Shown here piece after piece: positions 1 to 64,000 of a stretch of 64,000 bases of DNA. Under the pieces are notes generated by a model, which worked only from the letters and a program-made list of their open reading frames with translations, was not told where the DNA came from and searched no databases. The position numbers were made by a program, and so were the translations under genes. The DNA lies in the IMG/VR virus record IMGVR_UViG_3300025030_000004, positions 102,653 through 166,652 of that record. One strand, 5' to 3'. Source of the stretch: a virus. How positions within the stretch are numbered: position 1 is the first letter of the stretch; every line of letters starts with the position of its first letter.

Positions 1-296
1 AATGAATTATGTGTTATAATGTAAAAATAAATAGAACCATTTTTAAAAGTCGTTCCGTCAGGTTTATACCCAAATTTCATTGTTATGAATGTTTTTGCTT
101 CTGTTTGAACCGTGGGGACAAAGCGGTATGGAAAAATATGTGAATAGATCAAAGATGTTGGAACAAAATCAGTTGGAATCTGCACATCTAAGAAGTTCGA
201 TTCATTATTTATAAGGCATTTAATTATTCTTTCGTCCTCAATTAATTTCATTAAAATAGTTAATTTGTTAGTGCCAAGTTCTGCGAATCTATTCAT
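1..296 (-). CDS. Partial virion neck/tail-completion protein (runs off window)
   Basis: ATG at 296 after GAGGTGG SD; open to window edge (MNRFAELGTNKL...); position downstream of head genes. Confidence 0.55.
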   Translation of the reverse strand, partial: MNRFAELGTNKLTILMKLIEDERIIKCLINNESNFLDVQIPTDFVPTSLIYSHIFPYRFVPTVQTEAKTFITMKFGYKPDGTTFKNGSIYFYIITHNS

Positions 297-333
297 TTAA
301 TAAATATACACCACCTCTAAACAAATTTTATTT

Positions 334-1353
334 TTATAAAGCAATAGACATCACATCCTCTAAGGACTTCAAATACTCTTCAAGAATCTCCTCAATATTA
401 TCAAAATCCCAATACCATATTTCAAGAAAGTTATATCCGTTTAGTAAGACATATTCTTTCTTACGTCTGTCGTGTTCAACCTGTCTTTCAAAATCTTTTA
501 CTGATTTATGAAAACCTTTAATATACTTTTCATGTTGTTCACCTTGATATTCAATAAGTAGGTTATATTTTTGTAAATAAAAATCGTAAGATAATAAACC
601 TCCACCAAGCCCTGTAAGACTATCAAACGTTTTTTGAGATATGTAAGAAATACTTTTTAAATCAAAAACTCTTTTACATTCTTTTTCTCCTTTGCTTTTA
701 GAACATTCAGGGCAACCACGACCTAATCCATGTCTGTTTGAGATATCTGCCTTCCACTCATGATCACATTCTCTACACTTCCACCAAACATTTTTATTAC
801 TACCACTTGTAACATCATAAGATGTTAAATCACCATTCTTTGTTGGATGCCACTCTTTGGTTAATTCAGGATTTTTAGTTGCTAAACAGTTAGATATACC
901 TACTCTTTCTCCTGCACAATAAGGACAATTATGACCACGATGAATGTGATTCCAATTCATAGTAAACGTTTCTTGACATTCCTCTTTTGAACATTTAAAT
1001 ATTAAATCCTTATGTGCATCTATATATTTTTCACTAATTATTTCAAAATATTTATTATTTAATTTAAGCCATAATTTAATATTTTGAATAGAGTATGGAT
1101 TATTTTTATTAACAATATCTGGTTTATGATTTCTAATTAAATTAGTAAAAATAGTATAATAGTAATAACCATGATTGTCTTTTATAATTAGCTTATCCTT
1201 ATTGCCATTATAAGTTTCACTTATTAATATATAACCTAAATCTTTAATTACTTGTTTGATATAATTATAAGAATGTTTTACATAAAATATTTTACTCTCC
1301 TCCTCATTTCTATATTTAGACATAGAAAAAAGAAGGATAGCGGTGTGTCTCAC
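334..1353 (-). CDS. Zinc-ribbon + PD-(D/E)xK (Vsr/DUF2726-like) free-standing endonuclease
   Basis: CPYC/CREC/CPEC zinc ribbons, 'EWHPTKNG..SGSNKNVWWKC', C-terminal SKGE..YDFYL..IEYQGEQH; true start probably near the GAGGAGG SD at ~1300. Confidence 0.8.
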   Translation of the reverse strand: MRHTAILLFSMSKYRNEEESKIFYVKHSYNYIKQVIKDLGYILISETYNGNKDKLIIKDNHGYYYYTIFTNLIRNHKPDIVNKNNPYSIQNIKLWLKLNNKYFEIISEKYIDAHKDLIFKCSKEECQETFTMNWNHIHRGHNCPYCAGERVGISNCLATKNPELTKEWHPTKNGDLTSYDVTSGSNKNVWWKCRECDHEWKADISNRHGLGRGCPECSKSKGEKECKRVFDLKSISYISQKTFDSLTGLGGGLLSYDFYLQKYNLLIEYQGEQHEKYIKGFHKSVKDFERQVEHDRRKKEYVLLNGYNFLEIWYWDFDNIEEILEEYLKSLEDVMSIAL

Positions 1354-1391
1354 GACATGACATATCCTCCAAAATTATCGATTATATTTAA

Positions 1392-2594
1392 TTAAAAAAT
1401 ACTCTTAATCTGTACATTATGCTCGTCAAATACACTCGAATCATCACTCTTACTAGCTCTAATAACCACGAATTTATTGACATAGCTTGAATTATTCGCC
1501 GCTTTCAAAATAATATTACTGCCATCCTGACTTACAACACTTACATACTCATTACTAGAACCGTCTTGATTGAATACGCTCCATAAAACACTCTTAGTTA
1601 AATCCACAATTCCATTATTCAGCACACTCGCCGTAAGTGTAATAGAATTGTTTAATTTTACAGTTGTCGCTCCACTGATAGAAACAGTATAATTATCAAC
1701 AACTGAGACTTCTTCAACAGTAATTGAGATAGAATCGCTAACGCTAGAATCAGATGCTAATGAAACTGTAATGGTTGAATTGCCAATTGCTACAGGAGTT
1801 ATCAACCCATTATTAACTGTTGCAACCAACTCATTACTAGACGCATACGTTAACCGTAGATTACTTGAGAGAACTACATCATCTTTTAACGTATGTACAT
1901 TTAATTGTACTGGTGTAACTATATTGGTTGACAAACTTTCACCATTCAATATTTCAACACTAAATACGGGAAATATTTGCTCAACCTCACTGTATGACAT
2001 TTTAAATATAATTAATCCAACGCTTGAAATATCATCGCCAACTCCAGAAATTGAATAATGCTGCAATCCAATTTTAAATACATCCCCAGACTTTATTTGC
2101 CGAGTTACTGAGGTATTTGGCACAGTCAATGGCACTTCATTTGATGCTGTAGAAATGTATTTATTTGAATCCACTCCAATTGTAATATCGCCAATAATAC
2201 AAGGAATCTCATTTAAAACTGAGCTTTCATCGTAGAATTTTAAAATATTATCAGCTCTTTCAACCGTACAATCATTTACCCCTACACTCAAATTATCTGT
2301 TTGAGTGCATAACCATTTACACTCTTGGAACTCAAAGACATCTCCAATACTGGGTTTTTGAGTTAATTCTTTAAAAATAACTTGACGATATTTATCTCTA
2401 TCGCGATATAAGTTAGTTTCTAGAATTTTTGATGTAACTCTTGCTACTATATCTATACCATTCCATTTAACAGTTAAAATATTAGGGGCATTGTCAAACT
2501 GCTCATTAACTACTGCTTGAAAATCATCTAAATATATTTGCTGTGCAGATGATGGAGCAATAGGTAAATATGCAGAATAATACTTAAGCACCAT
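1392..2594 (-). CDS. Head-closure/neck protein with C-terminal Ig-like domains
   Basis: 'YASSNELVATVNNGLITPVAIGNSTITV' Big_2-like signature; position in head-tail module. Confidence 0.65.
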   Translation of the reverse strand: MVLKYYSAYLPIAPSSAQQIYLDDFQAVVNEQFDNAPNILTVKWNGIDIVARVTSKILETNLYRDRDKYRQVIFKELTQKPSIGDVFEFQECKWLCTQTDNLSVGVNDCTVERADNILKFYDESSVLNEIPCIIGDITIGVDSNKYISTASNEVPLTVPNTSVTRQIKSGDVFKIGLQHYSISGVGDDISSVGLIIFKMSYSEVEQIFPVFSVEILNGESLSTNIVTPVQLNVHTLKDDVVLSSNLRLTYASSNELVATVNNGLITPVAIGNSTITVSLASDSSVSDSISITVEEVSVVDNYTVSISGATTVKLNNSITLTASVLNNGIVDLTKSVLWSVFNQDGSSNEYVSVVSQDGSNIILKAANNSSYVNKFVVIRASKSDDSSVFDEHNVQIKSIF

Positions 2595-2623
2595 TGCCCA
2601 TCATCTCCTTTTTTAATGTTGTA

Positions 2624-3085
2624 TTAAACATAATTACCACTATTCCAAGATGTCCAGTCGGTATTCTTTAAGCTATATTTTGTGATATTTTGATTTACTC
2701 TTTCGATTAGTATATTTTGAACATTTATTTTTTCTTTTAAATTATTTGCGTTGGAATACATTTTAAAATCTGCATCTGAGAGGAAATTGTTAAGTTGTGT
2801 TACATCAAGTATTTTAGTTGTCATCCATTGAATAACGGTTAAATCACTTAAAATAACTTTTTCTGACAATGTTAAAACGGATGCAAACACATTATTTATT
2901 AAGTCTACATCTTCTAAATTTTGTTTACATTCATACAAAAAATTTGGTATACTTTTTACAACATACCCCGCCATTAAAGTTTTGAAATCTGGTATAGAAA
3001 TACTATATAATTGATCAAGCTTATAATCTTTAAAAGAAATTAATGCTAAATCTATTATTTCGTCAAATGAAGTGCCAATTTCCAC
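2624..3085 (-). CDS. Head-tail adaptor protein (YomZ-like)
   Basis: Size, synteny after capsid, 'GTSFDEI..F' N-terminus. Confidence 0.55.
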   Translation of the reverse strand: MEIGTSFDEIIDLALISFKDYKLDQLYSISIPDFKTLMAGYVVKSIPNFLYECKQNLEDVDLINNVFASVLTLSEKVILSDLTVIQWMTTKILDVTQLNNFLSDADFKMYSNANNLKEKINVQNILIERVNQNITKYSLKNTDWTSWNSGNYV

Positions 3086-3092
3086 TCACCAC

Positions 3093-3782
3093 CTAACTTA
3101 CTTGGACTTGTTTGTAATCTTCTGCCATATCTACAATATTTTTACCATACAATTTACTCAAAGCATTTACTTTATTTAAATCGATATCTTCTTCATTTGC
3201 TATTTTACGCGCAAGAATAGAGGCAACTTGTTCTTTTTGCATTTCAGTAGAATTTTTAAATAATTCATCCATATCTTGACGATTATAATCTAAAAGATTA
3301 TCAATAATTTCCTTAGAAAGAAGTTTTTGATAAGCGTCTGTTAATCCATGGTTTGAAACCACATTATCGTTGCAAATGTACAATAGACCCTTTTCCGCAA
3401 AACCAAATTGATAATGGAGAATTTCGGCTAAATCAGAATAGACTATATTCTTCATTTCACCAAACTTTTCAAATCTGTATGGTTTTCCATTTCCATATGA
3501 GCCAGCAACTAGAATTAAAACACCATCAAAAAGAGAGACTACTTTAATTCGCGTGTTAGGATGTACTTCTACGTACTCTTCAATAGGCAGAGGTTTGGTT
3601 GGGAAAGAAGGGGAGCTTACTTTTACTTCAGGTTGTTTTTGTTGTGAAGCAATAAATGATTTCATTAAAGATTTAAGTTCACTAAGTTCAAATTCCAGTT
3701 CCTCGTAAGATTTTTGTTTTGATTGTTCCTGTTCTAGTTGAGTAGTTTTTTGCACTTCTTGTTTTTTAGGTCTACCTGCCAT
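3093..3782 (-). CDS. YonA-like virion-module protein
   Basis: Directly downstream of capsid; N-terminal coiled coil; 'YRFEKFGEMKNI' motif. Confidence 0.5.
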   Translation of the reverse strand: MAGRPKKQEVQKTTQLEQEQSKQKSYEELEFELSELKSLMKSFIASQQKQPEVKVSSPSFPTKPLPIEEYVEVHPNTRIKVVSLFDGVLILVAGSYGNGKPYRFEKFGEMKNIVYSDLAEILHYQFGFAEKGLLYICNDNVVSNHGLTDAYQKLLSKEIIDNLLDYNRQDMDELFKNSTEMQKEQVASILARKIANEEDIDLNKVNALSKLYGKNIVDMAEDYKQVQVS

Positions 3783-3874
3783 ATTTTATTTTTCCTTTCA
3801 TTCTTGTGTAGGTAAAGGAGATATAGTAGTAAAACTAACCGTATCTCCTTTAAAATTATTATATTTGCTTATTA

Positions 3875-4975
3875 CTAGGACAGAGTGATCAAACCTGCAA
3901 TTGAATTAGTAGCTACCGCAGCTTTCCAATTCTTTTTCAAAGTTGTGGTTTGAGTTAGGTTTGCATTAGCATAGGTGTCAGAGCTTACTGCGGTTGTGGA
4001 ACCTTCGATTGCCAATTTTACAAGTTTTTGACTGGAAGGGGATAAAACGTAGACACGAGTGTCATCCAAGAACAAAGAGAAGGGGGTTTTCCAGTCAGCA
4101 ATTTGAGGTAAAACAAGTGCATCATAACCAGCAAAGTTCCTCACGTATCCAAGTTTTACGTATTCTGAATCAAGAGTATAGCGATAATTACTGTCGGCAG
4201 GAAGCACATTTTGCAAAGCAAGCTGGGTACCCAAAATTACCGCCTTGGCACCTTGATTAAAAGCCGTCACTTTTTGGCACAAATTAACTAAAGCACTTTG
4301 AGTATATCCAGCAACTTTTAAGCCTGTGGCACCAGTGGAAAGATTTCCCATAGCAGTATTGAATGCATTATAGCAGTCATAAGTAGCTTCGGTCTCGATG
4401 GAACGTACTGCTTTTGTAACAAACTGAGCCAAGTTTTCCTCACCAGAAAGAACACGATAAAGAGAAACTTGAACAGTAACATCATGTTCTTCGGGGATGA
4501 GAGTTACTTGACCGTCAAATTGTTTATGCACTTCTGAAGTGCGCTTTCCACGTCCACCCTTAGAAACTACAAATAAATCGCGAGGTTTTACCCTAAAACT
4601 AAAAGAATCGCCATATCCACCTGTAACAATATCCGTATAAATACCAATGCTATCAATTAAAGTATCTGGCAAGATGGTATCCACCAAAGAGTTTATTACT
4701 GCAAAAGTTGCCCATTTAAGATTCGGATTGGAAACCCAAACTTCCATAGGGAATGCAGAAAAATCGGTTACTTGAGCATGACGAGCAATTTCATTCAAAA
4801 GAGCCTTGTGTATTTTGGTACTTTTCTCGTCAAAAGAAATGGTGGTATCAAATTGAAGATGTTTTTCAGTTAATTTATTTTCAACCCTATATTGGTTGTA
4901 ATAATCGATAAATGCTTCATAAATTTCAGTTTTTCCTTGTGCAAAGTTAAGCACACTAGATGGTAATTTAATCAT
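3875..4975 (-). CDS. Major capsid protein (YonB-like)
   Basis: 366 aa, synteny after protease and decoration genes, strong AGGAGG SD. Confidence 0.8.
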   Translation of the reverse strand: MIKLPSSVLNFAQGKTEIYEAFIDYYNQYRVENKLTEKHLQFDTTISFDEKSTKIHKALLNEIARHAQVTDFSAFPMEVWVSNPNLKWATFAVINSLVDTILPDTLIDSIGIYTDIVTGGYGDSFSFRVKPRDLFVVSKGGRGKRTSEVHKQFDGQVTLIPEEHDVTVQVSLYRVLSGEENLAQFVTKAVRSIETEATYDCYNAFNTAMGNLSTGATGLKVAGYTQSALVNLCQKVTAFNQGAKAVILGTQLALQNVLPADSNYRYTLDSEYVKLGYVRNFAGYDALVLPQIADWKTPFSLFLDDTRVYVLSPSSQKLVKLAIEGSTTAVSSDTYANANLTQTTTLKKNWKAAVATNSIAGLITLS

Positions 4976-5009
4976 AATGTTTAAATCCTCCTTATATTAT
5001 ATTTATTTA

Positions 5010-5552
5010 TTAGGAATTAGCAGAAGCCGCCCATGCCAGTGTATATGCTCCATTAGTAGCAACAACAAAGGTATTAGTACTCTTAGTACCAGTTAGACCA
5101 TCAGCAGTAACAGTTAAAATATCGCCATCAATGGGTTTAAAAGCACTAAATACATCACCTTGAAGATTAGTGAAATTTCTTACGTCATGGTCGATACCTT
5201 TGAATTTATTACTTCCAGAAATAGTTACAACTACTTCAGGCTCGTAAGCCATCCAAAGATTAGAACTATTGTCTACAACTTCAAATTCATATGCAGTTAC
5301 GCGCTGATTGCCAATAGAACCATCAGCAATAGAAATATAAGTAGTGTTGAGTAATCTAAGAGAAAACTTCAGTGCTCCAGTGGCAGGTTGAGTAGCCAAC
5401 CATACTTCACCTTCACCTGTGGCTGAAGATTTTGAAGCCAAATAAAAGATATTACCATTGTCAATATCGGCACTTGCCGATTTAGCAAACCTATTAAGAG
5501 AATCGAGTTGAGTTGCTTGAGCAACGTTTTGGATTAATACGGCGTGAGACAT
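5010..5552 (-). CDS. Capsid decoration/cement protein (YonC-like)
   Basis: 'DIDNG' motif, Ala/Thr/Gly-rich beta composition, immediately upstream of capsid. Confidence 0.6.
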   Translation of the reverse strand: MSHAVLIQNVAQATQLDSLNRFAKSASADIDNGNIFYLASKSSATGEGEVWLATQPATGALKFSLRLLNTTYISIADGSIGNQRVTAYEFEVVDNSSNLWMAYEPEVVVTISGSNKFKGIDHDVRNFTNLQGDVFSAFKPIDGDILTVTADGLTGTKSTNTFVVATNGAYTLAWAASANS

Positions 5553-5580
5553 TATTCATTACCTCCATTTTTTTATTTAT

Positions 5581-5907
5581 TTAAAATACTATAAAATTGA
5601 TTATGTCCCCGGTAGTTAAGATATAGTCCGTCGAATTTGTTGCCACAACAAGATTAGTTGTAGACGCAGATAAGGCTGCTTTATTTGTTACATCTTTGCC
5701 TGCGCGCAAAATATTGACCACAAAACCTGTCACAGTTTTCCCAACTGGAATACTAACAGTGGTAGCGGTTTGATCAGCAGACACCGCAGTATAAGTGCCA
5801 GTAATTATTGCATTTTGCAAATTCTGAATTGCATCACCTAAAGTTGCTTTATTAGCACTTATACACATATTATTTAATTGTTTTTTTTGAGCATCAGTAA
5901 TAGCCAT
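5581..5907 (-). CDS. Small structural protein (possible head fibre/decoration)
   Basis: Thr/Ala-rich, ends 'LTTGDIINFIVF', lies in head operon. Confidence 0.45.
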   Translation of the reverse strand: MAITDAQKKQLNNMCISANKATLGDAIQNLQNAIITGTYTAVSADQTATTVSIPVGKTVTGFVVNILRAGKDVTNKAALSASTTNLVVATNSTDYILTTGDIINFIVF

Positions 5908-5933
5908 AATTTAATTCACCTACTTTCTAAAAG

Positions 5934-7433
5934 TTAACTACCAATCTTATTCCAAATACTTCCTGATTGGTTCTTTTCTTCAACAAATGGTAATCCAATT
6001 CTTACAAATCCAACATCATTTGATTTACCTTTAGAAAAACTAAATGCTTCTGCTTTTACTTTATTGACCCAAATATTAAGATTATCAGCAGAGAAAGTTT
6101 TTGCTTCTTCGCGTAATTCTTCCATTTTTTCTTTTGGCATAGATTCCATAACTTCTGAAAGTGTATATTCAATCGTAGCCATCATTTGGTTTGCCTCAAT
6201 ATCAGCTTTGAATTTTTTAAGATCCTCATTTTCAGCCATATAAACTGCCATTTTTTCTTCCATATGAGATTTCATTTCATCCATTTGTTTTTGCATTTCA
6301 TCCATTTTGGATTTCATTTTACTCATATGGGATTTCATTTCTTCTTCTGACATCATCATGGGCATATCTTTATCTTCTGGCATTTTGTCTTCTTGCATCA
6401 TCATTGGCTTGTCGTCTTTTTTCATATCATCTTCGGAATGTTCTTCCTTAGACATTTTTTCCTTGCCTTCTTCTGTAAGTTCTTGATTTTGCTCTGCTTG
6501 TTTTTCATTGAGTTCTGCCTGTGCAGTTGCAGATGTATTTTCATCAGATGTCATATTTTCTTGTTCTATTTCAGGTTTTTTCATTTCTTTTTCAATCACT
6601 ATATCTTCCTCCTTTTTCATTTCTTCTACTTGTGGATTTATAATATTTTCTGCCCATTCCAAAGACTCGAGTCCGCCCAATAAATATTGAGCAGTTTCGG
6701 TTTTTGTTTTGGCTGAAAATTTTATTATATTATGCAGTAAATCTAAACTTGCAAATTCATTATTTATTAATTGATTTGCAATTGAAATATTTACAGCAGT
6801 AATCCCTTTAGGATTGATTTCTTTAAGAGAAATTCCTTTTTCGGCATTTTGTTTGACGATGGGCGGGATTTCATAATTAAGGAGAATAGAATCAAAATTC
6901 ATAAGTTTTTTAACTTCCTCTACTACAGCAGAAAAAGATAAAACCTCAACTCTAGCATTGGGAATTGCAGGAGTCGTTCCAATTAAAGTAATCCCACTAA
7001 ATGAAAATAATTCAATAGAATCGTTTTCTCCAGATTCTAAGACGACTATTTCCATACTTAAGTTTTTAATTTGATCTCTATCTAAAACAAAAGCAACGTC
7101 TTTTGCGTATCTGCACCATATAATTCCATCTGCACAGAGCCATCTTTTTCCTTCTTCATCTGTTTCATAAAAAATATCACTATCAGATAAAATTACTCCA
7201 ACTGCAATTTCATCAAATTCATGACCCATTAAATCTTTATTATAGCGATCATATTTTGCTACAATTGGTTTTCCTACTAAAGTTGGTCTTGCTTTTTCAA
7301 TGCATTCCCATGAAATTGGCTTCTGGTGCTGATTATCACCTTCTGATACTATCCATAGACGAACTTTCATAAGTTCGCTATTTGATACTTCCATTAAATC
7401 AAACTTGCTTATTGCAAATGATAGCTTATTCAT
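5934..7433 (-). CDS. Prohead protease-scaffold fusion (YonD-like)
   Basis: N-terminal 'PTLVGKPIV..GHE..G.IW.RY..LSMEI..FSGITLIG..PAI' protease-like domain, acidic/Met-rich linker, C-terminal coiled coil. Confidence 0.75.
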   Translation of the reverse strand: MNKLSFAISKFDLMEVSNSELMKVRLWIVSEGDNQHQKPISWECIEKARPTLVGKPIVAKYDRYNKDLMGHEFDEIAVGVILSDSDIFYETDEEGKRWLCADGIIWCRYAKDVAFVLDRDQIKNLSMEIVVLESGENDSIELFSFSGITLIGTTPAIPNARVEVLSFSAVVEEVKKLMNFDSILLNYEIPPIVKQNAEKGISLKEINPKGITAVNISIANQLINNEFASLDLLHNIIKFSAKTKTETAQYLLGGLESLEWAENIINPQVEEMKKEEDIVIEKEMKKPEIEQENMTSDENTSATAQAELNEKQAEQNQELTEEGKEKMSKEEHSEDDMKKDDKPMMMQEDKMPEDKDMPMMMSEEEMKSHMSKMKSKMDEMQKQMDEMKSHMEEKMAVYMAENEDLKKFKADIEANQMMATIEYTLSEVMESMPKEKMEELREEAKTFSADNLNIWVNKVKAEAFSFSKGKSNDVGFVRIGLPFVEEKNQSGSIWNKIGS

Positions 7434-7462
7434 TTTTCACCTCCCTTCTAAAATAAAAGTGA

Positions 7463-7654
7463 TTAAACCAACCACTTAATCCAAATTGGAGCAAAATTTA
7501 TCATTTGTTGAAATTCTCTAGTGTTACTAAAATAATAAAAACCACTTTCATCTTGAGATAAAAGTGGAATGTTATTTTTAATTATGTAATTTTTGAGTAT
7601 AGTTGATTTTGTTTTGTATGTATTAAAGAGAGAAGAGGGATTAGTGATAAACAA
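7463..7654 (-). CDS. Small DUF5659-like protein
   Basis: 63 aa; resembles the 30290-30523 product. Confidence 0.4.
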   Translation of the reverse strand: MFITNPSSLFNTYKTKSTILKNYIIKNNIPLLSQDESGFYYFSNTREFQQMINFAPIWIKWLV

Positions 7655-8146
7655 TTATAAATCACCCCATAAACTAAACTTAATTTTATTAATTCTAGAG
7701 AATAATTCAATGCTAAAAGATTTATTTTCTTTTAATTCTTTTCCAAACCAATCAGGGATAATAAAATTATTCATAGATTCTTCATTTGAAAATTCTACTT
7801 CAACTATTTTGTCTCCCGTATCAAGAAAATTATCAATCTCTGCAATTAAATTGTCATCTAATTCAACAATTGTACGCTCTTTTATAATTGGTTTTTTATT
7901 AATTACTTCAAAAATCCTATCATATCTTTCTCTGCTAATACGATGCTCTAATTCTTCCCTAGTATTATCTTTAAGTTGATATTTAACTGTATGATAATAA
8001 GTATCTTTATTATCTGAATCAGTAATTTTACGAACTCTAACGTCAGGAGAAAAATTAGCATATGTCTGAGTGATTGTAAATTTATCTTTTACTTGAGAGG
8101 AAGGAGGATCTGATTTTAGTTTCCACCGTTTTTCACGTTCAATCAC
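7655..8146 (-). CDS. CYTH (triphosphate tunnel metalloenzyme) domain protein
   Basis: N-terminal ExEKRW, 'ITQTY', 'RVRK', 'REELE', 'VEVEF', 'PDWFGKE'. Confidence 0.8.
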   Translation of the reverse strand: MIEREKRWKLKSDPPSSQVKDKFTITQTYANFSPDVRVRKITDSDNKDTYYHTVKYQLKDNTREELEHRISRERYDRIFEVINKKPIIKERTIVELDDNLIAEIDNFLDTGDKIVEVEFSNEESMNNFIIPDWFGKELKENKSFSIELFSRINKIKFSLWGDL

Positions 8147-8218
8147 GCAGATAATTCACCTACTTTTTCTAAATATGACATAATAAAATCATTTAGTTTA
8201 TCCATAACTCCTAGTAGA

Positions 8219-9808
8219 TTATTTTTTCATTTCATTAGATGATGCATCTCTTGTAATTACTCCTGCGTCTCCTAATTCACCATCTGGTGTCCTTGGCCTT
8301 CCATTTTCAACATCTTTGCCACTCATTTGAGATGCTTTAATGATTGGAGTTAATCCATCTACAAACCCCTTTGCTTTACTCATTTTCATTTGATTTTGGA
8401 ATTCGAACGGACTCATCCCCAATGAAGCACTAATTTTCTGAGGCAAGACTATCCCATAGTCTGCCAATTTTAGAGCGTTATCTAGTCTTTCTTTTCTGCT
8501 TGAAGGCATCTCGGTTCCTTCGAATTTCACGGAAAACTTAAATTTGCGTGTCTTTCTATTTATAAAATAATTCATAAAGTCTTCAAAATATGGATACATA
8601 AAAGTAACAACTTGTTCATCAATGGATAGACTGTTACGACTTTCTTCTGCGTTAGTACGATCTGTAGTATACAACAAACGTGAGTTATTTCCACTACTTG
8701 CAACTGCTACTTTATTATATTGATCTAATATATTATTATCAGAACCTTTAAACTCAAATGATTTAACATCCTCAAAGGGAGCGATAGCAAAATTTATCTC
8801 TTTAGCCAATCCTTGTCTAACTAAAGAGGCAAATTTTCCAGCCGTTTCAGGACTTAATTGCAAAGCATCTTTTACTGAGCCGCCTTTTGTATCTTTGTTA
8901 AATCCAATTAAACCAATCAACACTTTACTTGCTTCAATAATATATTTTGACGTTTGAAGTTTTCTGACTATTGGTCTAATTACCAATTCTGAAAACAACG
9001 GCGCGAAGAATGGAACATTTGTAGCCAGTTCAGGGTTGAACTTAAAACACCAGAATCCGTCTGCGGGGCTAGTTTGTCTCCAATAAATATAAGAAGAATT
9101 ACGATTATTAATCGAGTTATGAGGAATATATTTATTAGTATTATTTTTTAACATTCCTAAATACTGTTTTTGCATTGACTTAGGATACATTTGTATATCC
9201 ACTCCGGGTTGAGACAAAAAATAAATGTAATCAAAATCCCATAAAAACCCATAGTCCCATCTTCCTGTAATTTTACAATAATCAGCATTTAATTCCTGTA
9301 ATAAATATTGATCTCCATCTTCACGAAAAACACAAAACATAGTTTCTCTACGAATAAGTTGGCGTAGAATAGATTTGAATTCTTTTTTATAATTAAATTT
9401 TTGCAAGAAATCTTCTAATATTTTTTCGTCTTTTTTATAAGCAGGGGTTGTGTAATCCTTTTTATCTGCATTTGTACAAGTATATGTTAAATCCCACGAA
9501 AGTAAATTTCCCAAAAATTGAATTTGCCGTTTATAAAGCATATCAATCATCTCAAAATATTCAGAAAGACCTCTTAATTCTTTTTCATTTTCTTTGGGAT
9601 TTAATAAAGCTTTATCAATGATATCTTGGGTTCCTGCGATAGGGTTAAGATTTATATCTCTCATACGAGCATTTACTAGATCTGGAGTATAGATGTTGTT
9701 ATATATATTTGACATTTGTTTTGCAAAAGATACTACATCCCATGTTTCTTGTTCTGTAAGAGGGGATGGGGGAGAGGTATCTGTGTTTGAAGTTTTCTTT
9801 CTTGTCAT
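8219..9808 (-). CDS. Portal protein (YonE-like)
   Basis: 529 aa directly after terminase; C-terminal 'ENGRP' tail. Confidence 0.8.
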   Translation of the reverse strand: MTRKKTSNTDTSPPSPLTEQETWDVVSFAKQMSNIYNNIYTPDLVNARMRDINLNPIAGTQDIIDKALLNPKENEKELRGLSEYFEMIDMLYKRQIQFLGNLLSWDLTYTCTNADKKDYTTPAYKKDEKILEDFLQKFNYKKEFKSILRQLIRRETMFCVFREDGDQYLLQELNADYCKITGRWDYGFLWDFDYIYFLSQPGVDIQMYPKSMQKQYLGMLKNNTNKYIPHNSINNRNSSYIYWRQTSPADGFWCFKFNPELATNVPFFAPLFSELVIRPIVRKLQTSKYIIEASKVLIGLIGFNKDTKGGSVKDALQLSPETAGKFASLVRQGLAKEINFAIAPFEDVKSFEFKGSDNNILDQYNKVAVASSGNNSRLLYTTDRTNAEESRNSLSIDEQVVTFMYPYFEDFMNYFINRKTRKFKFSVKFEGTEMPSSRKERLDNALKLADYGIVLPQKISASLGMSPFEFQNQMKMSKAKGFVDGLTPIIKASQMSGKDVENGRPRTPDGELGDAGVITRDASSNEMKK

Positions 9809-9841
9809 TGTTTAAAGTTGCCTCCTTTCTTTGTTTTAGGT

Positions 9842-11581
9842 TTAGAGGAACATTGTATATTGTGAGAGAATATCAAAATCATCCCTTGTTTCGGTAATAT
9901 TATCTTCAAATGTTTTAATATACCAAGCACAATATGAAACGCTAGAATATCTGTCTTTATTGATTTTTCTAACCACTCTCTTAACCTTAAGTCTCCCATT
10001 ATTAATATGTTCCAGTTGTAAGTTGACAATTTCCTCAATTAAAAAATCAGTTTGGACAAAGGGTACTATATTTGTCAAATAATCATTTTTATCATTCAAA
10101 TCGTAGTCTATGTCTTTTTTTTTCTCAAGCAAACGTAACTTACCACTGTCAACAATATCAATAAAATTAACAATTACTTCTGTATTATTTGATTGCGCTT
10201 TTAGATCATATAAGCAATTTTCAAAAACTTCTTCATCAGGATTCGCATCAGTGTTTATTGTATTCCAACATCCTAATACTTCGCCATCAGCAGGATTAAC
10301 TTGTGATTTCATTAATTCATCAATTATCCCCGATCCGAGACCATTACCGTCTGCAACGACCATTTTTGCATTATATTGTTTCTTTATTAATTTTACTTTA
10401 ATAGCTTGAGCACTAAAACTTAAAGCATTAGAAATATTAATAAGATTTACTAGGTTCATACTTTTTACTTTTCCATTAGCAAGTCGTTCTACTTCAATAA
10501 CTGCTACTGATGTTTGGTTATTTGAAGTATCTTGACTACGAGCTACATCTACTCCTAAAAAATAGCTACATTTATCGTTTGGAATAAAAACAGGTGATGT
10601 TAAATTTCGTATTTTTAATAAGTTATTTACATCTACCAAACAATTTTCAACTGACCCAACCCAATGACTCATATAGTTCATTGCGAACGCTATTGGTGAA
10701 GTATTCTTTTTTTTATTCTGCATTTGTTTTTTTGTAGAACCTCTTCCATACCAACATCCCAAATGCCAATCAGAACCTAAAACAATAACTCCTTTAAGTT
10801 CTATCATATCATCTACCATTCTTAGACTTCTTTGATATTCGTCACTACCTCTAAAACCAGATGTCGTGAAGAAATTTATTTGTTGATTTAATTCTTCCGG
10901 ATTTGTCATACCAAGTTTTCCAACTGTCATTCGACCAACTTCGACGATAGGTTCAAGTGCATCTTCATAAACGACAGAATTCAACAGCGCACTTTCTTCA
11001 ATATTCACTCTATTTCGACGTTGACCTTTACTTGTTTGAGCATTTGCAAGGATATCTATTCTGCTATTATTTACAAAAGTTATTTCTGCATCATTTTTTG
11101 AAAACTTTTTATCATAAATTTCATTATGAAACCAAGGATAATATTTCACTATTTCAAGATATTTATCTTTTAATAATTCTGCTGCATTTTCTTTTGTTTG
11201 AGCCGTTAGTGATAAATTTATTGACGGAAAGAGAATAGAAATTACAAACATTGCTAAAACTTCATTAAATGTTTTTCCAAATCCTCTAGGGAATACCCCA
11301 TAAAAACTCATAAACCTAACAGTTGCCCTAAGAAAGGTTCTTTGGTCTGGATGTAGATTGATTCCTCCTGTTTTAGGTTTTAATAAATCTAAAAGGAGAT
11401 CGGGGTAAAACCTAGCCCATGAAAGAAATTCAATATATTTATTTAAATTTTCATTAAATGCGTCCGATTCTTTTTTCCCTTTTGAATCTACAGTACTATT
11501 AAATTCTGGATTATAATTTGTTCTACTTTCTTTTTGAGTATATTTTGCGTTATCGCTTTGAAATTTACCATATGAAGGCAT
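9842..11581 (-). CDS. terL: Terminase large subunit (YonF-like)
   Basis: Walker A 'PRGFGKT', 'KGQRRN..IEESA', nuclease 'LGVDVAR', 'DGNGLG', 'KDRYS'. Confidence 0.9.
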   Translation of the reverse strand: MPSYGKFQSDNAKYTQKESRTNYNPEFNSTVDSKGKKESDAFNENLNKYIEFLSWARFYPDLLLDLLKPKTGGINLHPDQRTFLRATVRFMSFYGVFPRGFGKTFNEVLAMFVISILFPSINLSLTAQTKENAAELLKDKYLEIVKYYPWFHNEIYDKKFSKNDAEITFVNNSRIDILANAQTSKGQRRNRVNIEESALLNSVVYEDALEPIVEVGRMTVGKLGMTNPEELNQQINFFTTSGFRGSDEYQRSLRMVDDMIELKGVIVLGSDWHLGCWYGRGSTKKQMQNKKKNTSPIAFAMNYMSHWVGSVENCLVDVNNLLKIRNLTSPVFIPNDKCSYFLGVDVARSQDTSNNQTSVAVIEVERLANGKVKSMNLVNLINISNALSFSAQAIKVKLIKKQYNAKMVVADGNGLGSGIIDELMKSQVNPADGEVLGCWNTINTDANPDEEVFENCLYDLKAQSNNTEVIVNFIDIVDSGKLRLLEKKKDIDYDLNDKNDYLTNIVPFVQTDFLIEEIVNLQLEHINNGRLKVKRVVRKINKDRYSSVSYCAWYIKTFEDNITETRDDFDILSQYTMFL

Positions 11582-11593
11582 TAATCATCACCT

Positions 11594-12670
11594 TCAAATC
11601 CCTTCATCATCTTCTATTGATATATTACATACTGTTTCCTTTTCATCATCGGTAATAAATTTTAATATGTTTTCTCTATTCCCTTCAGTTGGGTCATTTT
11701 CGAATATCCCATAAGGATCACCATATTGTTTTATGTAATCTGCTTTTCTTTCATCATAAAATTTATATATATCCCCATATTCCACAAGAGGCATTCCTTT
11801 TAAATGCCTTTCATAATTTACATAGCACCATATATTAAAATCTAAAGCATCATTTGGTCTAAATTTAAATCTTGGTAAAATGGGGATTATATCAACTTCT
11901 CTTTCGATAGCTTGAGATAATTCACTTATTGTATTTAATCCTTCTGTCAAATCTGCTTTACTTAATTGACTAGGATTTATTTTTGCGCTTGTTGCAGCAT
12001 CTTTAGCCATACCAGCCCAATTTTTTGATTCTGCCACATCACCTTTTGCGGTAGCTATTTCTTCTTTAACTCTATATCTAATATAATTTAATAATGCTTC
12101 GGTATGCATAGCTGTCTTTTCAGAATAATTATTTTTAAGCTGATTATATTTCTTTTCGAAATAATAATATTCTTCATTTGTATATCCATAATTCCACTTA
12201 TCAATTATTTCATTAGTTACAACGAATCCATCCATATGTGAATTAGCACCTTGTTTGTTTGCAAAATTATTAGCACTATCATAATTTAATTCTTGTTCTA
12301 TCTCTGGCAACATTTTAGAATCTTTCCATCCTAGTTTACGGTATTGAGACATGGCTGTGTTTTTCATATAGACACCCATGACCTCTCCACCTTCTTCAAG
12401 TGAAGATTTCCATAAATTATATAAAAATGGTCTATCAAATAATTGTAATGTACTTTTAACTTTGTCTAAAACTACATTTCCTTGTTCGTCACTAATCATA
12501 TCTTTAATGCATTTTTTGCAATATAAAATCCGACCCATTTTATGAATCGGATTGTAACTAACATAGTATTCAGATTCCTTTTTTAAATCTCCACAATTTT
12601 GACATGAATATTCTTTTTGAATTCTTTTTGGTTTTTTAGTTGTATTTTTAGGTCTCCCTGCCATAAACAC
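11594..12670 (-). CDS. YonG-like protein (putative terminase small subunit) with Zn finger
   Basis: CQNC...CKKC, immediately upstream of terL. Confidence 0.55.
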   Translation of the reverse strand: MFMAGRPKNTTKKPKRIQKEYSCQNCGDLKKESEYYVSYNPIHKMGRILYCKKCIKDMISDEQGNVVLDKVKSTLQLFDRPFLYNLWKSSLEEGGEVMGVYMKNTAMSQYRKLGWKDSKMLPEIEQELNYDSANNFANKQGANSHMDGFVVTNEIIDKWNYGYTNEEYYYFEKKYNQLKNNYSEKTAMHTEALLNYIRYRVKEEIATAKGDVAESKNWAGMAKDAATSAKINPSQLSKADLTEGLNTISELSQAIEREVDIIPILPRFKFRPNDALDFNIWCYVNYERHLKGMPLVEYGDIYKFYDERKADYIKQYGDPYGIFENDPTEGNRENILKFITDDEKETVCNISIEDDEGI

Positions 12671-12787
12671 TTCTCCTTAAATTAATAAAAAGAAATTATA
12701 ATTCAAATAACCTCTTCTAAATCTTTATATTTTCCACTATAATAATTATCTAAAAACTCATAAAATTACTCTTCGGTATATGAAATA

Positions 12788-13906
12788 CTAACAATTATTT
12801 AATTGATAATATTCATCCCTATAAAACCAAATATATCCTTTAAATTGTTTATATTTATGCTTGCAACATAACATTATACTGTTGGCATTATACCCTAACT
12901 GTCTAGTTACCTCTCTTAAACTTCTAAATTCGTTTATATAATTACCGTCCATATCACATTGGACAACTTCCCTTTTGTTTTTATTATTATTTCTTAATTT
13001 TTCCCTAGTTTCAAAAGAAACCTCTAACCCTAAAGGACTTCCTGCTGTTGGGCACAAATTATATCCAATATTTCTTTCAAAACAATTTGTATTATCAATC
13101 CAATATTGTTCCCTCTCAATGAGTTTACTTTTATCGTCAACCAACTCGATTATTTCAAACTTGAAATTATCTTGACCATATTTAATCCACGATCTTTGTA
13201 GGTATTCATTTTCATGATTTTGTTTGTTTAATTTACTTATATGTGCTTTCTTTCTATCTATTAAATCTACCGCACTACCTATATATATTTTACCATTAAA
13301 TAAATTAGTTATCCTATATATTCCTGACGCATATTCCGTATATTCAATTTTTGAAAAAGTATCATCATTTATATCAACAATCAAACATTTCTTGCATGTA
13401 TTTTTATAACCACTAGGAGTATTATCTTTCCAAAAATTATTGTCATTCATTTCAATAAGACAATCGCACTCTTTACATTTTTTAAACATAACTCCATTAA
13501 TGTTTTTGTAAATACTTGAATTATGAAGATATAGGAGACTCATATTTTGAGAAATATTCATTCTAAAAGCTTTTCTTCTTATACTGTCCTCACTCCTACT
13601 TGGAAGTAATTTTAATAAATCATCAATATATGTATTTTCATAATTCATTTTTAAAATTGATTCCTCTTCATTAGACCAAGTTTTGAATGATAATCTTTCT
13701 TTATTTTTTTTAATGCCTAAACTACTAGTAATATAAACTACGCTTTTGTATTTAGATTCTGATCCAAATTTTTCTATTAATTCATTTTTGCTTGATTCAA
13801 TATAGTTTTTACAAATCCATAGAACATCTTCTAAACTCCAATTGTCTTTAAAGCGTGTTGACCTAGCATTATGCCAATTAATTACTTCTGTTTTTGTTTT
13901 ACTCAT
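12788..13906 (-). CDS. GIY-YIG homing endonuclease with N-terminal Myb-like repeats and NUMOD1
   Basis: 'SGIYRITN..KIYIGSA..R..H', 'EREQYWI', 'GYN', 'WSNEEESIL' repeats. Confidence 0.85.
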   Translation of the reverse strand: MSKTKTEVINWHNARSTRFKDNWSLEDVLWICKNYIESSKNELIEKFGSESKYKSVVYITSSLGIKKNKERLSFKTWSNEEESILKMNYENTYIDDLLKLLPSRSEDSIRRKAFRMNISQNMSLLYLHNSSIYKNINGVMFKKCKECDCLIEMNDNNFWKDNTPSGYKNTCKKCLIVDINDDTFSKIEYTEYASGIYRITNLFNGKIYIGSAVDLIDRKKAHISKLNKQNHENEYLQRSWIKYGQDNFKFEIIELVDDKSKLIEREQYWIDNTNCFERNIGYNLCPTAGSPLGLEVSFETREKLRNNNKNKREVVQCDMDGNYINEFRSLREVTRQLGYNANSIMLCCKHKYKQFKGYIWFYRDEYYQLNNC

Positions 13907-14135
13907 CTCTAATTCCTTCTTTCCGTATATTTTTTATTTCCGTACTAATCATTAAAAATAAATAGAAGAGAGGGTACGGAAATGGGTCATGACTCCCAAA
14001 AACCTCTCTTCCTTCTTCACAGTATTTTTGTGAATATTAAAAGACACTTACATTACGCAAGTGTCCTCTCAAAACACAAAACTTTATTATTTATAACTCA
14101 AAACCAAACCCATAAATTTTCAAATTGATTGGATA

Positions 14136-14783
14136 TTAACTATCCAAAAACTCCATCATATTATATTTAACATTTTCTTTGCCCATTTCTAAGCACTTAT
14201 ATGCCAGTTTTACCACTCCGTCTACAATACAATCTGTACAAGCGTCATTAAAAATCTTATCTAAACATTCCCCGATAGAATCCTTAATCTCATCCTCTAA
14301 ACATTCATTGCAACAACATAATGCATCAACTTCACTTTTCGCTTCACAGATAGGGCATTCATACTCATCTTCCAAATCATTTTCCTCACAATCTTCAATA
14401 TCATTAACATCCTCGACCATCTCACACCAAGACCACGTTCCATCACCATTTAGATACTTATCAACTTCCTCTTTGGTCATATTAGTATCTGTAAAAATAA
14501 AATAATCGACAAATTGATCAAAAGGATCGACGAATTTATAGTGGTCATACCCTTTTGCAGATTCACAATAAAACCTAATACCACCTTCATCAAACCACAT
14601 GTTCACATAAAACTCATCATTGTCCAAATCTTCATCTTCGTCAACAATATCATATTCTTCATCAAGGTATTCTGAAATATAGATTGCTAGAGGTTTATTT
14701 ACTACCATAAGAAAATTTCTTGATTCTTCAATATGGATATTGATAACATTTTTAATATCTGACAAGGTTAATTTATTGCTCAT
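14136..14783 (-). CDS. Acidic Cys-rich hypothetical protein
   Basis: ORF with SD; Asp/Glu-rich with CxxC motifs. Confidence 0.55.
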   Translation of the reverse strand: MSNKLTLSDIKNVINIHIEESRNFLMVVNKPLAIYISEYLDEEYDIVDEDEDLDNDEFYVNMWFDEGGIRFYCESAKGYDHYKFVDPFDQFVDYFIFTDTNMTKEEVDKYLNGDGTWSWCEMVEDVNDIEDCEENDLEDEYECPICEAKSEVDALCCCNECLEDEIKDSIGECLDKIFNDACTDCIVDGVVKLAYKCLEMGKENVKYNMMEFLDS

Positions 14784-14817
14784 TAAATGTTCCTACCTTT
14801 TAATTATTTATTATTGG

Positions 14818-15417
14818 TTAGATAATCTCATCCACCAAACCATATTCCAACATTTCTTCACTAGTCATACACCACTCATAGCGACTCATTTTCTCATACT
14901 GATCTTCAGTTATTTTAGTATGAGACAGGATAAAATCCTTAATTTTTGTTTCATACTTCTCACTAAATTTAAAATAATCCTTAACCTGAGTAGCAGTGCC
15001 TTCTAAATATGTGCTTCCACTATGAATTAATGCCGTACTAAACGGATAGCACTTTACATTTACATTAGGATTATTAAATCCTGCCATTACAATAAGACTA
15101 CCCATTGAGTAAGCATAAGCCATAATAGTAATAGTAGTTTTTGTTTTAAGTTTGGTTATTAAATCGCATAGAAATAGACCATTATGTACTTGACCACCAT
15201 TTGTATTTAAAAGGATATTAATTTCATCTCCTGTACCATCATTATCCATTTCCATTAAAGGTAAACAAACACATTCTATTGTTGCTTCTGAAATTGTATC
15301 ATTAATAATAATTGTTCTGTTTCTGATTCCTTTGAAATACTGGTACATAATAGGATCTGATGTTTCAGATAATTGTGATACAAGTTCATTTATATCAAGA
15401 CTTCCTAGTTCTGACAT
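14818..15417 (-). CDS. clpP: ClpP-family protease
   Basis: 'LNTNGG', 'AYSMGSLI' (catalytic Ser), 'LIHSG' (His), 'TSEEMLEYGLVDEII'. Confidence 0.85.
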   Translation of the reverse strand: MSELGSLDINELVSQLSETSDPIMYQYFKGIRNRTIIINDTISEATIECVCLPLMEMDNDGTGDEINILLNTNGGQVHNGLFLCDLITKLKTKTTITIMAYAYSMGSLIVMAGFNNPNVNVKCYPFSTALIHSGSTYLEGTATQVKDYFKFSEKYETKIKDFILSHTKITEDQYEKMSRYEWCMTSEEMLEYGLVDEII

Positions 15418-15449
15418 AAAAATACCTCATTATTCTTTCAATTTATTTA

Positions 15450-16292
15450 TTATTTTAATTTGCAATCATAAGCAGATTTTACCCAAACATAACCTCCTGC
15501 TGTTTTACCTTTTCCATTAATGCACTGTCTAATATTTTGTTTTTTGATTCCAGTACATTTTTCAGCATTATAAATAGAAGGGAATTCCATAACTAATTCT
15601 CCGCTTAATGTATATTGGAATATGGATATTGGTTTACCAGCATTTAAAGTACGTGGCAAATGCTCCTTAATATCAAAGCTATTAGACGAATAATTATCTA
15701 GATATAGCCAGATATACCCGTATGCTGTTTTTCTATTCTTATTAGTCCCTTCGCAACATTCTCTTATAGATTTCGTTTCAAAACCTTCAATTCTGTTTAT
15801 CTGATTCATGTAATCGTAAATTATTATTATATTACCATTCATATCCATCTTAATAACTTTCTTTGAAAACATATTTCCTTTATTATATTTTGAATCAGAC
15901 ATCTTCTTACGTGTTTCAAGTGAAAGCTTTCTTCCTTTTATTTTTTTACTCATTGTAATCTTTATTTTGCCATTATATTTGTAGTTATTCAATCCACCAC
16001 TTGTTGAATTATATCCATTGATAAAAGAATCGTACTTTTGTATATAGTAGATTTCTTTATTTGATAAATCGTCTTTATTACAAATTTCTAGTATTTCAAA
16101 AATAAAGTTATCTTGACCATATTTATTCCATGACCTTTGTAAATATCTATTTGTATGGGTATTAAGAATTAATAGCCTCTTATGTTCGTAGAATCTTTTA
16201 TTTAAATTACTTGATAAACCGATATAAACCTTATTATTAGCTAAGTTTTCAATCTTGTATATCCCAATATTTCCTATTGTTTTCTCTTCCAC
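15450..16292 (-). CDS. GIY-YIG homing endonuclease with NUMOD3/NUMOD1
   Basis: 'IGIYKIEN..KVYIGLS..R..EH', 'ETRKKMS', 'KTAGGYVW'; GTG start at 16292 after GGAG. Confidence 0.85.
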   Translation of the reverse strand: MEEKTIGNIGIYKIENLANNKVYIGLSSNLNKRFYEHKRLLILNTHTNRYLQRSWNKYGQDNFIFEILEICNKDDLSNKEIYYIQKYDSFINGYNSTSGGLNNYKYNGKIKITMSKKIKGRKLSLETRKKMSDSKYNKGNMFSKKVIKMDMNGNIIIIYDYMNQINRIEGFETKSIRECCEGTNKNRKTAYGYIWLYLDNYSSNSFDIKEHLPRTLNAGKPISIFQYTLSGELVMEFPSIYNAEKCTGIKKQNIRQCINGKGKTAGGYVWVKSAYDCKLK

Positions 16293-16396
16293 ATCCCCAT
16301 CTCCTTTATTTTTGCAAACAAAAAAGATGGTAGAAAAACACTCTACCATCAACTCCACACAGAAAAACAGTCTGAGGGAGTAATAATTTTATATAA

Positions 16397-17620
16397 TTAT
16401 TTTAAATTACAATCATATGCAGATATAAAACCTTTATCACCTACTATTGTTACTGTTTGACTAGTTTCTCCAGAATAGCGGTGGTTAGTACAATATTCAT
16501 CATGTGTGACCCATACTCCGCTAGTGATTACTTTACATTTGTCTATGGTGAGTATTTCAAATATGTGACGATGGCCTAAAAATATTAGTTTTGGTTTCTT
16601 ATCTAATAATGCTAACATTTGATTTGGAGCATTCTTAACATTTCCATAATCGCCATGATACAAAGCACAATAATGACCTTTTACATAGAATTCTGCAATT
16701 GTATTTTCTAATATGGATTTTTCAAACTTCACATTCTTCAAATTAGCAGTCCGTATTTCCATAAATTCCAATACAAAATTCTCATATCTATCTTTATTTT
16801 CTGAACGTTCTTTTATATCATTACGCGAGTGATTTCCGGTTACAAAATGAATTACAACATATTCAAAATGGTTGCTCATTTTTTCAATAAACTTAGACAT
16901 ATATTCAGAAAATCTTTTTGTTTGTTCGACTATTCCGTATTGATTATTCCTTATGATGGTTTCATGAATTACACCACTCAGGGCATCGCCACTAAAACAT
17001 AAATGACATTTATTAATCTTTTCTTTCTTTTTGATATCTAAAATTTGTAAAGTGTAATTTGCCAATCTTTCAAGAAAAACTTCTTCATTATATTTTTCAA
17101 ATTCATTATCTACGGTTAGGCCAAAATGAGGATCTGAAATCTGAATTACCATTTCATTTTCTTCACTATATAAATGTTCGGGTTGCTTGAAGACGATAGG
17201 GGAGAGGTCTTTGATACTCTCCTTAATTAAATCGGCCATTGTTTCTTTTCTTGCAAGTATTCTTATATCCTTATTTATAGAAGTTCTTAAATCTTGAAGT
17301 TTGATTCTTTCTTTTTTAAGATTAATTTCCTTCATATCTAAGTCGGATATTTTCTTATCGATAATAGGAGAGGTTAGATTATCTTTAGACATATCTAATT
17401 TTCTTAAAGTCCCATCTCGATCTTGTCTTTTTTTTACAAACTGTCTATAGTGTTCACCAGATTTAAATTGATTTCCTTGATGTTTATTTAAATCATTCCA
17501 CGAAGGATTATTTGTATTGAATATTTGTTTATATTTATCTCTATTATTCTTGAAGTCTACACCTATAGAGTATAATTGATCTCTATCCATTAATAACCTC
17601 AAATCTAAATTTATTTTCAA
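16397..17620 (-). CDS. Calcineurin-like metallophosphoesterase (YonJ-like)
   Basis: SDPHFG, GD, GNH, HGD, GHRH motifs. Confidence 0.85.
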   Translation of the reverse strand: MKINLDLRLLMDRDQLYSIGVDFKNNRDKYKQIFNTNNPSWNDLNKHQGNQFKSGEHYRQFVKKRQDRDGTLRKLDMSKDNLTSPIIDKKISDLDMKEINLKKERIKLQDLRTSINKDIRILARKETMADLIKESIKDLSPIVFKQPEHLYSEENEMVIQISDPHFGLTVDNEFEKYNEEVFLERLANYTLQILDIKKKEKINKCHLCFSGDALSGVIHETIIRNNQYGIVEQTKRFSEYMSKFIEKMSNHFEYVVIHFVTGNHSRNDIKERSENKDRYENFVLEFMEIRTANLKNVKFEKSILENTIAEFYVKGHYCALYHGDYGNVKNAPNQMLALLDKKPKLIFLGHRHIFEILTIDKCKVITSGVWVTHDEYCTNHRYSGETSQTVTIVGDKGFISAYDCNLK

Positions 17621-17677
17621 ATTAAAATAATCCCCTTATCGACCAAACAGGGGAGTAGTAAACTTAAATATCCTTTA

Positions 17678-17863
17678 TTAAATAGGTACACTATACCAAC
17701 AATCCTGACACAAAAATATTTCTTGTTCACAATAATATTTATACCAGAAACGGAATTTTCCGCATACTGGGCATTGAGTATCTGCATTTTCAATATTCAA
17801 TTTTAAATTTTCCATAGCAAAATAATCCGTTACTAAAAACTTATAAGAAGTTATAAAATACAT
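17678..17863 (-). CDS. Small Zn-ribbon protein
   Basis: CPVC...CQDC. Confidence 0.4.
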   Translation of the reverse strand: MYFITSYKFLVTDYFAMENLKLNIENADTQCPVCGKFRFWYKYYCEQEIFLCQDCWYSVPI

Positions 17864-17869
17864 ACATAA

Positions 17870-18585
17870 TTTATAACTCTATGTTTTATTCCTTATTCAT
17901 CGTATTACTACTCAAGTTGCTTAACACTCCAAAGGCTTAAATTCCCTGCTAACGAACAGGTATATAGGAACCTTGATTCAATCAACTAACTTTAAATATC
18001 TTATAATTCTCAGTATCCTCCTTTTAAAGAAGAATAGGGTGAGGTATTGATAAAATTAAAATGACCCACCGTGGTACGCGATTACAAATGAGTAAACTAA
18101 GCGTGGTGGGTTCTGTTCGGGCGAAAATACCCATCCATTGTAACAGATATTTTTATTAAAAATTCTTCTTTGTTAGAGTAATTAACTCAATTCTTGATAA
18201 TAAGGCAGGGTGATTAAAAACTCTAGATATTTCTAATCACCACTAACGCTCCCTATTATTTATACAACTTGTTATAAGTGTAATAAATATAAGTTTTAGA
18301 TTATTGAATAATAGGGGAGAGGCAAGGAGAATAATAAATTATGATAACTTTATCCATCCTCTCCCAAGGTACTACTGGCACAACAATATGAATTAACCAC
18401 AATAGCAGGGTGACGCTCAGTTCACTTCTAAACTCTATATCCGCTTTCGATATAGTTCCTGCATCTCTAATCCATTATGTAAAACACATAATGGAGCGAA
18501 GGATGCCCCTTCCTTCCTTATTGTGGTTAGGTATGATTAACGCTAGTGTCTCCTTAGACCTAGCTGAATGAATTAATCACCATCC
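17870..18585 (-). ncRNA. Candidate structured noncoding RNA block
   Basis: ~700 nt without a long ORF, with several GC-richer stems (e.g. TAACCACAATA 18394 / TATTGTGGTTA 18519). Confidence 0.4.
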
Positions 18586-18588
18586 ATA

Positions 18589-18816
18589 TTATTCATCATC
18601 CTCTTCAAATTCATCAGAAACAACATCTTCAATTTCTTCTTCTGTGAAAGAAAATTTAACATACTTCCCTGAGAAATTCTTCAATAGTTCAATCAGATTT
18701 TTAACACCTTCGTCTGGAATATTTACAACTGCTATGTTATTTTCAATTGTCAACTCACCTTCGGACGCAAGTTTATGTGTAATTTTCTTTGTTTCAGTAA
18801 GTTTAGATTTTGCCAT
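18589..18816 (-). CDS. YonK-like protein
   Basis: 'LIELLKNFSGKYVKFSFTEEE' motif; position next to HU. Confidence 0.65.
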   Translation of the reverse strand: MAKSKLTETKKITHKLASEGELTIENNIAVVNIPDEGVKNLIELLKNFSGKYVKFSFTEEEIEDVVSDEFEEDDE

Positions 18817-18904
18817 TATTTCATTTATTCCTCACTTTATTTATTATTTTATATTCAAATTTTGAACCTCACACGACTGAAGTCACGGGTGTTCTTGTTG
18901 ACGT

Positions 18905-19186
18905 TTATAAATTACACTTATCCTTAAACCCTTTTCCAGCAGAGAATGCAGGTTTCTTAGATGCTTCTGTTGACCATTCTTTTTCAACTCCACTTAATTT
19001 AGAAACTCCACTTTTAGCAGGAATATTTTTTAATTCATAATTGCCGTGTCCGATAACCTTGATTGCTTCACCCGATGCGACAGTATCTTCAATTAATTCG
19101 AAGAAATTAGTAATTAAACGTTCAGCTTCTTTTTTAGTGATTTCCATTTTCTCTGCATAAGCGTCAATAAGTTCTTTCTTGTTCAC
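18905..19186 (-). CDS. hup: HU-family DNA-binding protein (YonN-like)
   Basis: 'MNKKELI..AEK..ITKKEAE', 'GHGNY', 'PAFSAGKGFKD'. Confidence 0.9.
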   Translation of the reverse strand: MNKKELIDAYAEKMEITKKEAERLITNFFELIEDTVASGEAIKVIGHGNYELKNIPAKSGVSKLSGVEKEWSTEASKKPAFSAGKGFKDKCNL

Positions 19187-19221
19187 GATTGTTTTATTCC
19201 CCTTTAATTTTAAATTAATTA

Positions 19222-20220
19222 TTATTTATTCAATAGACTGAACTCACCCAGTTGATATCGTTTTGTAAATTCTTCAAATTGTTCAGGAGTATTGTCATTT
19301 CCGTACAAATTATGATATAAGTCATGGATATTCTTTGTTAAACAAACTCCTAATGGATATTTATTATGTATTAAAATAAACTGTTGCTCTATTAATTCTA
19401 ATTCCTCATTTGTATAATCTAAAACTGTTAGTTTTAATTCAATATTAATGTCTTCTAAAACCTCTAAAACAATCTTATTGAAACTATATAAGTGATGTAC
19501 TGCACTAAATTTTTGTTTTGTTAAGATACATTTATAGTCACACTGTTTCATTGATTCGCGTTTCCATTCTAATATTTTTGCGCGAAGAAATTCGTAGATA
19601 GGTGTTAAACCGCCTTTCCAAAAAGGTGAATTCTCTCCACTAATCTTTTCATTCCCACATAATCTACATCCCTTATTAGAGTAAACATTAGCATAACTTA
19701 CTTTAATTATACCTTGTTCTGGATGTGTCAAGCAGATACATAGTAATTTTTTATGTGCAGAAACATAATCCTCTGCCGAAAATAAAGGTTTAAATCCATG
19801 TTTAATAAATATATCTACTACAATATTGCCATCGAGAAACGCTTTTTTATATCCATTTTTTACACGAACCTTACCTAGACTATCTTCACCATATTTTAAT
19901 TGAAATGATTCTCTTGTTTTTATTTGTTTGCATTTATCGCAACAATCTTTTTCAATTATTACCCTACTTTTATTATATTTTTGATAAGTCGCAAACAATA
20001 AAGTTTTGTCTTTGTAATCTAAACAATAATCACAAAAATATAAAATATTTACCTGCGAACTTTTTGGTAAGTCTAAAACTTTAACTAATATAGTAGTTCC
20101 TTTTTTAACACTCATTCTTCCATCTTTATCTTTATAGCGAGGAATAATATAGTTTAATTTTTCATAATATGAAATAGTATTACTATGAAGACTAACTCTT
20201 ATATATTCTGTTACAAGCAT
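19222..20220 (-). CDS. HNH-type free-standing endonuclease
   Basis: 'SPFWKGG', 'YKCILT..VHHLYSF', 'IHDLYHNLYG..NTPEQFEEF'. Confidence 0.75.
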   Translation of the reverse strand: MLVTEYIRVSLHSNTISYYEKLNYIIPRYKDKDGRMSVKKGTTILVKVLDLPKSSQVNILYFCDYCLDYKDKTLLFATYQKYNKSRVIIEKDCCDKCKQIKTRESFQLKYGEDSLGKVRVKNGYKKAFLDGNIVVDIFIKHGFKPLFSAEDYVSAHKKLLCICLTHPEQGIIKVSYANVYSNKGCRLCGNEKISGENSPFWKGGLTPIYEFLRAKILEWKRESMKQCDYKCILTKQKFSAVHHLYSFNKIVLEVLEDINIELKLTVLDYTNEELELIEQQFILIHNKYPLGVCLTKNIHDLYHNLYGNDNTPEQFEEFTKRYQLGEFSLLNK

Positions 20221-20327
20221 TCTATCCTCCTTTAATTAAATTAAAGACGGAACAGAAATACAGTCTGTACCCAACTCCACACAGAAAAACAGTCTGAAGG
20301 AGTAATTATTATATTTGTTTTTATCAA

Positions 20328-21560
20328 TTACATCTTATCAGACAAATCTGCAATTTTACTTCTCCAAACATTTGGAAGATGTACACATCCGAACATGTCC
20401 TCATTTTTAAAAACTTCTATTGCTCTCAACAATCCATTATTCTTACCTACATATTCAACCTTGTCTACTTGTTGATATGGATCACCTTCGATAATTATCT
20501 TAGCATCTTTACTACATCTAGAAAGAGCAAGTTTCATTAAATCAGGTGTTGTATTTTGTGCTTCAGTTATGTATAAAATCTGATTATCAGTAATTTCCAT
20601 ACCTCTACTATCAGCCATAGGTATTAATCTAATTTTATCCTGTGTAATTAAATTATTTACAATTGACTTATCACCAAATTTAGTAATAAGCATGTTGCCA
20701 ATGAACTGTTGCATACCCTTCTCGACAGAATTACCACTGTAATACCCCATATCAACTGCACCACGGACTTTTGTTGGGTTATACATTATTACACATGAAT
20801 CGTATTTTTGATATTGTAATGCCCACATAATATACATTAAACTGCAAAGACTCTTACCACTTCCTGGTTTGCCTGTAATGGCAGTAAATTGATTATTATG
20901 TAAACTGTCAATACACAATTCTTGAAATATATCCTTTGGTTTCAAATTACCAAACATCATACTTTTAAAATCTTTTTTAACAATACTTTTAAACCCATTT
21001 TGTGTCCATCTATATTTATCTACGATTGAATTATTGACTTGTATGAGTAAATATTCATTTATGTTTAGGTTCCATAAATTTGATTTAGCTTCTGATTCAT
21101 ACCAATTAGCTAATTCATATTCTGACATATCTACAATACTATAACCCGTGTATGTATCATCATTGGAATCCAATGGTTCAAACTTCTCACAAGGGATATT
21201 AAGTGATTTACACTTAGCTCTAAATAATAGGTCATTACTAAAAGCAACAAAAGTATTATCTTTATCATGTTGTTCTTTTAGCAATGATATAATTTTGTTA
21301 TCCATAATGTCTTTATCATAGCAAGATGGAAGATTATTATAATCTGTTTCATCAATTATATATGTAATCTTATCTTTATTTGCTTCAATATTGCGAGTAG
21401 CCCTACGAGCTTGATATTTTACTTCTTCTGTATTGCCAAACTTTTTTAATTTGTCCAGTTCGCCAAGTACAAATCCTGAAAGTTGAACATCTAAATATTT
21501 ATCAAATACTTCTTTGGAATATAGGAGTAGGACGTTAGTATCTATATATTTAGGAGCCAA
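20328..21560 (-). CDS. phoH: PIN-PhoH fusion protein
   Basis: PIN 'IDTNVLL', 'SNDL'; Walker A 'GKPGSGKS', 'RG', 'EAQN', 'GDPYQQVD'. Confidence 0.9.
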   Translation of the reverse strand: MAPKYIDTNVLLLYSKEVFDKYLDVQLSGFVLGELDKLKKFGNTEEVKYQARRATRNIEANKDKITYIIDETDYNNLPSCYDKDIMDNKIISLLKEQHDKDNTFVAFSNDLLFRAKCKSLNIPCEKFEPLDSNDDTYTGYSIVDMSEYELANWYESEAKSNLWNLNINEYLLIQVNNSIVDKYRWTQNGFKSIVKKDFKSMMFGNLKPKDIFQELCIDSLHNNQFTAITGKPGSGKSLCSLMYIMWALQYQKYDSCVIMYNPTKVRGAVDMGYYSGNSVEKGMQQFIGNMLITKFGDKSIVNNLITQDKIRLIPMADSRGMEITDNQILYITEAQNTTPDLMKLALSRCSKDAKIIIEGDPYQQVDKVEYVGKNNGLLRAIEVFKNEDMFGCVHLPNVWRSKIADLSDKM

Positions 21561-21593
21561 TAAAGACCATCCCTTTATTATTTATTTTATTCA

Positions 21594-21848
21594 TTATAAG
21601 ACACTATCACTAAACAAATATCTTTGATTGGGTCTAACTTTATCTAAATCAACTAATTCTTGTTTATCTTTTTCTTGTAGTTTTAATAGATAATTATAAG
21701 TAGAAGGGGTTACGTAACGTTGCTTACCACGACCACTACCAAATTTACCAGTGACTACTAATTGATCACCATAGTTACCTTGTTTATTTAGGATGATTAT
21801 TTTCTTTTCGATAAGATAATCCATTTCATTTTTTGAGATTGGTTGCAA
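21594..21848 (-). CDS. Hypothetical phage protein
   Basis: AAGGAG SD, 84 aa. Confidence 0.55.
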   Translation of the reverse strand: MQPISKNEMDYLIEKKIIILNKQGNYGDQLVVTGKFGSGRGKQRYVTPSTYNYLLKLQEKDKQELVDLDKVRPNQRYLFSDSVL

Positions 21849-22088
21849 ATTGTTATATTGATTCTCCTTTGGAGTTTAATTTTATTGTTCGTTCACACAT
21901 ATAAGGTACATCGACCAATACCTTAATAGAAGGGGTGTTCCACATCTCTTAAATTTGTATATTAGCCTATGTTTCCCTTATTGGCAATTTAACTAAAAAC
22001 CCTGTAAGCGTTGGTATAGCTAGGTTTATGCGAGTTATTTAAATTGCTATTCTTAAAACCCCTTGCTACAAGCACGTTTCAGGGTTTT

Positions 22089-24728
22089 CTATTTAGTCAA
22101 GTCATCTAAATTTTTGTTTTTATGGTATGACCTTAATGCAACTTCCCTGTGTTGTTCTTTCCATATTTCTTTTGCACAAGTTGGGCAGTATTTTGATTTG
22201 TTGTTATATTTCTCAATTAAATCTCCGCATTTTTCACAATACAAATTACATCTATCTACATTTCTTTTTAAATTTTTAACAATAATATCTCCAAAACATT
22301 CCCATAAAGTAGTTTTATAATTTGATTTTTTGAATTCATATAGATATTTAATTAAAACATCTGTTACATAATTTATATCGTTATTAACATTTAACATTTT
22401 TTCTCGTATTTCTTGATATAAAAATGTCATATTACCCATATTGTCATCGTCTTTTCTATTAATAATGAAATGTTTCTTTAAATCTAGTTCTTTGTAATTT
22501 TTCACAACTTCATCATCTATTTTTACAGTATTGTCTTTCATTAACATTTTATAGTCAAATTTACCTAAATTAGTTGCATTAAAATTTATATTTGGATTTG
22601 GAATTAATTTATTTAATTTATTTACAACACTATTATTGATTTTTTCAACTTTATTTTTTTCTTTATCTTTTGCATAAATAAAAAAATGAGGAGTTTTTGA
22701 TTTTGTGTATCCATTTATCAATTTTTTTATTTCACTAGGTCTTTTAGGTTTATATAATGTTTTAGCGTAATCAATAGTAAAGTTGTTTTCCATACAAAGT
22801 AATTTAACTACATCTAAGTTTACATTCTCACTATTCCATATTTTTGTAATATCATTGCTTATTATTCCTATATTTCCACCAGTATAAGCTGTTTTTAATC
22901 CACTATATATACTTTGATTATTAATAATCTCTGCTCCAGCTTTACGCATATTATAATAAAGTGGATTAATGTTTTTCATATTTCTTTCTGCTACTAAAAT
23001 TATTGTCTTATCGGCACAGACTAAAGATTTGTCTCCGTCAACATCAAACTGAAGTATTTTAGATATTAAATCATGACAGGAAGTATATAATCCATTGGTA
23101 ATAAACCAATCGTCCTTATCTTTGTCTATTACATTATTTCTAATTGCGTGTTCACGGAATAGATGAGGCGAGCGTAAACAATCTAGTTTAGAATAATCTT
23201 CATACAATTTGCAATATACATCCCCCTCCTTAAGAAGTCCTTTGGGATTCTTATCACCAAGAAATAGGAATTCGCAGAATGAATATAAATCAGGTATGAT
23301 AAAAGTATATTTTCCCAATATATCTAATTTTGCTGATCTTGCTTCTTTTACCATACTTTTTTTTACTTGTTTTAATATTTCTTTGCAATATGTATCATTC
23401 AATAATTCAGGGTAAATTTCTAATGCTTGCTGTATGTAATTCTTATTTATATTTGATTTCTTAACTCCTAAGACTTTCAACATAGTTTTTCTATCTCGTC
23501 CGATATTTACAATATGATGTTTTGTTATTTTTGATATTTCGTTTAGTTCATTATCATTCATATCAATTAATGTTTGAAGCATTTGATAATTTATCTTTGC
23601 ATCGTTAAAATCATCTTCCTCTTCATTACACTTTCCAGCTTGACAATTATATTTCTTATAATTATCCTTATAAACATCCCAACCATATTTAACTACATTA
23701 CCATGATCATCTAACTGATTTTTAAAATATTTATACATTTTAAATTGACTTTTTGTAAAAACAACTTCTATTTCTTCTTCAAGAAGATTATGCAATTGTC
23801 CATATATATCAATCACTTCGCCATACTTTTTATTATCATTATTCTTATTTGCAATATTTATAAATTTATTATATTCAAAAGGTACTAACAGTCCTTTTAT
23901 CCAAGGTAATCTCGTCATAAAACTCTTTTTGCTTAAACTAGGGAGAATCATGCCAACTCCATCTGTATGGGTAATTGGAATCTTCATTTTTTTATTAGGA
24001 ATGATTTCATAAGTCACGTCATCTATAAAATCTACTACGCCCTCAACTTCAGTCTCCATATCATCTACAACAATTGATTTATCAATATCAAATTCTTTCC
24101 ATTCATCCGTGGCACTATTTGCAAGTGCTAGATAGGCTAAATATTTGTTAATATTAACCCCACCTAACTCATTAATTCTATCAATAGTTAATCCGCACAT
24201 CAATGTATCTTGATGTTTTAACCATGAACTTTCTTTAATAAAAACCGTCTTTTTTGTTCTAATTTGTCCAGCACTTGCAGTCAAACAAATATACTTCTCA
24301 TTTTCATAGGTGAATCCGTCTAATATAATATCTTCAATTATATCAAAGAAAAAAGTTTGGACAATTATAATGTCAGTTGTCAATGTATTCTCTTGGATTT
24401 TTATTGTCCTAGTTAATACGGAATCAAAAACAGAAATTATATTTCTCTTATTCAAGGAATTAGGGTTCAACGCCCTAACTCCTTTATGTGTTTCAAAAAT
24501 TGAATATAATCCTTCTTTGTAATACTTGATTGTTCTATTAACACTTGTAATATATTCTTCTAATTCTTTAATATCGACTTCATTATTTCTAAATTTATTT
24601 TTAATTTCATATAGTTCGTTTTTATATAAATATAGTTCATTCATATTATTATGTATTGTCATTTCTTCTTCGTTATAAAATGCCGAAGTATCTACAGAAT
24701 ATATATGTATTTGTTTGCTTAAACTCAA
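22089..24728 (-). CDS. yonO: YonO-like single-subunit double-psi-barrel RNA polymerase
   Basis: Catalytic 'QFDVDGD', 'SAGQIRTKK', 'THTDGVGM', 'RLPWIKGL', 'RSPHL', C-terminal CxxC...CxxC; TTG start after AAGGAGG. Confidence 0.9.
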   Translation of the reverse strand: MSLSKQIHIYSVDTSAFYNEEEMTIHNNMNELYLYKNELYEIKNKFRNNEVDIKELEEYITSVNRTIKYYKEGLYSIFETHKGVRALNPNSLNKRNIISVFDSVLTRTIKIQENTLTTDIIIVQTFFFDIIEDIILDGFTYENEKYICLTASAGQIRTKKTVFIKESSWLKHQDTLMCGLTIDRINELGGVNINKYLAYLALANSATDEWKEFDIDKSIVVDDMETEVEGVVDFIDDVTYEIIPNKKMKIPITHTDGVGMILPSLSKKSFMTRLPWIKGLLVPFEYNKFINIANKNNDNKKYGEVIDIYGQLHNLLEEEIEVVFTKSQFKMYKYFKNQLDDHGNVVKYGWDVYKDNYKKYNCQAGKCNEEEDDFNDAKINYQMLQTLIDMNDNELNEISKITKHHIVNIGRDRKTMLKVLGVKKSNINKNYIQQALEIYPELLNDTYCKEILKQVKKSMVKEARSAKLDILGKYTFIIPDLYSFCEFLFLGDKNPKGLLKEGDVYCKLYEDYSKLDCLRSPHLFREHAIRNNVIDKDKDDWFITNGLYTSCHDLISKILQFDVDGDKSLVCADKTIILVAERNMKNINPLYYNMRKAGAEIINNQSIYSGLKTAYTGGNIGIISNDITKIWNSENVNLDVVKLLCMENNFTIDYAKTLYKPKRPSEIKKLINGYTKSKTPHFFIYAKDKEKNKVEKINNSVVNKLNKLIPNPNINFNATNLGKFDYKMLMKDNTVKIDDEVVKNYKELDLKKHFIINRKDDDNMGNMTFLYQEIREKMLNVNNDINYVTDVLIKYLYEFKKSNYKTTLWECFGDIIVKNLKRNVDRCNLYCEKCGDLIEKYNNKSKYCPTCAKEIWKEQHREVALRSYHKNKNLDDLTK

Positions 24729-24800
24729 TATATTTCCTCCTTTATTAATCTTCAAAATACCACGGTATAAACTACTTTCATTTGTTTTGTTCTAAATAAG

Positions 24801-24941
24801 CTATTCTATTGTAATTAATCCGTCCTCTTGGATTGAATTTTTAAACTTTTCGTACCGATCCCCTTCAATATCATCAAAGAACTCTTGATTTTGTGGATGA
24901 ACTTTTAATATTGAAATTGATAATTTAGTTATTTGTTCCAT
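24801..24941 (-). pseudogene. Truncated ParB N-terminal-like fragment
   Basis: MEQITKLSISILKVHPQNQEFFDDIEGDRYEKFKNSIQEDGLITIE* with AAGGAG SD. Confidence 0.55.
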
Positions 24942-24964
24942 TTATTTATATTTCTCCTTTTATT

Positions 24965-25204
24965 TTAATATTCCATACATTCAACAACACTAAGATTATG
25001 TCTTTTAGCACATGACTTGCACACATATCTATCAAATTCTATATCAATAAATATATCTTTTGTTTTTGTTAATTCCTTGTCACAATAAAAACAGTTTTCA
25101 CTTATGTAAAGATTATATTCATTTTCATTTGTTTTACATTGCTTTTTGAGTGGCATATGTAACTTCCTCCGTAGTGCCGTTAGTAGTATGAATAAATCCA
25201 CCAA
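24965..25204 (-). CDS. Small Zn-finger protein
   Basis: CFYC...CKSC; start probably internal (MPLKK). Confidence 0.45.
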   Translation of the reverse strand: MVDLFILLTALRRKLHMPLKKQCKTNENEYNLYISENCFYCDKELTKTKDIFIDIEFDRYVCKSCAKRHNLSVVECMEY

Positions 25205-25550
25205 TTGAGTTAGTATAATCTTCTAGAATAATTTCAACTTCTTCTCCAATTTCAGCAAGCTCATATAATTGCCGTTCCAACTGAAAATTACCTATGTGAT
25301 ATCCATAAACACCAGTTTTATCCTTAGTGATATGTAATGTTTCAAAACCAAAGAATGTGTGCTGTGAGTGATAAATTCTACCCATTACCCTTATTAACTT
25401 ATTAATTGTATTTTTTGAGTTATAGATTGTGTCAAGAATATCTGTTATTGATATTTCTACTCCATCTACTAATGATGTGATTATATAATTCATACGTGAT
25501 TGGTCTTGTTCATCTAAACTAATTGAACCGTTTAAGTAAATCGTTTGCAT
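25134..25550 (-). CDS. Hypothetical protein
   Basis: ORF with GAGG SD. Confidence 0.55.
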   Translation of the reverse strand: MQTIYLNGSISLDEQDQSRMNYIITSLVDGVEISITDILDTIYNSKNTINKLIRVMGRIYHSQHTFFGFETLHITKDKTGVYGYHIGNFQLERQLYELAEIGEEVEIILEDYTNSIGGFIHTTNGTTEEVTYATQKAM

Positions 25551-25796
25551 ATGTAAAACCTCTTTCTATTAATTATTTTTAACTCGTATATAGTTTATTT
25601 GTTTTGGTTAGAATAATAGTATCACCTTAACCACTTATCTCAAATTTTTGATTTTTAAAACCCTTGCTATTAGCGACGTTCAGAAACGAAAAATACACAG
25701 AATCAATTAGAATTTATTAATAGTATAAATACCTAGTCAAAATAAAAAGTCGTCTTAAAAAGGTCAAAATTTATCATCTTTACATAAGATAAATTG

Positions 25797-26501
25797 TCAT
25801 ATTATAGGTGTAGGATTATTTATATTTATACCATCGAAATATTTAGAATGTAATAAATCACTTCTACCACATTCTCTTAATTTATTAATTAATGAAAAAA
25901 TTGTTATGTATTCAGTTTTATCTCTATATCTTATAAGTGTAATGCCCTCCTCTTCACATCTTCTGTCTTTAAATCTATCCCTGTCTTGTTGTTCTAAAAA
26001 ATCCTGTTTATTCTTATGAAAGTAAGACATATATTTATAATGTTGTTCTCCATCATATTCAAATGCTAAATTAATATTTGGCAAATAAATATCAAGTTGT
26101 AGAGAACTATTATATCTTAACCAATAATAAAATTTTCCTATAAGTATATCTTGATCATAGAATATTGAAGTAATTAACATTTGTAATTCTTTTTCTCCAT
26201 TTGATAATTCTGTAATGTTTCTATTTTTACTTCCCTTATTAATTATTGTTATACCACGCTTCTTTCTTGCAAAATCTTTTCTACAATTCTCACTACAATA
26301 TTCATTTTTTGCATTTTCTGATTCAAATTCTTTATCACAATTCTTACATATTTTTATTGTTTTCTTATCATTTATAAAACAATTTTTGGTGCAATAATTT
26401 TCATGATCATATATACTCATTTTATTTTCTTTATATATATATTTCTTCCTACATTTTTTACATATTCTTAATAATTCTATAGGTATATTATTTTTCTGCA
26501 T
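25797..26501 (-). CDS. Zn-finger + PD-(D/E)xK endonuclease
   Basis: CxxC/YCS repeats, 'SNGE', 'LDIYLP..AFEYDGEQH', 'RDRFKD..C..GITLIR'. Confidence 0.75.
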   Translation of the reverse strand: MQKNNIPIELLRICKKCRKKYIYKENKMSIYDHENYCTKNCFINDKKTIKICKNCDKEFESENAKNEYCSENCRKDFARKKRGITIINKGSKNRNITELSNGEKELQMLITSIFYDQDILIGKFYYWLRYNSSLQLDIYLPNINLAFEYDGEQHYKYMSYFHKNKQDFLEQQDRDRFKDRRCEEEGITLIRYRDKTEYITIFSLINKLRECGRSDLLHSKYFDGININNPTPII

Positions 26502-26621
26502 TTTTTACACATCTCCGAACAAAATTTTTCTAATTTATTATACGATTTGAATTCTTTATCACACTTTTCACAATTTAAAACAAACAAATTTTTATCTCCT
26601 TATCTATATTTTATATTTATA

Positions 26622-27035
26622 TTATCTATTTTCTTTTCCAGCTATCCTGTCTAAACTCTTTTTAAGTTTTTCCTTTGTAGTAACCAAACCATTTTTAGGG
26701 TTAATAATCTGTTCATTCTTGCCATTGATTTTAAACTTTAATACTTTATGGACAATATGTATTTGATCTTCAGGGAATAACCACACTTCTTCAATATGAA
26801 GTAGTTTTGATATTAGTGTAACTCCTAATGCTTCTAGCTTTGGAATAATAGAGTTTGATGTTGATTTACCTTTTGGCATGTAGATTGCTATAATATTGTC
26901 GTTTTCTCTATATATTTCAGTATCGGCAATTCCTTTAAGAAATGTGTCGTTAGGATTTTTGGTTGGACGTTTTGTTTTTAAGTCGATAGGAACTGATATG
27001 TAATATTGGTTGATATACTTAATTATGTTTTTCAC
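26622..27035 (-). CDS. Hypothetical protein
   Basis: GTG start with GAG SD. Confidence 0.5.
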   Translation of the reverse strand: MKNIIKYINQYYISVPIDLKTKRPTKNPNDTFLKGIADTEIYRENDNIIAIYMPKGKSTSNSIIPKLEALGVTLISKLLHIEEVWLFPEDQIHIVHKVLKFKINGKNEQIINPKNGLVTTKEKLKKSLDRIAGKENR

Positions 27036-27205
27036 CTCTTTTCTTTATTGGATTTAGAGTAGGGGATAATGTGGGGCGGTTTGTGGAGATTATGATTTGT
27101 AAAGTGTAGCCCCCACATCCCGTATCTATTGTTTGGTATGTTATTAGTATAATTTATTGCGGATGAAATGTCAATGTGAATTTATTATTTTTGGTTTGTT
27201 TATTT

Positions 27206-28834
27206 CTATTTCTTCATAATCCAAACAATCTTATTAGCTTTGGTAACTGTGTGTACATCCATTTTAGTTTTTAAAATCTTACCATTAGCCCACCATTCTT
27301 TACTTAACCAATCTAATTGTTTTTGTGTAGCATTTTCATATTTCCATTTTGCTTTTCTATCTAAAAATGTACTATGTTTTCTTGAAGCATATTTCTCAGC
27401 TTCTTCAATAAGATTAATTAAATTATCATCCTCAGATAAATAATTCTTAGTATTTATTTTGTTTGTGGTATTTACAAAATATAATTCAAATACATTCTCA
27501 GATAAATTCTTATAGATTGCATAATGTAAATCTGAATTTACAGATAGGGAATATATTTCATTATTACACTTAAACCAATCATAATATGATTCAGAGAAAT
27601 AGTCTCCCATATTAGTTTTAAATAATTTAAGTTCTTCCGCAATAAGTTTAAGTCTTTTAATTTCTTTTTGCTTTGCTAATTCTTCTCGTTTTAGTTTATC
27701 TTCTTTATTTTTTTCTTCTCGCTCAATTGCCTCGGTTAAAGTTTCATTGTCTTTTATGTCTACACCAAATATATCTGTCATTGTCATTAGGTCATGTTTT
27801 CTTACAATATCAACAACATCAATTACTAAGCAATTTTCTTTTCCTTCATATGTCCTTAATCCTCTGCCAATAATCTGAGTGTAAAGTATTTTAGATTTAG
27901 TTGGGCGACTCATTATGATGCAATCAGTTGGTTCGTAATCAAAGCCAGTGGTTAGCACACCTACGTTTACAATTACAGGAAGTTTACCAGACTTAAAATT
28001 ATTAATTACTAATTCCCTTTGCTTGTCTTCAATTGTAGAATCAACATAATCACAAACTATATCCTTATCTTTAAATTTCTGACATATATCTCTTGCATGA
28101 GCAATACCTGTTGCAAACACAATTGTAGATTTCCTATTATTAGCATATTTTAGATAAGCATCAACTATGATATCATTACGATTATCTGTGTTTACTGCGT
28201 CTTCTAATTGTCTCTGATTAAATTCACCCGCGATAGTTTTTACATTGGATAAATCAACATCTGAATGAACGTATATTGCTTTAGGTTCACACAGATAGTT
28301 ATTCTTAATCATTTCTAAAATTTGTTTCTCATATATTTTCCCATGAAAAACTTTTGTCATATCATCATTAAAAGGGGTTGCTGTTAACCCGATAACTTTA
28401 ATATTAGGATTGAGTTTATCTACTATCTTTTTAATTTGTCCAACCGCACTATGGCATTCATCAAAAAATACTAATTCAAAATCACCATGCTCTGACATTC
28501 TTTCTAATCTAGTTGATTTAGAATGTGTTAATGATTGACGAGTTGCTATTACAACTTTTGATGATACTTGATCTAATGAAGCTTGCACACAACCAACATC
28601 TAATTCAGAATTGGTATTAAGTAATTTTTCTTTTGTTTGGTCACGAAGTTCAGAAGATTGAACCACTATAAGCACACGACCAATAGTTTCATTTGCTATT
28701 GCAGACATAATAACTGTCTTACCTGTACCTGTGCCAAGTGATAGGATGCCATTATAATTTGGTTGTAAATCCTTAACTGCTTCTACTGATTCTATTTGAT
28801 ATGGACGTAGTTTGTATGACATTAATTTAAACAC
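27206..28834 (-). CDS. Superfamily II DExH helicase (RadD/Irc3-like)
   Basis: 'LRPYQ', 'GTGTGKT', 'DECH', 'TAT', 'LTTGFD', 'QIIGRGLR'. Confidence 0.9.
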   Translation of the reverse strand: MFKLMSYKLRPYQIESVEAVKDLQPNYNGILSLGTGTGKTVIMSAIANETIGRVLIVVQSSELRDQTKEKLLNTNSELDVGCVQASLDQVSSKVVIATRQSLTHSKSTRLERMSEHGDFELVFFDECHSAVGQIKKIVDKLNPNIKVIGLTATPFNDDMTKVFHGKIYEKQILEMIKNNYLCEPKAIYVHSDVDLSNVKTIAGEFNQRQLEDAVNTDNRNDIIVDAYLKYANNRKSTIVFATGIAHARDICQKFKDKDIVCDYVDSTIEDKQRELVINNFKSGKLPVIVNVGVLTTGFDYEPTDCIIMSRPTKSKILYTQIIGRGLRTYEGKENCLVIDVVDIVRKHDLMTMTDIFGVDIKDNETLTEAIEREEKNKEDKLKREELAKQKEIKRLKLIAEELKLFKTNMGDYFSESYYDWFKCNNEIYSLSVNSDLHYAIYKNLSENVFELYFVNTTNKINTKNYLSEDDNLINLIEEAEKYASRKHSTFLDRKAKWKYENATQKQLDWLSKEWWANGKILKTKMDVHTVTKANKIVWIMKK

Positions 28835-28889
28835 CTCTTATTTATATTTATTTTTCCTATTTTACCAAATAACGACCTGAAGATTTTTA

Positions 28890-29082
28890 TACCCCTAAAT
28901 CCAAAAATCGCATTTTCTTCGGTATAACAACTACCCCCATATACCAATGGTTTCAGCGATTTTTACCTCTAAAAACTCAATATATAGATTTTCCCTTACA
29001 CCGAAGAAATGAGCAAATTTGGATTTAGGGTAGGGTTGTAACACCGAAAAAATGAACAAAAAGTGCGTTTTCTTCGGTGACA
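28890..29082. repeat. Iteron-like repeats, putative replication origin
   Basis: Four ACCGAAGAAA-like units in both orientations plus the inverted pair CCCTAAATCCAAA / TTTGGATTTAGGG. Confidence 0.55.
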
Positions 29083-29205
29083 AATACTATATACAATTCT
29101 ACATTACTATTATAGATTCAATTCTACATTAACCATTAGAGATACATTTCTACAGTTTTAAGTCGTTCAAACCGCTACGCAGTTTCGAACGCCTTAGAGG
29201 ATTTT

Positions 29206-30243
29206 TTAGATTATGATTTTGTAATTGTCCCTTATGTATTTGTACAATTCATAGTCTTCTTCATTTACACATTTGTTATATTGTTCAAGTATATTTCCAT
29301 AATAATATTTAAGATAATATATTTTCTTGTTTCTGATTAATTCTTGTTCATTTGATTGAGCTATTTCTTCAAATCCTTTTTTCTTAATATAATCAAATTC
29401 CTTTTGCATTGTTTTATCTAATTGTGTGTTAAGATAGTAATATACATATTCAGGTCTTTCAAATAGTTTAATTTCATATCTATTGTTACCACCTCTTATT
29501 TTTTGAATTTGCTCTTCTTCATCCCAAAAACTATATGCATCAGATTTGTATTTATTTAATAAATTATATTTGCTTTGTTCAAGTTTCTTTAGAAATTTAC
29601 TTATTGTATCATCTATTACTCCTATTATTTCTCCAATTTGTGTTCTTGATGGAAATGCATAATGAGTTCTGTGATATATTGGCATTAATTCTCCTGTTGA
29701 ATAGTTTATCTTTTCCCAAGCAAGATAATAATTATATTTAGTTAGTAGCACTGTATATATTGACCATTCTGTTGGAGATAATGTAGTTATTACTTTATAC
29801 ACAAACTCTGATGGAATAGGGGTGTAGCCATTTTGAGTAATATGATTACAAAGTTTATTATTATACCCTATGTAAACTTTTATCAATTCATTGTTTGTTA
29901 GAGTTATAATATCTTTGTCAATGATAATTACTTCATGTAGGATTAATTTTCCTAGTGCATCTTTGATTCTCATTGGTTTAAGATTTGTTTCTTCTGATAT
30001 TGAATTTACAGTTAAAGATACATACTCATTTTTAATTGCTCTAGACATTAGATACCATAATATATACCAACCATCTATAGTATATTTATCTTTGATATGG
30101 GAGTTATTTATGGATTCATATTGTAGTTTAATAAATTTAGTATAGTCTGTACCTCTTATGTCAAATGTTTTGTCGAAATATATGTATCTTGAATCAGTTG
30201 AGTTATAATAATGAGATAGGTCTTTCAAGGATTCTATTTGCAT
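29206..30243 (-). CDS. Winged-helix replication initiator-like protein
   Basis: 'LSPTEWSIY..L', 'AFPSRTQIGEIIG..DTISKFLKKLE', 'NNRY'; adjacent iterons and helicase. Confidence 0.6.
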   Translation of the reverse strand: MQIESLKDLSHYYNSTDSRYIYFDKTFDIRGTDYTKFIKLQYESINNSHIKDKYTIDGWYILWYLMSRAIKNEYVSLTVNSISEETNLKPMRIKDALGKLILHEVIIIDKDIITLTNNELIKVYIGYNNKLCNHITQNGYTPIPSEFVYKVITTLSPTEWSIYTVLLTKYNYYLAWEKINYSTGELMPIYHRTHYAFPSRTQIGEIIGVIDDTISKFLKKLEQSKYNLLNKYKSDAYSFWDEEEQIQKIRGGNNRYEIKLFERPEYVYYYLNTQLDKTMQKEFDYIKKKGFEEIAQSNEQELIRNKKIYYLKYYYGNILEQYNKCVNEEDYELYKYIRDNYKIII

Positions 30244-30289
30244 TTATGTCCTCCTATTTATAATTTATTATATTAAGTTAGTGAGTTAA

Positions 30290-30523
30290 TTATGTATTTG
30301 AATTTAAGTTGGAGTTAAATCTTTTATCTTGGATAACTTTCCATTGGGCTAGTAGAGAGTTTAATTTTTCTGTTCTTAGGAATATCCAGCAATCTTTATT
30401 GTCTGAGGCATCAGTGTATTTGTGTTCTGATAGTAAACCGTTTTGTTTTAGGAAACGCACAAGGTTAATACTTTTGCAAGGAAATATATTTGTTCTTATT
30501 GGTGTGGTATTTTGGTTATACAT
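30290..30523 (-). CDS. DUF5659-like small protein
   Basis: 'CKSINLVRFLKQNG...WIFLRTEKLN.LL.QW'. Confidence 0.5.
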   Translation of the reverse strand: MYNQNTTPIRTNIFPCKSINLVRFLKQNGLLSEHKYTDASDNKDCWIFLRTEKLNSLLAQWKVIQDKRFNSNLNSNT

Positions 30524-30599
30524 ATTAAATCCCCTTTTGGTTTGTAGTATATTATTAATTTATTATATTTAACTTTATACAGATGAATTTAAGTTTAAC

Positions 30600-32300
30600 T
30601 TGTATTGAATTTATTTTTCATATTGAAGTCCTCCTATTTAAATATGGTTATATTACCTTAGACTTTAAGTATACTACAAATAGAAAATCATGTCAACAAA
30701 ATATTAAAATAATTATTTATAGTTTGCTTGGAAAAGTATTTAAAATTTATTCATTCATTTTTAGGTATCGGGTATGGGTATTATTTGAGTCGGTGTGGAG
30801 TTGTTAAGTATGCCCCAGTGGGTGGGAATGGTTAGGGTGGATATTATGTAAGTGTTGTGTAGTAAGGGTTTGATTGATATTGAAATTATTTAATATGATA
30901 TGGTTATTGGTGATATATTTAGTTTGGAATGGTTTGATTATTTTGTTCGTGATTTTTGATAATTATATGTTGTTTGGATTTATTTTATGAGTAGAAATAG
31001 TTATTTTGTTTGATTTTTGTTAGGGATGATACATGCGTGAAACTGTTGATATGAAAGAGTTTAAGAGGATTTTTAGTGGATATGATTTATGGTTTGTTTT
31101 TAATGGAATGTGGTTAAATGTGATGGATCTATATTTATTTTATGGATTTTAATATTTTTATTGTGGTTGTCAGTTGGTTGGAAAGTGTTGTGGGGATTGA
31201 GTTTTGTCGATGAAGGAGCGAAAGGGGATTTTGATATTTGTTTGATAGAGTGAGAAAATATTCATAATTTATTATTGACAAATTATCGGAATCGTGATTT
31301 GAGTTGAGTCTGTGAGTTGATGTACTATGTCGAACACTGTCGAATAATGTCGAATAATATTTGTAAACTATGCCCCGTCTATGTAGTTGACAATAGATGA
31401 TAAATGATATGCATTATCAGTTAGAAAAGAATGGCAGGTATATGATAGAAGCAGAATAGACAGAAAAACCTTGAAACCGTTGATATAAGCGGATTGTAGC
31501 GTTTGGCATAATCTTAATTGAATCTAACAAAATGTGCATTGTGTAAGATTAGAGAAGGATTGCCGGGAATAAGGGGTAGGGAAAGGTACTCAGGAAGGAG
31601 TTTGGAGGCACAGAGGGCTATTTGTGAGTGAGTATGCTGAGCTTGGTGTAAGTGGTCTGTATCGGATCACAGAGGCAGGAGATATCATAATAGTCGAACG
31701 ATTATCCAAAATATGCTTAAATCGTTCGGAGATTTCGAGAGGTATAACATGCGAAATCCGGCTGAACACATATAGTAATGATAACCATATAATATAATCA
31801 CAATAACCATATAATATAGTTATCATAACCACATTATAAAATTATCATAACCATCTAACATGATCACAATGATCACATTAGATGCTACATTGCATACTAC
31901 TGACAACATAATGAAATGATACAAGTTGTCACTACTAAAACCTTATCACACCATAAATAAATCCCACTATCCACCACTTACGTACATTTTCCCTATTCGA
32001 ATTTTTAGAATGGACAAACAATTAGCTATAAAGCTCAAAATAATTATTTAAGTACAAATATAGCACTCAATACCTTAAACGCCTTAAAACCCCCTTTATG
32101 TCCCTCTCACAGCATATTAATTATTTATCACTCATACACTAAAAACTCAGCATACTAACACTTGGCACAAGAATTGCACTACATACTTAATCAATCTTAA
32201 AATAAATATCCAAAAAATATTTTTAAAACCATAAATAAAAAAAGGATATTTTGAATTTATAGCGAATATACTACTTATAAGTAGCACACTTAAAGGAGCA
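30600..32300. other. Noncoding divergence zone with strand-skew inversion (candidate genome terminus/pac junction)
   Basis: G/T-rich up to ~31750, then A/C-rich; transcription diverges on either side. Confidence 0.5.
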
Positions 32301-32307
32301 AAAACTA

Positions 32308-32724
32308 ATGAAAATACTTGCATACCATGGAACACCTTTCACCTTTAAATCTTTTGATCCAGATTATCAAGGATACGCTACACGTGGCGAAGGAACAGAC
32401 CAAGGATTCTTTTTTGCGGAAGAAAAAGACCATGCAGAATACTGGTGCGAACGTAATAGTATGGAAATGAAAGATCAGGGAGAAAAAATATCGCCTAGAA
32501 TAATGCGTTGCGAATTATCTATATCTAATCTTTTTGAAGCTGATATGCAGGATTATAGATATATTAAAGATATTATATCGGAAGGAATCTCAAAAGAAGC
32601 AGATTGCATACAGATTAATAATGCTATAGATGATGAATCAGGAGAAAGGCGAACCATGTACATTATCTTTGATCCTAAAAATATTAAGATAATCAAAAAA
32701 GAAAGATATTTAATAAATTTCTAA
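32308..32724 (+). CDS. ADP-ribosyltransferase-like (ART-PolyVal type) protein
   Basis: 'AYHGT..F..FD', 'GFFFA', 'A..W', 'YIIFDPKNIK'. Confidence 0.7.
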   Translation: MKILAYHGTPFTFKSFDPDYQGYATRGEGTDQGFFFAEEKDHAEYWCERNSMEMKDQGEKISPRIMRCELSISNLFEADMQDYRYIKDIISEGISKEADCIQINNAIDDESGERRTMYIIFDPKNIKIIKKERYLINF

Positions 32725-32748
32725 GAGACTTTAACGAGTCTCTTTTTT
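32723..32748 (+). terminator. Intrinsic terminator
   Basis: AAGAGACT-ttaacg-AGTCTCTT followed by T-run. Confidence 0.75.
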
Positions 32749-32959
32749 GTCCCTCTCAGACCCTCCAGAATGCTCTGTATTGAGTTAGATATAATTATCC
32801 TATATAATCCCTTTAACCTTATATATCCCTCTATCAATTGCCCATTTCATAGGATAAATTTGATATGTAATAGACTAAAAATAATTCTTATTAACATGGT
32901 TTTTTGTATTGTTTCTATGGTATAATAAATCATCAAATATTTTAAAAGGAGTGTTTTTA

Positions 32960-33550
32960 ATGAAAGCAACGAGTATTAAAGAGGCATGGAGTATTGCAGA
33001 TAGCATCATTAGTGGAGATTACATTCAAGATGGCAACAGAAGCCAACGTGCAGGATATGACATTTATGTATCAACAAACGGAAGTCAAGAATATATCTGT
33101 GATTTAGGAAATAGACTCGAAGTCAACAAAGCAGACGGAACAAGCGTTAATATCTGGATTGAAGCAGAAGAAACAAACACAGACATTCTCACTATCCCAG
33201 TAAAGCAAATCTCAGAAAATACCTTTTATATTCCTCTAAGCAATGGCAAACAAATTGACATTATCAAAGATCCTAAACACAACGGAGCAAATTGGGCATG
33301 GAAAATTGATACTCAAATTTTTAGTAAAGACGAATATGCTAAAGGTTATCTTAAAACATTGATAGCAGAAAAATTAACAGGTTTACGAATTATTCGCCAT
33401 AAAGAAAAGCAAGTACCAGACATATGTGGAGTTAATGGAGCATGTTGCAGACATCCTAAAGAGTGTAGTACAATGTTATGTTCTGATTGTCCTATAGCTG
33501 AAAGATTCTTCGCCGAACGCGACAATGTAAATCTTGTCTATATGTTATAA
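32960..33550 (+). CDS. Hypothetical early protein with Cys-rich C-terminus
   Basis: AAGGAG SD, extended -10 TGgTATAAT at 32918. Confidence 0.7.
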   Translation: MKATSIKEAWSIADSIISGDYIQDGNRSQRAGYDIYVSTNGSQEYICDLGNRLEVNKADGTSVNIWIEAEETNTDILTIPVKQISENTFYIPLSNGKQIDIIKDPKHNGANWAWKIDTQIFSKDEYAKGYLKTLIAEKLTGLRIIRHKEKQVPDICGVNGACCRHPKECSTMLCSDCPIAERFFAERDNVNLVYML

Positions 33551-33643
33551 TATTAATGATTAAAGATACTAACTAAAAGCATCTTTTTCTTTTTGTTCCA
33601 AACATTTAAAACCTATAATCTATAGGAATACGGAAGTAATTAA

Positions 33644-33673
33644 TTGACTTTATAATATTTCCTATGCTATAAT
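33644..33673 (+). promoter_or_regulatory. SigA-type promoter
   Basis: TTGACT-18-TATAAT with TG extension. Confidence 0.7.
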
Positions 33674-33707
33674 TCATTAATGGATTATTTAAAGGAGGTT
33701 AATACAT

Positions 33708-34073
33708 ATGAAAACTATTAATACCTTTTCCGAACTAAAGAGCAAAGGAACCAAGACAGGGGAAACTGTTATATACAATAATGAGGAATATATCTTTAAT
33801 GGGTTTTCCGCTTATGGCTGTGATCATACTCTAAGTAATGCACTAAGAAAAATTCCTAAAACTGAGGGAAAAGATTATCTTCTTGATACTAAATATGTTA
33901 ATGATTCTATCGAAGGATATCTTATAATAGACAAGAAAAATAAAAATGGAAATTATCATGTTACGCCATATAATAAAAAAGGGAAAAAGGGTTCTGGATT
34001 CTCTATACTTGCACAAGAAATAGGACATAATGAAATATATGTCGGTGGCAAAACATATAAAAAAGTAAACTAA
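33708..34073 (+). CDS. Hypothetical early protein
   Basis: AAGGAGG SD; terminator AAGACTA-gaaa-TAGTCTT follows. Confidence 0.7.
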   Translation: MKTINTFSELKSKGTKTGETVIYNNEEYIFNGFSAYGCDHTLSNALRKIPKTEGKDYLLDTKYVNDSIEGYLIIDKKNKNGNYHVTPYNKKGKKGSGFSILAQEIGHNEIYVGGKTYKKVN

Positions 34074-34218
34074 GACTAGAAATAGTCTTTTTTCTTTTCT
34101 CCAAACAAGATAAAAACACGCTTTTATTTGTTGGGGTAATAAATAATATAAGGTCAATATATCTAAGGCCAGTAATGGTCTTTTTCTTTTAGGCAATAAA
34201 TAAAGACAAAAATAATAA

Positions 34219-34246
34219 TTGACATTGTATCAAAAACCTATATAAT
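34219..34246 (+). promoter_or_regulatory. SigA-type promoter
   Basis: TTGACA-16-TATAAT. Confidence 0.7.
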
Positions 34247-34278
34247 GTAATTATAAATATTTTTAAGGAGGGAACGCA

Positions 34279-34497
34279 ATGAAAAGTATCTTAGTTTTTG
34301 ATCGGGATACAAACTATGAAGTTGTAATATTGGCAAAGACATTAATCGAAGCCACGAGAAAATATATGGAGGAAAATAAAATCGATGGAAATGTCAAACG
34401 TACTAGTGACAATGGATGGAGATTTAATGCCATCGAAATACAAAAAGGCATATCACTAATAAAAGTAGGGGTAAACAGTTATTATCTATGGATATAA
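34279..34497 (+). CDS. Hypothetical early protein
   Basis: AAGGAGG SD; terminator AGAGCT-gaaa-AGCTCT-TTTT. Confidence 0.7.
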   Translation: MKSILVFDRDTNYEVVILAKTLIEATRKYMEENKIDGNVKRTSDNGWRFNAIEIQKGISLIKVGVNSYYLWI

Positions 34498-34699
34498 AAT
34501 AGAGCTGAAAAGCTCTTTTTTATTTTGTCCTTAAAAATCCTGTAGGGTTAACACTCCAATCAAATTACCCTTTCAAGCTATATAAATACCCTCAGAGACG
34601 GTCAAAAATGCCACTTTAAAGGCTTTATTTTGTTTATGTGTGTATCTCTGTTATGGCAAAATAAAGTATAAAATACCTCGTATAAGCTCAAAATAATTA

Positions 34700-34728
34700 T
34701 TGTACTATATTTTGTTTTGTGCTAAAAT
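34700..34728 (+). promoter_or_regulatory. SigA-type promoter
   Basis: TTGTAC-17-TAAAAT with TG extension. Confidence 0.6.
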
Positions 34729-34763
34729 AAATGAAACGATACATATATAAAGGAGTGTTTTAA

Positions 34764-34970
34764 ATGGCAAAAACAAAAGTTAAAACAATTGTAGGATATA
34801 CCATCCAAATCACTTGCTACACTGGCACTGAGCAAACACTACACACTATCAAGGATCTTAAGGCACACGGCAATATATATGAGACTCAAGAATATTACAC
34901 GGATAAATATCTGGCTAAAGGGTACGATAGAGTAAAACTAAATGTCATACAGGAGTTATACACAAAATAA
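34764..34970 (+). CDS. Hypothetical early protein
   Basis: AAGGAG SD; terminator at 34994-35026. Confidence 0.7.
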   Translation: MAKTKVKTIVGYTIQITCYTGTEQTLHTIKDLKAHGNIYETQEYYTDKYLAKGYDRVKLNVIQELYTK

Positions 34971-35287
34971 AGTAAAAACCACTAAAAACTTCTAAGACTA
35001 GATAAAAATAATATCTAGTCTTTTTTCTTTCCTTATTCTGCCCTAAACTCAATTCCTCATTTTCAATCCTTCAATTACAAAATCACAGCCACAAAAAGGC
35101 CTCTCTAAGCGTTTTAAGCCTTCAGCCGGATATAATTCCATTCCAGACCTAATTTAAATAGCTTATAATCGATTTACATAAAATATACAGCTAATTCAAG
35201 CCAATTCTACTAAATTGTTTACATTTTAACTACAATAAAATAGGACTAAAAACATGCTATAAATGAGTTAAAAATAATAAATAATGC

Positions 35288-35316
35288 TTGACGTATTTAT
35301 TATTTTAGTTTAAAAT
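35288..35316 (+). promoter_or_regulatory. SigA-type promoter of long early operon
   Basis: TTGACG-17-TAAAAT with AT-rich UP region. Confidence 0.7.
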
Positions 35317-35322
35317 AGACTC

Positions 35323-35640
35323 ATAAAGCAAATACAGTCCAGCGTGACACAAGGAGGTGGTCAGACTCGTAAAAGCGAATAATAAATTCCCTCAAAGTTA
35401 ATGCCGGAGGGAAAAGGAAATCCTAGTCAGTTTTCCTTAAAAAATGGATGTTCTTTGATAACTTCATAAGAGACCAGTCACGCGAGTAGGCACTTTATAA
35501 TAAACATTAGAGTACATTTCACAGTGTATCCTCTGAGGATTATAAAGGAATCTGAAAAGCGAGAAAATTCACCGCGCAAGTGCATAGACTGGTAAAACTA
35601 GACTTTTTAGTCTAGCTTAAAGCATAGCAGCATACTTAAT
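35323..35640 (+). ncRNA. Long structured leader RNA
   Basis: ~320-340 nt noncoding after promoter; stems TTCCCTC/GAGGGAA and ACCAGTC/GACTGGT. Confidence 0.45.
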
Positions 35641-35664
35641 TAAAATTTGAGGAGTTGTTTTAAA

Positions 35665-35829
35665 ATGGCAAAATTTAGAGGCATTATAACAGACCAACTC
35701 AAAACATTAGAGACTCGTAAAACTGGTTTTTATGATACATACAAAGAGGCACACGACAAAGCCGAAAAACTTTGCAAGAAAACTATGGGAGACCGTGGAC
35801 AAATTGAAGTTGAGGAAATAACCGAATAA
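35665..35829 (+). CDS. Small early protein enclosed by inverted repeat
   Basis: GAGGAG SD. Confidence 0.65.
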   Translation: MAKFRGIITDQLKTLETRKTGFYDTYKEAHDKAEKLCKKTMGDRGQIEVEEITE

Positions 35830-36152
35830 CATAACAAAACGCTATGCTTTAAGGCAGACTAAAAATGTTTAGTTTAAATACTCTCTTTTGTAGGGTTATT
35901 AATCCCTTAAAAATCCTCATAAAACTTTAAGCATAACAAACTCATATTGTATCTAATATGTTTACATTCTAATTCCGCCGAATCTCTTATTAGGGTTGCC
36001 GAAAAGACAATAAGCGGATGATAGTAAACACTAAATATTAGATATAGAGTCACGTTATAATTAAAGATAATAAAAAGGATTATAACAGGGATTAAAAACA
36101 AACGAGAGTATATCTTTTTTAGTGCTTGCTTAGTAAAAAGGAGATTGATAAC

Positions 36153-36425
36153 ATGACTTATAACAAACTTTTAAATATCAATAAAAGTAAGGCCAGAAAA
36201 GAGGTTATTAAGATTTTTGGCGAAAGTTTTACAGAAAACTCAGCATATCACAAAATTTATGATATGAGTGAAAAAGAGTTTAGACTTGAATTTGTTACTT
36301 TAGATGATTTTATTAAAAATATTATTATTAAAGCTGAGTTCGCAGAAATGCCAGAAGCTGAAATACTCAAAGAGGCTTTTGATCATTTTAACGCGAATGA
36401 AGGATTATTCAATTCATTATTTTAA
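36153..36425 (+). CDS. Hypothetical early protein
   Basis: AAGGGAG SD. Confidence 0.65.
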   Translation: MTYNKLLNINKSKARKEVIKIFGESFTENSAYHKIYDMSEKEFRLEFVTLDDFIKNIIIKAEFAEMPEAEILKEAFDHFNANEGLFNSLF

Positions 36426-36547
36426 AAATAAGCAAGCAAGCATTAACAAAGCTATACTTTCTATAGCTTAACCCAACGAAAAAGACATTTTATATGTCTT
36501 TTCTCTATTGTTTTAATTAGAACGATAGAGAAAGGATATATAAAGGA

Positions 36548-36970
36548 GTGAATAACATGTCATATACTGCAATGCTTAAGAAGTGGGAAAGAGAGTCTAA
36601 AAAGAGATGGGAGCAGGATAGACAAGAAAGAAAAGCACAAAGGGAAAGAGCAGAGGTATTCAAGTTTGAAATATACCTTGCTAGGGAACGTCAAGAGAAG
36701 CAGGAACAAAAGGAAAGGGAAGAAAGACAAAAAAGGGTTATTGAAGCAAAAAATAATATTCTTTTAGCACTTCAGAAAAATAACCCTTTCAACTATTCTC
36801 AGTGGCTTATTATTTGGGATGTTCTAAACTATGATTATGATCAAATTTTAGTATCACTTAACAAAAGCAGAATAACAAAACTTGATATAACGGGAGCATT
36901 CGAGTATATCAAGAATTTTTCTCATGAGATTATATCAGATTATTGGGAAAAAGAATTATTAAGTGTATAA
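36548..36970 (+). CDS. Charged coiled-coil early protein
   Basis: AAGGAG SD; E/R/K/Q-rich N-terminus. Confidence 0.65.
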   Translation: MNNMSYTAMLKKWERESKKRWEQDRQERKAQRERAEVFKFEIYLARERQEKQEQKEREERQKRVIEAKNNILLALQKNNPFNYSQWLIIWDVLNYDYDQILVSLNKSRITKLDITGAFEYIKNFSHEIISDYWEKELLSV

Positions 36971-37108
36971 TAATCCTTAACAAGTTGGTTGTAAGTGTAC
37001 ACCATGATCTTATAACAGGTTATGGTGTATAGTTGGGAATCAATTTAAAAAGAGTTTTGAGAAATGACAAAAGACACTATTCAAGAAAATAAAGGGAGGA
37101 AAATTAAA

Positions 37109-37543
37109 ATGACATTACAAGAAATCAACAACACTTTAAATTCTGGTGTACAATGTTTAGTAGGTAAGAAAATGGAATACGGAGAAATCCACGCAGAAGT
37201 ACATGATGTTATAGAGAGCTTAAATATTGGCCTACAATACTATGCTTGGGACATATCACCTAAAACTAATTATAGTCTGAATATTTTTTCTATAAAACTT
37301 GAAACCCTAGATGACGCAAGGAGCAAGCATAAACGAGTAGGAAAAATTCAGGCCATTAGTTTTACTCTTAATTTTCCTGAATTCGCTGAACTTACTATCT
37401 CAGAATTATTTGAACATCAAGAAAGAAACGAAAAACTACAGAATATTGAGTATATCAAAGAATCTATTGTAAAAAGAGAAAAGGAAATTGAAGAATTAAA
37501 AAGATCATTAATTGAGGCCGAAAACAAATTAAACAACCTTTAA
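37109..37543 (+). CDS. Hypothetical early protein
   Basis: GGGAGG SD; C-terminal coiled coil. Confidence 0.65.
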   Translation: MTLQEINNTLNSGVQCLVGKKMEYGEIHAEVHDVIESLNIGLQYYAWDISPKTNYSLNIFSIKLETLDDARSKHKRVGKIQAISFTLNFPEFAELTISELFEHQERNEKLQNIEYIKESIVKREKEIEELKRSLIEAENKLNNL

Positions 37544-37634
37544 AATCATGTTTTGGTTGGATATTGGATAATAGTCTATAACAGATTTATTATCCAGTTT
37601 CGAGTCAAAATAACTAATCAAAGGAGTTGGAACA

Positions 37635-38006
37635 ATGGACTTAATCAAAAAATCTTTTAAAATCAATAACGTTCTTTTTTCAATAATCGAAAGCAGAGAA
37701 TACAATCTAATTAGTAATCATCCAAAGTATGATAACTATAGTCAACCACAAAAGGAGGTTCTAAAAACTGTATTGATACCGAAAATAAAAAATGTCATAG
37801 CGGAGCTAATAAGCAATAACAGGGACTACGAGTGTATCAAGTTAGAAAGTTTAAAAAGCAAGTATACAAAGACTGAGAAAAGTATAACAATTGACTTTGT
37901 ATATAATGACAAAAGGGAAAATGTCTATATTATTGCTAAAATATTTGATAATTTTAAACATGATTTATGGAATTCATTACTTGAATATAGACTATATGTA
38001 GCATAA
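37635..38006 (+). CDS. Hypothetical early protein
   Basis: AAGGAG SD. Confidence 0.65.
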   Translation: MDLIKKSFKINNVLFSIIESREYNLISNHPKYDNYSQPQKEVLKTVLIPKIKNVIAELISNNRDYECIKLESLKSKYTKTEKSITIDFVYNDKRENVYIIAKIFDNFKHDLWNSLLEYRLYVA

Positions 38007-38207
38007 ACAGTAACACAAACAGTATAAGAAATGGAAAATAATAATTTAGGGAATTACACTTAATTCCCTTTTAAGTCTATAACAATTAGAGTATAATAGT
38101 TCTAAGGGTTGTGGACTTAAAAGGTTGTTTAGGGTATAACAATCAACCTATAACAAAGCATAACAAGAACCTCCAAACATCGAGAGTAAAAAGAGGAGCG
38201 TGTAAAA

Positions 38208-38444
38208 ATGAAAAGCGAAACAATTAGAACAAGATTAGAAAGTCAATATTACATCATTACTACAGATGAACTTATGGAAAGGTTTTATAAAGAGTTCGAT
38301 TCCCTCCAAGATGCTTATAAGTATGGATTAAAATTAATCAAAGATGTCAAAGCGGTCAACATTGAATTAGAAATTAATGTAATTAATACAAGTGATGACT
38401 CTAATTCTAATGTCGTAAGAAATGAAACCATCTATCTTAAATAA
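38208..38444 (+). CDS. Hypothetical early protein
   Basis: GAGGAG SD. Confidence 0.65.
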   Translation: MKSETIRTRLESQYYIITTDELMERFYKEFDSLQDAYKYGLKLIKDVKAVNIELEINVINTSDDSNSNVVRNETIYLK

Positions 38445-38497
38445 CAATCCCATGAATCACGAATTTTATTTGCCGAATATGAAGGGAAGTTTTAAAA

Positions 38498-38746
38498 ATG
38501 AAACAAATGAGCATTAAACAACTTCAAAGTATTTCTTATTCACCTATTAAAGATGATTCTCTATTTGTTGAAGTTTTCAAGGGAAAAGGATTAAGCACAA
38601 ACGACGAATTAAAAACAGGTATGTACAATGAATGGAATGAAAAAAGAATCAAAAGAGCTTTTAATTTTGGCAATGGTACATTAAAAGACTTTCATAATTA
38701 TGTTAGAGATAATACTAAATATGCTGAATTTATTCAATTAGTATAA
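38498..38746 (+). CDS. Hypothetical early protein
   Basis: AAGGGA SD. Confidence 0.6.
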   Translation: MKQMSIKQLQSISYSPIKDDSLFVEVFKGKGLSTNDELKTGMYNEWNEKRIKRAFNFGNGTLKDFHNYVRDNTKYAEFIQLV

Positions 38747-38794
38747 CCCTTCGAAATCCAGTTTTTATACTTATTATGAAAGGATGTTTTAAGA

Positions 38795-38971
38795 ATGGCA
38801 AAAACTAAAGAAGAACTAAAAGAAGAACTTGAAGAAGCCCAGGAGAACGCGAACACACTTAAGGAGGAAATGGAGGATCTAAAAGAACAACTTGACAACG
38901 CAAAAGGAGACTATAGAGAAGCAATGGAGGAAATCAAAGCAATAAAGGCAGAACTAAAAAATTTAAAATAA
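38795..38971 (+). CDS. 58-aa coiled-coil protein (not in ORF track)
   Basis: MAKTKEELKEELEEAQENANTLKEEMEDLKEQL...; AAAGGA SD. Confidence 0.65.
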   Translation: MAKTKEELKEELEEAQENANTLKEEMEDLKEQLDNAKGDYREAMEEIKAIKAELKNLK

Positions 38972-39109
38972 ACCGAATAAAACCCAACATTCATAGGTGT
39001 ATGTTCTCTAAGTCGTTTTAGCTATAACACATATAACACAATGTTAAAACGACTTGAAGAGTGTAAACTTTGACACTCTATAATAAAATCAAGAAAGAGG
39101 TCATGTAAA

Positions 39110-39964
39110 ATGTACAATTCCACATCAACCATTAATCAAGCGTTAACCCTATCTAAACTCAACCAACTTGCTCCTTCAGTTTTTTCCAGTTCTGCCCGTG
39201 ATGGATTATCAACCAAATATAATTTTATTCCCACTGTTCAAGTCGTAAAAGAAATGGAAAAAGAAGGATGGCTCCCAGTTAAGGCAATTGAGTCAAGAAC
39301 ACGGAACGAACAAAATCAAGGTTATCAAAAGCATATGGTCAGATTTAGAAATTTCAATGAACAAGTTGAAAATAAGTTAATGGTAGGAGACACTTTTGTT
39401 GAACTTGTTCTAACTAATAGTCATAATGGTCTTTCCTCATTTGTTTTCAATTGTGGCCTTTTCCGACTAGCTTGCTCAAATGGTATGGTTGTCTCAGAAT
39501 CATCCTTCGATACTGCCCGAATTCGCCATAACAGCTATGAAGCGACACAAGTAATAGACATATGTGGAGAAACAGTGAAAAAAGCTCCTCAAATAACTGG
39601 AGCGGTCGAAACGATGAAAAGTATAGAATTAAGTCCAGTTGAGCAGTTAATATTTGCGAATGCAGCAAAACCTTTACGTTTTGATAAACCAAATGAAATT
39701 GAATCAGAGCGAATTCTCTTACCTCATCGTATGGTAGATAAGGGCAATGACTTATGGAAAACTTTTAACCGCACACAAGAGAACTTAATCAAAGGGAATG
39801 TAAGATATGACAGACGCGACGAGAACGGACGTTACCAAGGCCGAAGTCACACAAGAGAAGTAAAGGCAATTGATAACAATCTCAAATTAAATCAGGCATT
39901 ATGGACGCTTGCCGAAGAAATGGCAAAACTGAAAACTGGTAATAGTACCATGGCAGCACGTTAA
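39110..39964 (+). CDS. DUF932-family protein
   Basis: 'APSVF..LSTKY.FIPT', 'KHMVRFR', 'NSHNG.SS', 'GLFRLACSNGMV', 'DLWKTFN..QEN'. Confidence 0.85.
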   Translation: MYNSTSTINQALTLSKLNQLAPSVFSSSARDGLSTKYNFIPTVQVVKEMEKEGWLPVKAIESRTRNEQNQGYQKHMVRFRNFNEQVENKLMVGDTFVELVLTNSHNGLSSFVFNCGLFRLACSNGMVVSESSFDTARIRHNSYEATQVIDICGETVKKAPQITGAVETMKSIELSPVEQLIFANAAKPLRFDKPNEIESERILLPHRMVDKGNDLWKTFNRTQENLIKGNVRYDRRDENGRYQGRSHTREVKAIDNNLKLNQALWTLAEEMAKLKTGNSTMAAR

Positions 39965-40093
39965 TACATAGCATTAAGTTAATCGAGTATCCTTTAACAG
40001 TACACTATACTAATATAATAAACGTTGGTATAGTGTACAAATTAAAAGGTATTTTATTAATATCTTTATAACAAATTAAGGAGTGAATTACAT

Positions 40094-41362
40094 ATGTCAA
40101 AACATTATGTCAAAAACCTTGAAACTGGCAAAATTGAACTTCATTTTTCAAAATCTGAATATCAAGCCTTATCCGACGAACTAAAAAAAGAATTAAAAAG
40201 ATCATATCTTTTTAGTGGCACGTCAAAAGCTTGGGTATCTCGTTCAATCCATAACCAATGGGGAGCAATTGAGACAGCAAAAAAACTAGGATTCATAGAA
40301 GAAAAAAAAATAGGCGAACGTCTAAGTTATGAAGAACAATTAGAACGCAAACAAGAAAAAGCAGAACACAGAGCAGACAGATATGACCAATATGCTGAAA
40401 ATGCGAATAACAGAGGCAAGGCAATGCAATCTGAATTAGAAAAATATCGGGGAGACATTGCTTTCCACACTCAACCTATTATTTCCGGTCATGCAGGATC
40501 TCAGGCATTCGGAAGACGTAGACAAAAAATCTATGACAGATATCACAAAGGATTCGAGGAATACCGAAAAAGCGAATATTTTCAAGATAGAGCAGAAACA
40601 GCAAGACAAACTGCTAATGCCACACAATTGAAAAATCCAATATACTTGAATAATAGGATTGAAGAGTGCAACAAAAGTATTAGAAAATTAGAAAAGAACT
40701 TAGTATATTATGACGATATTTTATACAAAAAAAATAATAATGAAGAGATTTCTAGTTTCTATCAAGAGAAAACAGCCGAACAGATACAAGGTTATTTGAA
40801 TGACACTATTGACAAAATTGAATGGCAAATGGATAAACTTGCATTTTTGCAAAATTGCATGGATTAAATTAAAATTGCCCTAGAGGAAAGCGGTGAAAAA
40901 ATGTATAACAAAGAGGATATTAAGCAGGGATATTTATTCCGGTGTTATCGTTTTAATTCTTGGGCAAGAGTTATTCGAGTTAATCCTAAGACCATAACAG
41001 CCGTATATATTGAACATCCACTAACTGGACATGATGCCTCTTGTCCGTATGCCGAAATCAAGGAAATAAAAATACCTGAAGATTGGAAAGATGAAAAGGA
41101 AGTAAAAACAGAAAATCCTTTTAAGATTGGTGATATTGTTTGCAAACACAGACCGGCCGATAATAGTATTTACAGAGCTTTCCAAATTGTTAAAACCACA
41201 GAAAAATCTGTAACCATTCAAAGGATTGAAGTAATAGACCATAAACCTGTTAAGGATATTTTTATCGGCGATAAGCAAGAAAGAAAACAAGTTAAAAAAG
41301 ATAGACAGGGAAATTTCGTATTAAATCATGATGATTGGTATCTATACAAATATACAGCATAA
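40094..41362 (+). pseudogene. DUF3560-family protein split by in-frame TAA at 40865
   Basis: 'KAEHRADRY..AE', 'QPIISGH', 'YLNNRI'; ORFs 40094-40867 and 40901-41362 are in one frame with an open linker. Confidence 0.7.
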
Positions 41363-41647
41363 GGGACTATAACAAAGTCCCTTCCCTAATACAGCCTACT
41401 TACAACATATCATTTTCAATTATGGACAGTTGACGAAAAAAGAAATACTATTGAATGTATTGATACTAGACACACAAGAAAAGAGATGATAAAAGACATA
41501 GAAAATGGTATTATAAAGATGCCTGAAATTGTAATTAATAATACTGATTAATTTTAGGTTGAAATCTGAAGCATAGAATATCTATAACAATAACCCTTCT
41601 ATGTTTCGACTTGAGTCTAAAAATTAATTAAGAAAGAGGGTATAAAA

Positions 41648-42112
41648 ATGTTTGAAAAAATTAATTGGGTAAAAATCATGGAAGACAACCGCGAATCAAT
41701 TGAGGAAACCATCAGAGAAGCAAAGAAAGAAACATATAACACTATGCAAGGATGGCACTATGACGTAGAAATCAATGAAAAAGGCGAATCATGGACTAGT
41801 GGTCCTCATTCCAATTCTCAGTCTATGTCGAGCTATAAAGGCGAAACATATATTGTATGTTCACTTAAATCATGGAGCGCAGACTATTATGATGTTCGTG
41901 ATTATATCAGATATGACAAGGAATTAAATGATGAATTTTTAGTACAAAAAGAAAATGAAGATGGTTATGACTCTGAATACGAGTTTATCGAAAATATCCA
42001 TCCTGAAAAATTGGATGAGTGGACAGAAGATGAAAAAGAAGCAGAATTGAGTGAATTCGATCCTAGTGAATTGCTTGACAGGGCAATCCAAGAAGAAAAA
42101 TGGTCTGTTTGA
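41648..42112 (+). CDS. Acidic hypothetical protein
   Basis: AGAGGG SD; Asp/Glu-rich. Confidence 0.65.
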   Translation: MFEKINWVKIMEDNRESIEETIREAKKETYNTMQGWHYDVEINEKGESWTSGPHSNSQSMSSYKGETYIVCSLKSWSADYYDVRDYIRYDKELNDEFLVQKENEDGYDSEYEFIENIHPEKLDEWTEDEKEAELSEFDPSELLDRAIQEEKWSV

Positions 42113-42204
42113 TTAATTTTACTTGGAGAATAGGCAATAACAGCGAACCACTATAACAGCAGGTATTGCCTTCCTTTCGAGGTAAAGTTGATTAAATATG
42201 AGGA

Positions 42205-42441
42205 GTGGGAAGAATGGAATTTGAAAAGAATGAGAATATTATTCAAGGGTTTTCAGAAGGGAGAAGAGAATTTTATATTCAAATCTTAGAAAAAGGTTAT
42301 AATTGTATTTCTCTTAACATCAATGGAGTAAAAGAAAAATCTGAATTCTGCTATATTCCCGAACAAGTTTTAAAATGGGCTGAAAAATTTTGTTTATATA
42401 TCAGTGATGAAGAATATGAGAAATTAGAACGATTGCTTTAA
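42205..42441 (+). CDS. Hypothetical protein (may extend through TAA to 42507)
   Basis: GAGGAG SD; protein-like in-frame continuation after stop. Confidence 0.55.
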   Translation: MGRMEFEKNENIIQGFSEGRREFYIQILEKGYNCISLNINGVKEKSEFCYIPEQVLKWAEKFCLYISDEEYEKLERLL

Positions 42442-42630
42442 ATCGAGTTTGCCGAAAAAGATGCCGAGAAAAGAACTAAAAGACATCTTAATGCTTATGG
42501 TTTCTAGGGCAGTCAATGCCCTTTAAATCATCCAAATCTACATAACAATCATAACAGCACCATTGTAGAGGTTGGAGAATTTAGAGGATGTTGAATCCTA
42601 AAATAAAGTGAGTGAAAGGATGATTAAATT

Positions 42631-42867
42631 ATGCCAAATATGAGTTATTGCAGATTCGAGAATACACTAATAGATGTCAATGATTGTATAAATGCCTTAG
42701 AGGAAAGAAATATCTCTTCAAATAGAGAGAAAAGCAAAGCAAGTAAAATGCTAACGTCAATCTGTAAATTCTTAGTGGTTGAAGGAATTATTGATAATTA
42801 TGATCAAGATATTATCAATGGACTTATTGAAGTGTGCGGAGAACAAGAAGATGAGGAAGACGAATAA
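42631..42867 (+). CDS. Conserved small phage protein (MSYCRFENT type)
   Basis: 'NMSYCRFENT..D..DC' N-terminus. Confidence 0.65.
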   Translation: MPNMSYCRFENTLIDVNDCINALEERNISSNREKSKASKMLTSICKFLVVEGIIDNYDQDIINGLIEVCGEQEDEEDE

Positions 42868-42994
42868 ATCATAGGGAATATTAATTCCCTTTTGAATAAT
42901 CCTGTAAACGCTATAACAGCACACTATAAACCCTTGCAGGATGTTCAAAAGAGTGTTAAATACTCTAAATATAATTAATTGGAGGAATGGACAA

Positions 42995-43282
42995 ATGATA
43001 ACTAAAACACCATTAAAAGTCACTGTAAATATTGATTATTCAAAGGTAAACCTTGACAAAATAAGAACACTCTATGACTTATTACCCTATAGTTTGAAAT
43101 CTCACCATGAGACTTTAAATGATTTTATTAAGGATACCTTACAAGAAATTATCTTTACAACTTCACATATGATCTACCAAGGGACTTATACCATAGAAGA
43201 ATATATTAAGGAAACATTGGCACAAATTGAGGATATAAAAGCTAGGTACTACACTGATTTTCTTTTAGCACTTAATCAATAA
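42995..43282 (+). CDS. Hypothetical protein (possible 3' frameshift)
   Basis: GGAGG SD. Confidence 0.55.
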   Translation: MITKTPLKVTVNIDYSKVNLDKIRTLYDLLPYSLKSHHETLNDFIKDTLQEIIFTTSHMIYQGTYTIEEYIKETLAQIEDIKARYYTDFLLALNQ

Positions 43283-43377
43283 AGGGTTTAAAATCTGGAT
43301 AGAAAACGAAGATAATTATTGTGGCCATTATTAACAACTTATTGAAAGTCTAATATAATAAATGGGAGGCTATAACA

Positions 43378-43650
43378 ATGAACCAAAAATCATGGGAACT
43401 AAAGAACACTAAACAAGTAACAGAAGAGTTATGTTGTAATTGCCAAACCCCTATAACAATTCATTTGCATTATGATGACTTAAGGTTCTGCGAAGAATGC
43501 AGGAATGAAATAACAGCCAGCTACAACGCAAAGCTAAAAGACCCTGAAGAGCAAGAACACATTAACAGATATATTAATTGTGAAGACTTTCTAGAGTCTG
43601 TTTACGAAGAATTGAGTTATGTACCAAGGGGAATTGATGAAAGATTTTAA
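43378..43650 (+). CDS. Zn-finger hypothetical protein
   Basis: CCNC...CEEC; GGGAGG SD. Confidence 0.6.
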   Translation: MNQKSWELKNTKQVTEELCCNCQTPITIHLHYDDLRFCEECRNEITASYNAKLKDPEEQEHINRYINCEDFLESVYEELSYVPRGIDERF

Positions 43651-43734
43651 AGAGCTTTATGCTCTTTGCTCAGTATTTAAACAATATAATAAATATTGAG
43701 CAAGGAATATAAAACTAAAAAGGAGGTTAACCAA

Positions 43735-43836
43735 ATGACAAAAGACAAACAAATATTCATATTTCAAAACCTAACATTTTTACTAGCATTTCTTTTAATG
43801 TGGGCAACAGGAATCATTAAAGTAGTGCATAATTAA
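43735..43836 (+). CDS. 33-aa single-TM peptide (not in ORF track)
   Basis: MTKDKQIFIFQNLTFLLAFLLMWATGIIKVVHN; AAGGAGGT SD. Confidence 0.6.
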   Translation: MTKDKQIFIFQNLTFLLAFLLMWATGIIKVVHN

Positions 43837-43985
43837 ACAATGTAGGCTCTGGACTCAAGGCAAAAACAAATGTCTAGTCCCTGCAAGTCTATTCACATCC
43901 GAGCAAGTTATAAAAATTCACAGTGATTCACTGGTAATGGCATAACCGCCATAACAGCAACAACACTATAATGGGAGGGAATTCT

Positions 43986-44153
43986 ATGATTGATAACAGC
44001 AGTATTTATATTGTCGAAGCCTCAGAGGATGGAGAAAAGTTTCAATATGAATATGGAAACATCAAACACGCTGAAGAACATTATAACAATGAAAAAATTG
44101 CCATAATATATGAATATAACAATGGTAATTATTATCTTGTAAAGAGTAAATAA
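43986..44153 (+). CDS. Small hypothetical protein
   Basis: GGGAGG SD. Confidence 0.55.
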   Translation: MIDNSSIYIVEASEDGEKFQYEYGNIKHAEEHYNNEKIAIIYEYNNGNYYLVKSK

Positions 44154-44177
44154 ATAAATTTTAAGGAGGAAATAACA

Positions 44178-44456
44178 ATGTTCACTTATGACGATTACTC
44201 TTCAGGTATGAAACAAACCATAACAGTGACAGACCAAAAGATCAAGGAATTATCTGACAAGATTCTATCCTTTATGAAATCTCAAAACCAAACAGATTAC
44301 AGTGACACTACAATCCATGAAAATGTTTATAAGTTTGACGTTGACTTTAATGATTATCCGTCTACCTATGGAGTATTAATGGAGATGAAAAAGCATGGAC
44401 TAGTTGAATCTATTCCGCTAGGTTGGAATGATTTTGCATGGAAGTTGATAAAATAA
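44178..44456 (+). CDS. Small protein, possibly winged helix
   Basis: AAGGAGG SD; 'VLMEMKKHGLVES..WKL'. Confidence 0.6.
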   Translation: MFTYDDYSSGMKQTITVTDQKIKELSDKILSFMKSQNQTDYSDTTIHENVYKFDVDFNDYPSTYGVLMEMKKHGLVESIPLGWNDFAWKLIK

Positions 44457-44490
44457 TTAATCACTATACGCAAATTACCCTATAATTTTC

Positions 44491-44745
44491 ATGAATATGT
44501 TTGTATTAAAACCCTTACATGGGCTAAAATTCAATAACAGGGAGGTATATGCTGTGCAAAGATTAACTAGACTCCAGCGTCAACAACTCCAATACATCAA
44601 TCGTCAAATTAAGTATAACAGCCTAACGGGTATAGTTCTGGACGTTGCCTATTATACTATCGATCCTTTTATTATGAGCGCTAAAGTAAATCTATCTAAT
44701 GGTCAAACCGAAATTATACCATTGTCAGATATAATGTTAAAATAA
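44491..44745 (+). CDS. Hypothetical protein
   Basis: Internal GGAGGT SD suggests GTG start near 44554. Confidence 0.5.
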   Translation: MNMFVLKPLHGLKFNNREVYAVQRLTRLQRQQLQYINRQIKYNSLTGIVLDVAYYTIDPFIMSAKVNLSNGQTEIIPLSDIMLK

Positions 44746-44771
44746 TTATGTGGGAAGGAAGTATATTATAA

Positions 44772-45017
44772 ATGTCAAAATCTAACACGGAAATTATAAC
44801 ACTTGCAGCACGGCAGAAAAATTTCAATTATACTGGCGATAATCTTTTCACCTTCGCCGAATGGAGCGCAATGGGTTATAAGATTAACAAAGGGCAAAGA
44901 GCGTTCATTCAAGTCCGGCTATGGTCTAGCGGAGTTAACAAAAGATTAAAACCTGAAAGTTTGTTCAAAGTGGATCAGGTGACTAAGTTAGATGTTAAGA
45001 ATTTAATTATCATATAA
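44772..45017 (+). CDS. ArdC N-terminal-like (ssDNA-binding) small protein
   Basis: 'LFTFAEWSAMGYKINKGQRA' matches TFxxWxxxGxxVxKGxKA motif. Confidence 0.6.
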   Translation: MSKSNTEIITLAARQKNFNYTGDNLFTFAEWSAMGYKINKGQRAFIQVRLWSSGVNKRLKPESLFKVDQVTKLDVKNLIII

Positions 45018-45151
45018 CAGCACCAAATAATAAGTCCTTTAACGCAGACATATTCCCCTATATTCTGCATAACAAATGATATATAATAAATGTAGGATAT
45101 ATAATGTGTTTGTGTTAAAGTCCTTGTATGGGCTATAATTAAAGGGAGGGT

Positions 45152-45358
45152 ATGCAAATGTTTTTAATGAGAATGAGAAGAGAAGGATATCAACCAGTTA
45201 CAGCAAGAATTCACAGTGTTGGAAGCAATGCTATATGTGATGAATTTCATGTAGAATTTGTTACAAGATTATCGACTAATGTAGAATCATATCCTACAGG
45301 AGATATTAGAGTAGTAATATCAGACTTGGAACATCATGGGTTTAAAAAGATTGACTAA
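45152..45358 (+). CDS. Hypothetical protein
   Basis: GGGAGG SD with upstream TATAAT. Confidence 0.55.
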   Translation: MQMFLMRMRREGYQPVTARIHSVGSNAICDEFHVEFVTRLSTNVESYPTGDIRVVISDLEHHGFKKID

Positions 45359-45472
45359 TCCAAGAAAACTATTATTTCATGCCAAGTATGGGATTTCAAA
45401 ACCCTTATAACACAAGGGTTTCAGGGTTCATATGTTTTTGGAATTAAGTAAAATTAGAGGGAGTGTTTAAAA

Positions 45473-45943
45473 ATGAGCAAATTGTATGTAAACAAGGAAT
45501 ATTTAGAGGATTTCTCAAAAGAAATTATGGAGGATACACAGGTTGCTACTTTAGACAATGAAGAGGGGTATATCATTGTCAATGAAGACTACAAAGAAGA
45601 GTTTAATCAAAAGTATCACATTGAATTAGTAGAATTAGAAAAATGGCTCGAAGGTAAATATGATTATAGTGCGGTTGCTGAATTGATTTATGAGATACAA
45701 GAGGTCGAAGATAGTTTGAGTGATTGTTGGGAACAGAAAACCTTAACAGACTTTTATGGAAAAAGAGTAATTCAAAAAGGATTTAAGCTTTTATTTTCAA
45801 AAAACGATTCAGAAATTATTGACCATATTTTAAACAGAGAAAAACTTGATAGTCTTTTTAAGGGATTGCTTAAACCTATAATGGTAAAAGAGGCAGTAGA
45901 TTGGCACAAGGAAAAGATTAAACAATTAAAAGCATGTTTATAA
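45473..45943 (+). CDS. Acidic hypothetical protein
   Basis: GAGGGAG SD. Confidence 0.65.
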   Translation: MSKLYVNKEYLEDFSKEIMEDTQVATLDNEEGYIIVNEDYKEEFNQKYHIELVELEKWLEGKYDYSAVAELIYEIQEVEDSLSDCWEQKTLTDFYGKRVIQKGFKLLFSKNDSEIIDHILNREKLDSLFKGLLKPIMVKEAVDWHKEKIKQLKACL

Positions 45944-46000
45944 CAGCATGAATAGCAAGCTTTATCGGTTTTCAATATAACAGAGAAGGGATGATATTCC

Positions 46001-46273
46001 ATGACTTATGAAGAAGCTAAAGCATATGGAGAAGAATTGATGGAAAGAAATAAAATTGATTCAGATAATCTAAAATTCTTTGATGAAATATACGGAAGAA
46101 GTTCAATGGGTTTAACTCCAGATCATGTTAAGGCATTGCCTGAATGGAAAGAAGCGAAAGAAACATTTAATAAATCTTTTACTGAACTAAGAAATTTTAA
46201 TGCATGGTTCACAAAAACATTTAAAAAAGAATATATGGCTGAAAGACGTAATAGGCGATACAATCAAAAGTAA
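46001..46273 (+). CDS. Conserved small phage protein
   Basis: 'MGLTPDHVK..PEW...LRNFN' motif. Confidence 0.65.
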   Translation: MTYEEAKAYGEELMERNKIDSDNLKFFDEIYGRSSMGLTPDHVKALPEWKEAKETFNKSFTELRNFNAWFTKTFKKEYMAERRNRRYNQK

Positions 46274-46339
46274 ATTCTATTTGCTACACGTACGCATGTG
46301 TGCTACAATCATACCATCACACACAAAGGAGGTCTCACA

Positions 46340-46483
46340 ATGCAAGTATCACTTAACACTCGAATTGAATTAGAATTACGCCAACGTTTAGATGCTTATG
46401 TTAAAAAAACAAATCGTCCTATAGCGCAAATAACAGCCGAGGCTATTGAGAAATATTTAGACGAAAAGGATAAAAAAGATTAA
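46340..46483 (+). CDS. Ribbon-helix-helix DNA-binding protein
   Basis: MQVSLNTRIELELRQRLDAYVKKTNRPIAQITAEAIEKYL. Confidence 0.75.
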   Translation: MQVSLNTRIELELRQRLDAYVKKTNRPIAQITAEAIEKYLDEKDKKD

Positions 46484-46490
46484 AATTTTA

Positions 46491-46519
46491 TTGACGTATG
46501 CGTGCAAGCGTGCTATAAT
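46491..46519 (+). promoter_or_regulatory. SigA promoter with operator-like spacer
   Basis: TTGACG-17-TATAAT; spacer related to that of the promoter at 46280. Confidence 0.7.
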
Positions 46520-46557
46520 TGGTTTAAGAAATTAATCATGAAAGGAAGTATGTAAAA

Positions 46558-46791
46558 ATGGCAAGATTTAATTTATCTTCGAGTCAATCAGACCGTATCA
46601 ATTATGATCAAGAGGTAAAATCCTACGCTTATGATTGTGCCTCTGAGTCAAAAACATCCAAACTCACAAATCAAATAATAGAAACATATTGGGAGCAATT
46701 TAGCGATAATTTAGATACAGATGATATTGAAGAGGCTGAAGCAAGATTTAAAGATATGTTTCCTGAAGGATGGAAAAGTTATTTTAATTAA
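46558..46791 (+). CDS. Small acidic protein (anti-defence candidate)
   Basis: 77 aa, Asp/Glu-rich. Confidence 0.6.
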   Translation: MARFNLSSSQSDRINYDQEVKSYAYDCASESKTSKLTNQIIETYWEQFSDNLDTDDIEEAEARFKDMFPEGWKSYFN

Positions 46792-46814
46792 ATTAAATTA
46801 GGAGTGATTTAATT

Positions 46815-47057
46815 ATGGCAAAAGTTTATGAATTTAGTGCAAATCCTGAATCTGAATTTAAGAATGGTATTCTTGCTGGATTCAATGAAAACGCAATCTC
46901 GGGTAGTGAATATGATTCAGAACGAGCAAAAAATCTTTATGATACGTTAGATGCCTCTATGGATGACGAGGAATATATGCTAGGTGAATTACCTAGCGGT
47001 AAATGGGCATTGATTGGGTTAACGATATCGGGTTATGAGTTTGCGGTTGAGGACTAA
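46815..47057 (+). CDS. Small acidic protein (anti-defence candidate)
   Basis: 80 aa, Asp/Glu-rich. Confidence 0.6.
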   Translation: MAKVYEFSANPESEFKNGILAGFNENAISGSEYDSERAKNLYDTLDASMDDEEYMLGELPSGKWALIGLTISGYEFAVED

Positions 47058-47524
47058 TGGCTAGAACGCACTCAATGAATCGAAAAAAACTTACAATTGA
47101 TGAAATGAAGGCATTGGCAGAATCAAAAGGCGGTCAATGCCTTTCAAATCAGTACGTAAATAACACAACACCTCTCACGTGGCAATGTTCCAAAGGACAT
47201 AAATGGGACGCAAGGCCAGTAGAAATCAAAAACCTAAATACCTGGTGCCCACACTGCTCGGGACGCAGAAAAACTATTCAGGATATGCGTAAGTTTGCCG
47301 AATCTAAAGGCGGTAAATGTTTGTCTGGTAAATATATCAACAATGATACTAAGTTACTTTGGGAGTGTCATAGAGGGCATAGATGGACAGCAAAGCCATT
47401 TAGTATCATTCATCTTAAGAGTTGGTGTCCATTTTGTTACCAAATTCGAAATAAAATGAATAGAAAATTAAGACCAAAACGCAAAAGAAATTTAATTTTT
47501 TCAAAATTGTATTTGGAAGTTTAA
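47057..47524 (+). CDS. Tandem zinc-ribbon repeat protein
   Basis: Two copies of 'AESKGG.CLS..Y.NN.T.L.W.C..GH.W...WCP.C'. Confidence 0.8.
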   Translation: MARTHSMNRKKLTIDEMKALAESKGGQCLSNQYVNNTTPLTWQCSKGHKWDARPVEIKNLNTWCPHCSGRRKTIQDMRKFAESKGGKCLSGKYINNDTKLLWECHRGHRWTAKPFSIIHLKSWCPFCYQIRNKMNRKLRPKRKRNLIFSKLYLEV

Positions 47525-47755
47525 TACAGCAAACGCCGTGATGCCTTCGGGCGATATGTTTTGTATGAGGCGGTTGCGGATATATGTGACGTGGTAAATA
47601 TAATTATTATTTAAATTGCTATTTTTATTAGGTTATGAATGATATACAGAATAGTTATAACAGTTGACACATTTTCTTTGGGAATCTATTGCATTTTCTT
47701 CCATCTAAGAATATACTATCATCAAGAAATAAAAAATATTAAGGAGCGATGTAAA

Positions 47756-48865
47756 ATGTCAAGAAGAAAACCTGCCAATCAACCTTGGAACATCAAACAA
47801 ATTAACACCATGATTAACAAAGGAACTATATCCTTCACGCATCCACTTCAACGTCCTGCCGATCAATGGGAGTTAGTAAACAAGACTCTACTAATTGATT
47901 CTCTATTAACACTCTATTGTCCAGACGTTTTTGCAATCAAAGAGAAGACAGAGCAAGGTAATGTATACTCCATAATTGATGGTAAACAGAGATTAACAAC
48001 TATACATAGTTATATTGCCGACAAATGGGAACTTGGAACAGTTGAACCATTCAGCCTAGAGGCAACAGGTAATGAGACATATAATATCTCAGGTAAAAAG
48101 TTCTCAGAACTGCCCGAAGAAGTCCAAAACGAAATAACAGGTTACACTTTAGGAGTCAAAGTCTTTGAAATAGAAGAGGGAGACGATGAAGAATCAATCA
48201 TTGAGGAAATTTTCTATCGGTTAAATAATGGTAAAGGAATGTCAAAAGAACACAAGGCATTAGTCAGAGCGTCCCATAAAGTACAAAAGTTTGTTCATAG
48301 AATAGCAACAGAGCATAAATTATTTACTGAAGTTGCTAAATTCTCAGAAGGTGCTATCAAAAAGTCAGATATCCAAATGACCATTCTGCAAAGTATTCTA
48401 ACTATCTCAGGACTTGATTTTAATTCATTTGCAGCAAAAGATGTTGAACAAGTATTTGCCGATAATGATATAACAGACTCAATCCTAGACATCACAGAGA
48501 AGTCCTTCGATGCAATTCTTGAAGCATTCCCTGAAAAGCATAAGTTTGTAACAAAGATTAATATTTCTTCAATGGCTTACCTGTTCGCAATCAGCTTGAA
48601 TCATGCTGATACTATTAATAGACTCTTAACTTATGCTAACAGCAAGTCATTACCTGCCGATGAGTATAAACGGTTTACAGGTTCAGGCAATGTTAAGAAG
48701 GTAAATGTATTAAGTAGAATGAAGGGCATCCTGAGTATTTGCGGAGTAGAGAAAAGAGAATTGGTTGAAGAAAATCAATCCGATATAACACCAGACCTTG
48801 AAGAATCAAATGATTATAGGGAAGAAGCAGAATCCATTCTCGAAATAATTAATAATGTAGCGTAA
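47756..48865 (+). CDS. DUF262 (ParB/Srx-like, GmrS-type) domain protein
   Basis: 'LQRP..QW', 'LIDSLL', 'IIDGKQRLTTI', 'IFYRLNNG'. Confidence 0.85.
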   Translation: MSRRKPANQPWNIKQINTMINKGTISFTHPLQRPADQWELVNKTLLIDSLLTLYCPDVFAIKEKTEQGNVYSIIDGKQRLTTIHSYIADKWELGTVEPFSLEATGNETYNISGKKFSELPEEVQNEITGYTLGVKVFEIEEGDDEESIIEEIFYRLNNGKGMSKEHKALVRASHKVQKFVHRIATEHKLFTEVAKFSEGAIKKSDIQMTILQSILTISGLDFNSFAAKDVEQVFADNDITDSILDITEKSFDAILEAFPEKHKFVTKINISSMAYLFAISLNHADTINRLLTYANSKSLPADEYKRFTGSGNVKKVNVLSRMKGILSICGVEKRELVEENQSDITPDLEESNDYREEAESILEIINNVA

Positions 48866-48956
48866 AATAATTAATGGCAGGAGCAATAACAATCTATAAC
48901 AAAGAGTTGATATACTTTCTAGAGTGGGATTAAATAAATTTGAGGAGGAATACATA

Positions 48957-49215
48957 ATGGTTAAAGAGCCAAGTTTTGATCAATTGAGAATGGTAATGGA
49001 AGGTTGAAAAGGTAGACCAACAAAAGAAAAAAGAAGATAGCTTAAATCTTGTCGGACAGCTTAAAAAGGGAGATTGGTTTTATATCAATAAGTCTGGTAA
49101 TGCTATCGTTTTTAAGTTTGAAAAGGTTGAAGGGAAAAGAATAATTGCAACAAATCCCATTGATAATTGTCAAGCAAGAATAGATATCAGTTTTCAAATT
49201 GGAATGCTTAAATAA
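48957..49215 (+). pseudogene. Frameshifted small gene
   Basis: GAGGAGG SD; MVKEPSFDQLRMVME continues in a shifted frame as VEKVDQQKKKEDSLNLVGQLKKGDWFY... Confidence 0.55.
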
Positions 49216-49276
49216 CATAATGGCTTAAATGGCAGAATTCATTGTAATTAAAATAAAATTTGAGAGGAGATTGAAA

Positions 49277-49489
49277 ATGAAAAACAGGTTTTATATTAAT
49301 GACGAAGATTCACACTGGGGTGATTTTAATTATGTCGTAACACCAGAAGGTAAAAAAATTGAGTATTCTTATCTTTGTACAAGAGAGGGAGATGCCCCTC
49401 CAAAAGATAGAAATTATATACTAGCATATGAAACAAATGGAGAAGATTACTCAATTATTGTTGATCCTTATAATACGCAATTAGATTAA
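49277..49489 (+). CDS. Hypothetical protein
   Basis: GAGGAG SD before MKNRF. Confidence 0.55.
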   Translation: MKNRFYINDEDSHWGDFNYVVTPEGKKIEYSYLCTREGDAPPKDRNYILAYETNGEDYSIIVDPYNTQLD

Positions 49490-49539
49490 AATATAACTTT
49501 CCTTGTATAACAAAAATAAAATAAAAAGGGGCGATACAT

Positions 49540-50058
49540 ATGAAAAAGGATTTAGTATCTGCAATTTCAACCAAAAAAGTAATAGGTGGAGACCTAACCG
49601 ATATCGAGGTAGCATCATTCAAGAAATCATGTACCCATAAACTTTCTAAAGAGAAATTAATCAAAACGATTCTATCATTTATCGATAACAACGATGTTCC
49701 AGAGAAAGATAAAGAGGTTTTTAATTTTATTCTTGACGATGATAAAATCCTAGATAAACTTCAAATTTGCACAGATGGTTCATATGTCAATGGTAGAATA
49801 TTTTATAAGAATTTTTATAACAATTGGGACTCTAATATTCAAGTTGATGGTAGGTTCTGGAATAAATTTTATAATGAGACTAGACAATCTTTAGATACTT
49901 TAACTAAAATAGATTATATGAAAGATAATTTTGAGGTTATGTATCTGCACCTTGTCAGTGATGAAGAAGCAATGGAAGATAAAATTTGGTCGGACGAAAT
50001 GGACAGAATATCAAATGATTTTGATAATGATTATCCTTGTGAATACTCAAGCCTTTAA
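49540..50058 (+). CDS. Hypothetical protein
   Basis: ORF with AAGGGG SD. Confidence 0.6.
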   Translation: MKKDLVSAISTKKVIGGDLTDIEVASFKKSCTHKLSKEKLIKTILSFIDNNDVPEKDKEVFNFILDDDKILDKLQICTDGSYVNGRIFYKNFYNNWDSNIQVDGRFWNKFYNETRQSLDTLTKIDYMKDNFEVMYLHLVSDEEAMEDKIWSDEMDRISNDFDNDYPCEYSSL

Positions 50059-50209
50059 ATCAGATGCTTTAAAATCACTCTTTGGTTGCCTTTGAGACAG
50101 GGAATAAAAATAAATTTCTCTGTCTTTTTAATATCCTATTGTTATTATTTATTACTTATTGTATAATTTAGTTAGTAAAACAAATATAATTAATTGGGGG
50201 AATAAGATA

Positions 50210-50392
50210 ATGAGCATATACACAGAAAATGGTTATAAGAACCGGAAAGACTATCTCAGATGTATGTCAGAGGACTACGATATACCTTTAGAAGTAGTTT
50301 ATTCTCTTTCTTCGATGCTTGGCCCTAATGAGGATTTTGATGGTTTAGTAAATACATTAGAAGATGCAGAAGGAGAATTCGAAGAAGAATAG
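50210..50392 (+). CDS. Small acidic conserved phage protein
   Basis: 'NGYKNRKDYL...LGPNEDFDGLV'. Confidence 0.6.
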   Translation: MSIYTENGYKNRKDYLRCMSEDYDIPLEVVYSLSSMLGPNEDFDGLVNTLEDAEGEFEEE

Positions 50393-50451
50393 ATAGGGAA
50401 GTCTAACAAACTTCCTTTAATACTAAAATAAATTTAAGGAGTGACCATAAG

Positions 50452-51762
50452 ATGTCAAAGTACAATTTTAAGGAATTTTTCACAAATAATGTCGTGTACA
50501 GTGACAAGATAATACATAATAGTGAATATGTTAGTAATACTCATTTTCTTATTAAGAAGACTGAGCTTAAAAACAATCAATTAGAATTTGTAAACAATTT
50601 TCCTGAAGCGGGTATAAATTATAACAATCAATTCTCTCAAATAATTTCCAGTCAATTAAAAATGGATATTGGCACAGAATTTAAACCGGAAAGAATCAAT
50701 GTAGGATATGATAATAATATTGTTATCATGGGTGAAGTAGGGATTAAGGAAGGCTATTTAAATTTCCTTGAATCCTTAAAATGTAAATTGTTTGTCATGG
50801 AAAGCGATAGGAAATGGAATCCCTTATCAATCTATAACAATGACAATAAATTTGTTGGTGTGGTATTACCGATTAAATTAAGTACATTAAATGAATCTAT
50901 AGACTATAATGATTATCTTGATAATCTAAAAGTAGCACAAGAAGCCAAGGAGTTAACCAAACAAAACTCTAAGAAATGCTTATATATCAAAGATAATAAA
51001 GCAGTAGTTAGAAATAAAGAACTAACATGTCTTGCAGAATTGATCAATGATAGATCCTATAACAATCTATATATTGAAAAATCTGACAAACAAGATGTTG
51101 AAGTTTATATTGATCTTGATGTAGTTTGTGTGTTCATTAGAACTATTCAGAAAGATAGATTGCTTGAAGATGTAGACTATTATCTCAAACATCTAACTGA
51201 ATACACATTGGAAATCGCATTAAAAAGTATTTATCATCGTAAAGAATATAATCAATTTGTCAATGTAGCAGACATTAAACTTGTTGAACTCTCAGGAGCC
51301 ACTAAAGAGCAAGTACAAGAACTAATTAATTATCGTCAAGAATGGTATAACAGGAAGGCTCAAGAAGATCAAGAGAAGAAATTAAAACGAGAACAAGAAG
51401 AAAAGGAATATATAGAAGATAAAAATAAATTAATTGAAGATTTAGTATTAGTAGCAGAACAGGCAATCTTAAACAAACAGGAAGTCAAGAATCAAGAAAT
51501 AACAATATATAAATCTAGATATGACTCAAATGACACTAGTTTGATACTTTACCTGATGAAATTATATGAAATTAAAGTACCTTTAAAAACTCAAGGATGG
51601 ATCAACAATGCCTTAGCAGACATTGGTTTTAACGAAGATACTAATGCTTATAATTACAGTTATTATAAGTCTTCTGCTAATAGTATGGTATTTATGAAGT
51701 ATTTGAGATGGTTAATTGAAGCTATTGAGAACAAGTATAATATTTCTGTCGTAGCAAAATGA
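50452..51762 (+). CDS. Hypothetical protein
   Basis: 436 aa; C-terminal 'IKVPLKTQGWIN'. Confidence 0.7.
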   Translation: MSKYNFKEFFTNNVVYSDKIIHNSEYVSNTHFLIKKTELKNNQLEFVNNFPEAGINYNNQFSQIISSQLKMDIGTEFKPERINVGYDNNIVIMGEVGIKEGYLNFLESLKCKLFVMESDRKWNPLSIYNNDNKFVGVVLPIKLSTLNESIDYNDYLDNLKVAQEAKELTKQNSKKCLYIKDNKAVVRNKELTCLAELINDRSYNNLYIEKSDKQDVEVYIDLDVVCVFIRTIQKDRLLEDVDYYLKHLTEYTLEIALKSIYHRKEYNQFVNVADIKLVELSGATKEQVQELINYRQEWYNRKAQEDQEKKLKREQEEKEYIEDKNKLIEDLVLVAEQAILNKQEVKNQEITIYKSRYDSNDTSLILYLMKLYEIKVPLKTQGWINNALADIGFNEDTNAYNYSYYKSSANSMVFMKYLRWLIEAIENKYNISVVAK

Positions 51763-51782
51763 AATTATAGGAGGAATACATT

Positions 51783-52067
51783 ATGACAATCCAAGATTTT
51801 GTGAACAAAGGAATCTCAGTAATTAATAACATGGGAGAATTAAGAACAGTTAGGAATGAACCAAAATATACTTCAATTCCATTCCCTAATGGATGGGTAG
51901 CAAGCGTTATACATGAAGATGAAGGGTATTCAGTAGCAACATGTGATTACAATGGTTACTTTAATTGGAATATCTTAAATGATTTTGGTGCAAATGATGA
52001 TGGAAAATTTAATTGCAAAACAGAAGATGAAGTGTGTAAGGCATTAGCAATAATTGAGAATTTATAA
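51783..52067 (+). CDS. Conserved phage protein
   Basis: 'FPNGWVASVI' motif; AGGAGG SD. Confidence 0.65.
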   Translation: MTIQDFVNKGISVINNMGELRTVRNEPKYTSIPFPNGWVASVIHEDEGYSVATCDYNGYFNWNILNDFGANDDGKFNCKTEDEVCKALAIIENL

Positions 52068-52254
52068 CCCTATTAAACATGCACTTTAAGACAATGTTAA
52101 AAGCCTAGTCTTAGAGACTAGACCTTTAACCTAAAAGAGATTGTCCAATGAGTAAGAGGAAGCTATTAAAACCCCTTACAGCTATATTATACTCAACTTA
52201 GGTTAGTTTTATTCCAAAGATGTAAAGCAATGGAAATTAAAGGAGGAGAATTTA

Positions 52255-52890
52255 ATGTGTCTAGCTAAAAGTTATATCGAACAAATTATGGAGATTTACA
52301 ATAATATTAATCTAGACATAAACCGTCTTTGTAAAGAAGAAAAGATGGCAAACTTATTTGATCAAGATATGCTACATGCAATTGAGAACACTAATTTCAA
52401 TGCTTGTGATGGCTATAAACTAGCAAAACAATTAAGGAAAAACAGGTTGTTCCGCAGACAGGTTAAGAATGAACTGGATACTTTACTACGATTAAAAGCT
52501 AATATAATTGATTCAAATTATGATATGCTGAATGATCAGCATCAAAAAATAATTCTTAGAGATAATTACCTAAAGAGTTTAGTGGAAAACAAAATATATA
52601 ATCCAAAAATAATAGGAGTTGAAAATCCAGAAATTAGAGTTAGAAGACCTATTTCTAGACAATTTAAACCAAAAGCAATTCCTACGCCTGTTTTGTCTAT
52701 ACCAATACAGCCAAAGCAAGAACAACAAATTATATTGGGAGATGCCATACATAAGAAAACTAACACAAAATTAAAAGTGATAAGCAAGATTGATGACGGT
52801 CATTATGTTGTTAAAACAGAGAAGGGTGCATATCAAGTTTTGTGTAGTAAATATATTATTAACTTAAAACTTGATCAGTCCGCGAAATAG
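52255..52890 (+). CDS. Coiled-coil hypothetical protein
   Basis: 'QDMLHAIE..FNACDGYKL...RRQVKNE'. Confidence 0.65.
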   Translation: MCLAKSYIEQIMEIYNNINLDINRLCKEEKMANLFDQDMLHAIENTNFNACDGYKLAKQLRKNRLFRRQVKNELDTLLRLKANIIDSNYDMLNDQHQKIILRDNYLKSLVENKIYNPKIIGVENPEIRVRRPISRQFKPKAIPTPVLSIPIQPKQEQQIILGDAIHKKTNTKLKVISKIDDGHYVVKTEKGAYQVLCSKYIINLKLDQSAK

Positions 52891-52963
52891 GATAAATGAT
52901 TGCTTTCAAGTTACTATTATCTTGTTTATTTAGAATTAAGTCTGATATATTAGTATAATTATC

Positions 52964-52992
52964 TTGACAATAGCATATAATAGGAGTAGAAT
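52964..52992 (+). promoter_or_regulatory. SigA-type promoter
   Basis: TTGACA-17-TAGAAT. Confidence 0.7.
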
Positions 52993-53025
52993 AAGGTTAA
53001 GGAAATAAATTGAAGGAGAATAGAA

Positions 53026-53220
53026 ATGAACTTAGGAGAACGCATAGCAAATGTTATTGAGCAACAGGGTAGAACAAAAACATGGGTGGCTGAACAATCA
53101 GGAATTAAATATAAAACATTCGTTGATAAGATTATGAGGAATAGTTTTAGTGGAGAAGATTTATTACGGGTAGCCAAGGTCTTGAATATTAATCTTGAGG
53201 AATTGAAAGGGGAAATTTAG
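53026..53220 (+). CDS. XRE/Cro-like HTH regulator
   Basis: 'WVAEQSGIKYKTF...VAKVLNINLEEL'. Confidence 0.8.
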   Translation: MNLGERIANVIEQQGRTKTWVAEQSGIKYKTFVDKIMRNSFSGEDLLRVAKVLNINLEELKGEI

Positions 53221-53221
53221 A

Positions 53222-53557
53222 ATGTTTGGATTTTCAAAACGGCATGAAGTTGTTAAAGAAATTAACAGAGGAGAAATTTACAACGTAGGTTCTGGAGAAG
53301 TTATAATTATAAGCAATAACACTGTTAATAGACATAGTTCATTTATTCATGTATTGCCAATAAATAAGATTAATTTAAAAAGCATTGTTGTTACAGATGA
53401 TGTAATTTCAATTCACATACTTGATCTAGATAAAAAGGTTGGTGAAGTATCTGTGGAAAGTATGGAAAATTTAGAAAATGGATTAAATAATTCATATATA
53501 CATGGTAAACAAGGAGACGCTATTATTATCAAACGTAAAAACCACATCAATGTCTAA
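53222..53557 (+). CDS. Degenerate PemK/MazF-like protein
   Basis: 'INRGEIY', 'IIISNN..N..S..I.VLPI', 'KKVGEVS...ME.LE'. Confidence 0.5.
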   Translation: MFGFSKRHEVVKEINRGEIYNVGSGEVIIISNNTVNRHSSFIHVLPINKINLKSIVVTDDVISIHILDLDKKVGEVSVESMENLENGLNNSYIHGKQGDAIIIKRKNHINV

Positions 53558-53584
53558 TTTGCTAGTATCATAAGGAGGTTTAAA

Positions 53585-53776
53585 ATGAATAAAAACGAGA
53601 TCGAAAGATTACTAAAAGGTGAAGCTATTAAGATTGGTAAAAATCAAATTCACCTTGAAGATAATTTCTTTATAGTTGAAAAATACGAATATACGGATAA
53701 TGGTATTGATATGTTTAGTGTTGATGATGGTTACAAAAGCATTGAATTTGCTATCAAAATGGCAAAAACATTATAA
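53585..53776 (+). CDS. Hypothetical protein
   Basis: AAGGAGG SD. Confidence 0.6.
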   Translation: MNKNEIERLLKGEAIKIGKNQIHLEDNFFIVEKYEYTDNGIDMFSVDDGYKSIEFAIKMAKTL

Positions 53777-53819
53777 TTGACTTGACAAAGGGCAAGCAAT
53801 TTAAAGGAGTAAAAGAGAA

Positions 53820-54140
53820 ATGGAAAAATTAAGAGTATGGCATATCCCACAAGTTGGTCATAATGCAACATTATATGTTCCAGTTGAAACAGCAGAGGAA
53901 GGAAAAAAAGTTATGGATATTTTAGCTTGCTATGATCTATTTCAACTAGAGAATAGAATCAAACCTGATTTTTGTAACACCTCTGGACTTCAAGTATTTG
54001 ATGAAGAAGAACAAAAATGGTTGGATTGGGTTCTTGAGACTGAAGACAATTATTTTGATAATGTTGACGAATTTTTTGAAGAAGATGAAAAAATGCAAGT
54101 ATTTACAAGGGAATTATTTGGTCAACTTAAAGGGGCATGA
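53820..54140 (+). CDS. P22 gp17-like protein (exclusion-evasion/anti-defence)
   Basis: 'KLRVWHIPQV...YDLFQLENRIKPDFCN..GL'. Confidence 0.7.
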   Translation: MEKLRVWHIPQVGHNATLYVPVETAEEGKKVMDILACYDLFQLENRIKPDFCNTSGLQVFDEEEQKWLDWVLETEDNYFDNVDEFFEEDEKMQVFTRELFGQLKGA

Positions 54141-54392
54141 AAGGACGGTTTTAATGGTATGAAGAAAGTTGAGTATGTTTTTAATCAAGGGGATATGTCA
54201 GAAATTCTAATAGAGTTAAAAGATGCCGAGCAAGAAACAAGAATGTTATTAGTCCAACTTGAAGACGGTGATACCAAAGATGAAGTTATGGGAATACTTA
54301 ATCGCATTCAATTTTCAATACACAAATTAGAAGAATAGCACGATCAAAATACTATTTCGTATGCTAAATTAAAGAAAGAGAGTGATTAAATT

Positions 54393-54668
54393 ATGAATAA
54401 AATAAAGCAATATAGACCTAATCTTGTAACAACAACCGAAGATAATCAGATGGTTGAATTTGAAACTACACAAGAACTTCTTAATATTGATTTTGTAAAA
54501 AAGTTTTCAAACAGAAATAACTTTTATAGATATAGTTTGGATATTGACAATTATTTTAATCAATATAGTTTGATGGCAGAATATAATGATGGTCGTGATT
54601 GGTGGGTGGTTGGATTCATTGATAATCCACAAGATATAGATTTGCCCAAATGGAAACCAATTAAATAA
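54393..54668 (+). CDS. Hypothetical protein
   Basis: 'LMAEYNDGRDWWVVG'. Confidence 0.6.
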   Translation: MNKIKQYRPNLVTTTEDNQMVEFETTQELLNIDFVKKFSNRNNFYRYSLDIDNYFNQYSLMAEYNDGRDWWVVGFIDNPQDIDLPKWKPIK

Positions 54669-55097
54669 TCCCAAGAAAGCCTGAATTTATGTGAGATGGA
54701 GATGTAAAACAATGAATGATTTGAAAGTTTTAATGAAAAAATGTTTTAATTGCGGATATTTTGAGGAGAATGGTATAATGTTTTCAGCCGTACCAGAATG
54801 TATGTATTATAAAGAATATGCTTGCGAAGCAACTAAATATTACACATGTTCAAAGTGAATAAAACGTGAATTCAATCTATTAATAAAGGAGTTTTTCTAA
54901 TGAATGACTTAATAATATTTTACGGAGTACCAAATGACAAGGAAATTGGATATAAATATGCAAAATATGATGGAACAGGGTATACATTATTTTGGTATAA
55001 TAAAGAAACAGACGAAGAAATCATATTTCCATTAGATAATGAAGATTTAGACCAATTAAGATAATCAGGGATTTTATACTGAAAGGAGAATAGATTT

Positions 55098-55352
55098 ATG
55101 AATGAAAAAACTGCAATAAAAGTAATAAAACAGCATTGTTCCAAAAATATAACGGTTTTTCAAAGTGCGTTAGATATAGCTATTATAGCATTAGAAAAAC
55201 AAATACCCAAGAAACCAAAGATTGAAAAATGGGAACCCGCCAGATGCCCTTGTTGTGATGGAAGTTTAAGCGAATGTGCAGGAGATGGTTATTATGATCA
55301 TCAATACAACTTGAAATTTTGCGATTGTGGACAGAGATTGAAGTGGGAATAA
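55098..55352 (+). CDS. Zn-ribbon phage protein
   Basis: 'ALEKQIPKKP..CPCC...FCDCGQRLKW'. Confidence 0.7.
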   Translation: MNEKTAIKVIKQHCSKNITVFQSALDIAIIALEKQIPKKPKIEKWEPARCPCCDGSLSECAGDGYYDHQYNLKFCDCGQRLKWE

Positions 55353-55361
55353 AAAGTCTAA

Positions 55362-55733
55362 TTGAAAGGATGTTATCGAATGGATAAAGAAACTTTTCAA
55401 GAAATGACTAAACAAGAAAAGATTGATTGTTTATTTGCTAAAATTGATAATATTAAAAGTGTTGCAGCATGGCACAATAGAGAATATAGTAACGGCAAGA
55501 ATTGGATGAAAAATTGCAAAGATGCTTGTACTGTAATTTATGATAATTGTAAATCAATTTTATCTGCATATGAAGAAGAGACATTGATTGATTTAAATTT
55601 AAAAAATAAAAGAGATAAAGTGGAAATGCAATTTGATAAATTTATGAACGATGAAAATATATCTAAACAGAAAAAAGATCAAGTTTTGAAAATAATTATG
55701 GATATGTTAAATTTGTTTGAAAAGGAGAATTAA
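55362..55733 (+). CDS. Hypothetical protein
   Basis: Probable start 55380 after AAAGGA. Confidence 0.55.
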   Translation: MKGCYRMDKETFQEMTKQEKIDCLFAKIDNIKSVAAWHNREYSNGKNWMKNCKDACTVIYDNCKSILSAYEEETLIDLNLKNKRDKVEMQFDKFMNDENISKQKKDQVLKIIMDMLNLFEKEN

Positions 55734-55736
55734 TAA

Positions 55737-55970
55737 ATGAAAGCAAAACTTTTACGTATTGATATACGTGGAATGACAGCATATAGTAAAGAAATTGAAG
55801 ACAATATTGATATTGAAACTTTTGCTGAAACAGTAAAAGAAGTTGTTATAAGTTGGGGTATTTGGAATGAAGGAGATAAGTTTATTATTGAAGTAATAGA
55901 TTTTCAAAAAGAGTTAAAAAGAAGACAAGAGAATTTTGAAAGAATTCATAATGAGTTAATGAACAAATAA
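55737..55970 (+). CDS. Hypothetical protein
   Basis: AAGGAG SD. Confidence 0.55.
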   Translation: MKAKLLRIDIRGMTAYSKEIEDNIDIETFAETVKEVVISWGIWNEGDKFIIEVIDFQKELKRRQENFERIHNELMNK

Positions 55971-56002
55971 AAGACTTATTTCATGATATAGGAGATAAAA
56001 AT

Positions 56003-56167
56003 ATGAATAATGATTTAAAATTAAAACCTTGCCCATTTTGTGGGTCTAAAGCTGAGATTGGAACTGCGTCTGTATTTTGCGATAATTGCGGAGCTACAAT
56101 CTGGGCAAATCCCTATTCAGAAGAAGGTATCCCTAAAGCAATTGAAGCATGGAATAAGAGAGTATAA
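56003..56167 (+). CDS. Lar-like restriction alleviation protein (not in ORF track)
   Basis: MNNDLKLKPCPFCGSKA...CDNCGA...AIEAWNKRV. Confidence 0.75.
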   Translation: MNNDLKLKPCPFCGSKAEIGTASVFCDNCGATIWANPYSEEGIPKAIEAWNKRV

Positions 56168-56187
56168 ATAACAATTTTGTAGTCTAA

Positions 56188-56415
56188 ATGGGAGGGAGAA
56201 AAATGCATGAGGTATTTTGCATAGAAACAGAACAAAAATACAATCTTAAACCTCATACTCCTGTTAAAGTTACAACGATATTTTTAGGTGAATTTTATAT
56301 CGGAGACATTAGAGCATGGAGGTCGTGGAAAACTTATATCATGAATTTCTCTAGTGAACATATGGTATTCATAGTAGAGTTGGCTTCTATAAAATTTAAG
56401 ATGGAATGTCATTGA
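56188..56415 (+). CDS. Hypothetical protein
   Basis: GGGAG SD, start probably 56203. Confidence 0.5.
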   Translation: MGGRKMHEVFCIETEQKYNLKPHTPVKVTTIFLGEFYIGDIRAWRSWKTYIMNFSSEHMVFIVELASIKFKMECH

Positions 56416-56440
56416 CATTGTGTAATATTCAGAATATAAT
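56412..56440 (+). promoter_or_regulatory. SigA promoter with palindrome over -35
   Basis: TTGACA-17-TATAAT; AATGTCA-T-TGACATT. Confidence 0.7.
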
Positions 56441-56617
56441 AGAACCATAAATAATAAATTAAGGAGTTGAAATTAATGAATAATCCAAATGTCTTGAAAC
56501 AATGGTTTTATATCATCCGAGGACGTTTCAAACGACCACTATCCTATCATGACAAATGGAAATATACATATTTTACAAGGGAGGTTATCTAAATTATGGG
56601 AGAGTACCATTTAGAAG

Positions 56618-56926
56618 ATGAAGTTTGAGATGAAACATAGGGAAAATAAAATAATAAAGGAGGAAATAGTTATGGAAAAGTTCAAATTAGAAAAACAATA
56701 CAGAGGGAATTTATCTATTGATGGTGCTTTAGAACATTTTACAGATGAAATTGCTGGTAAATTAGATTGTGGTTTAGAAGATGATAAAGTAATAGAATTA
56801 AGTAGTATCAATAATTATACTAAAGAAATTTTATTTATGGAAAATGGAATGAGATTAGAGATAGAAGTATTTTTTGATACTAAAGAGGATGAATGGATAT
56901 GCACATGTCAAGAAATAAACACTTAA
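56618..56926 (+). CDS. Acidic hypothetical protein
   Basis: AGGAGG SD suggests start 56672. Confidence 0.55.
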   Translation: MKFEMKHRENKIIKEEIVMEKFKLEKQYRGNLSIDGALEHFTDEIAGKLDCGLEDDKVIELSSINNYTKEILFMENGMRLEIEVFFDTKEDEWICTCQEINT

Positions 56927-57100
56927 ATTTGACATTTCGAGTGATAAGGAGATAAAACTAAATGTATTCTTGGCAGGTAGCACAATCGGAGCATAAACAA
57001 TGGCATTTATCGCAGGAACAAATAGATAATAGTAAATATGCATTATTTTTTTCTCCAATGAATAAGATATAATAAACCAAACTAAAAGGAGGAATAAACC

Positions 57101-57220
57101 ATGCGTAAAACACTTATAATTGCCCTTCTAATCGTTCTATCTGTCTCAGTGGTCTATATGACTTCAAATCAAAACAGTACAGCTTACAAGGTGAATCAAG
57201 GCGCGACAGCGAAGATATGA
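57101..57220 (+). CDS. 39-aa secreted pro-peptide (AimP/Phr-like architecture)
   Basis: MRKTLIIALLIVLSVSVVYMTSNQNSTAYKVNQGATAKI; AAGGAGG SD. Confidence 0.6.
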   Translation: MRKTLIIALLIVLSVSVVYMTSNQNSTAYKVNQGATAKI

Positions 57221-57296
57221 TTGATAGGCTAATGATACACTAGTTCAGTTGTCGCAATTAGGGTTAGTGTATCGGTATATAAAGGAGTTGGTTTCA

Positions 57297-57968
57297 GTGA
57301 TTAAGAGAAATAAAATAACCAAGTATTGTAAGGAATGTGGAACAGGAGCAACAGTAAATTCTATAATTTGTACATCGTGTGGAGCAGAATTAAAAACTAG
57401 TAATGGAATGGCCTTTGTAATGCCTATTCGAGACAGAGAAAAAATTGAAGAAATGAAACAATATCTTAAATCTAATAATATTAGAGATTGGGCTTGGTTT
57501 ACACTTGGTATTAATTCAGCTTTAAGAATTTCTGACATATTAAAAATCACTGTATCTGATGTTATTGATGAAAATGGAAAAATTAGAGAAAGGCTCAAAG
57601 TAAAAGAAACTAAAACTGGGAAAAGTAAAGACTTTCCATTTTCGCAAAATGTAATTAATACCTTGACAGAATATATTTCTACTGTAAATCCCATAGGAGT
57701 TTTATTCCCTTCTAGAAAAGGTGAGGGAGCAATTAGTAGAGTTCAAGCAAACAATATAATATCTAAAGCAGCTATTGCAATAGGAATAAAGGAAAATATT
57801 GGATCGCACAGTTGCAGAAAAACGTGGGCATTTCAGGCTTATGAAAAAGGAGTTCCCTTAGTTAAAATCATGACGGCACTTAATCATGCTAGTGAAAGGG
57901 ACACTATGAGATATCTTGGAATTACCCAAGAGGGGTTAGATGACGTTTATTTGGATTTGAATTTATAA
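57297..57968 (+). CDS. Tyrosine recombinase (catalytic domain with N-terminal Zn ribbon)
   Basis: R (ALRISD), K (KTGK), HxxR (HSCR), H (LNH), Y (RYLG); CKEC/CTSC. Confidence 0.9.
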   Translation: MIKRNKITKYCKECGTGATVNSIICTSCGAELKTSNGMAFVMPIRDREKIEEMKQYLKSNNIRDWAWFTLGINSALRISDILKITVSDVIDENGKIRERLKVKETKTGKSKDFPFSQNVINTLTEYISTVNPIGVLFPSRKGEGAISRVQANNIISKAAIAIGIKENIGSHSCRKTWAFQAYEKGVPLVKIMTALNHASERDTMRYLGITQEGLDDVYLDLNL

Positions 57969-57995
57969 ATAAGGTTCAAAAAGGATGGGATAAGA

Positions 57996-58379
57996 ATGTT
58001 CAAAATGAAACCAATTCAATATAAGTTTCAACCAAAATTTGAACCAACAAATGAAATATATAATAAATATATTATAGCTGAACCTTTTGAATGGAATAAT
58101 GGTTATGGTATTTCATTTATAATTGAGGTAGAAATTCCACTGGAAGGTAAAAGTATTGGTTCAAGAATAAAGCAAGTAGAAAGATATGATTATTTTGATA
58201 GAGATGTTGATTATGAATTATCATTATTGTTTTCTCCTTTGTTTCATGGTGAAATAAGAGGTAAGTATGCTGAGAAAATTGTGTGGAATGTTTTTTATAA
58301 GTTGTGTAAAAAAGAGGAATGGTTAGATAATAATTTTCCTGAGTATGCGGAGTTTATAAATAAGCAGTTGAATTGTTGA
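57996..58379 (+). CDS. Hypothetical protein
   Basis: ORF with SD. Confidence 0.55.
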   Translation: MFKMKPIQYKFQPKFEPTNEIYNKYIIAEPFEWNNGYGISFIIEVEIPLEGKSIGSRIKQVERYDYFDRDVDYELSLLFSPLFHGEIRGKYAEKIVWNVFYKLCKKEEWLDNNFPEYAEFINKQLNC

Positions 58380-58464
58380 TTTTATTTGAGAAGAAGGAGA
58401 AAGTAGTATTTTAGAAAAAGCAGAGTTTAACGAAAAAGCATTATGTATTTTAGATTACTTATAT

Positions 58465-59661
58465 ATGGGTACAGATAGACGAGGAATAATTAGATTTACA
58501 ATTGAAAATATGATAAAGCAATGTAGATTCAAAGTAAGAACTGGACAAAATGAATCTGCATCAAAATTTAGAAAGATATTACATATGTTACAGCGACAAT
58601 CTATTATAAAAACAATAGATGAAGAAGATATTGTGTGTAGCCCGTTGATAGAAAGCTATAAACTTAAAGATTTAATTATATGTTCCTTAATGATTGACTT
58701 AAGTAACCAATATGTTGAACTAGACATGAAAGAGAAAGATAAAATATATAATTACACAGATGAAAAAGTAGATCATTTAAAACTTTTGTTATATTATTGT
58801 TATTTGAAATGTAGGATGTATAGAAGACCAAAAGATGATCAGATTGAAGTGTCAGGCGGTAAACCTGAAGTAGCCTATCCTGCATTTAAACAGATCAATG
58901 AGGACTTAGGAATTACAGATGATACTATTGATAAATACAATCAAGTTTTAGTTGCTTTGGATTTGATTAGGTATAAGTCGGCAGGTACTTGGTATTACAT
59001 AGATGATCCTAATAAAATAGTGAGGGAAAGTGTTAATTTTTACACTTTGTTTACAGATGAGGAAACAGCAGAACATAATTTAAAAGAGGGTATTAAATTC
59101 TATAAAAAGATGGATAGGAATTCTGATAAGATATTTACTGGAAGTAAAGAATATAAAAATAATAATAAAAAATTAAATGGTGAGTTAGGTTCTATTATCA
59201 AGAAAGAGAAATTAGGTACAGTTACAGAAAAAGATATTGCTAGGAAGAATGAAATATTGAGTTCAATAAATGCTAACGAAGAACAACATGGTATTCAGGC
59301 GATACTAGAAGCTAATCCTAATGAATTACTTTCTAGTATTTATGGCAGTTTCAATAGTGATAAGAAAGCCGATAAATATTATGAATTGGAAAACTCATTA
59401 GGACTTATTGGTGATGACGATGATTTGATTATTGATTATGATTATTATAAGTGGGTAATGATGAATTATGATAAGCAAGAACATATATATTATTTGAATT
59501 GCGTTAGCAAACATAAGAGAGGTATTCCCAAACCAAGAGGATTACAGAATAAGAAGCGTAAGGAAGATGAAGGAGAGGATGATAGTGATTTTATAAGAGA
59601 AATGGGATGGGATATGGAAACAGATGAATTAGATTTTAGTGAGTTTGAAGATATTAAGTAA
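58465..59661 (+). CDS. Winged-helix initiator-like protein
   Basis: 'LLLYYCYLK', 'VAYPAFKQINEDLGITDDTIDKY..VL..LDLI'; frame open upstream to ATT at 58408. Confidence 0.55.
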   Translation: MGTDRRGIIRFTIENMIKQCRFKVRTGQNESASKFRKILHMLQRQSIIKTIDEEDIVCSPLIESYKLKDLIICSLMIDLSNQYVELDMKEKDKIYNYTDEKVDHLKLLLYYCYLKCRMYRRPKDDQIEVSGGKPEVAYPAFKQINEDLGITDDTIDKYNQVLVALDLIRYKSAGTWYYIDDPNKIVRESVNFYTLFTDEETAEHNLKEGIKFYKKMDRNSDKIFTGSKEYKNNNKKLNGELGSIIKKEKLGTVTEKDIARKNEILSSINANEEQHGIQAILEANPNELLSSIYGSFNSDKKADKYYELENSLGLIGDDDDLIIDYDYYKWVMMNYDKQEHIYYLNCVSKHKRGIPKPRGLQNKKRKEDEGEDDSDFIREMGWDMETDELDFSEFEDIK

Positions 59662-59744
59662 GTAGATGCAAAATTTTTTAGTTAGGCAATAGAAATGGGA
59701 GGGGCGGTTAATTCCGTCCCTTCTAGAAAGGAGTTAGAAATAAA

Positions 59745-60149
59745 TTGAAAGAACATATTACAATAAAACAATTAAAAGAATTGACCATTGATCAATCAAT
59801 AAAACTAAAAAGCATGTGGTGTCCAAAAACGCATGATATTATTATGGTAAAAGATAAAACATTTACTTTTAATAAGTTGCATTTTAAAACAGATGTTATT
59901 TTAGATGATTATGATACTTTTAAAGGATTTTGTATGCCATTATTATCTATTGGTCAGTGTCTTGAAATATTGGAACAGCATTTTTCTTGTATATCAATTT
60001 GTATAATTTCCCAAGCGAAAGAGAAATTTTGTTTGCATTTATGGAAAGACGAATCAGATTTTGAGAATGAACCATTAATAATATCTAGAGAAAATAACAT
60101 TGATGCACTATGGGAAGGAGTTAAATTAGTTTTAAGAAATTATTTATAA
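59745..60149 (+). CDS. Conserved phage protein
   Basis: 'KEHITIKQLKEL', 'PLLSIGQ', 'DALWE.VK'. Confidence 0.6.
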   Translation: MKEHITIKQLKELTIDQSIKLKSMWCPKTHDIIMVKDKTFTFNKLHFKTDVILDDYDTFKGFCMPLLSIGQCLEILEQHFSCISICIISQAKEKFCLHLWKDESDFENEPLIISRENNIDALWEGVKLVLRNYL

Positions 60150-60164
60150 GGAGTGTATTAAAAA

Positions 60165-60800
60165 ATGTATGAAATTGTAGAGGTAAAATGGATTTCATAT
60201 CCCAAAAAGAGTAAAGTAAATTTATCTAAAGAAAGTGCAATATTAAAATTCACAAATGGTAGATCAGTTAAGTTTTATAGACCACATTTAGTAAAAGGAC
60301 TAACAAACGTTTCAATAGGGACAAAATTCCATCTTATTTATCGAGAGGATGGAGTAGGTGAATATGGCCAAGAATATGAAATGACAAAGGCAGTAAGCTT
60401 AAAAGATAAGGATTTGTCTAAGTTTATAAATACCTATAATCCGAATACCTTATTTATTGAGAATTATATACTACATGGATTAAGTATAAGTCCTTATGGA
60501 GATGAAGAATATTATAATTGGTTATGCGACTATGTATTAAAAATATCTAGAAGTAATGATGAAAGAATGCCGAAATTACTATATTCAGAGATAAGTAAAG
60601 ATCCACTTAAAAAGTCATATAAGGGATATAATTTTGAGGAGGTTAAAAGTTGTATATACGATAGAGTTGCCAATATTATTAAAGAAGATTTTGATATTGA
60701 GAAAGCATGGAACAATTTAATTGGTATAAATGCTGGAAGATATACGATGTTTAAAGGCAGAAGTATAGATAGTTATTTTCCGGGACATTGGACTGATTAA
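60165..60800 (+). CDS. Hypothetical protein
   Basis: AAGGAG SD. Confidence 0.6.
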   Translation: MYEIVEVKWISYPKKSKVNLSKESAILKFTNGRSVKFYRPHLVKGLTNVSIGTKFHLIYREDGVGEYGQEYEMTKAVSLKDKDLSKFINTYNPNTLFIENYILHGLSISPYGDEEYYNWLCDYVLKISRSNDERMPKLLYSEISKDPLKKSYKGYNFEEVKSCIYDRVANIIKEDFDIEKAWNNLIGINAGRYTMFKGRSIDSYFPGHWTD

Positions 60801-60821
60801 TATAAAGGAGGAGTTAAAATA

Positions 60822-61124
60822 ATGCAATATAAATTAGAAGATGTGAATATACAGGAAGAATACAATCAATTAACCATAGATCAAAAAGAGGAATTGCAAA
60901 GTTGGATAAAAGGAAGGTTTATACATTGTAAAACTATAAATAAGACTTATACTTCATATGGGTATAAGCATATTTTTGAAAACGACAGACACGGATTTTA
61001 TATTTCTAACGAACAATTCAAAGGTGCAATGTTGGAGGCAGGGTATATACCAAGGGATAAATTATCTAAGAACTGGAATTTTTACGTTAAGTTTTTTACT
61101 TTAGCAAATGATGATATGACTTGA
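60822..61124 (+). CDS. Conserved protein (TSYGxKH motif)
   Basis: 'TSYGYKHIFE...YISNEQFKGAMLEAGY..NWNF'. Confidence 0.65.
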   Translation: MQYKLEDVNIQEEYNQLTIDQKEELQSWIKGRFIHCKTINKTYTSYGYKHIFENDRHGFYISNEQFKGAMLEAGYIPRDKLSKNWNFYVKFFTLANDDMT

Positions 61125-61153
61125 TTAAAAGTAATAGAGGAGGATAAATAATA

Positions 61154-61468
61154 ATGCTTAAATTATATTACCGTCTAAAGATATGGAAACTTAAAAGAGA
61201 CTTAAAATTCTATGAGAAAATTACAGGCGAACAAAACATACATAAACAAAAAGAATTAAACCATTACATTAGAAAACTGGATAATTACAATCAATCACTG
61301 TATATTTACTGTCCTCTGTGTTGGAATGAATTAATAAGTAGTGATAGTTTTGTTAGTGATGAGGATGTAGTTACCTATAAATGTTCTAAGTGTTTATTGA
61401 TTTCTAGATGGGCTTTTGATAGTGCTCCAGTGCCGATTTTAATTAAGGATAAGAAAGGAGGAAAATAA
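61154..61468 (+). CDS. Zn-ribbon protein
   Basis: CPLC...CSKC. Confidence 0.6.
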   Translation: MLKLYYRLKIWKLKRDLKFYEKITGEQNIHKQKELNHYIRKLDNYNQSLYIYCPLCWNELISSDSFVSDEDVVTYKCSKCLLISRWAFDSAPVPILIKDKKGGK

Positions 61469-61471
61469 ACA

Positions 61472-61741
61472 ATGTTAGAATTCTATAAGATAAAAAGTCC
61501 TTTCGATGAACAATATAGTTCTGGATTAAGGCATGGGTATATTCATAAGTCCAAGAAGGGTAAAACATGGAACTCCATTGGTCATGTAAAAAGTCACTTA
61601 TCTATGGTGCAAAGAATGGATAGCAAAGCATTTGATTTGTTTTATGATACTTGGTTGGTTATAAAAATTACTGAAAACGGAATTGAAAACTTAGGGAAAG
61701 TTAGGGAATTTAGAGAAAAGAATGGATGTTGGATGGGATAA
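61472..61741 (+). CDS. Hypothetical protein
   Basis: 'GKTWNSIGHVKSHL'. Confidence 0.6.
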   Translation: MLEFYKIKSPFDEQYSSGLRHGYIHKSKKGKTWNSIGHVKSHLSMVQRMDSKAFDLFYDTWLVIKITENGIENLGKVREFREKNGCWMG

Positions 61742-61784
61742 CCCAATAAAAGGCATGTTTTAAGCTAATTGGAAAGGAGCAAAT

Positions 61785-62045
61785 ATGAAAAGTAATTGCC
61801 TATTAGGAGCGATAAAACAATATATAAAATATCCTACAAATACTATAATACATATGCGTGGTTCATGGTTAGAAGTATTCCAATGTAAATGGCCTCATTT
61901 CTACTGGTTAGATAAGAGAGATAATCATTATTACCATTTTTGTGCTAAGTATTCGGATGAACCATTTATAAATCAAATCTGGTTTCAGGGTGAGGTTAAA
62001 AGGTTTCTATGGCATGACAAAAGTATTAGAAAGGAGATATTATGA
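61785..62045 (+). CDS. Hypothetical protein
   Basis: 'SNCL', 'PHFYW', 'WFQG'. Confidence 0.6.
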   Translation: MKSNCLLGAIKQYIKYPTNTIIHMRGSWLEVFQCKWPHFYWLDKRDNHYYHFCAKYSDEPFINQIWFQGEVKRFLWHDKSIRKEIL

Positions 62046-62100
62046 ATTTATAATAGTATAAACCCTTATTTTAAAGTATCTAATAAGCAAAATATAAAAT

Positions 62101-63471
62101 ATGGAAGAGGATAATATATTGAAACCAATATTTGCAGAGGAAAAGATATTCCTTGAAAAACGATTAGAATTAGAACTACCTACGGATTGTTGGAGAGATG
62201 GATCTAAAATATATCTAGACCCAACATGTACAAAACCATTATATATTTTTAAGGTGGATAATAAATTAATTAAAATTACAAAAGACAACTCAGAATTATT
62301 TACAGAATATAAACAGAAACAATTGGCTGATTTAATTGAAATATATGATGATAAATTAAACCAACAGAAACAAAAATCAATTGATAAAACAGTTGAATAC
62401 ATGTTAGAACATCAAAATTATAGATATGTAATAAGTCATAGTGGAGGTAAAGATTCCACAATAACATATTATATTTGGTTAAAAACATTAAATATTCTCA
62501 AAGAAGATTATCCAGATATCTATAATAATCTTAATTGGGAAATAAACTTTTCTAATACTAGTAACGATACTGCCGATACATACAAATATATTAAAACATT
62601 ACCAAGGGATAAACTACGTATTCTCAATCCTCCTGTTGGATTCTATCAATGGATAATAAAAACTAAAAACTATTTCATTCCGTCTGCTATGGTTAGGAAT
62701 TGTTGCTCTACATATAAAGAAGGACAAATAAATAAGTATTACAACAAGAAAGAAAATATTATAATGGTGACTGGGGTAAGAAAATACGAATCAACAAAAA
62801 GAGCGAAATATGAATTTGTAATGGACTCTGAATTTAGAACGGAACTTCATGGAAAAGATAATTTAGCTAAACCTTGGATTACCTTAGCTCCAATAGTAGA
62901 ATGGAAAGATGAGGAAGTTTGGTTATATATTTTACGTGAACAATTAGAATATAATAATCAGTATAATGTAGGATTTAATAGGTGTGGATGTCTGATCTGC
63001 CCATACCAAAGTGATTATATAGACCTAATTATTGAAGAAAAATATCCAAAACAATGGATTAGATGGATTGAAATATTAAAAAAGAATTATGTCATTTGGC
63101 ATGTAAGAGAACATTTAAAATGGTCATTAGAGGAATGGATTAATGGTAAATGGAAACAAGGGACGAGTAAGGAATATGAATTAATTAATCTTTCTCTTAC
63201 AGAAGATAGAGTTAAACAATTAGCAAAATTAAAAGGTATATCGAAGATAATGGCTAAGAAGTATTGGAATAAAAAATGTGCTTGTGGGAAGAAATTAAAT
63301 CCTACGGAGATTGCAATGAATTATAAAACGTTTGGTAGGTTTGAAAATATAGACAATGATACTAGAGAGTTATTGTGTAAAAAGTGTTTCTGTGAGCAAG
63401 AGAGAATTACTAAGAAAGAGTATGCCGAACTTACATATAGATACTTAGATGAGGGATGCAATTTGTTTTAA
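62101..63471 (+). CDS. PAPS-reductase family (DndC/CysH-like PP-loop, Fe-S) protein
   Basis: 'SHSGGKDS', 'RNCCSTYK', 'GVRKYES.KR', 'PIVEW..EEVW', 'RCGCLICP'. Confidence 0.85.
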   Translation: MEEDNILKPIFAEEKIFLEKRLELELPTDCWRDGSKIYLDPTCTKPLYIFKVDNKLIKITKDNSELFTEYKQKQLADLIEIYDDKLNQQKQKSIDKTVEYMLEHQNYRYVISHSGGKDSTITYYIWLKTLNILKEDYPDIYNNLNWEINFSNTSNDTADTYKYIKTLPRDKLRILNPPVGFYQWIIKTKNYFIPSAMVRNCCSTYKEGQINKYYNKKENIIMVTGVRKYESTKRAKYEFVMDSEFRTELHGKDNLAKPWITLAPIVEWKDEEVWLYILREQLEYNNQYNVGFNRCGCLICPYQSDYIDLIIEEKYPKQWIRWIEILKKNYVIWHVREHLKWSLEEWINGKWKQGTSKEYELINLSLTEDRVKQLAKLKGISKIMAKKYWNKKCACGKKLNPTEIAMNYKTFGRFENIDNDTRELLCKKCFCEQERITKKEYAELTYRYLDEGCNLF

Positions 63472-63528
63472 TACATATTTTAAATTTTATGGTATAATAA
63501 TTGGGTAAATTTAAAAGGAGTTGAGATA

Positions 63529-63726
63529 ATGAAAATATTTTTTGAATTAGAAACAATAGAAACACCAAATAATTGTTCAAAATGTCCAATAGGTTATTAT
63601 GAAACTAATGATGATGGAGAATATGTTTATTGTGTTTTATTATCATATATCAAAAATGAGCAAGTCGAAGGTGATTTTACGAAACGTAGAAAAGATTGCC
63701 CTTTGAAGTTCGAAGATGAGAAATAA
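63529..63726 (+). CDS. Small Cys-rich phage protein
   Basis: 'PNNCSKCP...R.KDCPL'. Confidence 0.6.
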   Translation: MKIFFELETIETPNNCSKCPIGYYETNDDGEYVYCVLLSYIKNEQVEGDFTKRRKDCPLKFEDEK

Positions 63727-64000
63727 GTAAAATAGGAGTTATAAATTTCTTTTGTTAATTACGAGGAGATTTATAACTCTCAAATGAAATTCATAGTTTA
63801 TAGGGTACATAATGAACAATAAATAATTTTATTTAACCTCTTGTATTTGGTAGCAGGAGGTTATATAATTAATCAAACCCCACGAAATTATATTTTCAAT
63901 CTATTTTGAAAGGAATGATTTTTATGTTTGAAAAAGATGAAGTGGTATGGTGTAGACCTAATTTAAGTGATGCACCGATTTGTGGTAAATATGTTGAGAA

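Follow-up and report, generated by a model that had tools for sequence, protein, structure and literature searches.

Gene-end palindromes with position-specific centres in an SPbeta-like phage and its relatives: probable crossover points for gene exchange

The 166-kb genome of an SPbeta-like phage carries many copies of a symmetric palindrome with a fixed spacer, which is anchored at the 3' ends of genes and is present throughout the SPbeta-like group. Homology between the genomes is lost at the site edges, and the centres are collinearly conserved amid gene turnover. Because centre and order are kept in distant relatives and in SPbeta despite gene swaps, the palindrome most likely marks a fixed position where crossovers exchange genes. 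Judging from the sequences, we favour with moderate confidence that the sites are recombination joints, ordered and barcoded, to which a dimeric protein binds. No published description of the palindrome was found in the literature searched. A first-pass annotation of the window, i.e. of the 64,000-nt stretch of this genome that was analysed and to which all coordinates refer unless stated otherwise, had interpreted the palindromes as a candidate integron-like cassette system, which was partly supported.

The junction palindromes were confirmed to be real, provided that the motif is properly defined. Across the window, matches to the loose pattern YRAAW-N6-WTTYR do not exceed background (33 copies compared to 36.2 ± 5.8 expected), but between the genes of the plus-strand domain they do (34 compared to 12.2 ± 3.7, z 5.9). 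When intergenic spacers of 0–15 bp were scanned, spacer 6 alone was prominent (z 2.1 for spacer 5 and -0.1 for spacer 7), in line with the fixed spacer suggested before. A Gibbs sampler was run on upstream regions from which the ribosome-binding site had been trimmed off, and 4 of 12 seeds converged on an identical set of 44 sites. This unbiased sampler yielded a 26-bp dyad, TCCnWTRAAA-N6-TTTYAWnGGA, whose left and right halves both fit the single half-site T-C-C-n-W-T-R-A-A-A. The logo shows CC at the left and G/T-G/T at the right, which agrees with the described arms of about 10 bp and flanking CCC and GG. The 26-bp position weight matrix (PWM) matched about 75 sites genome-wide, compared to 10 for the reversed matrix, which served as control. 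Intergenic positions account for 57 of the 75 sites, with non-coding DNA making up just 23% of the genome, and 63 of the 75 lie in the plus-strand accessory arms, on both arms of the genome. Between 34111 and 63898, where about 25 copies had been claimed, the matrix counted about 26; the motif extends beyond this interval. Seventeen of the 23 examples listed at that time score at least 11 bits, but those at 34111, 45949, 47612, 52074, 54860, and 56165 do not.

The proposed location at gene ends was borne out as well: 31 of 51 sites start between -8 and +5 nt from the upstream stop codon, compared to 19 expected. Frequently, the stop codon itself constitutes motif positions 6–8, or a TAA immediately precedes position 1. 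The former is seen at 37536–37561 (listed before as 37541; 15.8 bits), which has an offset of -7 from the gene end and a spacer that also occurs in the related groundwater phage G002. The stop also lies within the motif at 55345–55370 (listed as 55350; 14.1 bits), 55963–55988 (55968; 11.6 bits), and 56919–56944 (56924; 13.5 bits), and the site at 53542–53567 (spacer GTCTAA, also in G002; 12.0 bits) overlaps a gene end. Other sites directly adjoin the stop, namely 38747–38772 (38752; 14.0 bits) behind the ORF 38498–38746, 54669–54694 (54674; 18.5 bits) behind the ORF 54393–54668, and 61742–61767 (61747; CCCAATAAAA-ggcatg-TTTTAAGCTA; 18.3 bits), where the next start follows 17 nt on. At 38448–38473 (38453; 18.8 bits) and 38973–38998 (38978; 14.7 bits) the sites begin 4 nt and 2 nt past the stop, respectively. 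Further strong matches are found at 34555–34580 (TCCAATCAAA-ttaccc-TTTCAAGCTA; 18.8 bits) and in the 357-bp terminal repeat at 63780–63805 (63785; 17.3 bits), corresponding to genome position 137.

Being inverted repeats located where genes end, the sites could also act as hairpins of RNA or single-stranded DNA, in transcription termination, in processing, or as folded sites for recombination, and a few copies are near-perfect palindromes (e.g., at genome position 48947). However, the arms do not covary in the groundwater family (230 Watson-Crick pairs in this genome compared to 236.8 ± 8 in shuffled pairings) nor at the SPbeta-family sites (z -1.9), which indicates recognition as duplex and not as hairpin. 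Of 10 arm positions, only about 5 form pairs, mainly A-T, there is neither a G+C-rich stem nor a T-run, and distinct terminator hairpins occur separately near the sites. Thus, a hairpin function is extremely improbable.

The motif is also present in six related groundwater phages (17–75 sites compared to 1–13 control matches), even though the alignable part of their DNA amounts to no more than a few up to about 25%, at 70–80% identity. In Bacillus phage SPbeta and 10 relatives the motif is more sharply defined as TAAAA-N6-TTTTA, with 30–43 exact copies per genome, compared to 0–6 copies for any other spacer. Around unrelated AT-rich phage loci the motif was not found. As had been proposed, breakpoints of gene replacements and indels between relatives lie at the sites, both in the groundwater family and, with particular clarity, in the SPbeta family. 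In the latter, 146 mapped ends of homology blocks peak at -7.5 to -9.5 nt (left) and +7.5 to +9.5 nt (right) from the site centres, and a breakpoint occurs in 26 of 30 site-bearing intergenic regions, compared to 34 of 75 site-free ones (Fisher p 8e-5). Similarly, at 52888–52913 (spacer GATTGC; 11.9 bits) the homology to G002 stops 8 nt beyond the site centre in both genomes. This precision is partly forced by geometry, since the intergenic gaps are compact and a gene replacement that keeps the site must break near its edges. Recombination events were not seen directly: contigs of two groundwater samples were identical and revealed no joints at sites, whereby rare forms would be invisible in contigs.

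The centres behave like position-specific labels. At SPbeta site 86074 the spacer gatgca is constant, although it is combined with three different left and three different right flanks. Of the SPbeta-family site pairs that have one flank in common, 326 + 299 agree in the spacer and 26 + 24 do not, and spacer order is preserved in 18/19 to 27/27 adjacent pairs. At orthologous sites of this family the inner arms change less (2.6% per position) than the spacer (6.4%). Among the seven groundwater genomes 202 identical spacers were counted, compared to 45.8 expected. G000 and G002 share 19 (4.2 expected), 16 of which form one collinear chain, and G000 and G007 share 17 (4.5 expected), 15 of them collinear. 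Within the window, collinear sites with the same spacer exist for 32829–32854 (TGCCCA; 14.4 bits) in G001, G003, and G007, and for 49221–49246 (GGCAGA; listed as 49226; 12.8 bits) in G001, G002, G003, and G007. The latter four genomes also share AAGACA of 36472–36497 (36477; 16.4 bits; overlapping a terminator-like hairpin) at collinear sites, although the flanking genes have no orthologues. Spacers are furthermore shared at 35870–35895 (ACTCTC; 13.3 bits) with G007, at 46259–46284 (AGTAAA; 13.9 bits) and 50065–50090 (TCACTC; 12.6 bits) with G002, at 54339–54364 (ATACTA; 54344; 15.2 bits; adjoining a stop) with G001 and G002, and at 63878–63903 in the terminal repeat (TTATAT; 63883; 18.1 bits; genome position 235) with G002, G006, and G007. 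In 13 site pairs of the groundwater family the spacer is identical and one flank is homologous, whereas the other is unrelated. These joints include three window sites. For 45359–45384 (CTATTA; 45364; 16.3 bits; adjoining a stop; spacer also in G002 and G007), spacer and right flank recur in G003, whose left flank is unrelated. For 49482–49507 (AGATTAAAAT-ataact-TT..; 49487; 11.4 bits; stop within the motif), left arm and spacer are identical in G003 and the right flank is homologous, but the left flank is unrelated. For 54133–54158 (GGACGG; 54138; 15.9 bits; stop within the motif), G007 shares left flank and spacer, but not the right flank. Among close SPbeta relatives spacer sharing largely reflects common ancestry, and in the distant groundwater set slow neutral decay could account for part of it.

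It might be that the sites have a regulatory or architectural role only, and that a dimeric phage or host protein binds them where transcription or translation units end, e.g. as roadblock or insulator. The joints would then be coincidental, since modules exchange as units and selection retains the punctuation. Dyad, fixed spacer, and constrained arms suit any dimeric DNA-binding protein, and the 5-6-5 geometry also suits Crp/Fnr-type regulators. The anchoring at gene ends, the terminators that follow some sites, and the finding that usually one end only of an indel lies at a site (26 of the 71 pure indels found by comparing SPbeta-family genomes) fit as well, and no catalytically competent recombinase conserved alongside the motif was found among the motif-bearing genomes. 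However, the window's strong sigma-A-like promoters are not located at sites, and a regulatory role leaves unexplained why unconstrained-looking centres are kept in order between unrelated flanking genes, and why one 16-mer has several unrelated left and right flanks, each with its own outer arm. We consider this alternative rather unlikely.

The first-pass annotation had tentatively assigned the sites to a tyrosine recombinase encoded at 57297–57968, which would excise and insert single-gene cassettes. The protein is a genuine recombinase (PF00589, 1e-25) with all catalytic residues (R-K-H-R-H-Y) aligned to XerA 4a8e, homologues are present in G001 and G002 (58–59% identity) and, as a strong match, in G007, and the sites do mark borders of gene gain and loss. 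However, it carries a zinc ribbon in place of the N-terminal core-binding domain. It was found neither in the motif-bearing G008 (92% complete) nor in any of the 11 SPbeta-family genomes, and phages of about 40 kb encode homologues with 32–49% identity around which there is no motif. Thus, this small recombinase is unlikely to be the enzyme in question. Neither do the cassettes hold, as neighbouring sites enclose one to eleven genes, none of the 71 pure indels has strict sites at both ends, and attC-type covariation, in which only structure is conserved, is absent. Overall, the integron-like system is very unlikely.

Only slightly less doubtful is the alternative, raised before, that the sites are operators of a recombinase-fold master repressor of the MrpR/YopR type and would thus play the role of SPBRE in this phage. 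A genuine MrpR homologue is indeed encoded in the genome, with PF22822 and PF22823 scoring above cut-off. The few proteins present in all motif-bearing genomes include this homologue and a YopQ-like protein, of which only the former has a recombinase fold, and such a fold would be compatible with the arm-spacer-arm geometry. Moreover, an SPBRE-like highly conserved repeat was not found in this genome. However, the MrpR homologues of G000, G001, and G002 share just 27–29% identity, whereas one matrix suits all three genomes, and the sites adjoin upstream stops instead of promoters. In SPbeta, where ChAP-seq of MrpR yielded about 10 peaks, every one of them is at SPBRE (PMC10516654). De novo re-derivation of SPBRE gave a promoter-overlapping element distinct from the palindromes, and SPbeta contains both. 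SPBRE, to which MrpR (YopR/SroF) binds as its operator in SPbeta, is likewise a repeated intergenic element with a recombinase-fold binder in the same genomes (PMC10516654), but it comprises about 10 copies of a near-identical sequence of about 22–28 bp (gACAAAtAcAAAtAATATGTATA) that overlap sigma-A-type promoters, whereas the palindromes are a separate, stop-codon-anchored element with 30–75 copies.

Among known systems, the palindromes resemble Xer/dif core sites and the pdif modules of Acinetobacter plasmids, which use the host XerC/XerD, in their arm-6 bp-arm layout of about 26–28 bp. Like pdif sites, they are dispersed in many copies per replicon and bound accessory modules that vary between relatives, and the element need not encode its own recombinase. 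In contrast to pdif with its distinct XerC and XerD arms, the arms are near-symmetric, each copy has its own centre conserved in genome order, and the replicon is a phage. To our knowledge, the arms have no clear match to Bacillus dif. The PeSL (promoter-early stem-loop) cassettes of T4-type phages are also short repeated gene-border motifs in hyperplastic accessory regions, and are found where related phages differ by insertion, deletion, or replacement (PMC2839356, PMC4122927). However, PeSLs consist of a sigma-70 promoter and a terminator hairpin and recombine by homology (PMC2839356, PMC4122927), whereas the palindromes have neither promoter consensus nor selected hairpin but are strict dyads around a centre of fixed length (6 bp) that is specific to each position. 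Integron attC/attI sites share the location at ORF 3' ends, the gain and loss of accessory genes there, and the proposed tyrosine-recombinase-type site. Unlike the palindromes, attC sites are 57–141 bp long, recognised as folded single strand, and conserved in structure over sequence; the IntI-attI-Pc platform that integrons require and their cassettes of single promoterless ORFs were not seen in this phage.

If the sites are indeed recombination joints, a two-fold symmetric protein would recognise each as double-stranded DNA through its two inverted arms of about 10 bp, and the 6-bp centre, which varies within one genome but is constant at the equivalent position in relatives, would serve as address. 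In a cell that contains two SPbeta-like genomes, through co-infection or infection of a lysogen, a crossover would take place within the site, in the arms adjoining the centre, and would swap everything on one side of the joint while gene order is retained. This could be a tyrosine-recombinase-type reaction that requires matching centres, or annealing or copy-choice over 16–26 identical bases. A recombinase-fold protein of the phage or the Xer recombinases of the host may be the enzyme. Regardless of the function of the sites, the modules that they border would be the units of exchange.

The first-pass annotation had described about 25 copies of a 16-bp imperfect palindrome, YRAAW-N6-WTTYR, at gene boundaries between window positions 34111 and 63898, of which 23 were listed as examples. 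When this loose pattern was counted over the whole window, 33 matches were found compared to 36.2 expected, which is no enrichment, because the pattern is too degenerate outside of intergenic DNA. Within the intergenic DNA of the plus-strand domain, however, there were 34 matches compared to 12.2 ± 3.7 expected (z 5.9), and among the spacers of 0-15 nt compared there, spacer 6 alone stands out. A search for over-represented k-mers with a maximal-order Markov model found none, because the motif is gapped and degenerate, and Gibbs sampling recovered only the ribosome-binding site as long as this had not been removed. On upstream regions without the ribosome-binding site, 4 of 12 seeds of the Gibbs sampler led to an identical set of 44 sites, distributed over both genome arms, of which 43 precede plus-strand genes. 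The logo of these sites is a 26-bp dyad, consisting of TCCnWTRAAA, six free bases, and TTTYAWn(G/T)(G/T)A, with AA and TT immediately outside, whereby the left half is matched column by column by the reverse complement of the right half. This bears out the "(AA)CCC ... GG" flanks noted earlier. Scanning the whole phage genome (G000) with the matrix yielded 75 sites compared to 10 with the reversed matrix; 63 of the 75 are located in the plus-strand domain, and 57 lie between genes, with non-coding DNA making up only 23% of the genome. The interval 34111-63898 holds ~26 of them, two within the terminal repeat, and 17 of the 23 listed examples pass the matrix, so that the sites are real and their extent is wider than claimed. 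Their geometry is that of dif-type sites, with two ~11-bp inverted arms around a 6-bp middle (10-6-10 in G000 and, with the outer arms, 11-6-11 in SPbeta).

The 166,652-bp record bears a 357-bp terminal repeat, and the window covers its last 64 kb. Plus-strand genes run from ~135 kb through the genome ends to ~65 kb, and minus-strand genes from 66 to 134 kb. Judged by its gene content, G000 is an SPbeta-like phage, encoding a YonO-type RNA polymerase, a YorL-type DNA polymerase, terminase and tape-measure homologues, as well as a YopQ-like DndB-domain protein and a true MrpR homologue (PF22822 and PF22823 both above cut-off). The YonO-type enzyme, a single-chain RNA polymerase of 879 aa (window 22089-24728, minus strand), is 50% identical to SPbeta YonO, and no other long protein is nearly as well conserved between the two phages. 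A megablast of the window against GenBank phages gave no match. An IS605-family OrfB/TnpB-like gene with a Cas12f-like TNB domain lies within the lysogeny region (genome 16849-18039). In the accessory arm, DUF932, DUF3560, and a weak ArdC-N-like match adjoin one another (window 39110-40867 and 44772-45017, plus strand), a grouping that is typical of anti-restriction "leading regions" in conjugative elements. The window furthermore encodes a protein with a GmrSD N-terminal domain (PF03235; 47639-48865, plus strand) and a DndC-like, 456-aa PAPS-reductase-domain protein (62101-63471, plus strand); together with two YopQ/DndB-like genes present elsewhere in G000, these hint at a DNA-modification or anti-defence theme.

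Via shared proteins, we identified six related groundwater phage contigs (G001-G003 and G006-G008); searches with single-protein loci (the MrpR homologue or the small recombinase) found nothing, and alignment queries were required. Between a few per cent and ~13% of the DNA of these relatives aligns with G000, and among themselves at most ~25%, in both cases at 70-80% identity, and few orthologous accessory genes are common to the groundwater genomes. The motif is nevertheless present in all six (17-75 sites vs 1-13 control matches). In G008 the signal of the G000 matrix is weaker (37 sites vs 13 control matches) and few spacers are in common with the other genomes; the motif of this phage may be a shifted variant. 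SPbeta itself carries 34 exact copies of TAAAA-N6-TTTTA, 27 of them in the plus-strand early arm, compared to 0-4 for each of the other spacers from 0 to 12, and ten more Spbetavirus genomes contain 30-43 exact copies compared to 0-6. Here, TCTnnA ... TnnAGA form the outer arms, and the spacer begins with T/G and ends with A/C. Unrelated AT-rich phage loci showed no spacer-6 peak.

Among 51 sites between plus-strand gene pairs, 31 start -8 to +5 nt from the upstream stop, with 19 expected under free placement in the gap, and the stop codon is often formed by motif positions 6-8 (T-R-A) or by a TAA immediately preceding position 1. The distance to the next start is variable, and long gaps or terminators follow 3' of some sites. 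An RNA or single-strand stem-loop was ruled out by the lack of an excess of arm complementarity in both families: the arms of G000 form 230 Watson-Crick pairs compared to 236.8 ± 8.0 when arms are paired at random between sites (z -0.86), and in the SPbeta family (253 distinct sites) complementarity is likewise no higher than shuffled (z -1.9). Since the arms do not covary, we read the element as duplex DNA with two equivalent half-sites, in which it differs from attC sites and terminators. An intrinsic terminator consists of a G+C-rich stem followed by a T-run; the palindrome arms are A/T-rich, the logo contains no T-run rule, and a terminator scan gives other positions, so that this reading was rejected too. 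A sigma-A promoter could be suspected from a -35-like TAACCC and a -10-like TAnnnT. This was rejected because each half mirrors the other and the best promoter-like sites are found at other positions; none of the strongest ones in the window (34219, 33644, 43331, and 46491) coincides with a palindrome. A repeated hairpin element of the AAAACCCTTATAACACAAGGGTTT type directly adjoins some palindromes, at window 45385-45430 and in other intergenic gaps, and contigs of other phages from the same metagenome match only this short AAAACCCTTATAACACAAGGGTTT-type element.

The annotation had further suggested that accessory genes are gained and lost at these sites. SPbeta was megablasted against 10 relatives, and the early arm was analyzed, where 146 distinct homology-block ends were found. 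The left block ends cluster 7.5-9.5 nt before the site centres and the right ones at the same distance behind them, which corresponds to the outer edges of the 16-mer, and a breakpoint occurs in 26 of 30 site-bearing intergenic regions compared to 34 of 75 site-free ones (Fisher p 8e-5). Junction views showed that one 16-mer, including its spacer, is attached to several unrelated flanks; across six genomes, for instance, the site at SPbeta 86074 (TAAAAgatgcaTTTTA) occurs with three different left and three different right flanks. Each unrelated flank is accompanied by its own outer arm, and therefore each partner of the exchange had a site. For site pairs with one flank in common, the spacer was the same in 326 + 299 cases and different in 26 + 24. 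To this minority class belong phi3T, L4, and L6, where the left flank of SPbeta 87599 is joined to the spacer of the 88400 site, which places the crossover between left arm and spacer; in L4 and L6 the right flank of the 88400 site follows as well and yoqH-yoqI are missing. Across orthologous SPbeta-family sites, the per-position change is 2.6% for the inner arms vs 6.4% for the spacer. For laboratory-evolved phi3Ts-SPbeta hybrids, one non-homologous junction has been reported, near yosA.

Among the groundwater genomes, block ends are blurred by divergence, and the pattern agrees with that of the SPbeta family, with homology breaking at site edges in both. At three junctions, including window 52888, homology stops 8 nt beyond the site centre in both genomes compared, and at window 49482 it begins at the left edge of the site, where left arm and spacer are identical and the upstream DNA is unrelated. 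In 13 site pairs across the seven genomes (G000 and its six relatives), among them window 45359 and 54133, the spacer is identical, one flank homologous, and the other unrelated. The phage was found in the public data of two groundwater samples, as identical contigs only, and the listed contig joints and loose ends there derive from low-identity contigs or the repeated hairpin element and not from palindromes; these data speak neither for nor against excision.

The 6-bp centres are not only shared but also ordered. The same centre recurs between groundwater genomes 202 times compared to 45.8 expected from letter-shuffled centres. G000 shares 19 centres with G002 (4.2 expected), of which 16 form one collinear chain, and 17 with G007 (4.5 expected), of which 15 are collinear in reverse orientation. 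The centres AAGACA (window 36472), CTATTA (45359), and GGCAGA (49221) each recur in three or four relatives, whereby the arms vary at degenerate positions and the adjacent genes are without orthologues. In the SPbeta family, each relative has 20-28 centres in common with SPbeta, and the order of adjacent pairs is kept in 18/19 to 27/27 cases. Ordered, site-specific centres amid gene turnover are hard to reconcile with a plain operator, and the matching of overlap regions at a tyrosine-recombinase-type site would produce them; more weakly, they would also be expected if the sites always served as the crossover point that is retained.

Regarding the enzyme, the tyrosine recombinase at window 57297-57968 (plus strand) had been named as a candidate. 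This 223-aa protein (phrog_216, PF00589 at 1e-25) has R, K, H-x-x-R, H, and Y all aligned to XerA 4a8e; apart from the catalytic domain, it comprises only an N-terminal zinc ribbon, which replaces the core-binding domain. The versions in G001 and G002 are 58-59% identical to it, and G007 contains a strong match. However, the recombinase was found neither in G008, which is 92% complete and carries the motif, nor in any of 11 SPbeta-family genomes, and no motif surrounds its homologues (32-49% identity) in ~40-kb phages. The sites were therefore not assigned to this enzyme, which is probably not responsible for them. In many Streptococcus, Bacillus, and Clostridium phages, homologues are encoded in the middle of the genome. 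The two 330-350-aa recombinases of G000 were considered as orthologues of YopP and YomM and rejected, the only similarity being a weak one between 98845-99894 and YopP (E 3e-6), and the relatives have kept neither of the two recombinases.

As an alternative, arrayed sites for a recombinase-fold repressor such as MrpR had been put forward. Few proteins occur in all motif-bearing genomes. They include MrpR-like and YopQ-like ones, and the MrpR-like protein is the sole recombinase fold among them. In SPbeta, ChAP-seq of MrpR gave about 10 peaks, all at its operator SPBRE, and the protein, which is without most catalytic residues, had its recombination assayed on att sites only (PMC10516654). We re-derived SPBRE de novo from 10 SPbeta upstream regions; it overlaps promoters and its sequence is unrelated to the palindromes, which lie off the strong promoter-like sites in the window. 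The operator reading is thus not supported. An SPBRE-like long repeat was sought in G000 and not found. In SPbeta, upstream of aimR (NC_001884, 76171-76214), a palindrome is only 6 nt from an SPBRE box, so that MrpR ChAP-seq peaks at this locus cannot separate the two elements.

The integron-like part of the earlier proposal did not hold up. Integron attC sites conserve structure and not sequence, whereas the palindrome arms show no covariation; an integron cassette comprises one ORF and one site, whereas 1-11 genes lie between sites in relatives; and an integron indel has a site at either border, whereas among SPbeta-family genomes 71 pure indels were counted, of which 26 end at a site edge on one side and not a single one is flanked by strict sites on both, which argues against a strict cassette system. 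Integrons also possess an IntI-type integrase with adjacent attI and Pc, and the 57297 enzyme, the sole recombinase nearby, is a catalytic-domain protein with a zinc ribbon and does not always accompany the motif. The closest described phenomenon are the PeSLs of T4-type phages (PMC2839356), which the palindromes resemble in that copies recur at gene borders in hyperplastic regions and are tied to indel or replacement events. PeSLs, however, combine a strong sigma-70 promoter with a terminator stem-loop, whereas the palindrome logo has no -35/-10 and shows no hairpin selection. In Xer/dif systems, including pdif, sites bound modules that differ between related replicons, as the palindromes do, and by analogy with pdif modules the host Xer recombinases are a candidate for acting on the sites. 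Overall, the sites behave as joints, and their reading as recombination joints is partly supported, with a mechanism that we infer.

Tentatively, and with rather less than even confidence, we suggest that SPbeta-like phages, from Bacillus SPbeta to the groundwater phages, possess a system dedicated to site-specific exchange at dif-like, centre-addressed sites. Each genome would contain dozens of dif-like core sites, each with its own 6-bp overlap as an address, and a tyrosine-recombinase-type enzyme, which might be a phage recombinase-fold protein or a host Xer, would swap segments between co-resident phages. Swapping would be confined to equivalent positions, leading to rapid turnover of accessory genes while gene order is preserved. 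A description of TAAAA-N6-TTTTA in SPbeta-like phages was not found in the literature covered, which excludes the 1999 SPbeta genome paper, and the palindrome is not mentioned in the SPbeta review, the Kohm preprint, or the Dragos preprint. SPbeta and phi3T carry the palindrome in its sharper form, at 30-43 exact copies per genome, which makes the idea directly testable in Bacillus subtilis with the genetics already available, and the sites would be helpful as landmarks in the annotation and comparison of these mosaic genomes and perhaps for use as engineered docking points. If they are true crossover points, they would be the phage equivalent of dif modules and integrons, with an address code built in. 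They would then also account for the fast turnover of accessory and anti-defence genes in large temperate SPbeta-like phages, whose gene order is kept all the same.

Follow-up and report, generated by a model that had tools for sequence, protein, structure and literature searches.

A co-oriented ATAACA word enriched on one strand of an early gene block and scarce on that strand elsewhere in an SPbeta-like phage genome

Introduction

Many hairpins in one early gene block of a phage present the same six letters, AUAACA, in their loops. What are these stems for, and is the loop the place where the word acts? An earlier note on this DNA had taken them for processing or stabilising stems that also carry a shared protein-binding RNA loop. 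Of that interpretation, the sense-transcript stems without terminator tails stood up to the analysis reported here, whereas the shared protein-binding loop as formulated did not.

Phage genome and early gene block

The window analysed comprises the last 64 kb of the 166.7-kb genome of an uncultured SPbeta-like phage, which encodes a YonO RNA polymerase together with a replication set of Pol III alpha, a DnaB-like helicase and a DnaG-like primase. A RecD2-like helicase, accompanied by a PD-(D/E)XK nuclease, is also encoded by the phage. The 357-bp terminal repeat of the assembled genome cuts two ORFs and represents an assembly overlap. No near-identical DNA was found in phage or plasmid collections. 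An MrpR homologue is located at L046 4987-5979.

The ATAACA-rich block (35665-52067, + strand) contains 34 small early genes, mostly without known function, and its edges fall at a promoter and at an operon end. The main block promoter (35288-35316, + strand, TTGACG-17-TAAAAT) has its -35 element inside an operator-like palindrome of 39 bp (35269-35307, + strand) and is followed by a leader of ∼340 nt. Among the block genes are DUF932, DUF3560 and a weak ArdC-N match, types usual in plasmid leading regions. The gene content behaves like that of a cassette array, with almost nothing common to the relatives: only ∼7 of the 34 block ORFs have a homologue in four of them, and the ATAACA word is nonetheless retained.

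Long hairpins are formed by the sense transcript

Ten of the eleven hairpins listed previously were found to be real, all of them on the + strand. They are located at 36982-37046 (27 pairs, loop UAUAAC; E(+) -29.8, E(-) -12.2, z -5.3), 37549-37612 (27 pairs, loop AUAAC; z -5.6), 39009-39056 (a 20-nt loop with two copies; homologue at L003 12761-12830), 41361-41383 (a short 8-bp hairpin with the 7-nt loop AUAACAA), 41547-41628 (long, word in the loop), 42113-42194 (long, two ATAACAGC copies in the loop; E(+) -30.3, E(-) -10.5), 42493-42613 (41 pairs, two copies in the loop), 42888-42951 (word in the loop; z -5.0), 45391-45429 (7-nt loop AUAACAC) and 50395-50417 (8 bp, variant loop CUAACAA). The exception is 38123-38180 (+ strand), where three ATAACA copies, 14 and 10 nt apart, have no significant enclosing stem (z +1.0). 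A further hairpin of 41 pairs, additional to the earlier list, presents ATAACA plus TATAATAAA in its loop (45019-45134, + strand). Stem sizes are 14-41 pairs. Most gaps between 37 and 45.5 kb had been said to hold such a stem; the stems are real, yet roughly every second gap of at least 50 nt lacks one with the word in its loop. Long hairpins without the word are also present, one of 29 pairs on the sense strand at 36485-36549 (+) and similar ones at 39978-40061 and 43653-43716, and strong folds are found genome-wide, tracking the gene strand.

For nine hairpins, pairing between the two arms around the word is much stronger than between shuffled arms (z -3 to -6.9). In agreement with the proposal that many mismatches are G-U on the + strand and that the fold belongs to the sense transcript, E(+) was lower than E(-) in all 22 word-loop hairpins of five genomes, which together contain 88 G-U pairs versus 8 A-C 1x1 mismatches. 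The covariation and the conservation of the loop motif, both put forward as checks, were also observed: compensatory changes preserve pairing in three homologous hairpin sets, with both sides changed in relatives at nine pairs of the 41547-41628 hairpin and at four pairs of the 42113-42194 hairpin, and the word is kept in the loops of homologous hairpins while adjacent loop letters vary. U-tails are mainly absent, as previously noted, and the ATAACA-loop stems do not have the structure of an intrinsic (Rho-independent) terminator, a G+C-rich stem followed by a U-run. None of them was among the 11 terminator-like sites (7.1 expected) between 34 and 52.5 kb, which speaks against plain terminators.

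No Rfam family was detected in the window at the gathering score or at E up to 5, apart from generic microRNA-precursor hairpin models, and no twister-P5 ribozyme (RF02684) scored above the Rfam gathering score there. Two relatives carry twister ribozymes (L030 16249-16311 and L003 17544-17609) in equivalent gaps, and one twister loop carries UAUAACA. The G-U asymmetry, the compensatory changes and the twisters in equivalent gaps of two relatives therefore indicate that the stems are sense-transcript structures.

RNase III processing stems lie between T7 early genes, and T4-type phages have PeSL (promoter-early stem-loop) cassettes. The stems described here are likewise long, imperfect sense-strand structures without U-tails, placed between small early genes of a hypervariable region, and some of them adjoin or surround -10-like TATAAT elements. 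As expected of RNase III-type stems, long imperfect duplexes of the sense transcript, ∼20 bp or more, are found between the cistrons. However, a common loop word is not known from either system, and TATAAT is inside the loop in five of our stems. By analogy, the stems would most likely be intercistronic processing or stabilising elements with an RNase III-type role, their cleavage being putative, on the transcript of a repressor-controlled early polycistronic block. In our reading, the long stems are ordinary transcript punctuation and not the ATAACA signal itself.

ATAACA is enriched over the whole block, in gaps and in coding sequence

In the block, ATAACA occurs 69 times on the + strand and 4 times on the - strand. 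The + strand density is 4.2 per kb, or about one copy per 240 nt, with a median spacing of 204 nt. The gaps hold 31 copies versus 3.5 expected, ATAACA being their commonest hexamer, and the ORFs hold 32 copies versus 6.5-10.2 expected, a number that exceeds all 500 shuffles. No other hexamer of the genome comes close to the local clustering of ATAACA (LLR 108), and the runners-up are its overlapping variants.

The word had been presented as a feature shared by the loops, and its density is indeed raised there: per 100 nt we counted 3.4 copies in apical loops, 0.77 in other intergenic sequence and 0.18 in stems, a 4.5-fold apical-loop enrichment. However, only 9 of the 61 ATAACA clusters here, and 22 of 189 when five genomes are taken together, fall in hairpin loops. 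Four to five copies lie between the SD and the AUG, and others fall within stop codons; together with the copies in ORFs, these positions argue against a shared protein-binding loop. So do three relatives that carry the block without any word-loop hairpin (0 among 59 clusters in G002 and G006; 0 among 56 in G016). In accessibility, the word does not exceed composition-matched hexamers (gaps, p = 0.31; ORFs, p = 0.06). ATAACA would then be an oriented word and not a loop motif, its density being selected across the entire block, and the loops may be merely the least constrained sites for placing it.

Several other identities were rejected. A sigma-70 promoter scan yielded 117 promoter-like sites versus 94, no excess, and the spacing of the word to TATAAT is inconsistent, which does not support a promoter element. 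For a TcdR/BotR-type -10 element (GTTATA, on the other strand), no TTTACA partner was present at the right distance in the examples inspected. The SPBRE/MrpR operators of SPbeta are about ten 15-bp sites at early lytic promoters, whereas the word has 69 copies, 32 of them in ORFs, and SPbeta itself has no comparably clustered hexamer. Mimicry of an anticodon loop (AAC) by the 7-nt loops AUAACAA and AUAACAC does not account for the copies, most of which are not in 7-nt loops.

The same strand is depleted of the word outside the block

Outside the block, the + strand is purged of ATAACA 3-4 fold irrespective of gene direction. The + genes contain 5 copies on this strand, in sense orientation, versus 19.1 expected, and the - genes contain 7, in antisense orientation, versus 21.8. 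The - strand is at expectation (24 versus 23.9 and 26 versus 33), and no avoidance of the sense-oriented word is seen in late messages (26 versus 33). Among hexamers the purge ranks 6 of 1756 and 4 of 1970, next to homopolymers and palindromic restriction-type sites. Synonymous and codon-order shuffles ruled out a composition or codon artefact, and replication-linked strand asymmetry at four-fold sites gave no consistent signal. Evasion of Type III or Type ISP restriction would explain the purge but is contradicted by the block, where the purged orientation occurs 69 times.

The late-gene purge was seen again in five relatives. In four close relatives pooled, the - genes have 20 copies on the + strand versus 54.7 expected and 62 on the - strand versus 63.3, and the + genes outside the block have 8 versus 16.9. 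In each of the six genomes tested, TGTTAT is avoided by the late genes on the YonO side. In G016, a more distant YonO phage, the late region is purged on the antisense side (11 versus 20.8), the + genes outside the block show no purge (13 versus 16.0; 19 versus 16.6), and a second cluster lies on the opposite DNA strand, in sense orientation within tail genes (19 versus 7.4). A purge of the same DNA strand even where it is antisense to the genes is not predicted if the word is an RNA-binding site, and this also weighs against the shared protein-binding loop.

What could read ATAACA

From the observed folds, their strand and covariation, the word statistics and the recurrence, we infer a reading at the DNA level and the kind of reader involved. 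ATAACA may be a direction-dependent signal on one strand, crossed by a one-directional process and lying beside ordinary stems; we give this proposal somewhat less than an even chance. It is suggested by the block enrichment in both gaps and ORFs, the clustering and the + strand purge in both gene directions, and also because the hairpins are dispensable in G002, G006 and G016, strong folds are general and the word outlasts gene turnover. Precedents are the co-oriented, terminally clustered Chi sites of phages LLS, MD8 and P1 (PMC12315714) and the SPbeta pac site, which maps beside yonO (PMC8270828). Like these Chi clusters, ATAACA is a short asymmetric word, the commonest oligomer, nearly all in one orientation and concentrated in one part of the genome, within coding sequence and between genes; its co-orientation and clustering are observed, any clustering toward a DNA end being putative. 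The putative reader would be a one-way machine or process, such as Chi/AddAB-type DNA-end processing, packaging or DNA entry. The word would mark an accessory early block adjoining the SPbeta pac map position and be selected against on the same DNA strand elsewhere in this genome, whatever the gene direction. However, ATAACA is A-rich, unlike known Chi words, and has only six letters, and its purge from the same strand elsewhere is not expected under Chi logic. Moreover, a link to AddAB/RecBCD is drawn by analogy, and the word is not over-represented in the clostridial genomes sampled, its ratio to the reversed control ACAATA being 0.94-1.11 in five Clostridium and Enterocloster genomes, which may not include the host. 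The A-richness and this ratio also count against a Chi-type reading.

We slightly prefer a DNA-strand signal, with terminal Chi clusters as its nearest parallel, to an RNA tag, a looser version of the loop claim that stays a live, if doubtful, rival. AUAACA could be a single-stranded word on early messages, displayed by hairpin loops, ribozyme loops and SD-AUG spacers to a sequence-specific RNA-binding protein or endoribonuclease, with a logic that might resemble T4 RegB or RegA, MazF, CsrA, or a processive antiterminator or anti-Rho factor; candidate readers would be MazF genes of the phage, which has a gene for a PemK/MazF domain protein. Enrichment is always on the sense strand, the opposite-strand tail-gene cluster of G016 included, and the block begins directly after a strong operator-controlled promoter. 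This cluster and the unpurged + genes of G016, as well as the block edges, the apical-loop enrichment, the word conserved in homologous loops and the UAUAACA of the twister loop, fit a transcript-level signal better, and so do the copies in SD-AUG spacers and the avoidance of the word by the remaining + strand messages. ATAACA shares several traits with the words of T4 RegB (GGAG) and MazF: it is short, early messages are enriched in it, some copies lie in spacers close to the SD, and the other messages from that strand avoid it. With words of the RegB, MazF or CsrA type, selection follows transcripts and has sense-strand effects only, whereas here the purge reaches the antisense strand of late genes, in this phage, its relatives and G016, and late messages tolerate the word. 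Most copies are also outside any special structure, and their accessibility is not raised.

The avoidance of TGTTAT in YonO-side late genes is the most general regularity that we observed, and together with the tolerance of ATAACA in late-gene sense orientation it would suit a polymerase signal, although we consider this unlikely. Leftward, hairpin-insensitive YonO would read TGTTAT/UGUUAU as a pause or termination site, comparable to the T7 RNA polymerase class II site (ATCTGTT), which is also strand-specific, hairpin-free and specific for a single polymerase and has CTGTT in common with CTGTTAT, the complement of the word here. On this account, it is equally improbable that rightward host RNA polymerase reads a -10-like TATAAC. 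Hairpin termination needs a flap domain, which YonO does not have, and no promoter or terminator signal is known for this polymerase (PMC5467207). Yet YonO and the T7 enzyme are not related, the copies here number 69 instead of one, and the function here is putative. No word cluster was found at the late-operon end near genome position 68 kb, the + genes beyond ∼68 kb are purged of the supposed terminator and not enriched in it, and two independent effects would have to use reverse-complement words by coincidence.

An initiation or recombination signal acting through + strand hairpins in single-stranded DNA, on the model of plasmid sso/ssi, N4 hairpin promoters, Frpo of plasmid leading regions or integron attC, seems very improbable. 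The strand-specific, long, imperfect stems with a conserved loop hexamer recall ssoA with its CS-6 loop, and the block has genes of plasmid-leading-region types and a cassette-array-like content. Frpo and N4 promoters, however, have their hairpin on the template strand, whereas the fold here is on the sense, non-template strand of these genes. Integron attC sites have conserved complementary R''/R' boxes at the stem base and a variable loop, whereas the stems here have unrelated bases and it is letters of the loop that are conserved. Most word copies lie outside hairpins, three relatives have none in hairpins, and no rolling-circle Rep, HUH nuclease or relaxase was present among the ORFs scanned.

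Returning to the DNA-strand signal, it is conceivable, though we would not count on it, that ATAACA represents a new kind of genome-polarity signal, saturating on one strand of an immediate-early block and erased elsewhere. A one-directional process such as DNA entry, end resection or packaging, or a strand-specific reader of single-stranded nucleic acid, would set the first-expressed accessory genes apart from the rest of the genome. That such a signal is carried by an uncultured clade of YonO phages, on a hypervariable immediate-early block, is a similarly speculative suggestion. Joint positive and negative selection on one word is not known for Chi, KOPS/SRS, Ter, pac or RNA regulon words. 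If the signal is a polar one of DNA or of a single strand, it would offer large temperate phages of anaerobic Firmicutes a new way to separate first-acting accessory, defence-related genes, and provide a simple sequence marker to locate such blocks in metagenomes. An apparent RNA-hairpin-loop regulon may be one facet of a genome-wide strand rule, and such rules are revealed only by whole-genome word statistics.

Search for similar arrays in other genomes

At least six other phage genomes show the same phenomenon. We also scanned genome and viral contigs for arrays of three words. The matches listed were mostly chance or tandem repeats, and G016 was the only useful find among them. Clostridium phage D-1873 showed no clear block in the part examined. 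A dense stretch was also noted in G019; two long called ORFs cover it, and it probably reflects repetitive coding sequence.

An oriented hexamer in the early-gene block

The whole genome carries 90 copies of the hexamer ATAACA on its + strand, 69 of them within window 35,686-51,826, and 82 copies on the - strand, evenly distributed over the genome. In an unbiased scan, no other hexamer came close to ATAACA in local clustering (LLR 108); the runners-up were all overlapping variants. Along the early-gene block (window 35665-52067, + strand) the word is distributed evenly, at a median spacing of 204 nt, and is present in 29 of the 34 gene units. ATAACA is the commonest intergenic hexamer of the block, with 31 copies strictly within gaps versus 3.5 expected. 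The excess extends to the ORFs, where 32 copies compare with 10.2 expected from synonymous shuffles or 6.5 from codon-order shuffles, more than in any shuffle. Four copies overlap stop codons and four lie directly at start codons, two just 5' of the ATG and two overlapping it. The flanks show weak preferences (C at -2, T at -1, purine at +6).

The 34 ORFs of the block are mostly small and without match, the exceptions being DUF932, DUF3560, a GmrSD_N-like protein, a treble-clef zinc-finger protein and a weak ArdC-N match. Four closer relatives (G001, G002, G006 and G008), found via the YonO RNA polymerase and DUF932, have the same layout and block, and their pooled block ORFs contain 78 copies versus 28.8 expected. 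Only ∼7 of the 34 ORFs have a homologue in any of four relatives; the word is kept at this locus while the genes turn over.

Depletion of the word outside the block

The two gene directions diverge at ∼133 kb and converge at 68 kb of the genome: genes between these points are on the - strand, and those on the remainder, which spans the record junction, are on the + strand. Outside the block, observed counts were compared with synonymous shuffles. In the + genes (0-68 kb), ATAACA is depleted from the + DNA strand, the sense strand (5 versus 19.1 expected), and not from the - DNA strand (24 versus 23.9). In the - genes (68-134 kb), it is again the + DNA strand, here antisense, that is depleted (7 versus 21.8), the sense strand holding 26 copies versus 33.0. 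For depletion, ATAACA takes 6th place among 1756 hexamers in the + genes, and its complement TGTTAT 4th place among 1970 in the - genes. They share the top ranks with homopolymers and with palindromic sites of restriction type, such as AGATCT and CTGCAG. Such palindromes are strongly avoided in coding sequence both here and in the relatives (AGATCT 1 versus 15 expected, CTGCAG 1 versus 9, and likewise AGTACT and TTCGAA), together with GATC-containing words.

The four relatives, pooled, behave alike: their late genes hold 20 copies on the + strand versus 54.7 expected (rank 4 of 2539) and 62 versus 63.3 on the - strand, and their + genes outside the block 8 versus 16.9. In the more distantly related YonO phage G016 (49% identity), block ORFs are enriched (34 versus 18.3) and late genes purged (11 versus 20.8), its other + genes are not purged, and no word-loop hairpin is present. 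G016 also has a second cluster, this one on the opposite DNA strand and again in sense, that falls within tail/baseplate-like genes (19 versus 7.4; L303 ∼10033-12262, G016 50.0-52.3 kb, - strand), with seven copies within ∼240 nt. No comparably clustered word was found in SPbeta (maximum LLR 18), and none was clearly seen in the part of Clostridium phage D-1873 examined.

Intergenic hairpins

The earlier note described an array of intergenic hairpins presenting AUAACA in their loops and folding in the sense transcript. Every gap was folded, helices were parsed, and the arms around each word cluster were compared with shuffles. Ten of the 11 listed hairpins were confirmed; the three copies at 38123-38180 have no significant stem, and a further hairpin was detected at 45019-45134 (+). 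In all 22 word-loop hairpins of five genomes, the + strand folds more stably (mean -26.9 versus -18.1 kcal/mol), and 88 G-U pairs stand against 8 A-C mismatches. Pairing is kept despite two-sided changes in three homologous sets common with the relatives (4 of 29, 9 of 26 and 1 of 20 pairs altered on both sides), the word being retained in the loop while other loop letters vary. U-tails are rare, as had been proposed, and no Rfam match was found in the window. We are confident that the stems are sense-RNA elements. Strongly folding windows occur genome-wide at similar density, their preferred strand tracking gene direction, which indicates that stems of this kind characterise the phage's transcripts in general rather than the block. 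Two strong - strand-specific folds lie near the divergent junction (window ∼31794-31884, E- -34.9 versus E+ -11.3) and just past the block's right edge (∼52089-52179, -30.5 versus -17.0).

The density of ATAACA in apical loops is 4.5 times that of other intergenic sequence, but only 9 of 61 clusters have significant flanking stems, and its accessibility is not above that of composition-matched hexamers. We are also confident that the loop motif is one facet of an oriented word found throughout the block.

What reads the word

We rank first, tentatively and at slightly less than even chance, a direction-dependent signal on the DNA strand. In its favour, six genomes show the late-gene purge on the antisense strand, and in sense the word is tolerated by late messages. 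The nearest parallel is found in phages LLS and MD8, whose terminal Chi clusters are co-oriented (PMC12315714), although Chi logic leaves the purge unexplained. Five clostridial genomes, which may not include that of the host, show no over-representation of ATAACA. In SPbeta the pac site maps beside yonO (PMC8270828); the yonO-adjacent position here is ∼10 kb from the block's edge.

The same late-gene pattern speaks against an RNA tag, which we rank second and consider rather unlikely. In favour of a transcript-level reading, enrichment is invariably in sense, even where G016 carries it on the opposite DNA strand, and the word is found preferentially in loops, one of them a ribozyme loop. In addition, the block edges are operon edges, and the remaining + genes of G016 show no purge. 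Third, and improbable in our view, is a signal specific to the YonO polymerase.

Other features of the block and genome

The block begins after its main and strongest promoter, TTGACG-17-TAAAAT (window 35269-35316 with palindrome, +), whose -35 element sits in a 39-bp palindrome with perfect arms, likely a repressor operator. A leader of ∼340 nt follows (to 35664), of which the segment AAGGAGGT..TCAGACTC is common to relative locus L003 (8118-8956). Long sense-strand hairpins with a -10-like TATAAT in the apical loop occur at 38070-38121, 39978-40061, 43653-43716, 45019-45134 and 50141-50190 (+); three of the five carry it as TATAATAAA, also present upstream of several genes (39079, 43354). 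Read-through transcripts would fold the full stem and loop-promoter starts would lack the 5' arm, a logic resembling that of PeSL. A small terminator-like hairpin, AGGGAAT...ATTCCCTTTT, recurs directly 5' of ATAACA-bearing sequence (window 38048-38072 and 42873-42893; L003 13470-13510).

Twister-P5 self-cleaving ribozymes occupy intergenic gaps of the ATAACA blocks in two relatives (L030 16249-16311, 58.6 bits; L003 17544-17609, 57.1 bits); the variable loop of the former holds UAUAACA and reads UAUAACAAAA. Ten kb ahead of the main block, a single unstructured gap of G001 right after a terminator (L030 704-800, G001 46,703-46,799) holds five copies, four 5' of a TTGACA-17-TAATAT promoter and one within its spacer.

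The IMG/VR virus record (166,652 bp, the window being bases 102,653-166,652) has a 357-bp direct terminal repeat (window 63644-64000, genome 1-357) that starts and ends inside ORFs, which identifies it as the overlap left by assembling a circular or permuted sequence rather than a physical end. The phage is SPbeta-like. Its YonO single-subunit RNA polymerase (window 22089-24755, -) is 50% identical to that of SPbeta and 59% to that of D-1873, and the - strand also encodes portal and terminase-like, PhoH-PIN and helicase genes. Elsewhere, the + strand encodes Pol III alpha, DnaB-like and RecD2-like helicases, a PD-(D/E)XK nuclease, anaerobic NrdD, an MrpR-type repressor, a MazF-domain protein, TnpB (IS605 OrfB; genome 16,849-18,039, L046 9849-11039) and an actin-like (ALP_N) segregation protein (genome 60,573-61,469, L048 4573-5469). 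The last may point to a plasmid-prophage lifestyle like that of phages D-1873 and c-st, which carry TubZ.
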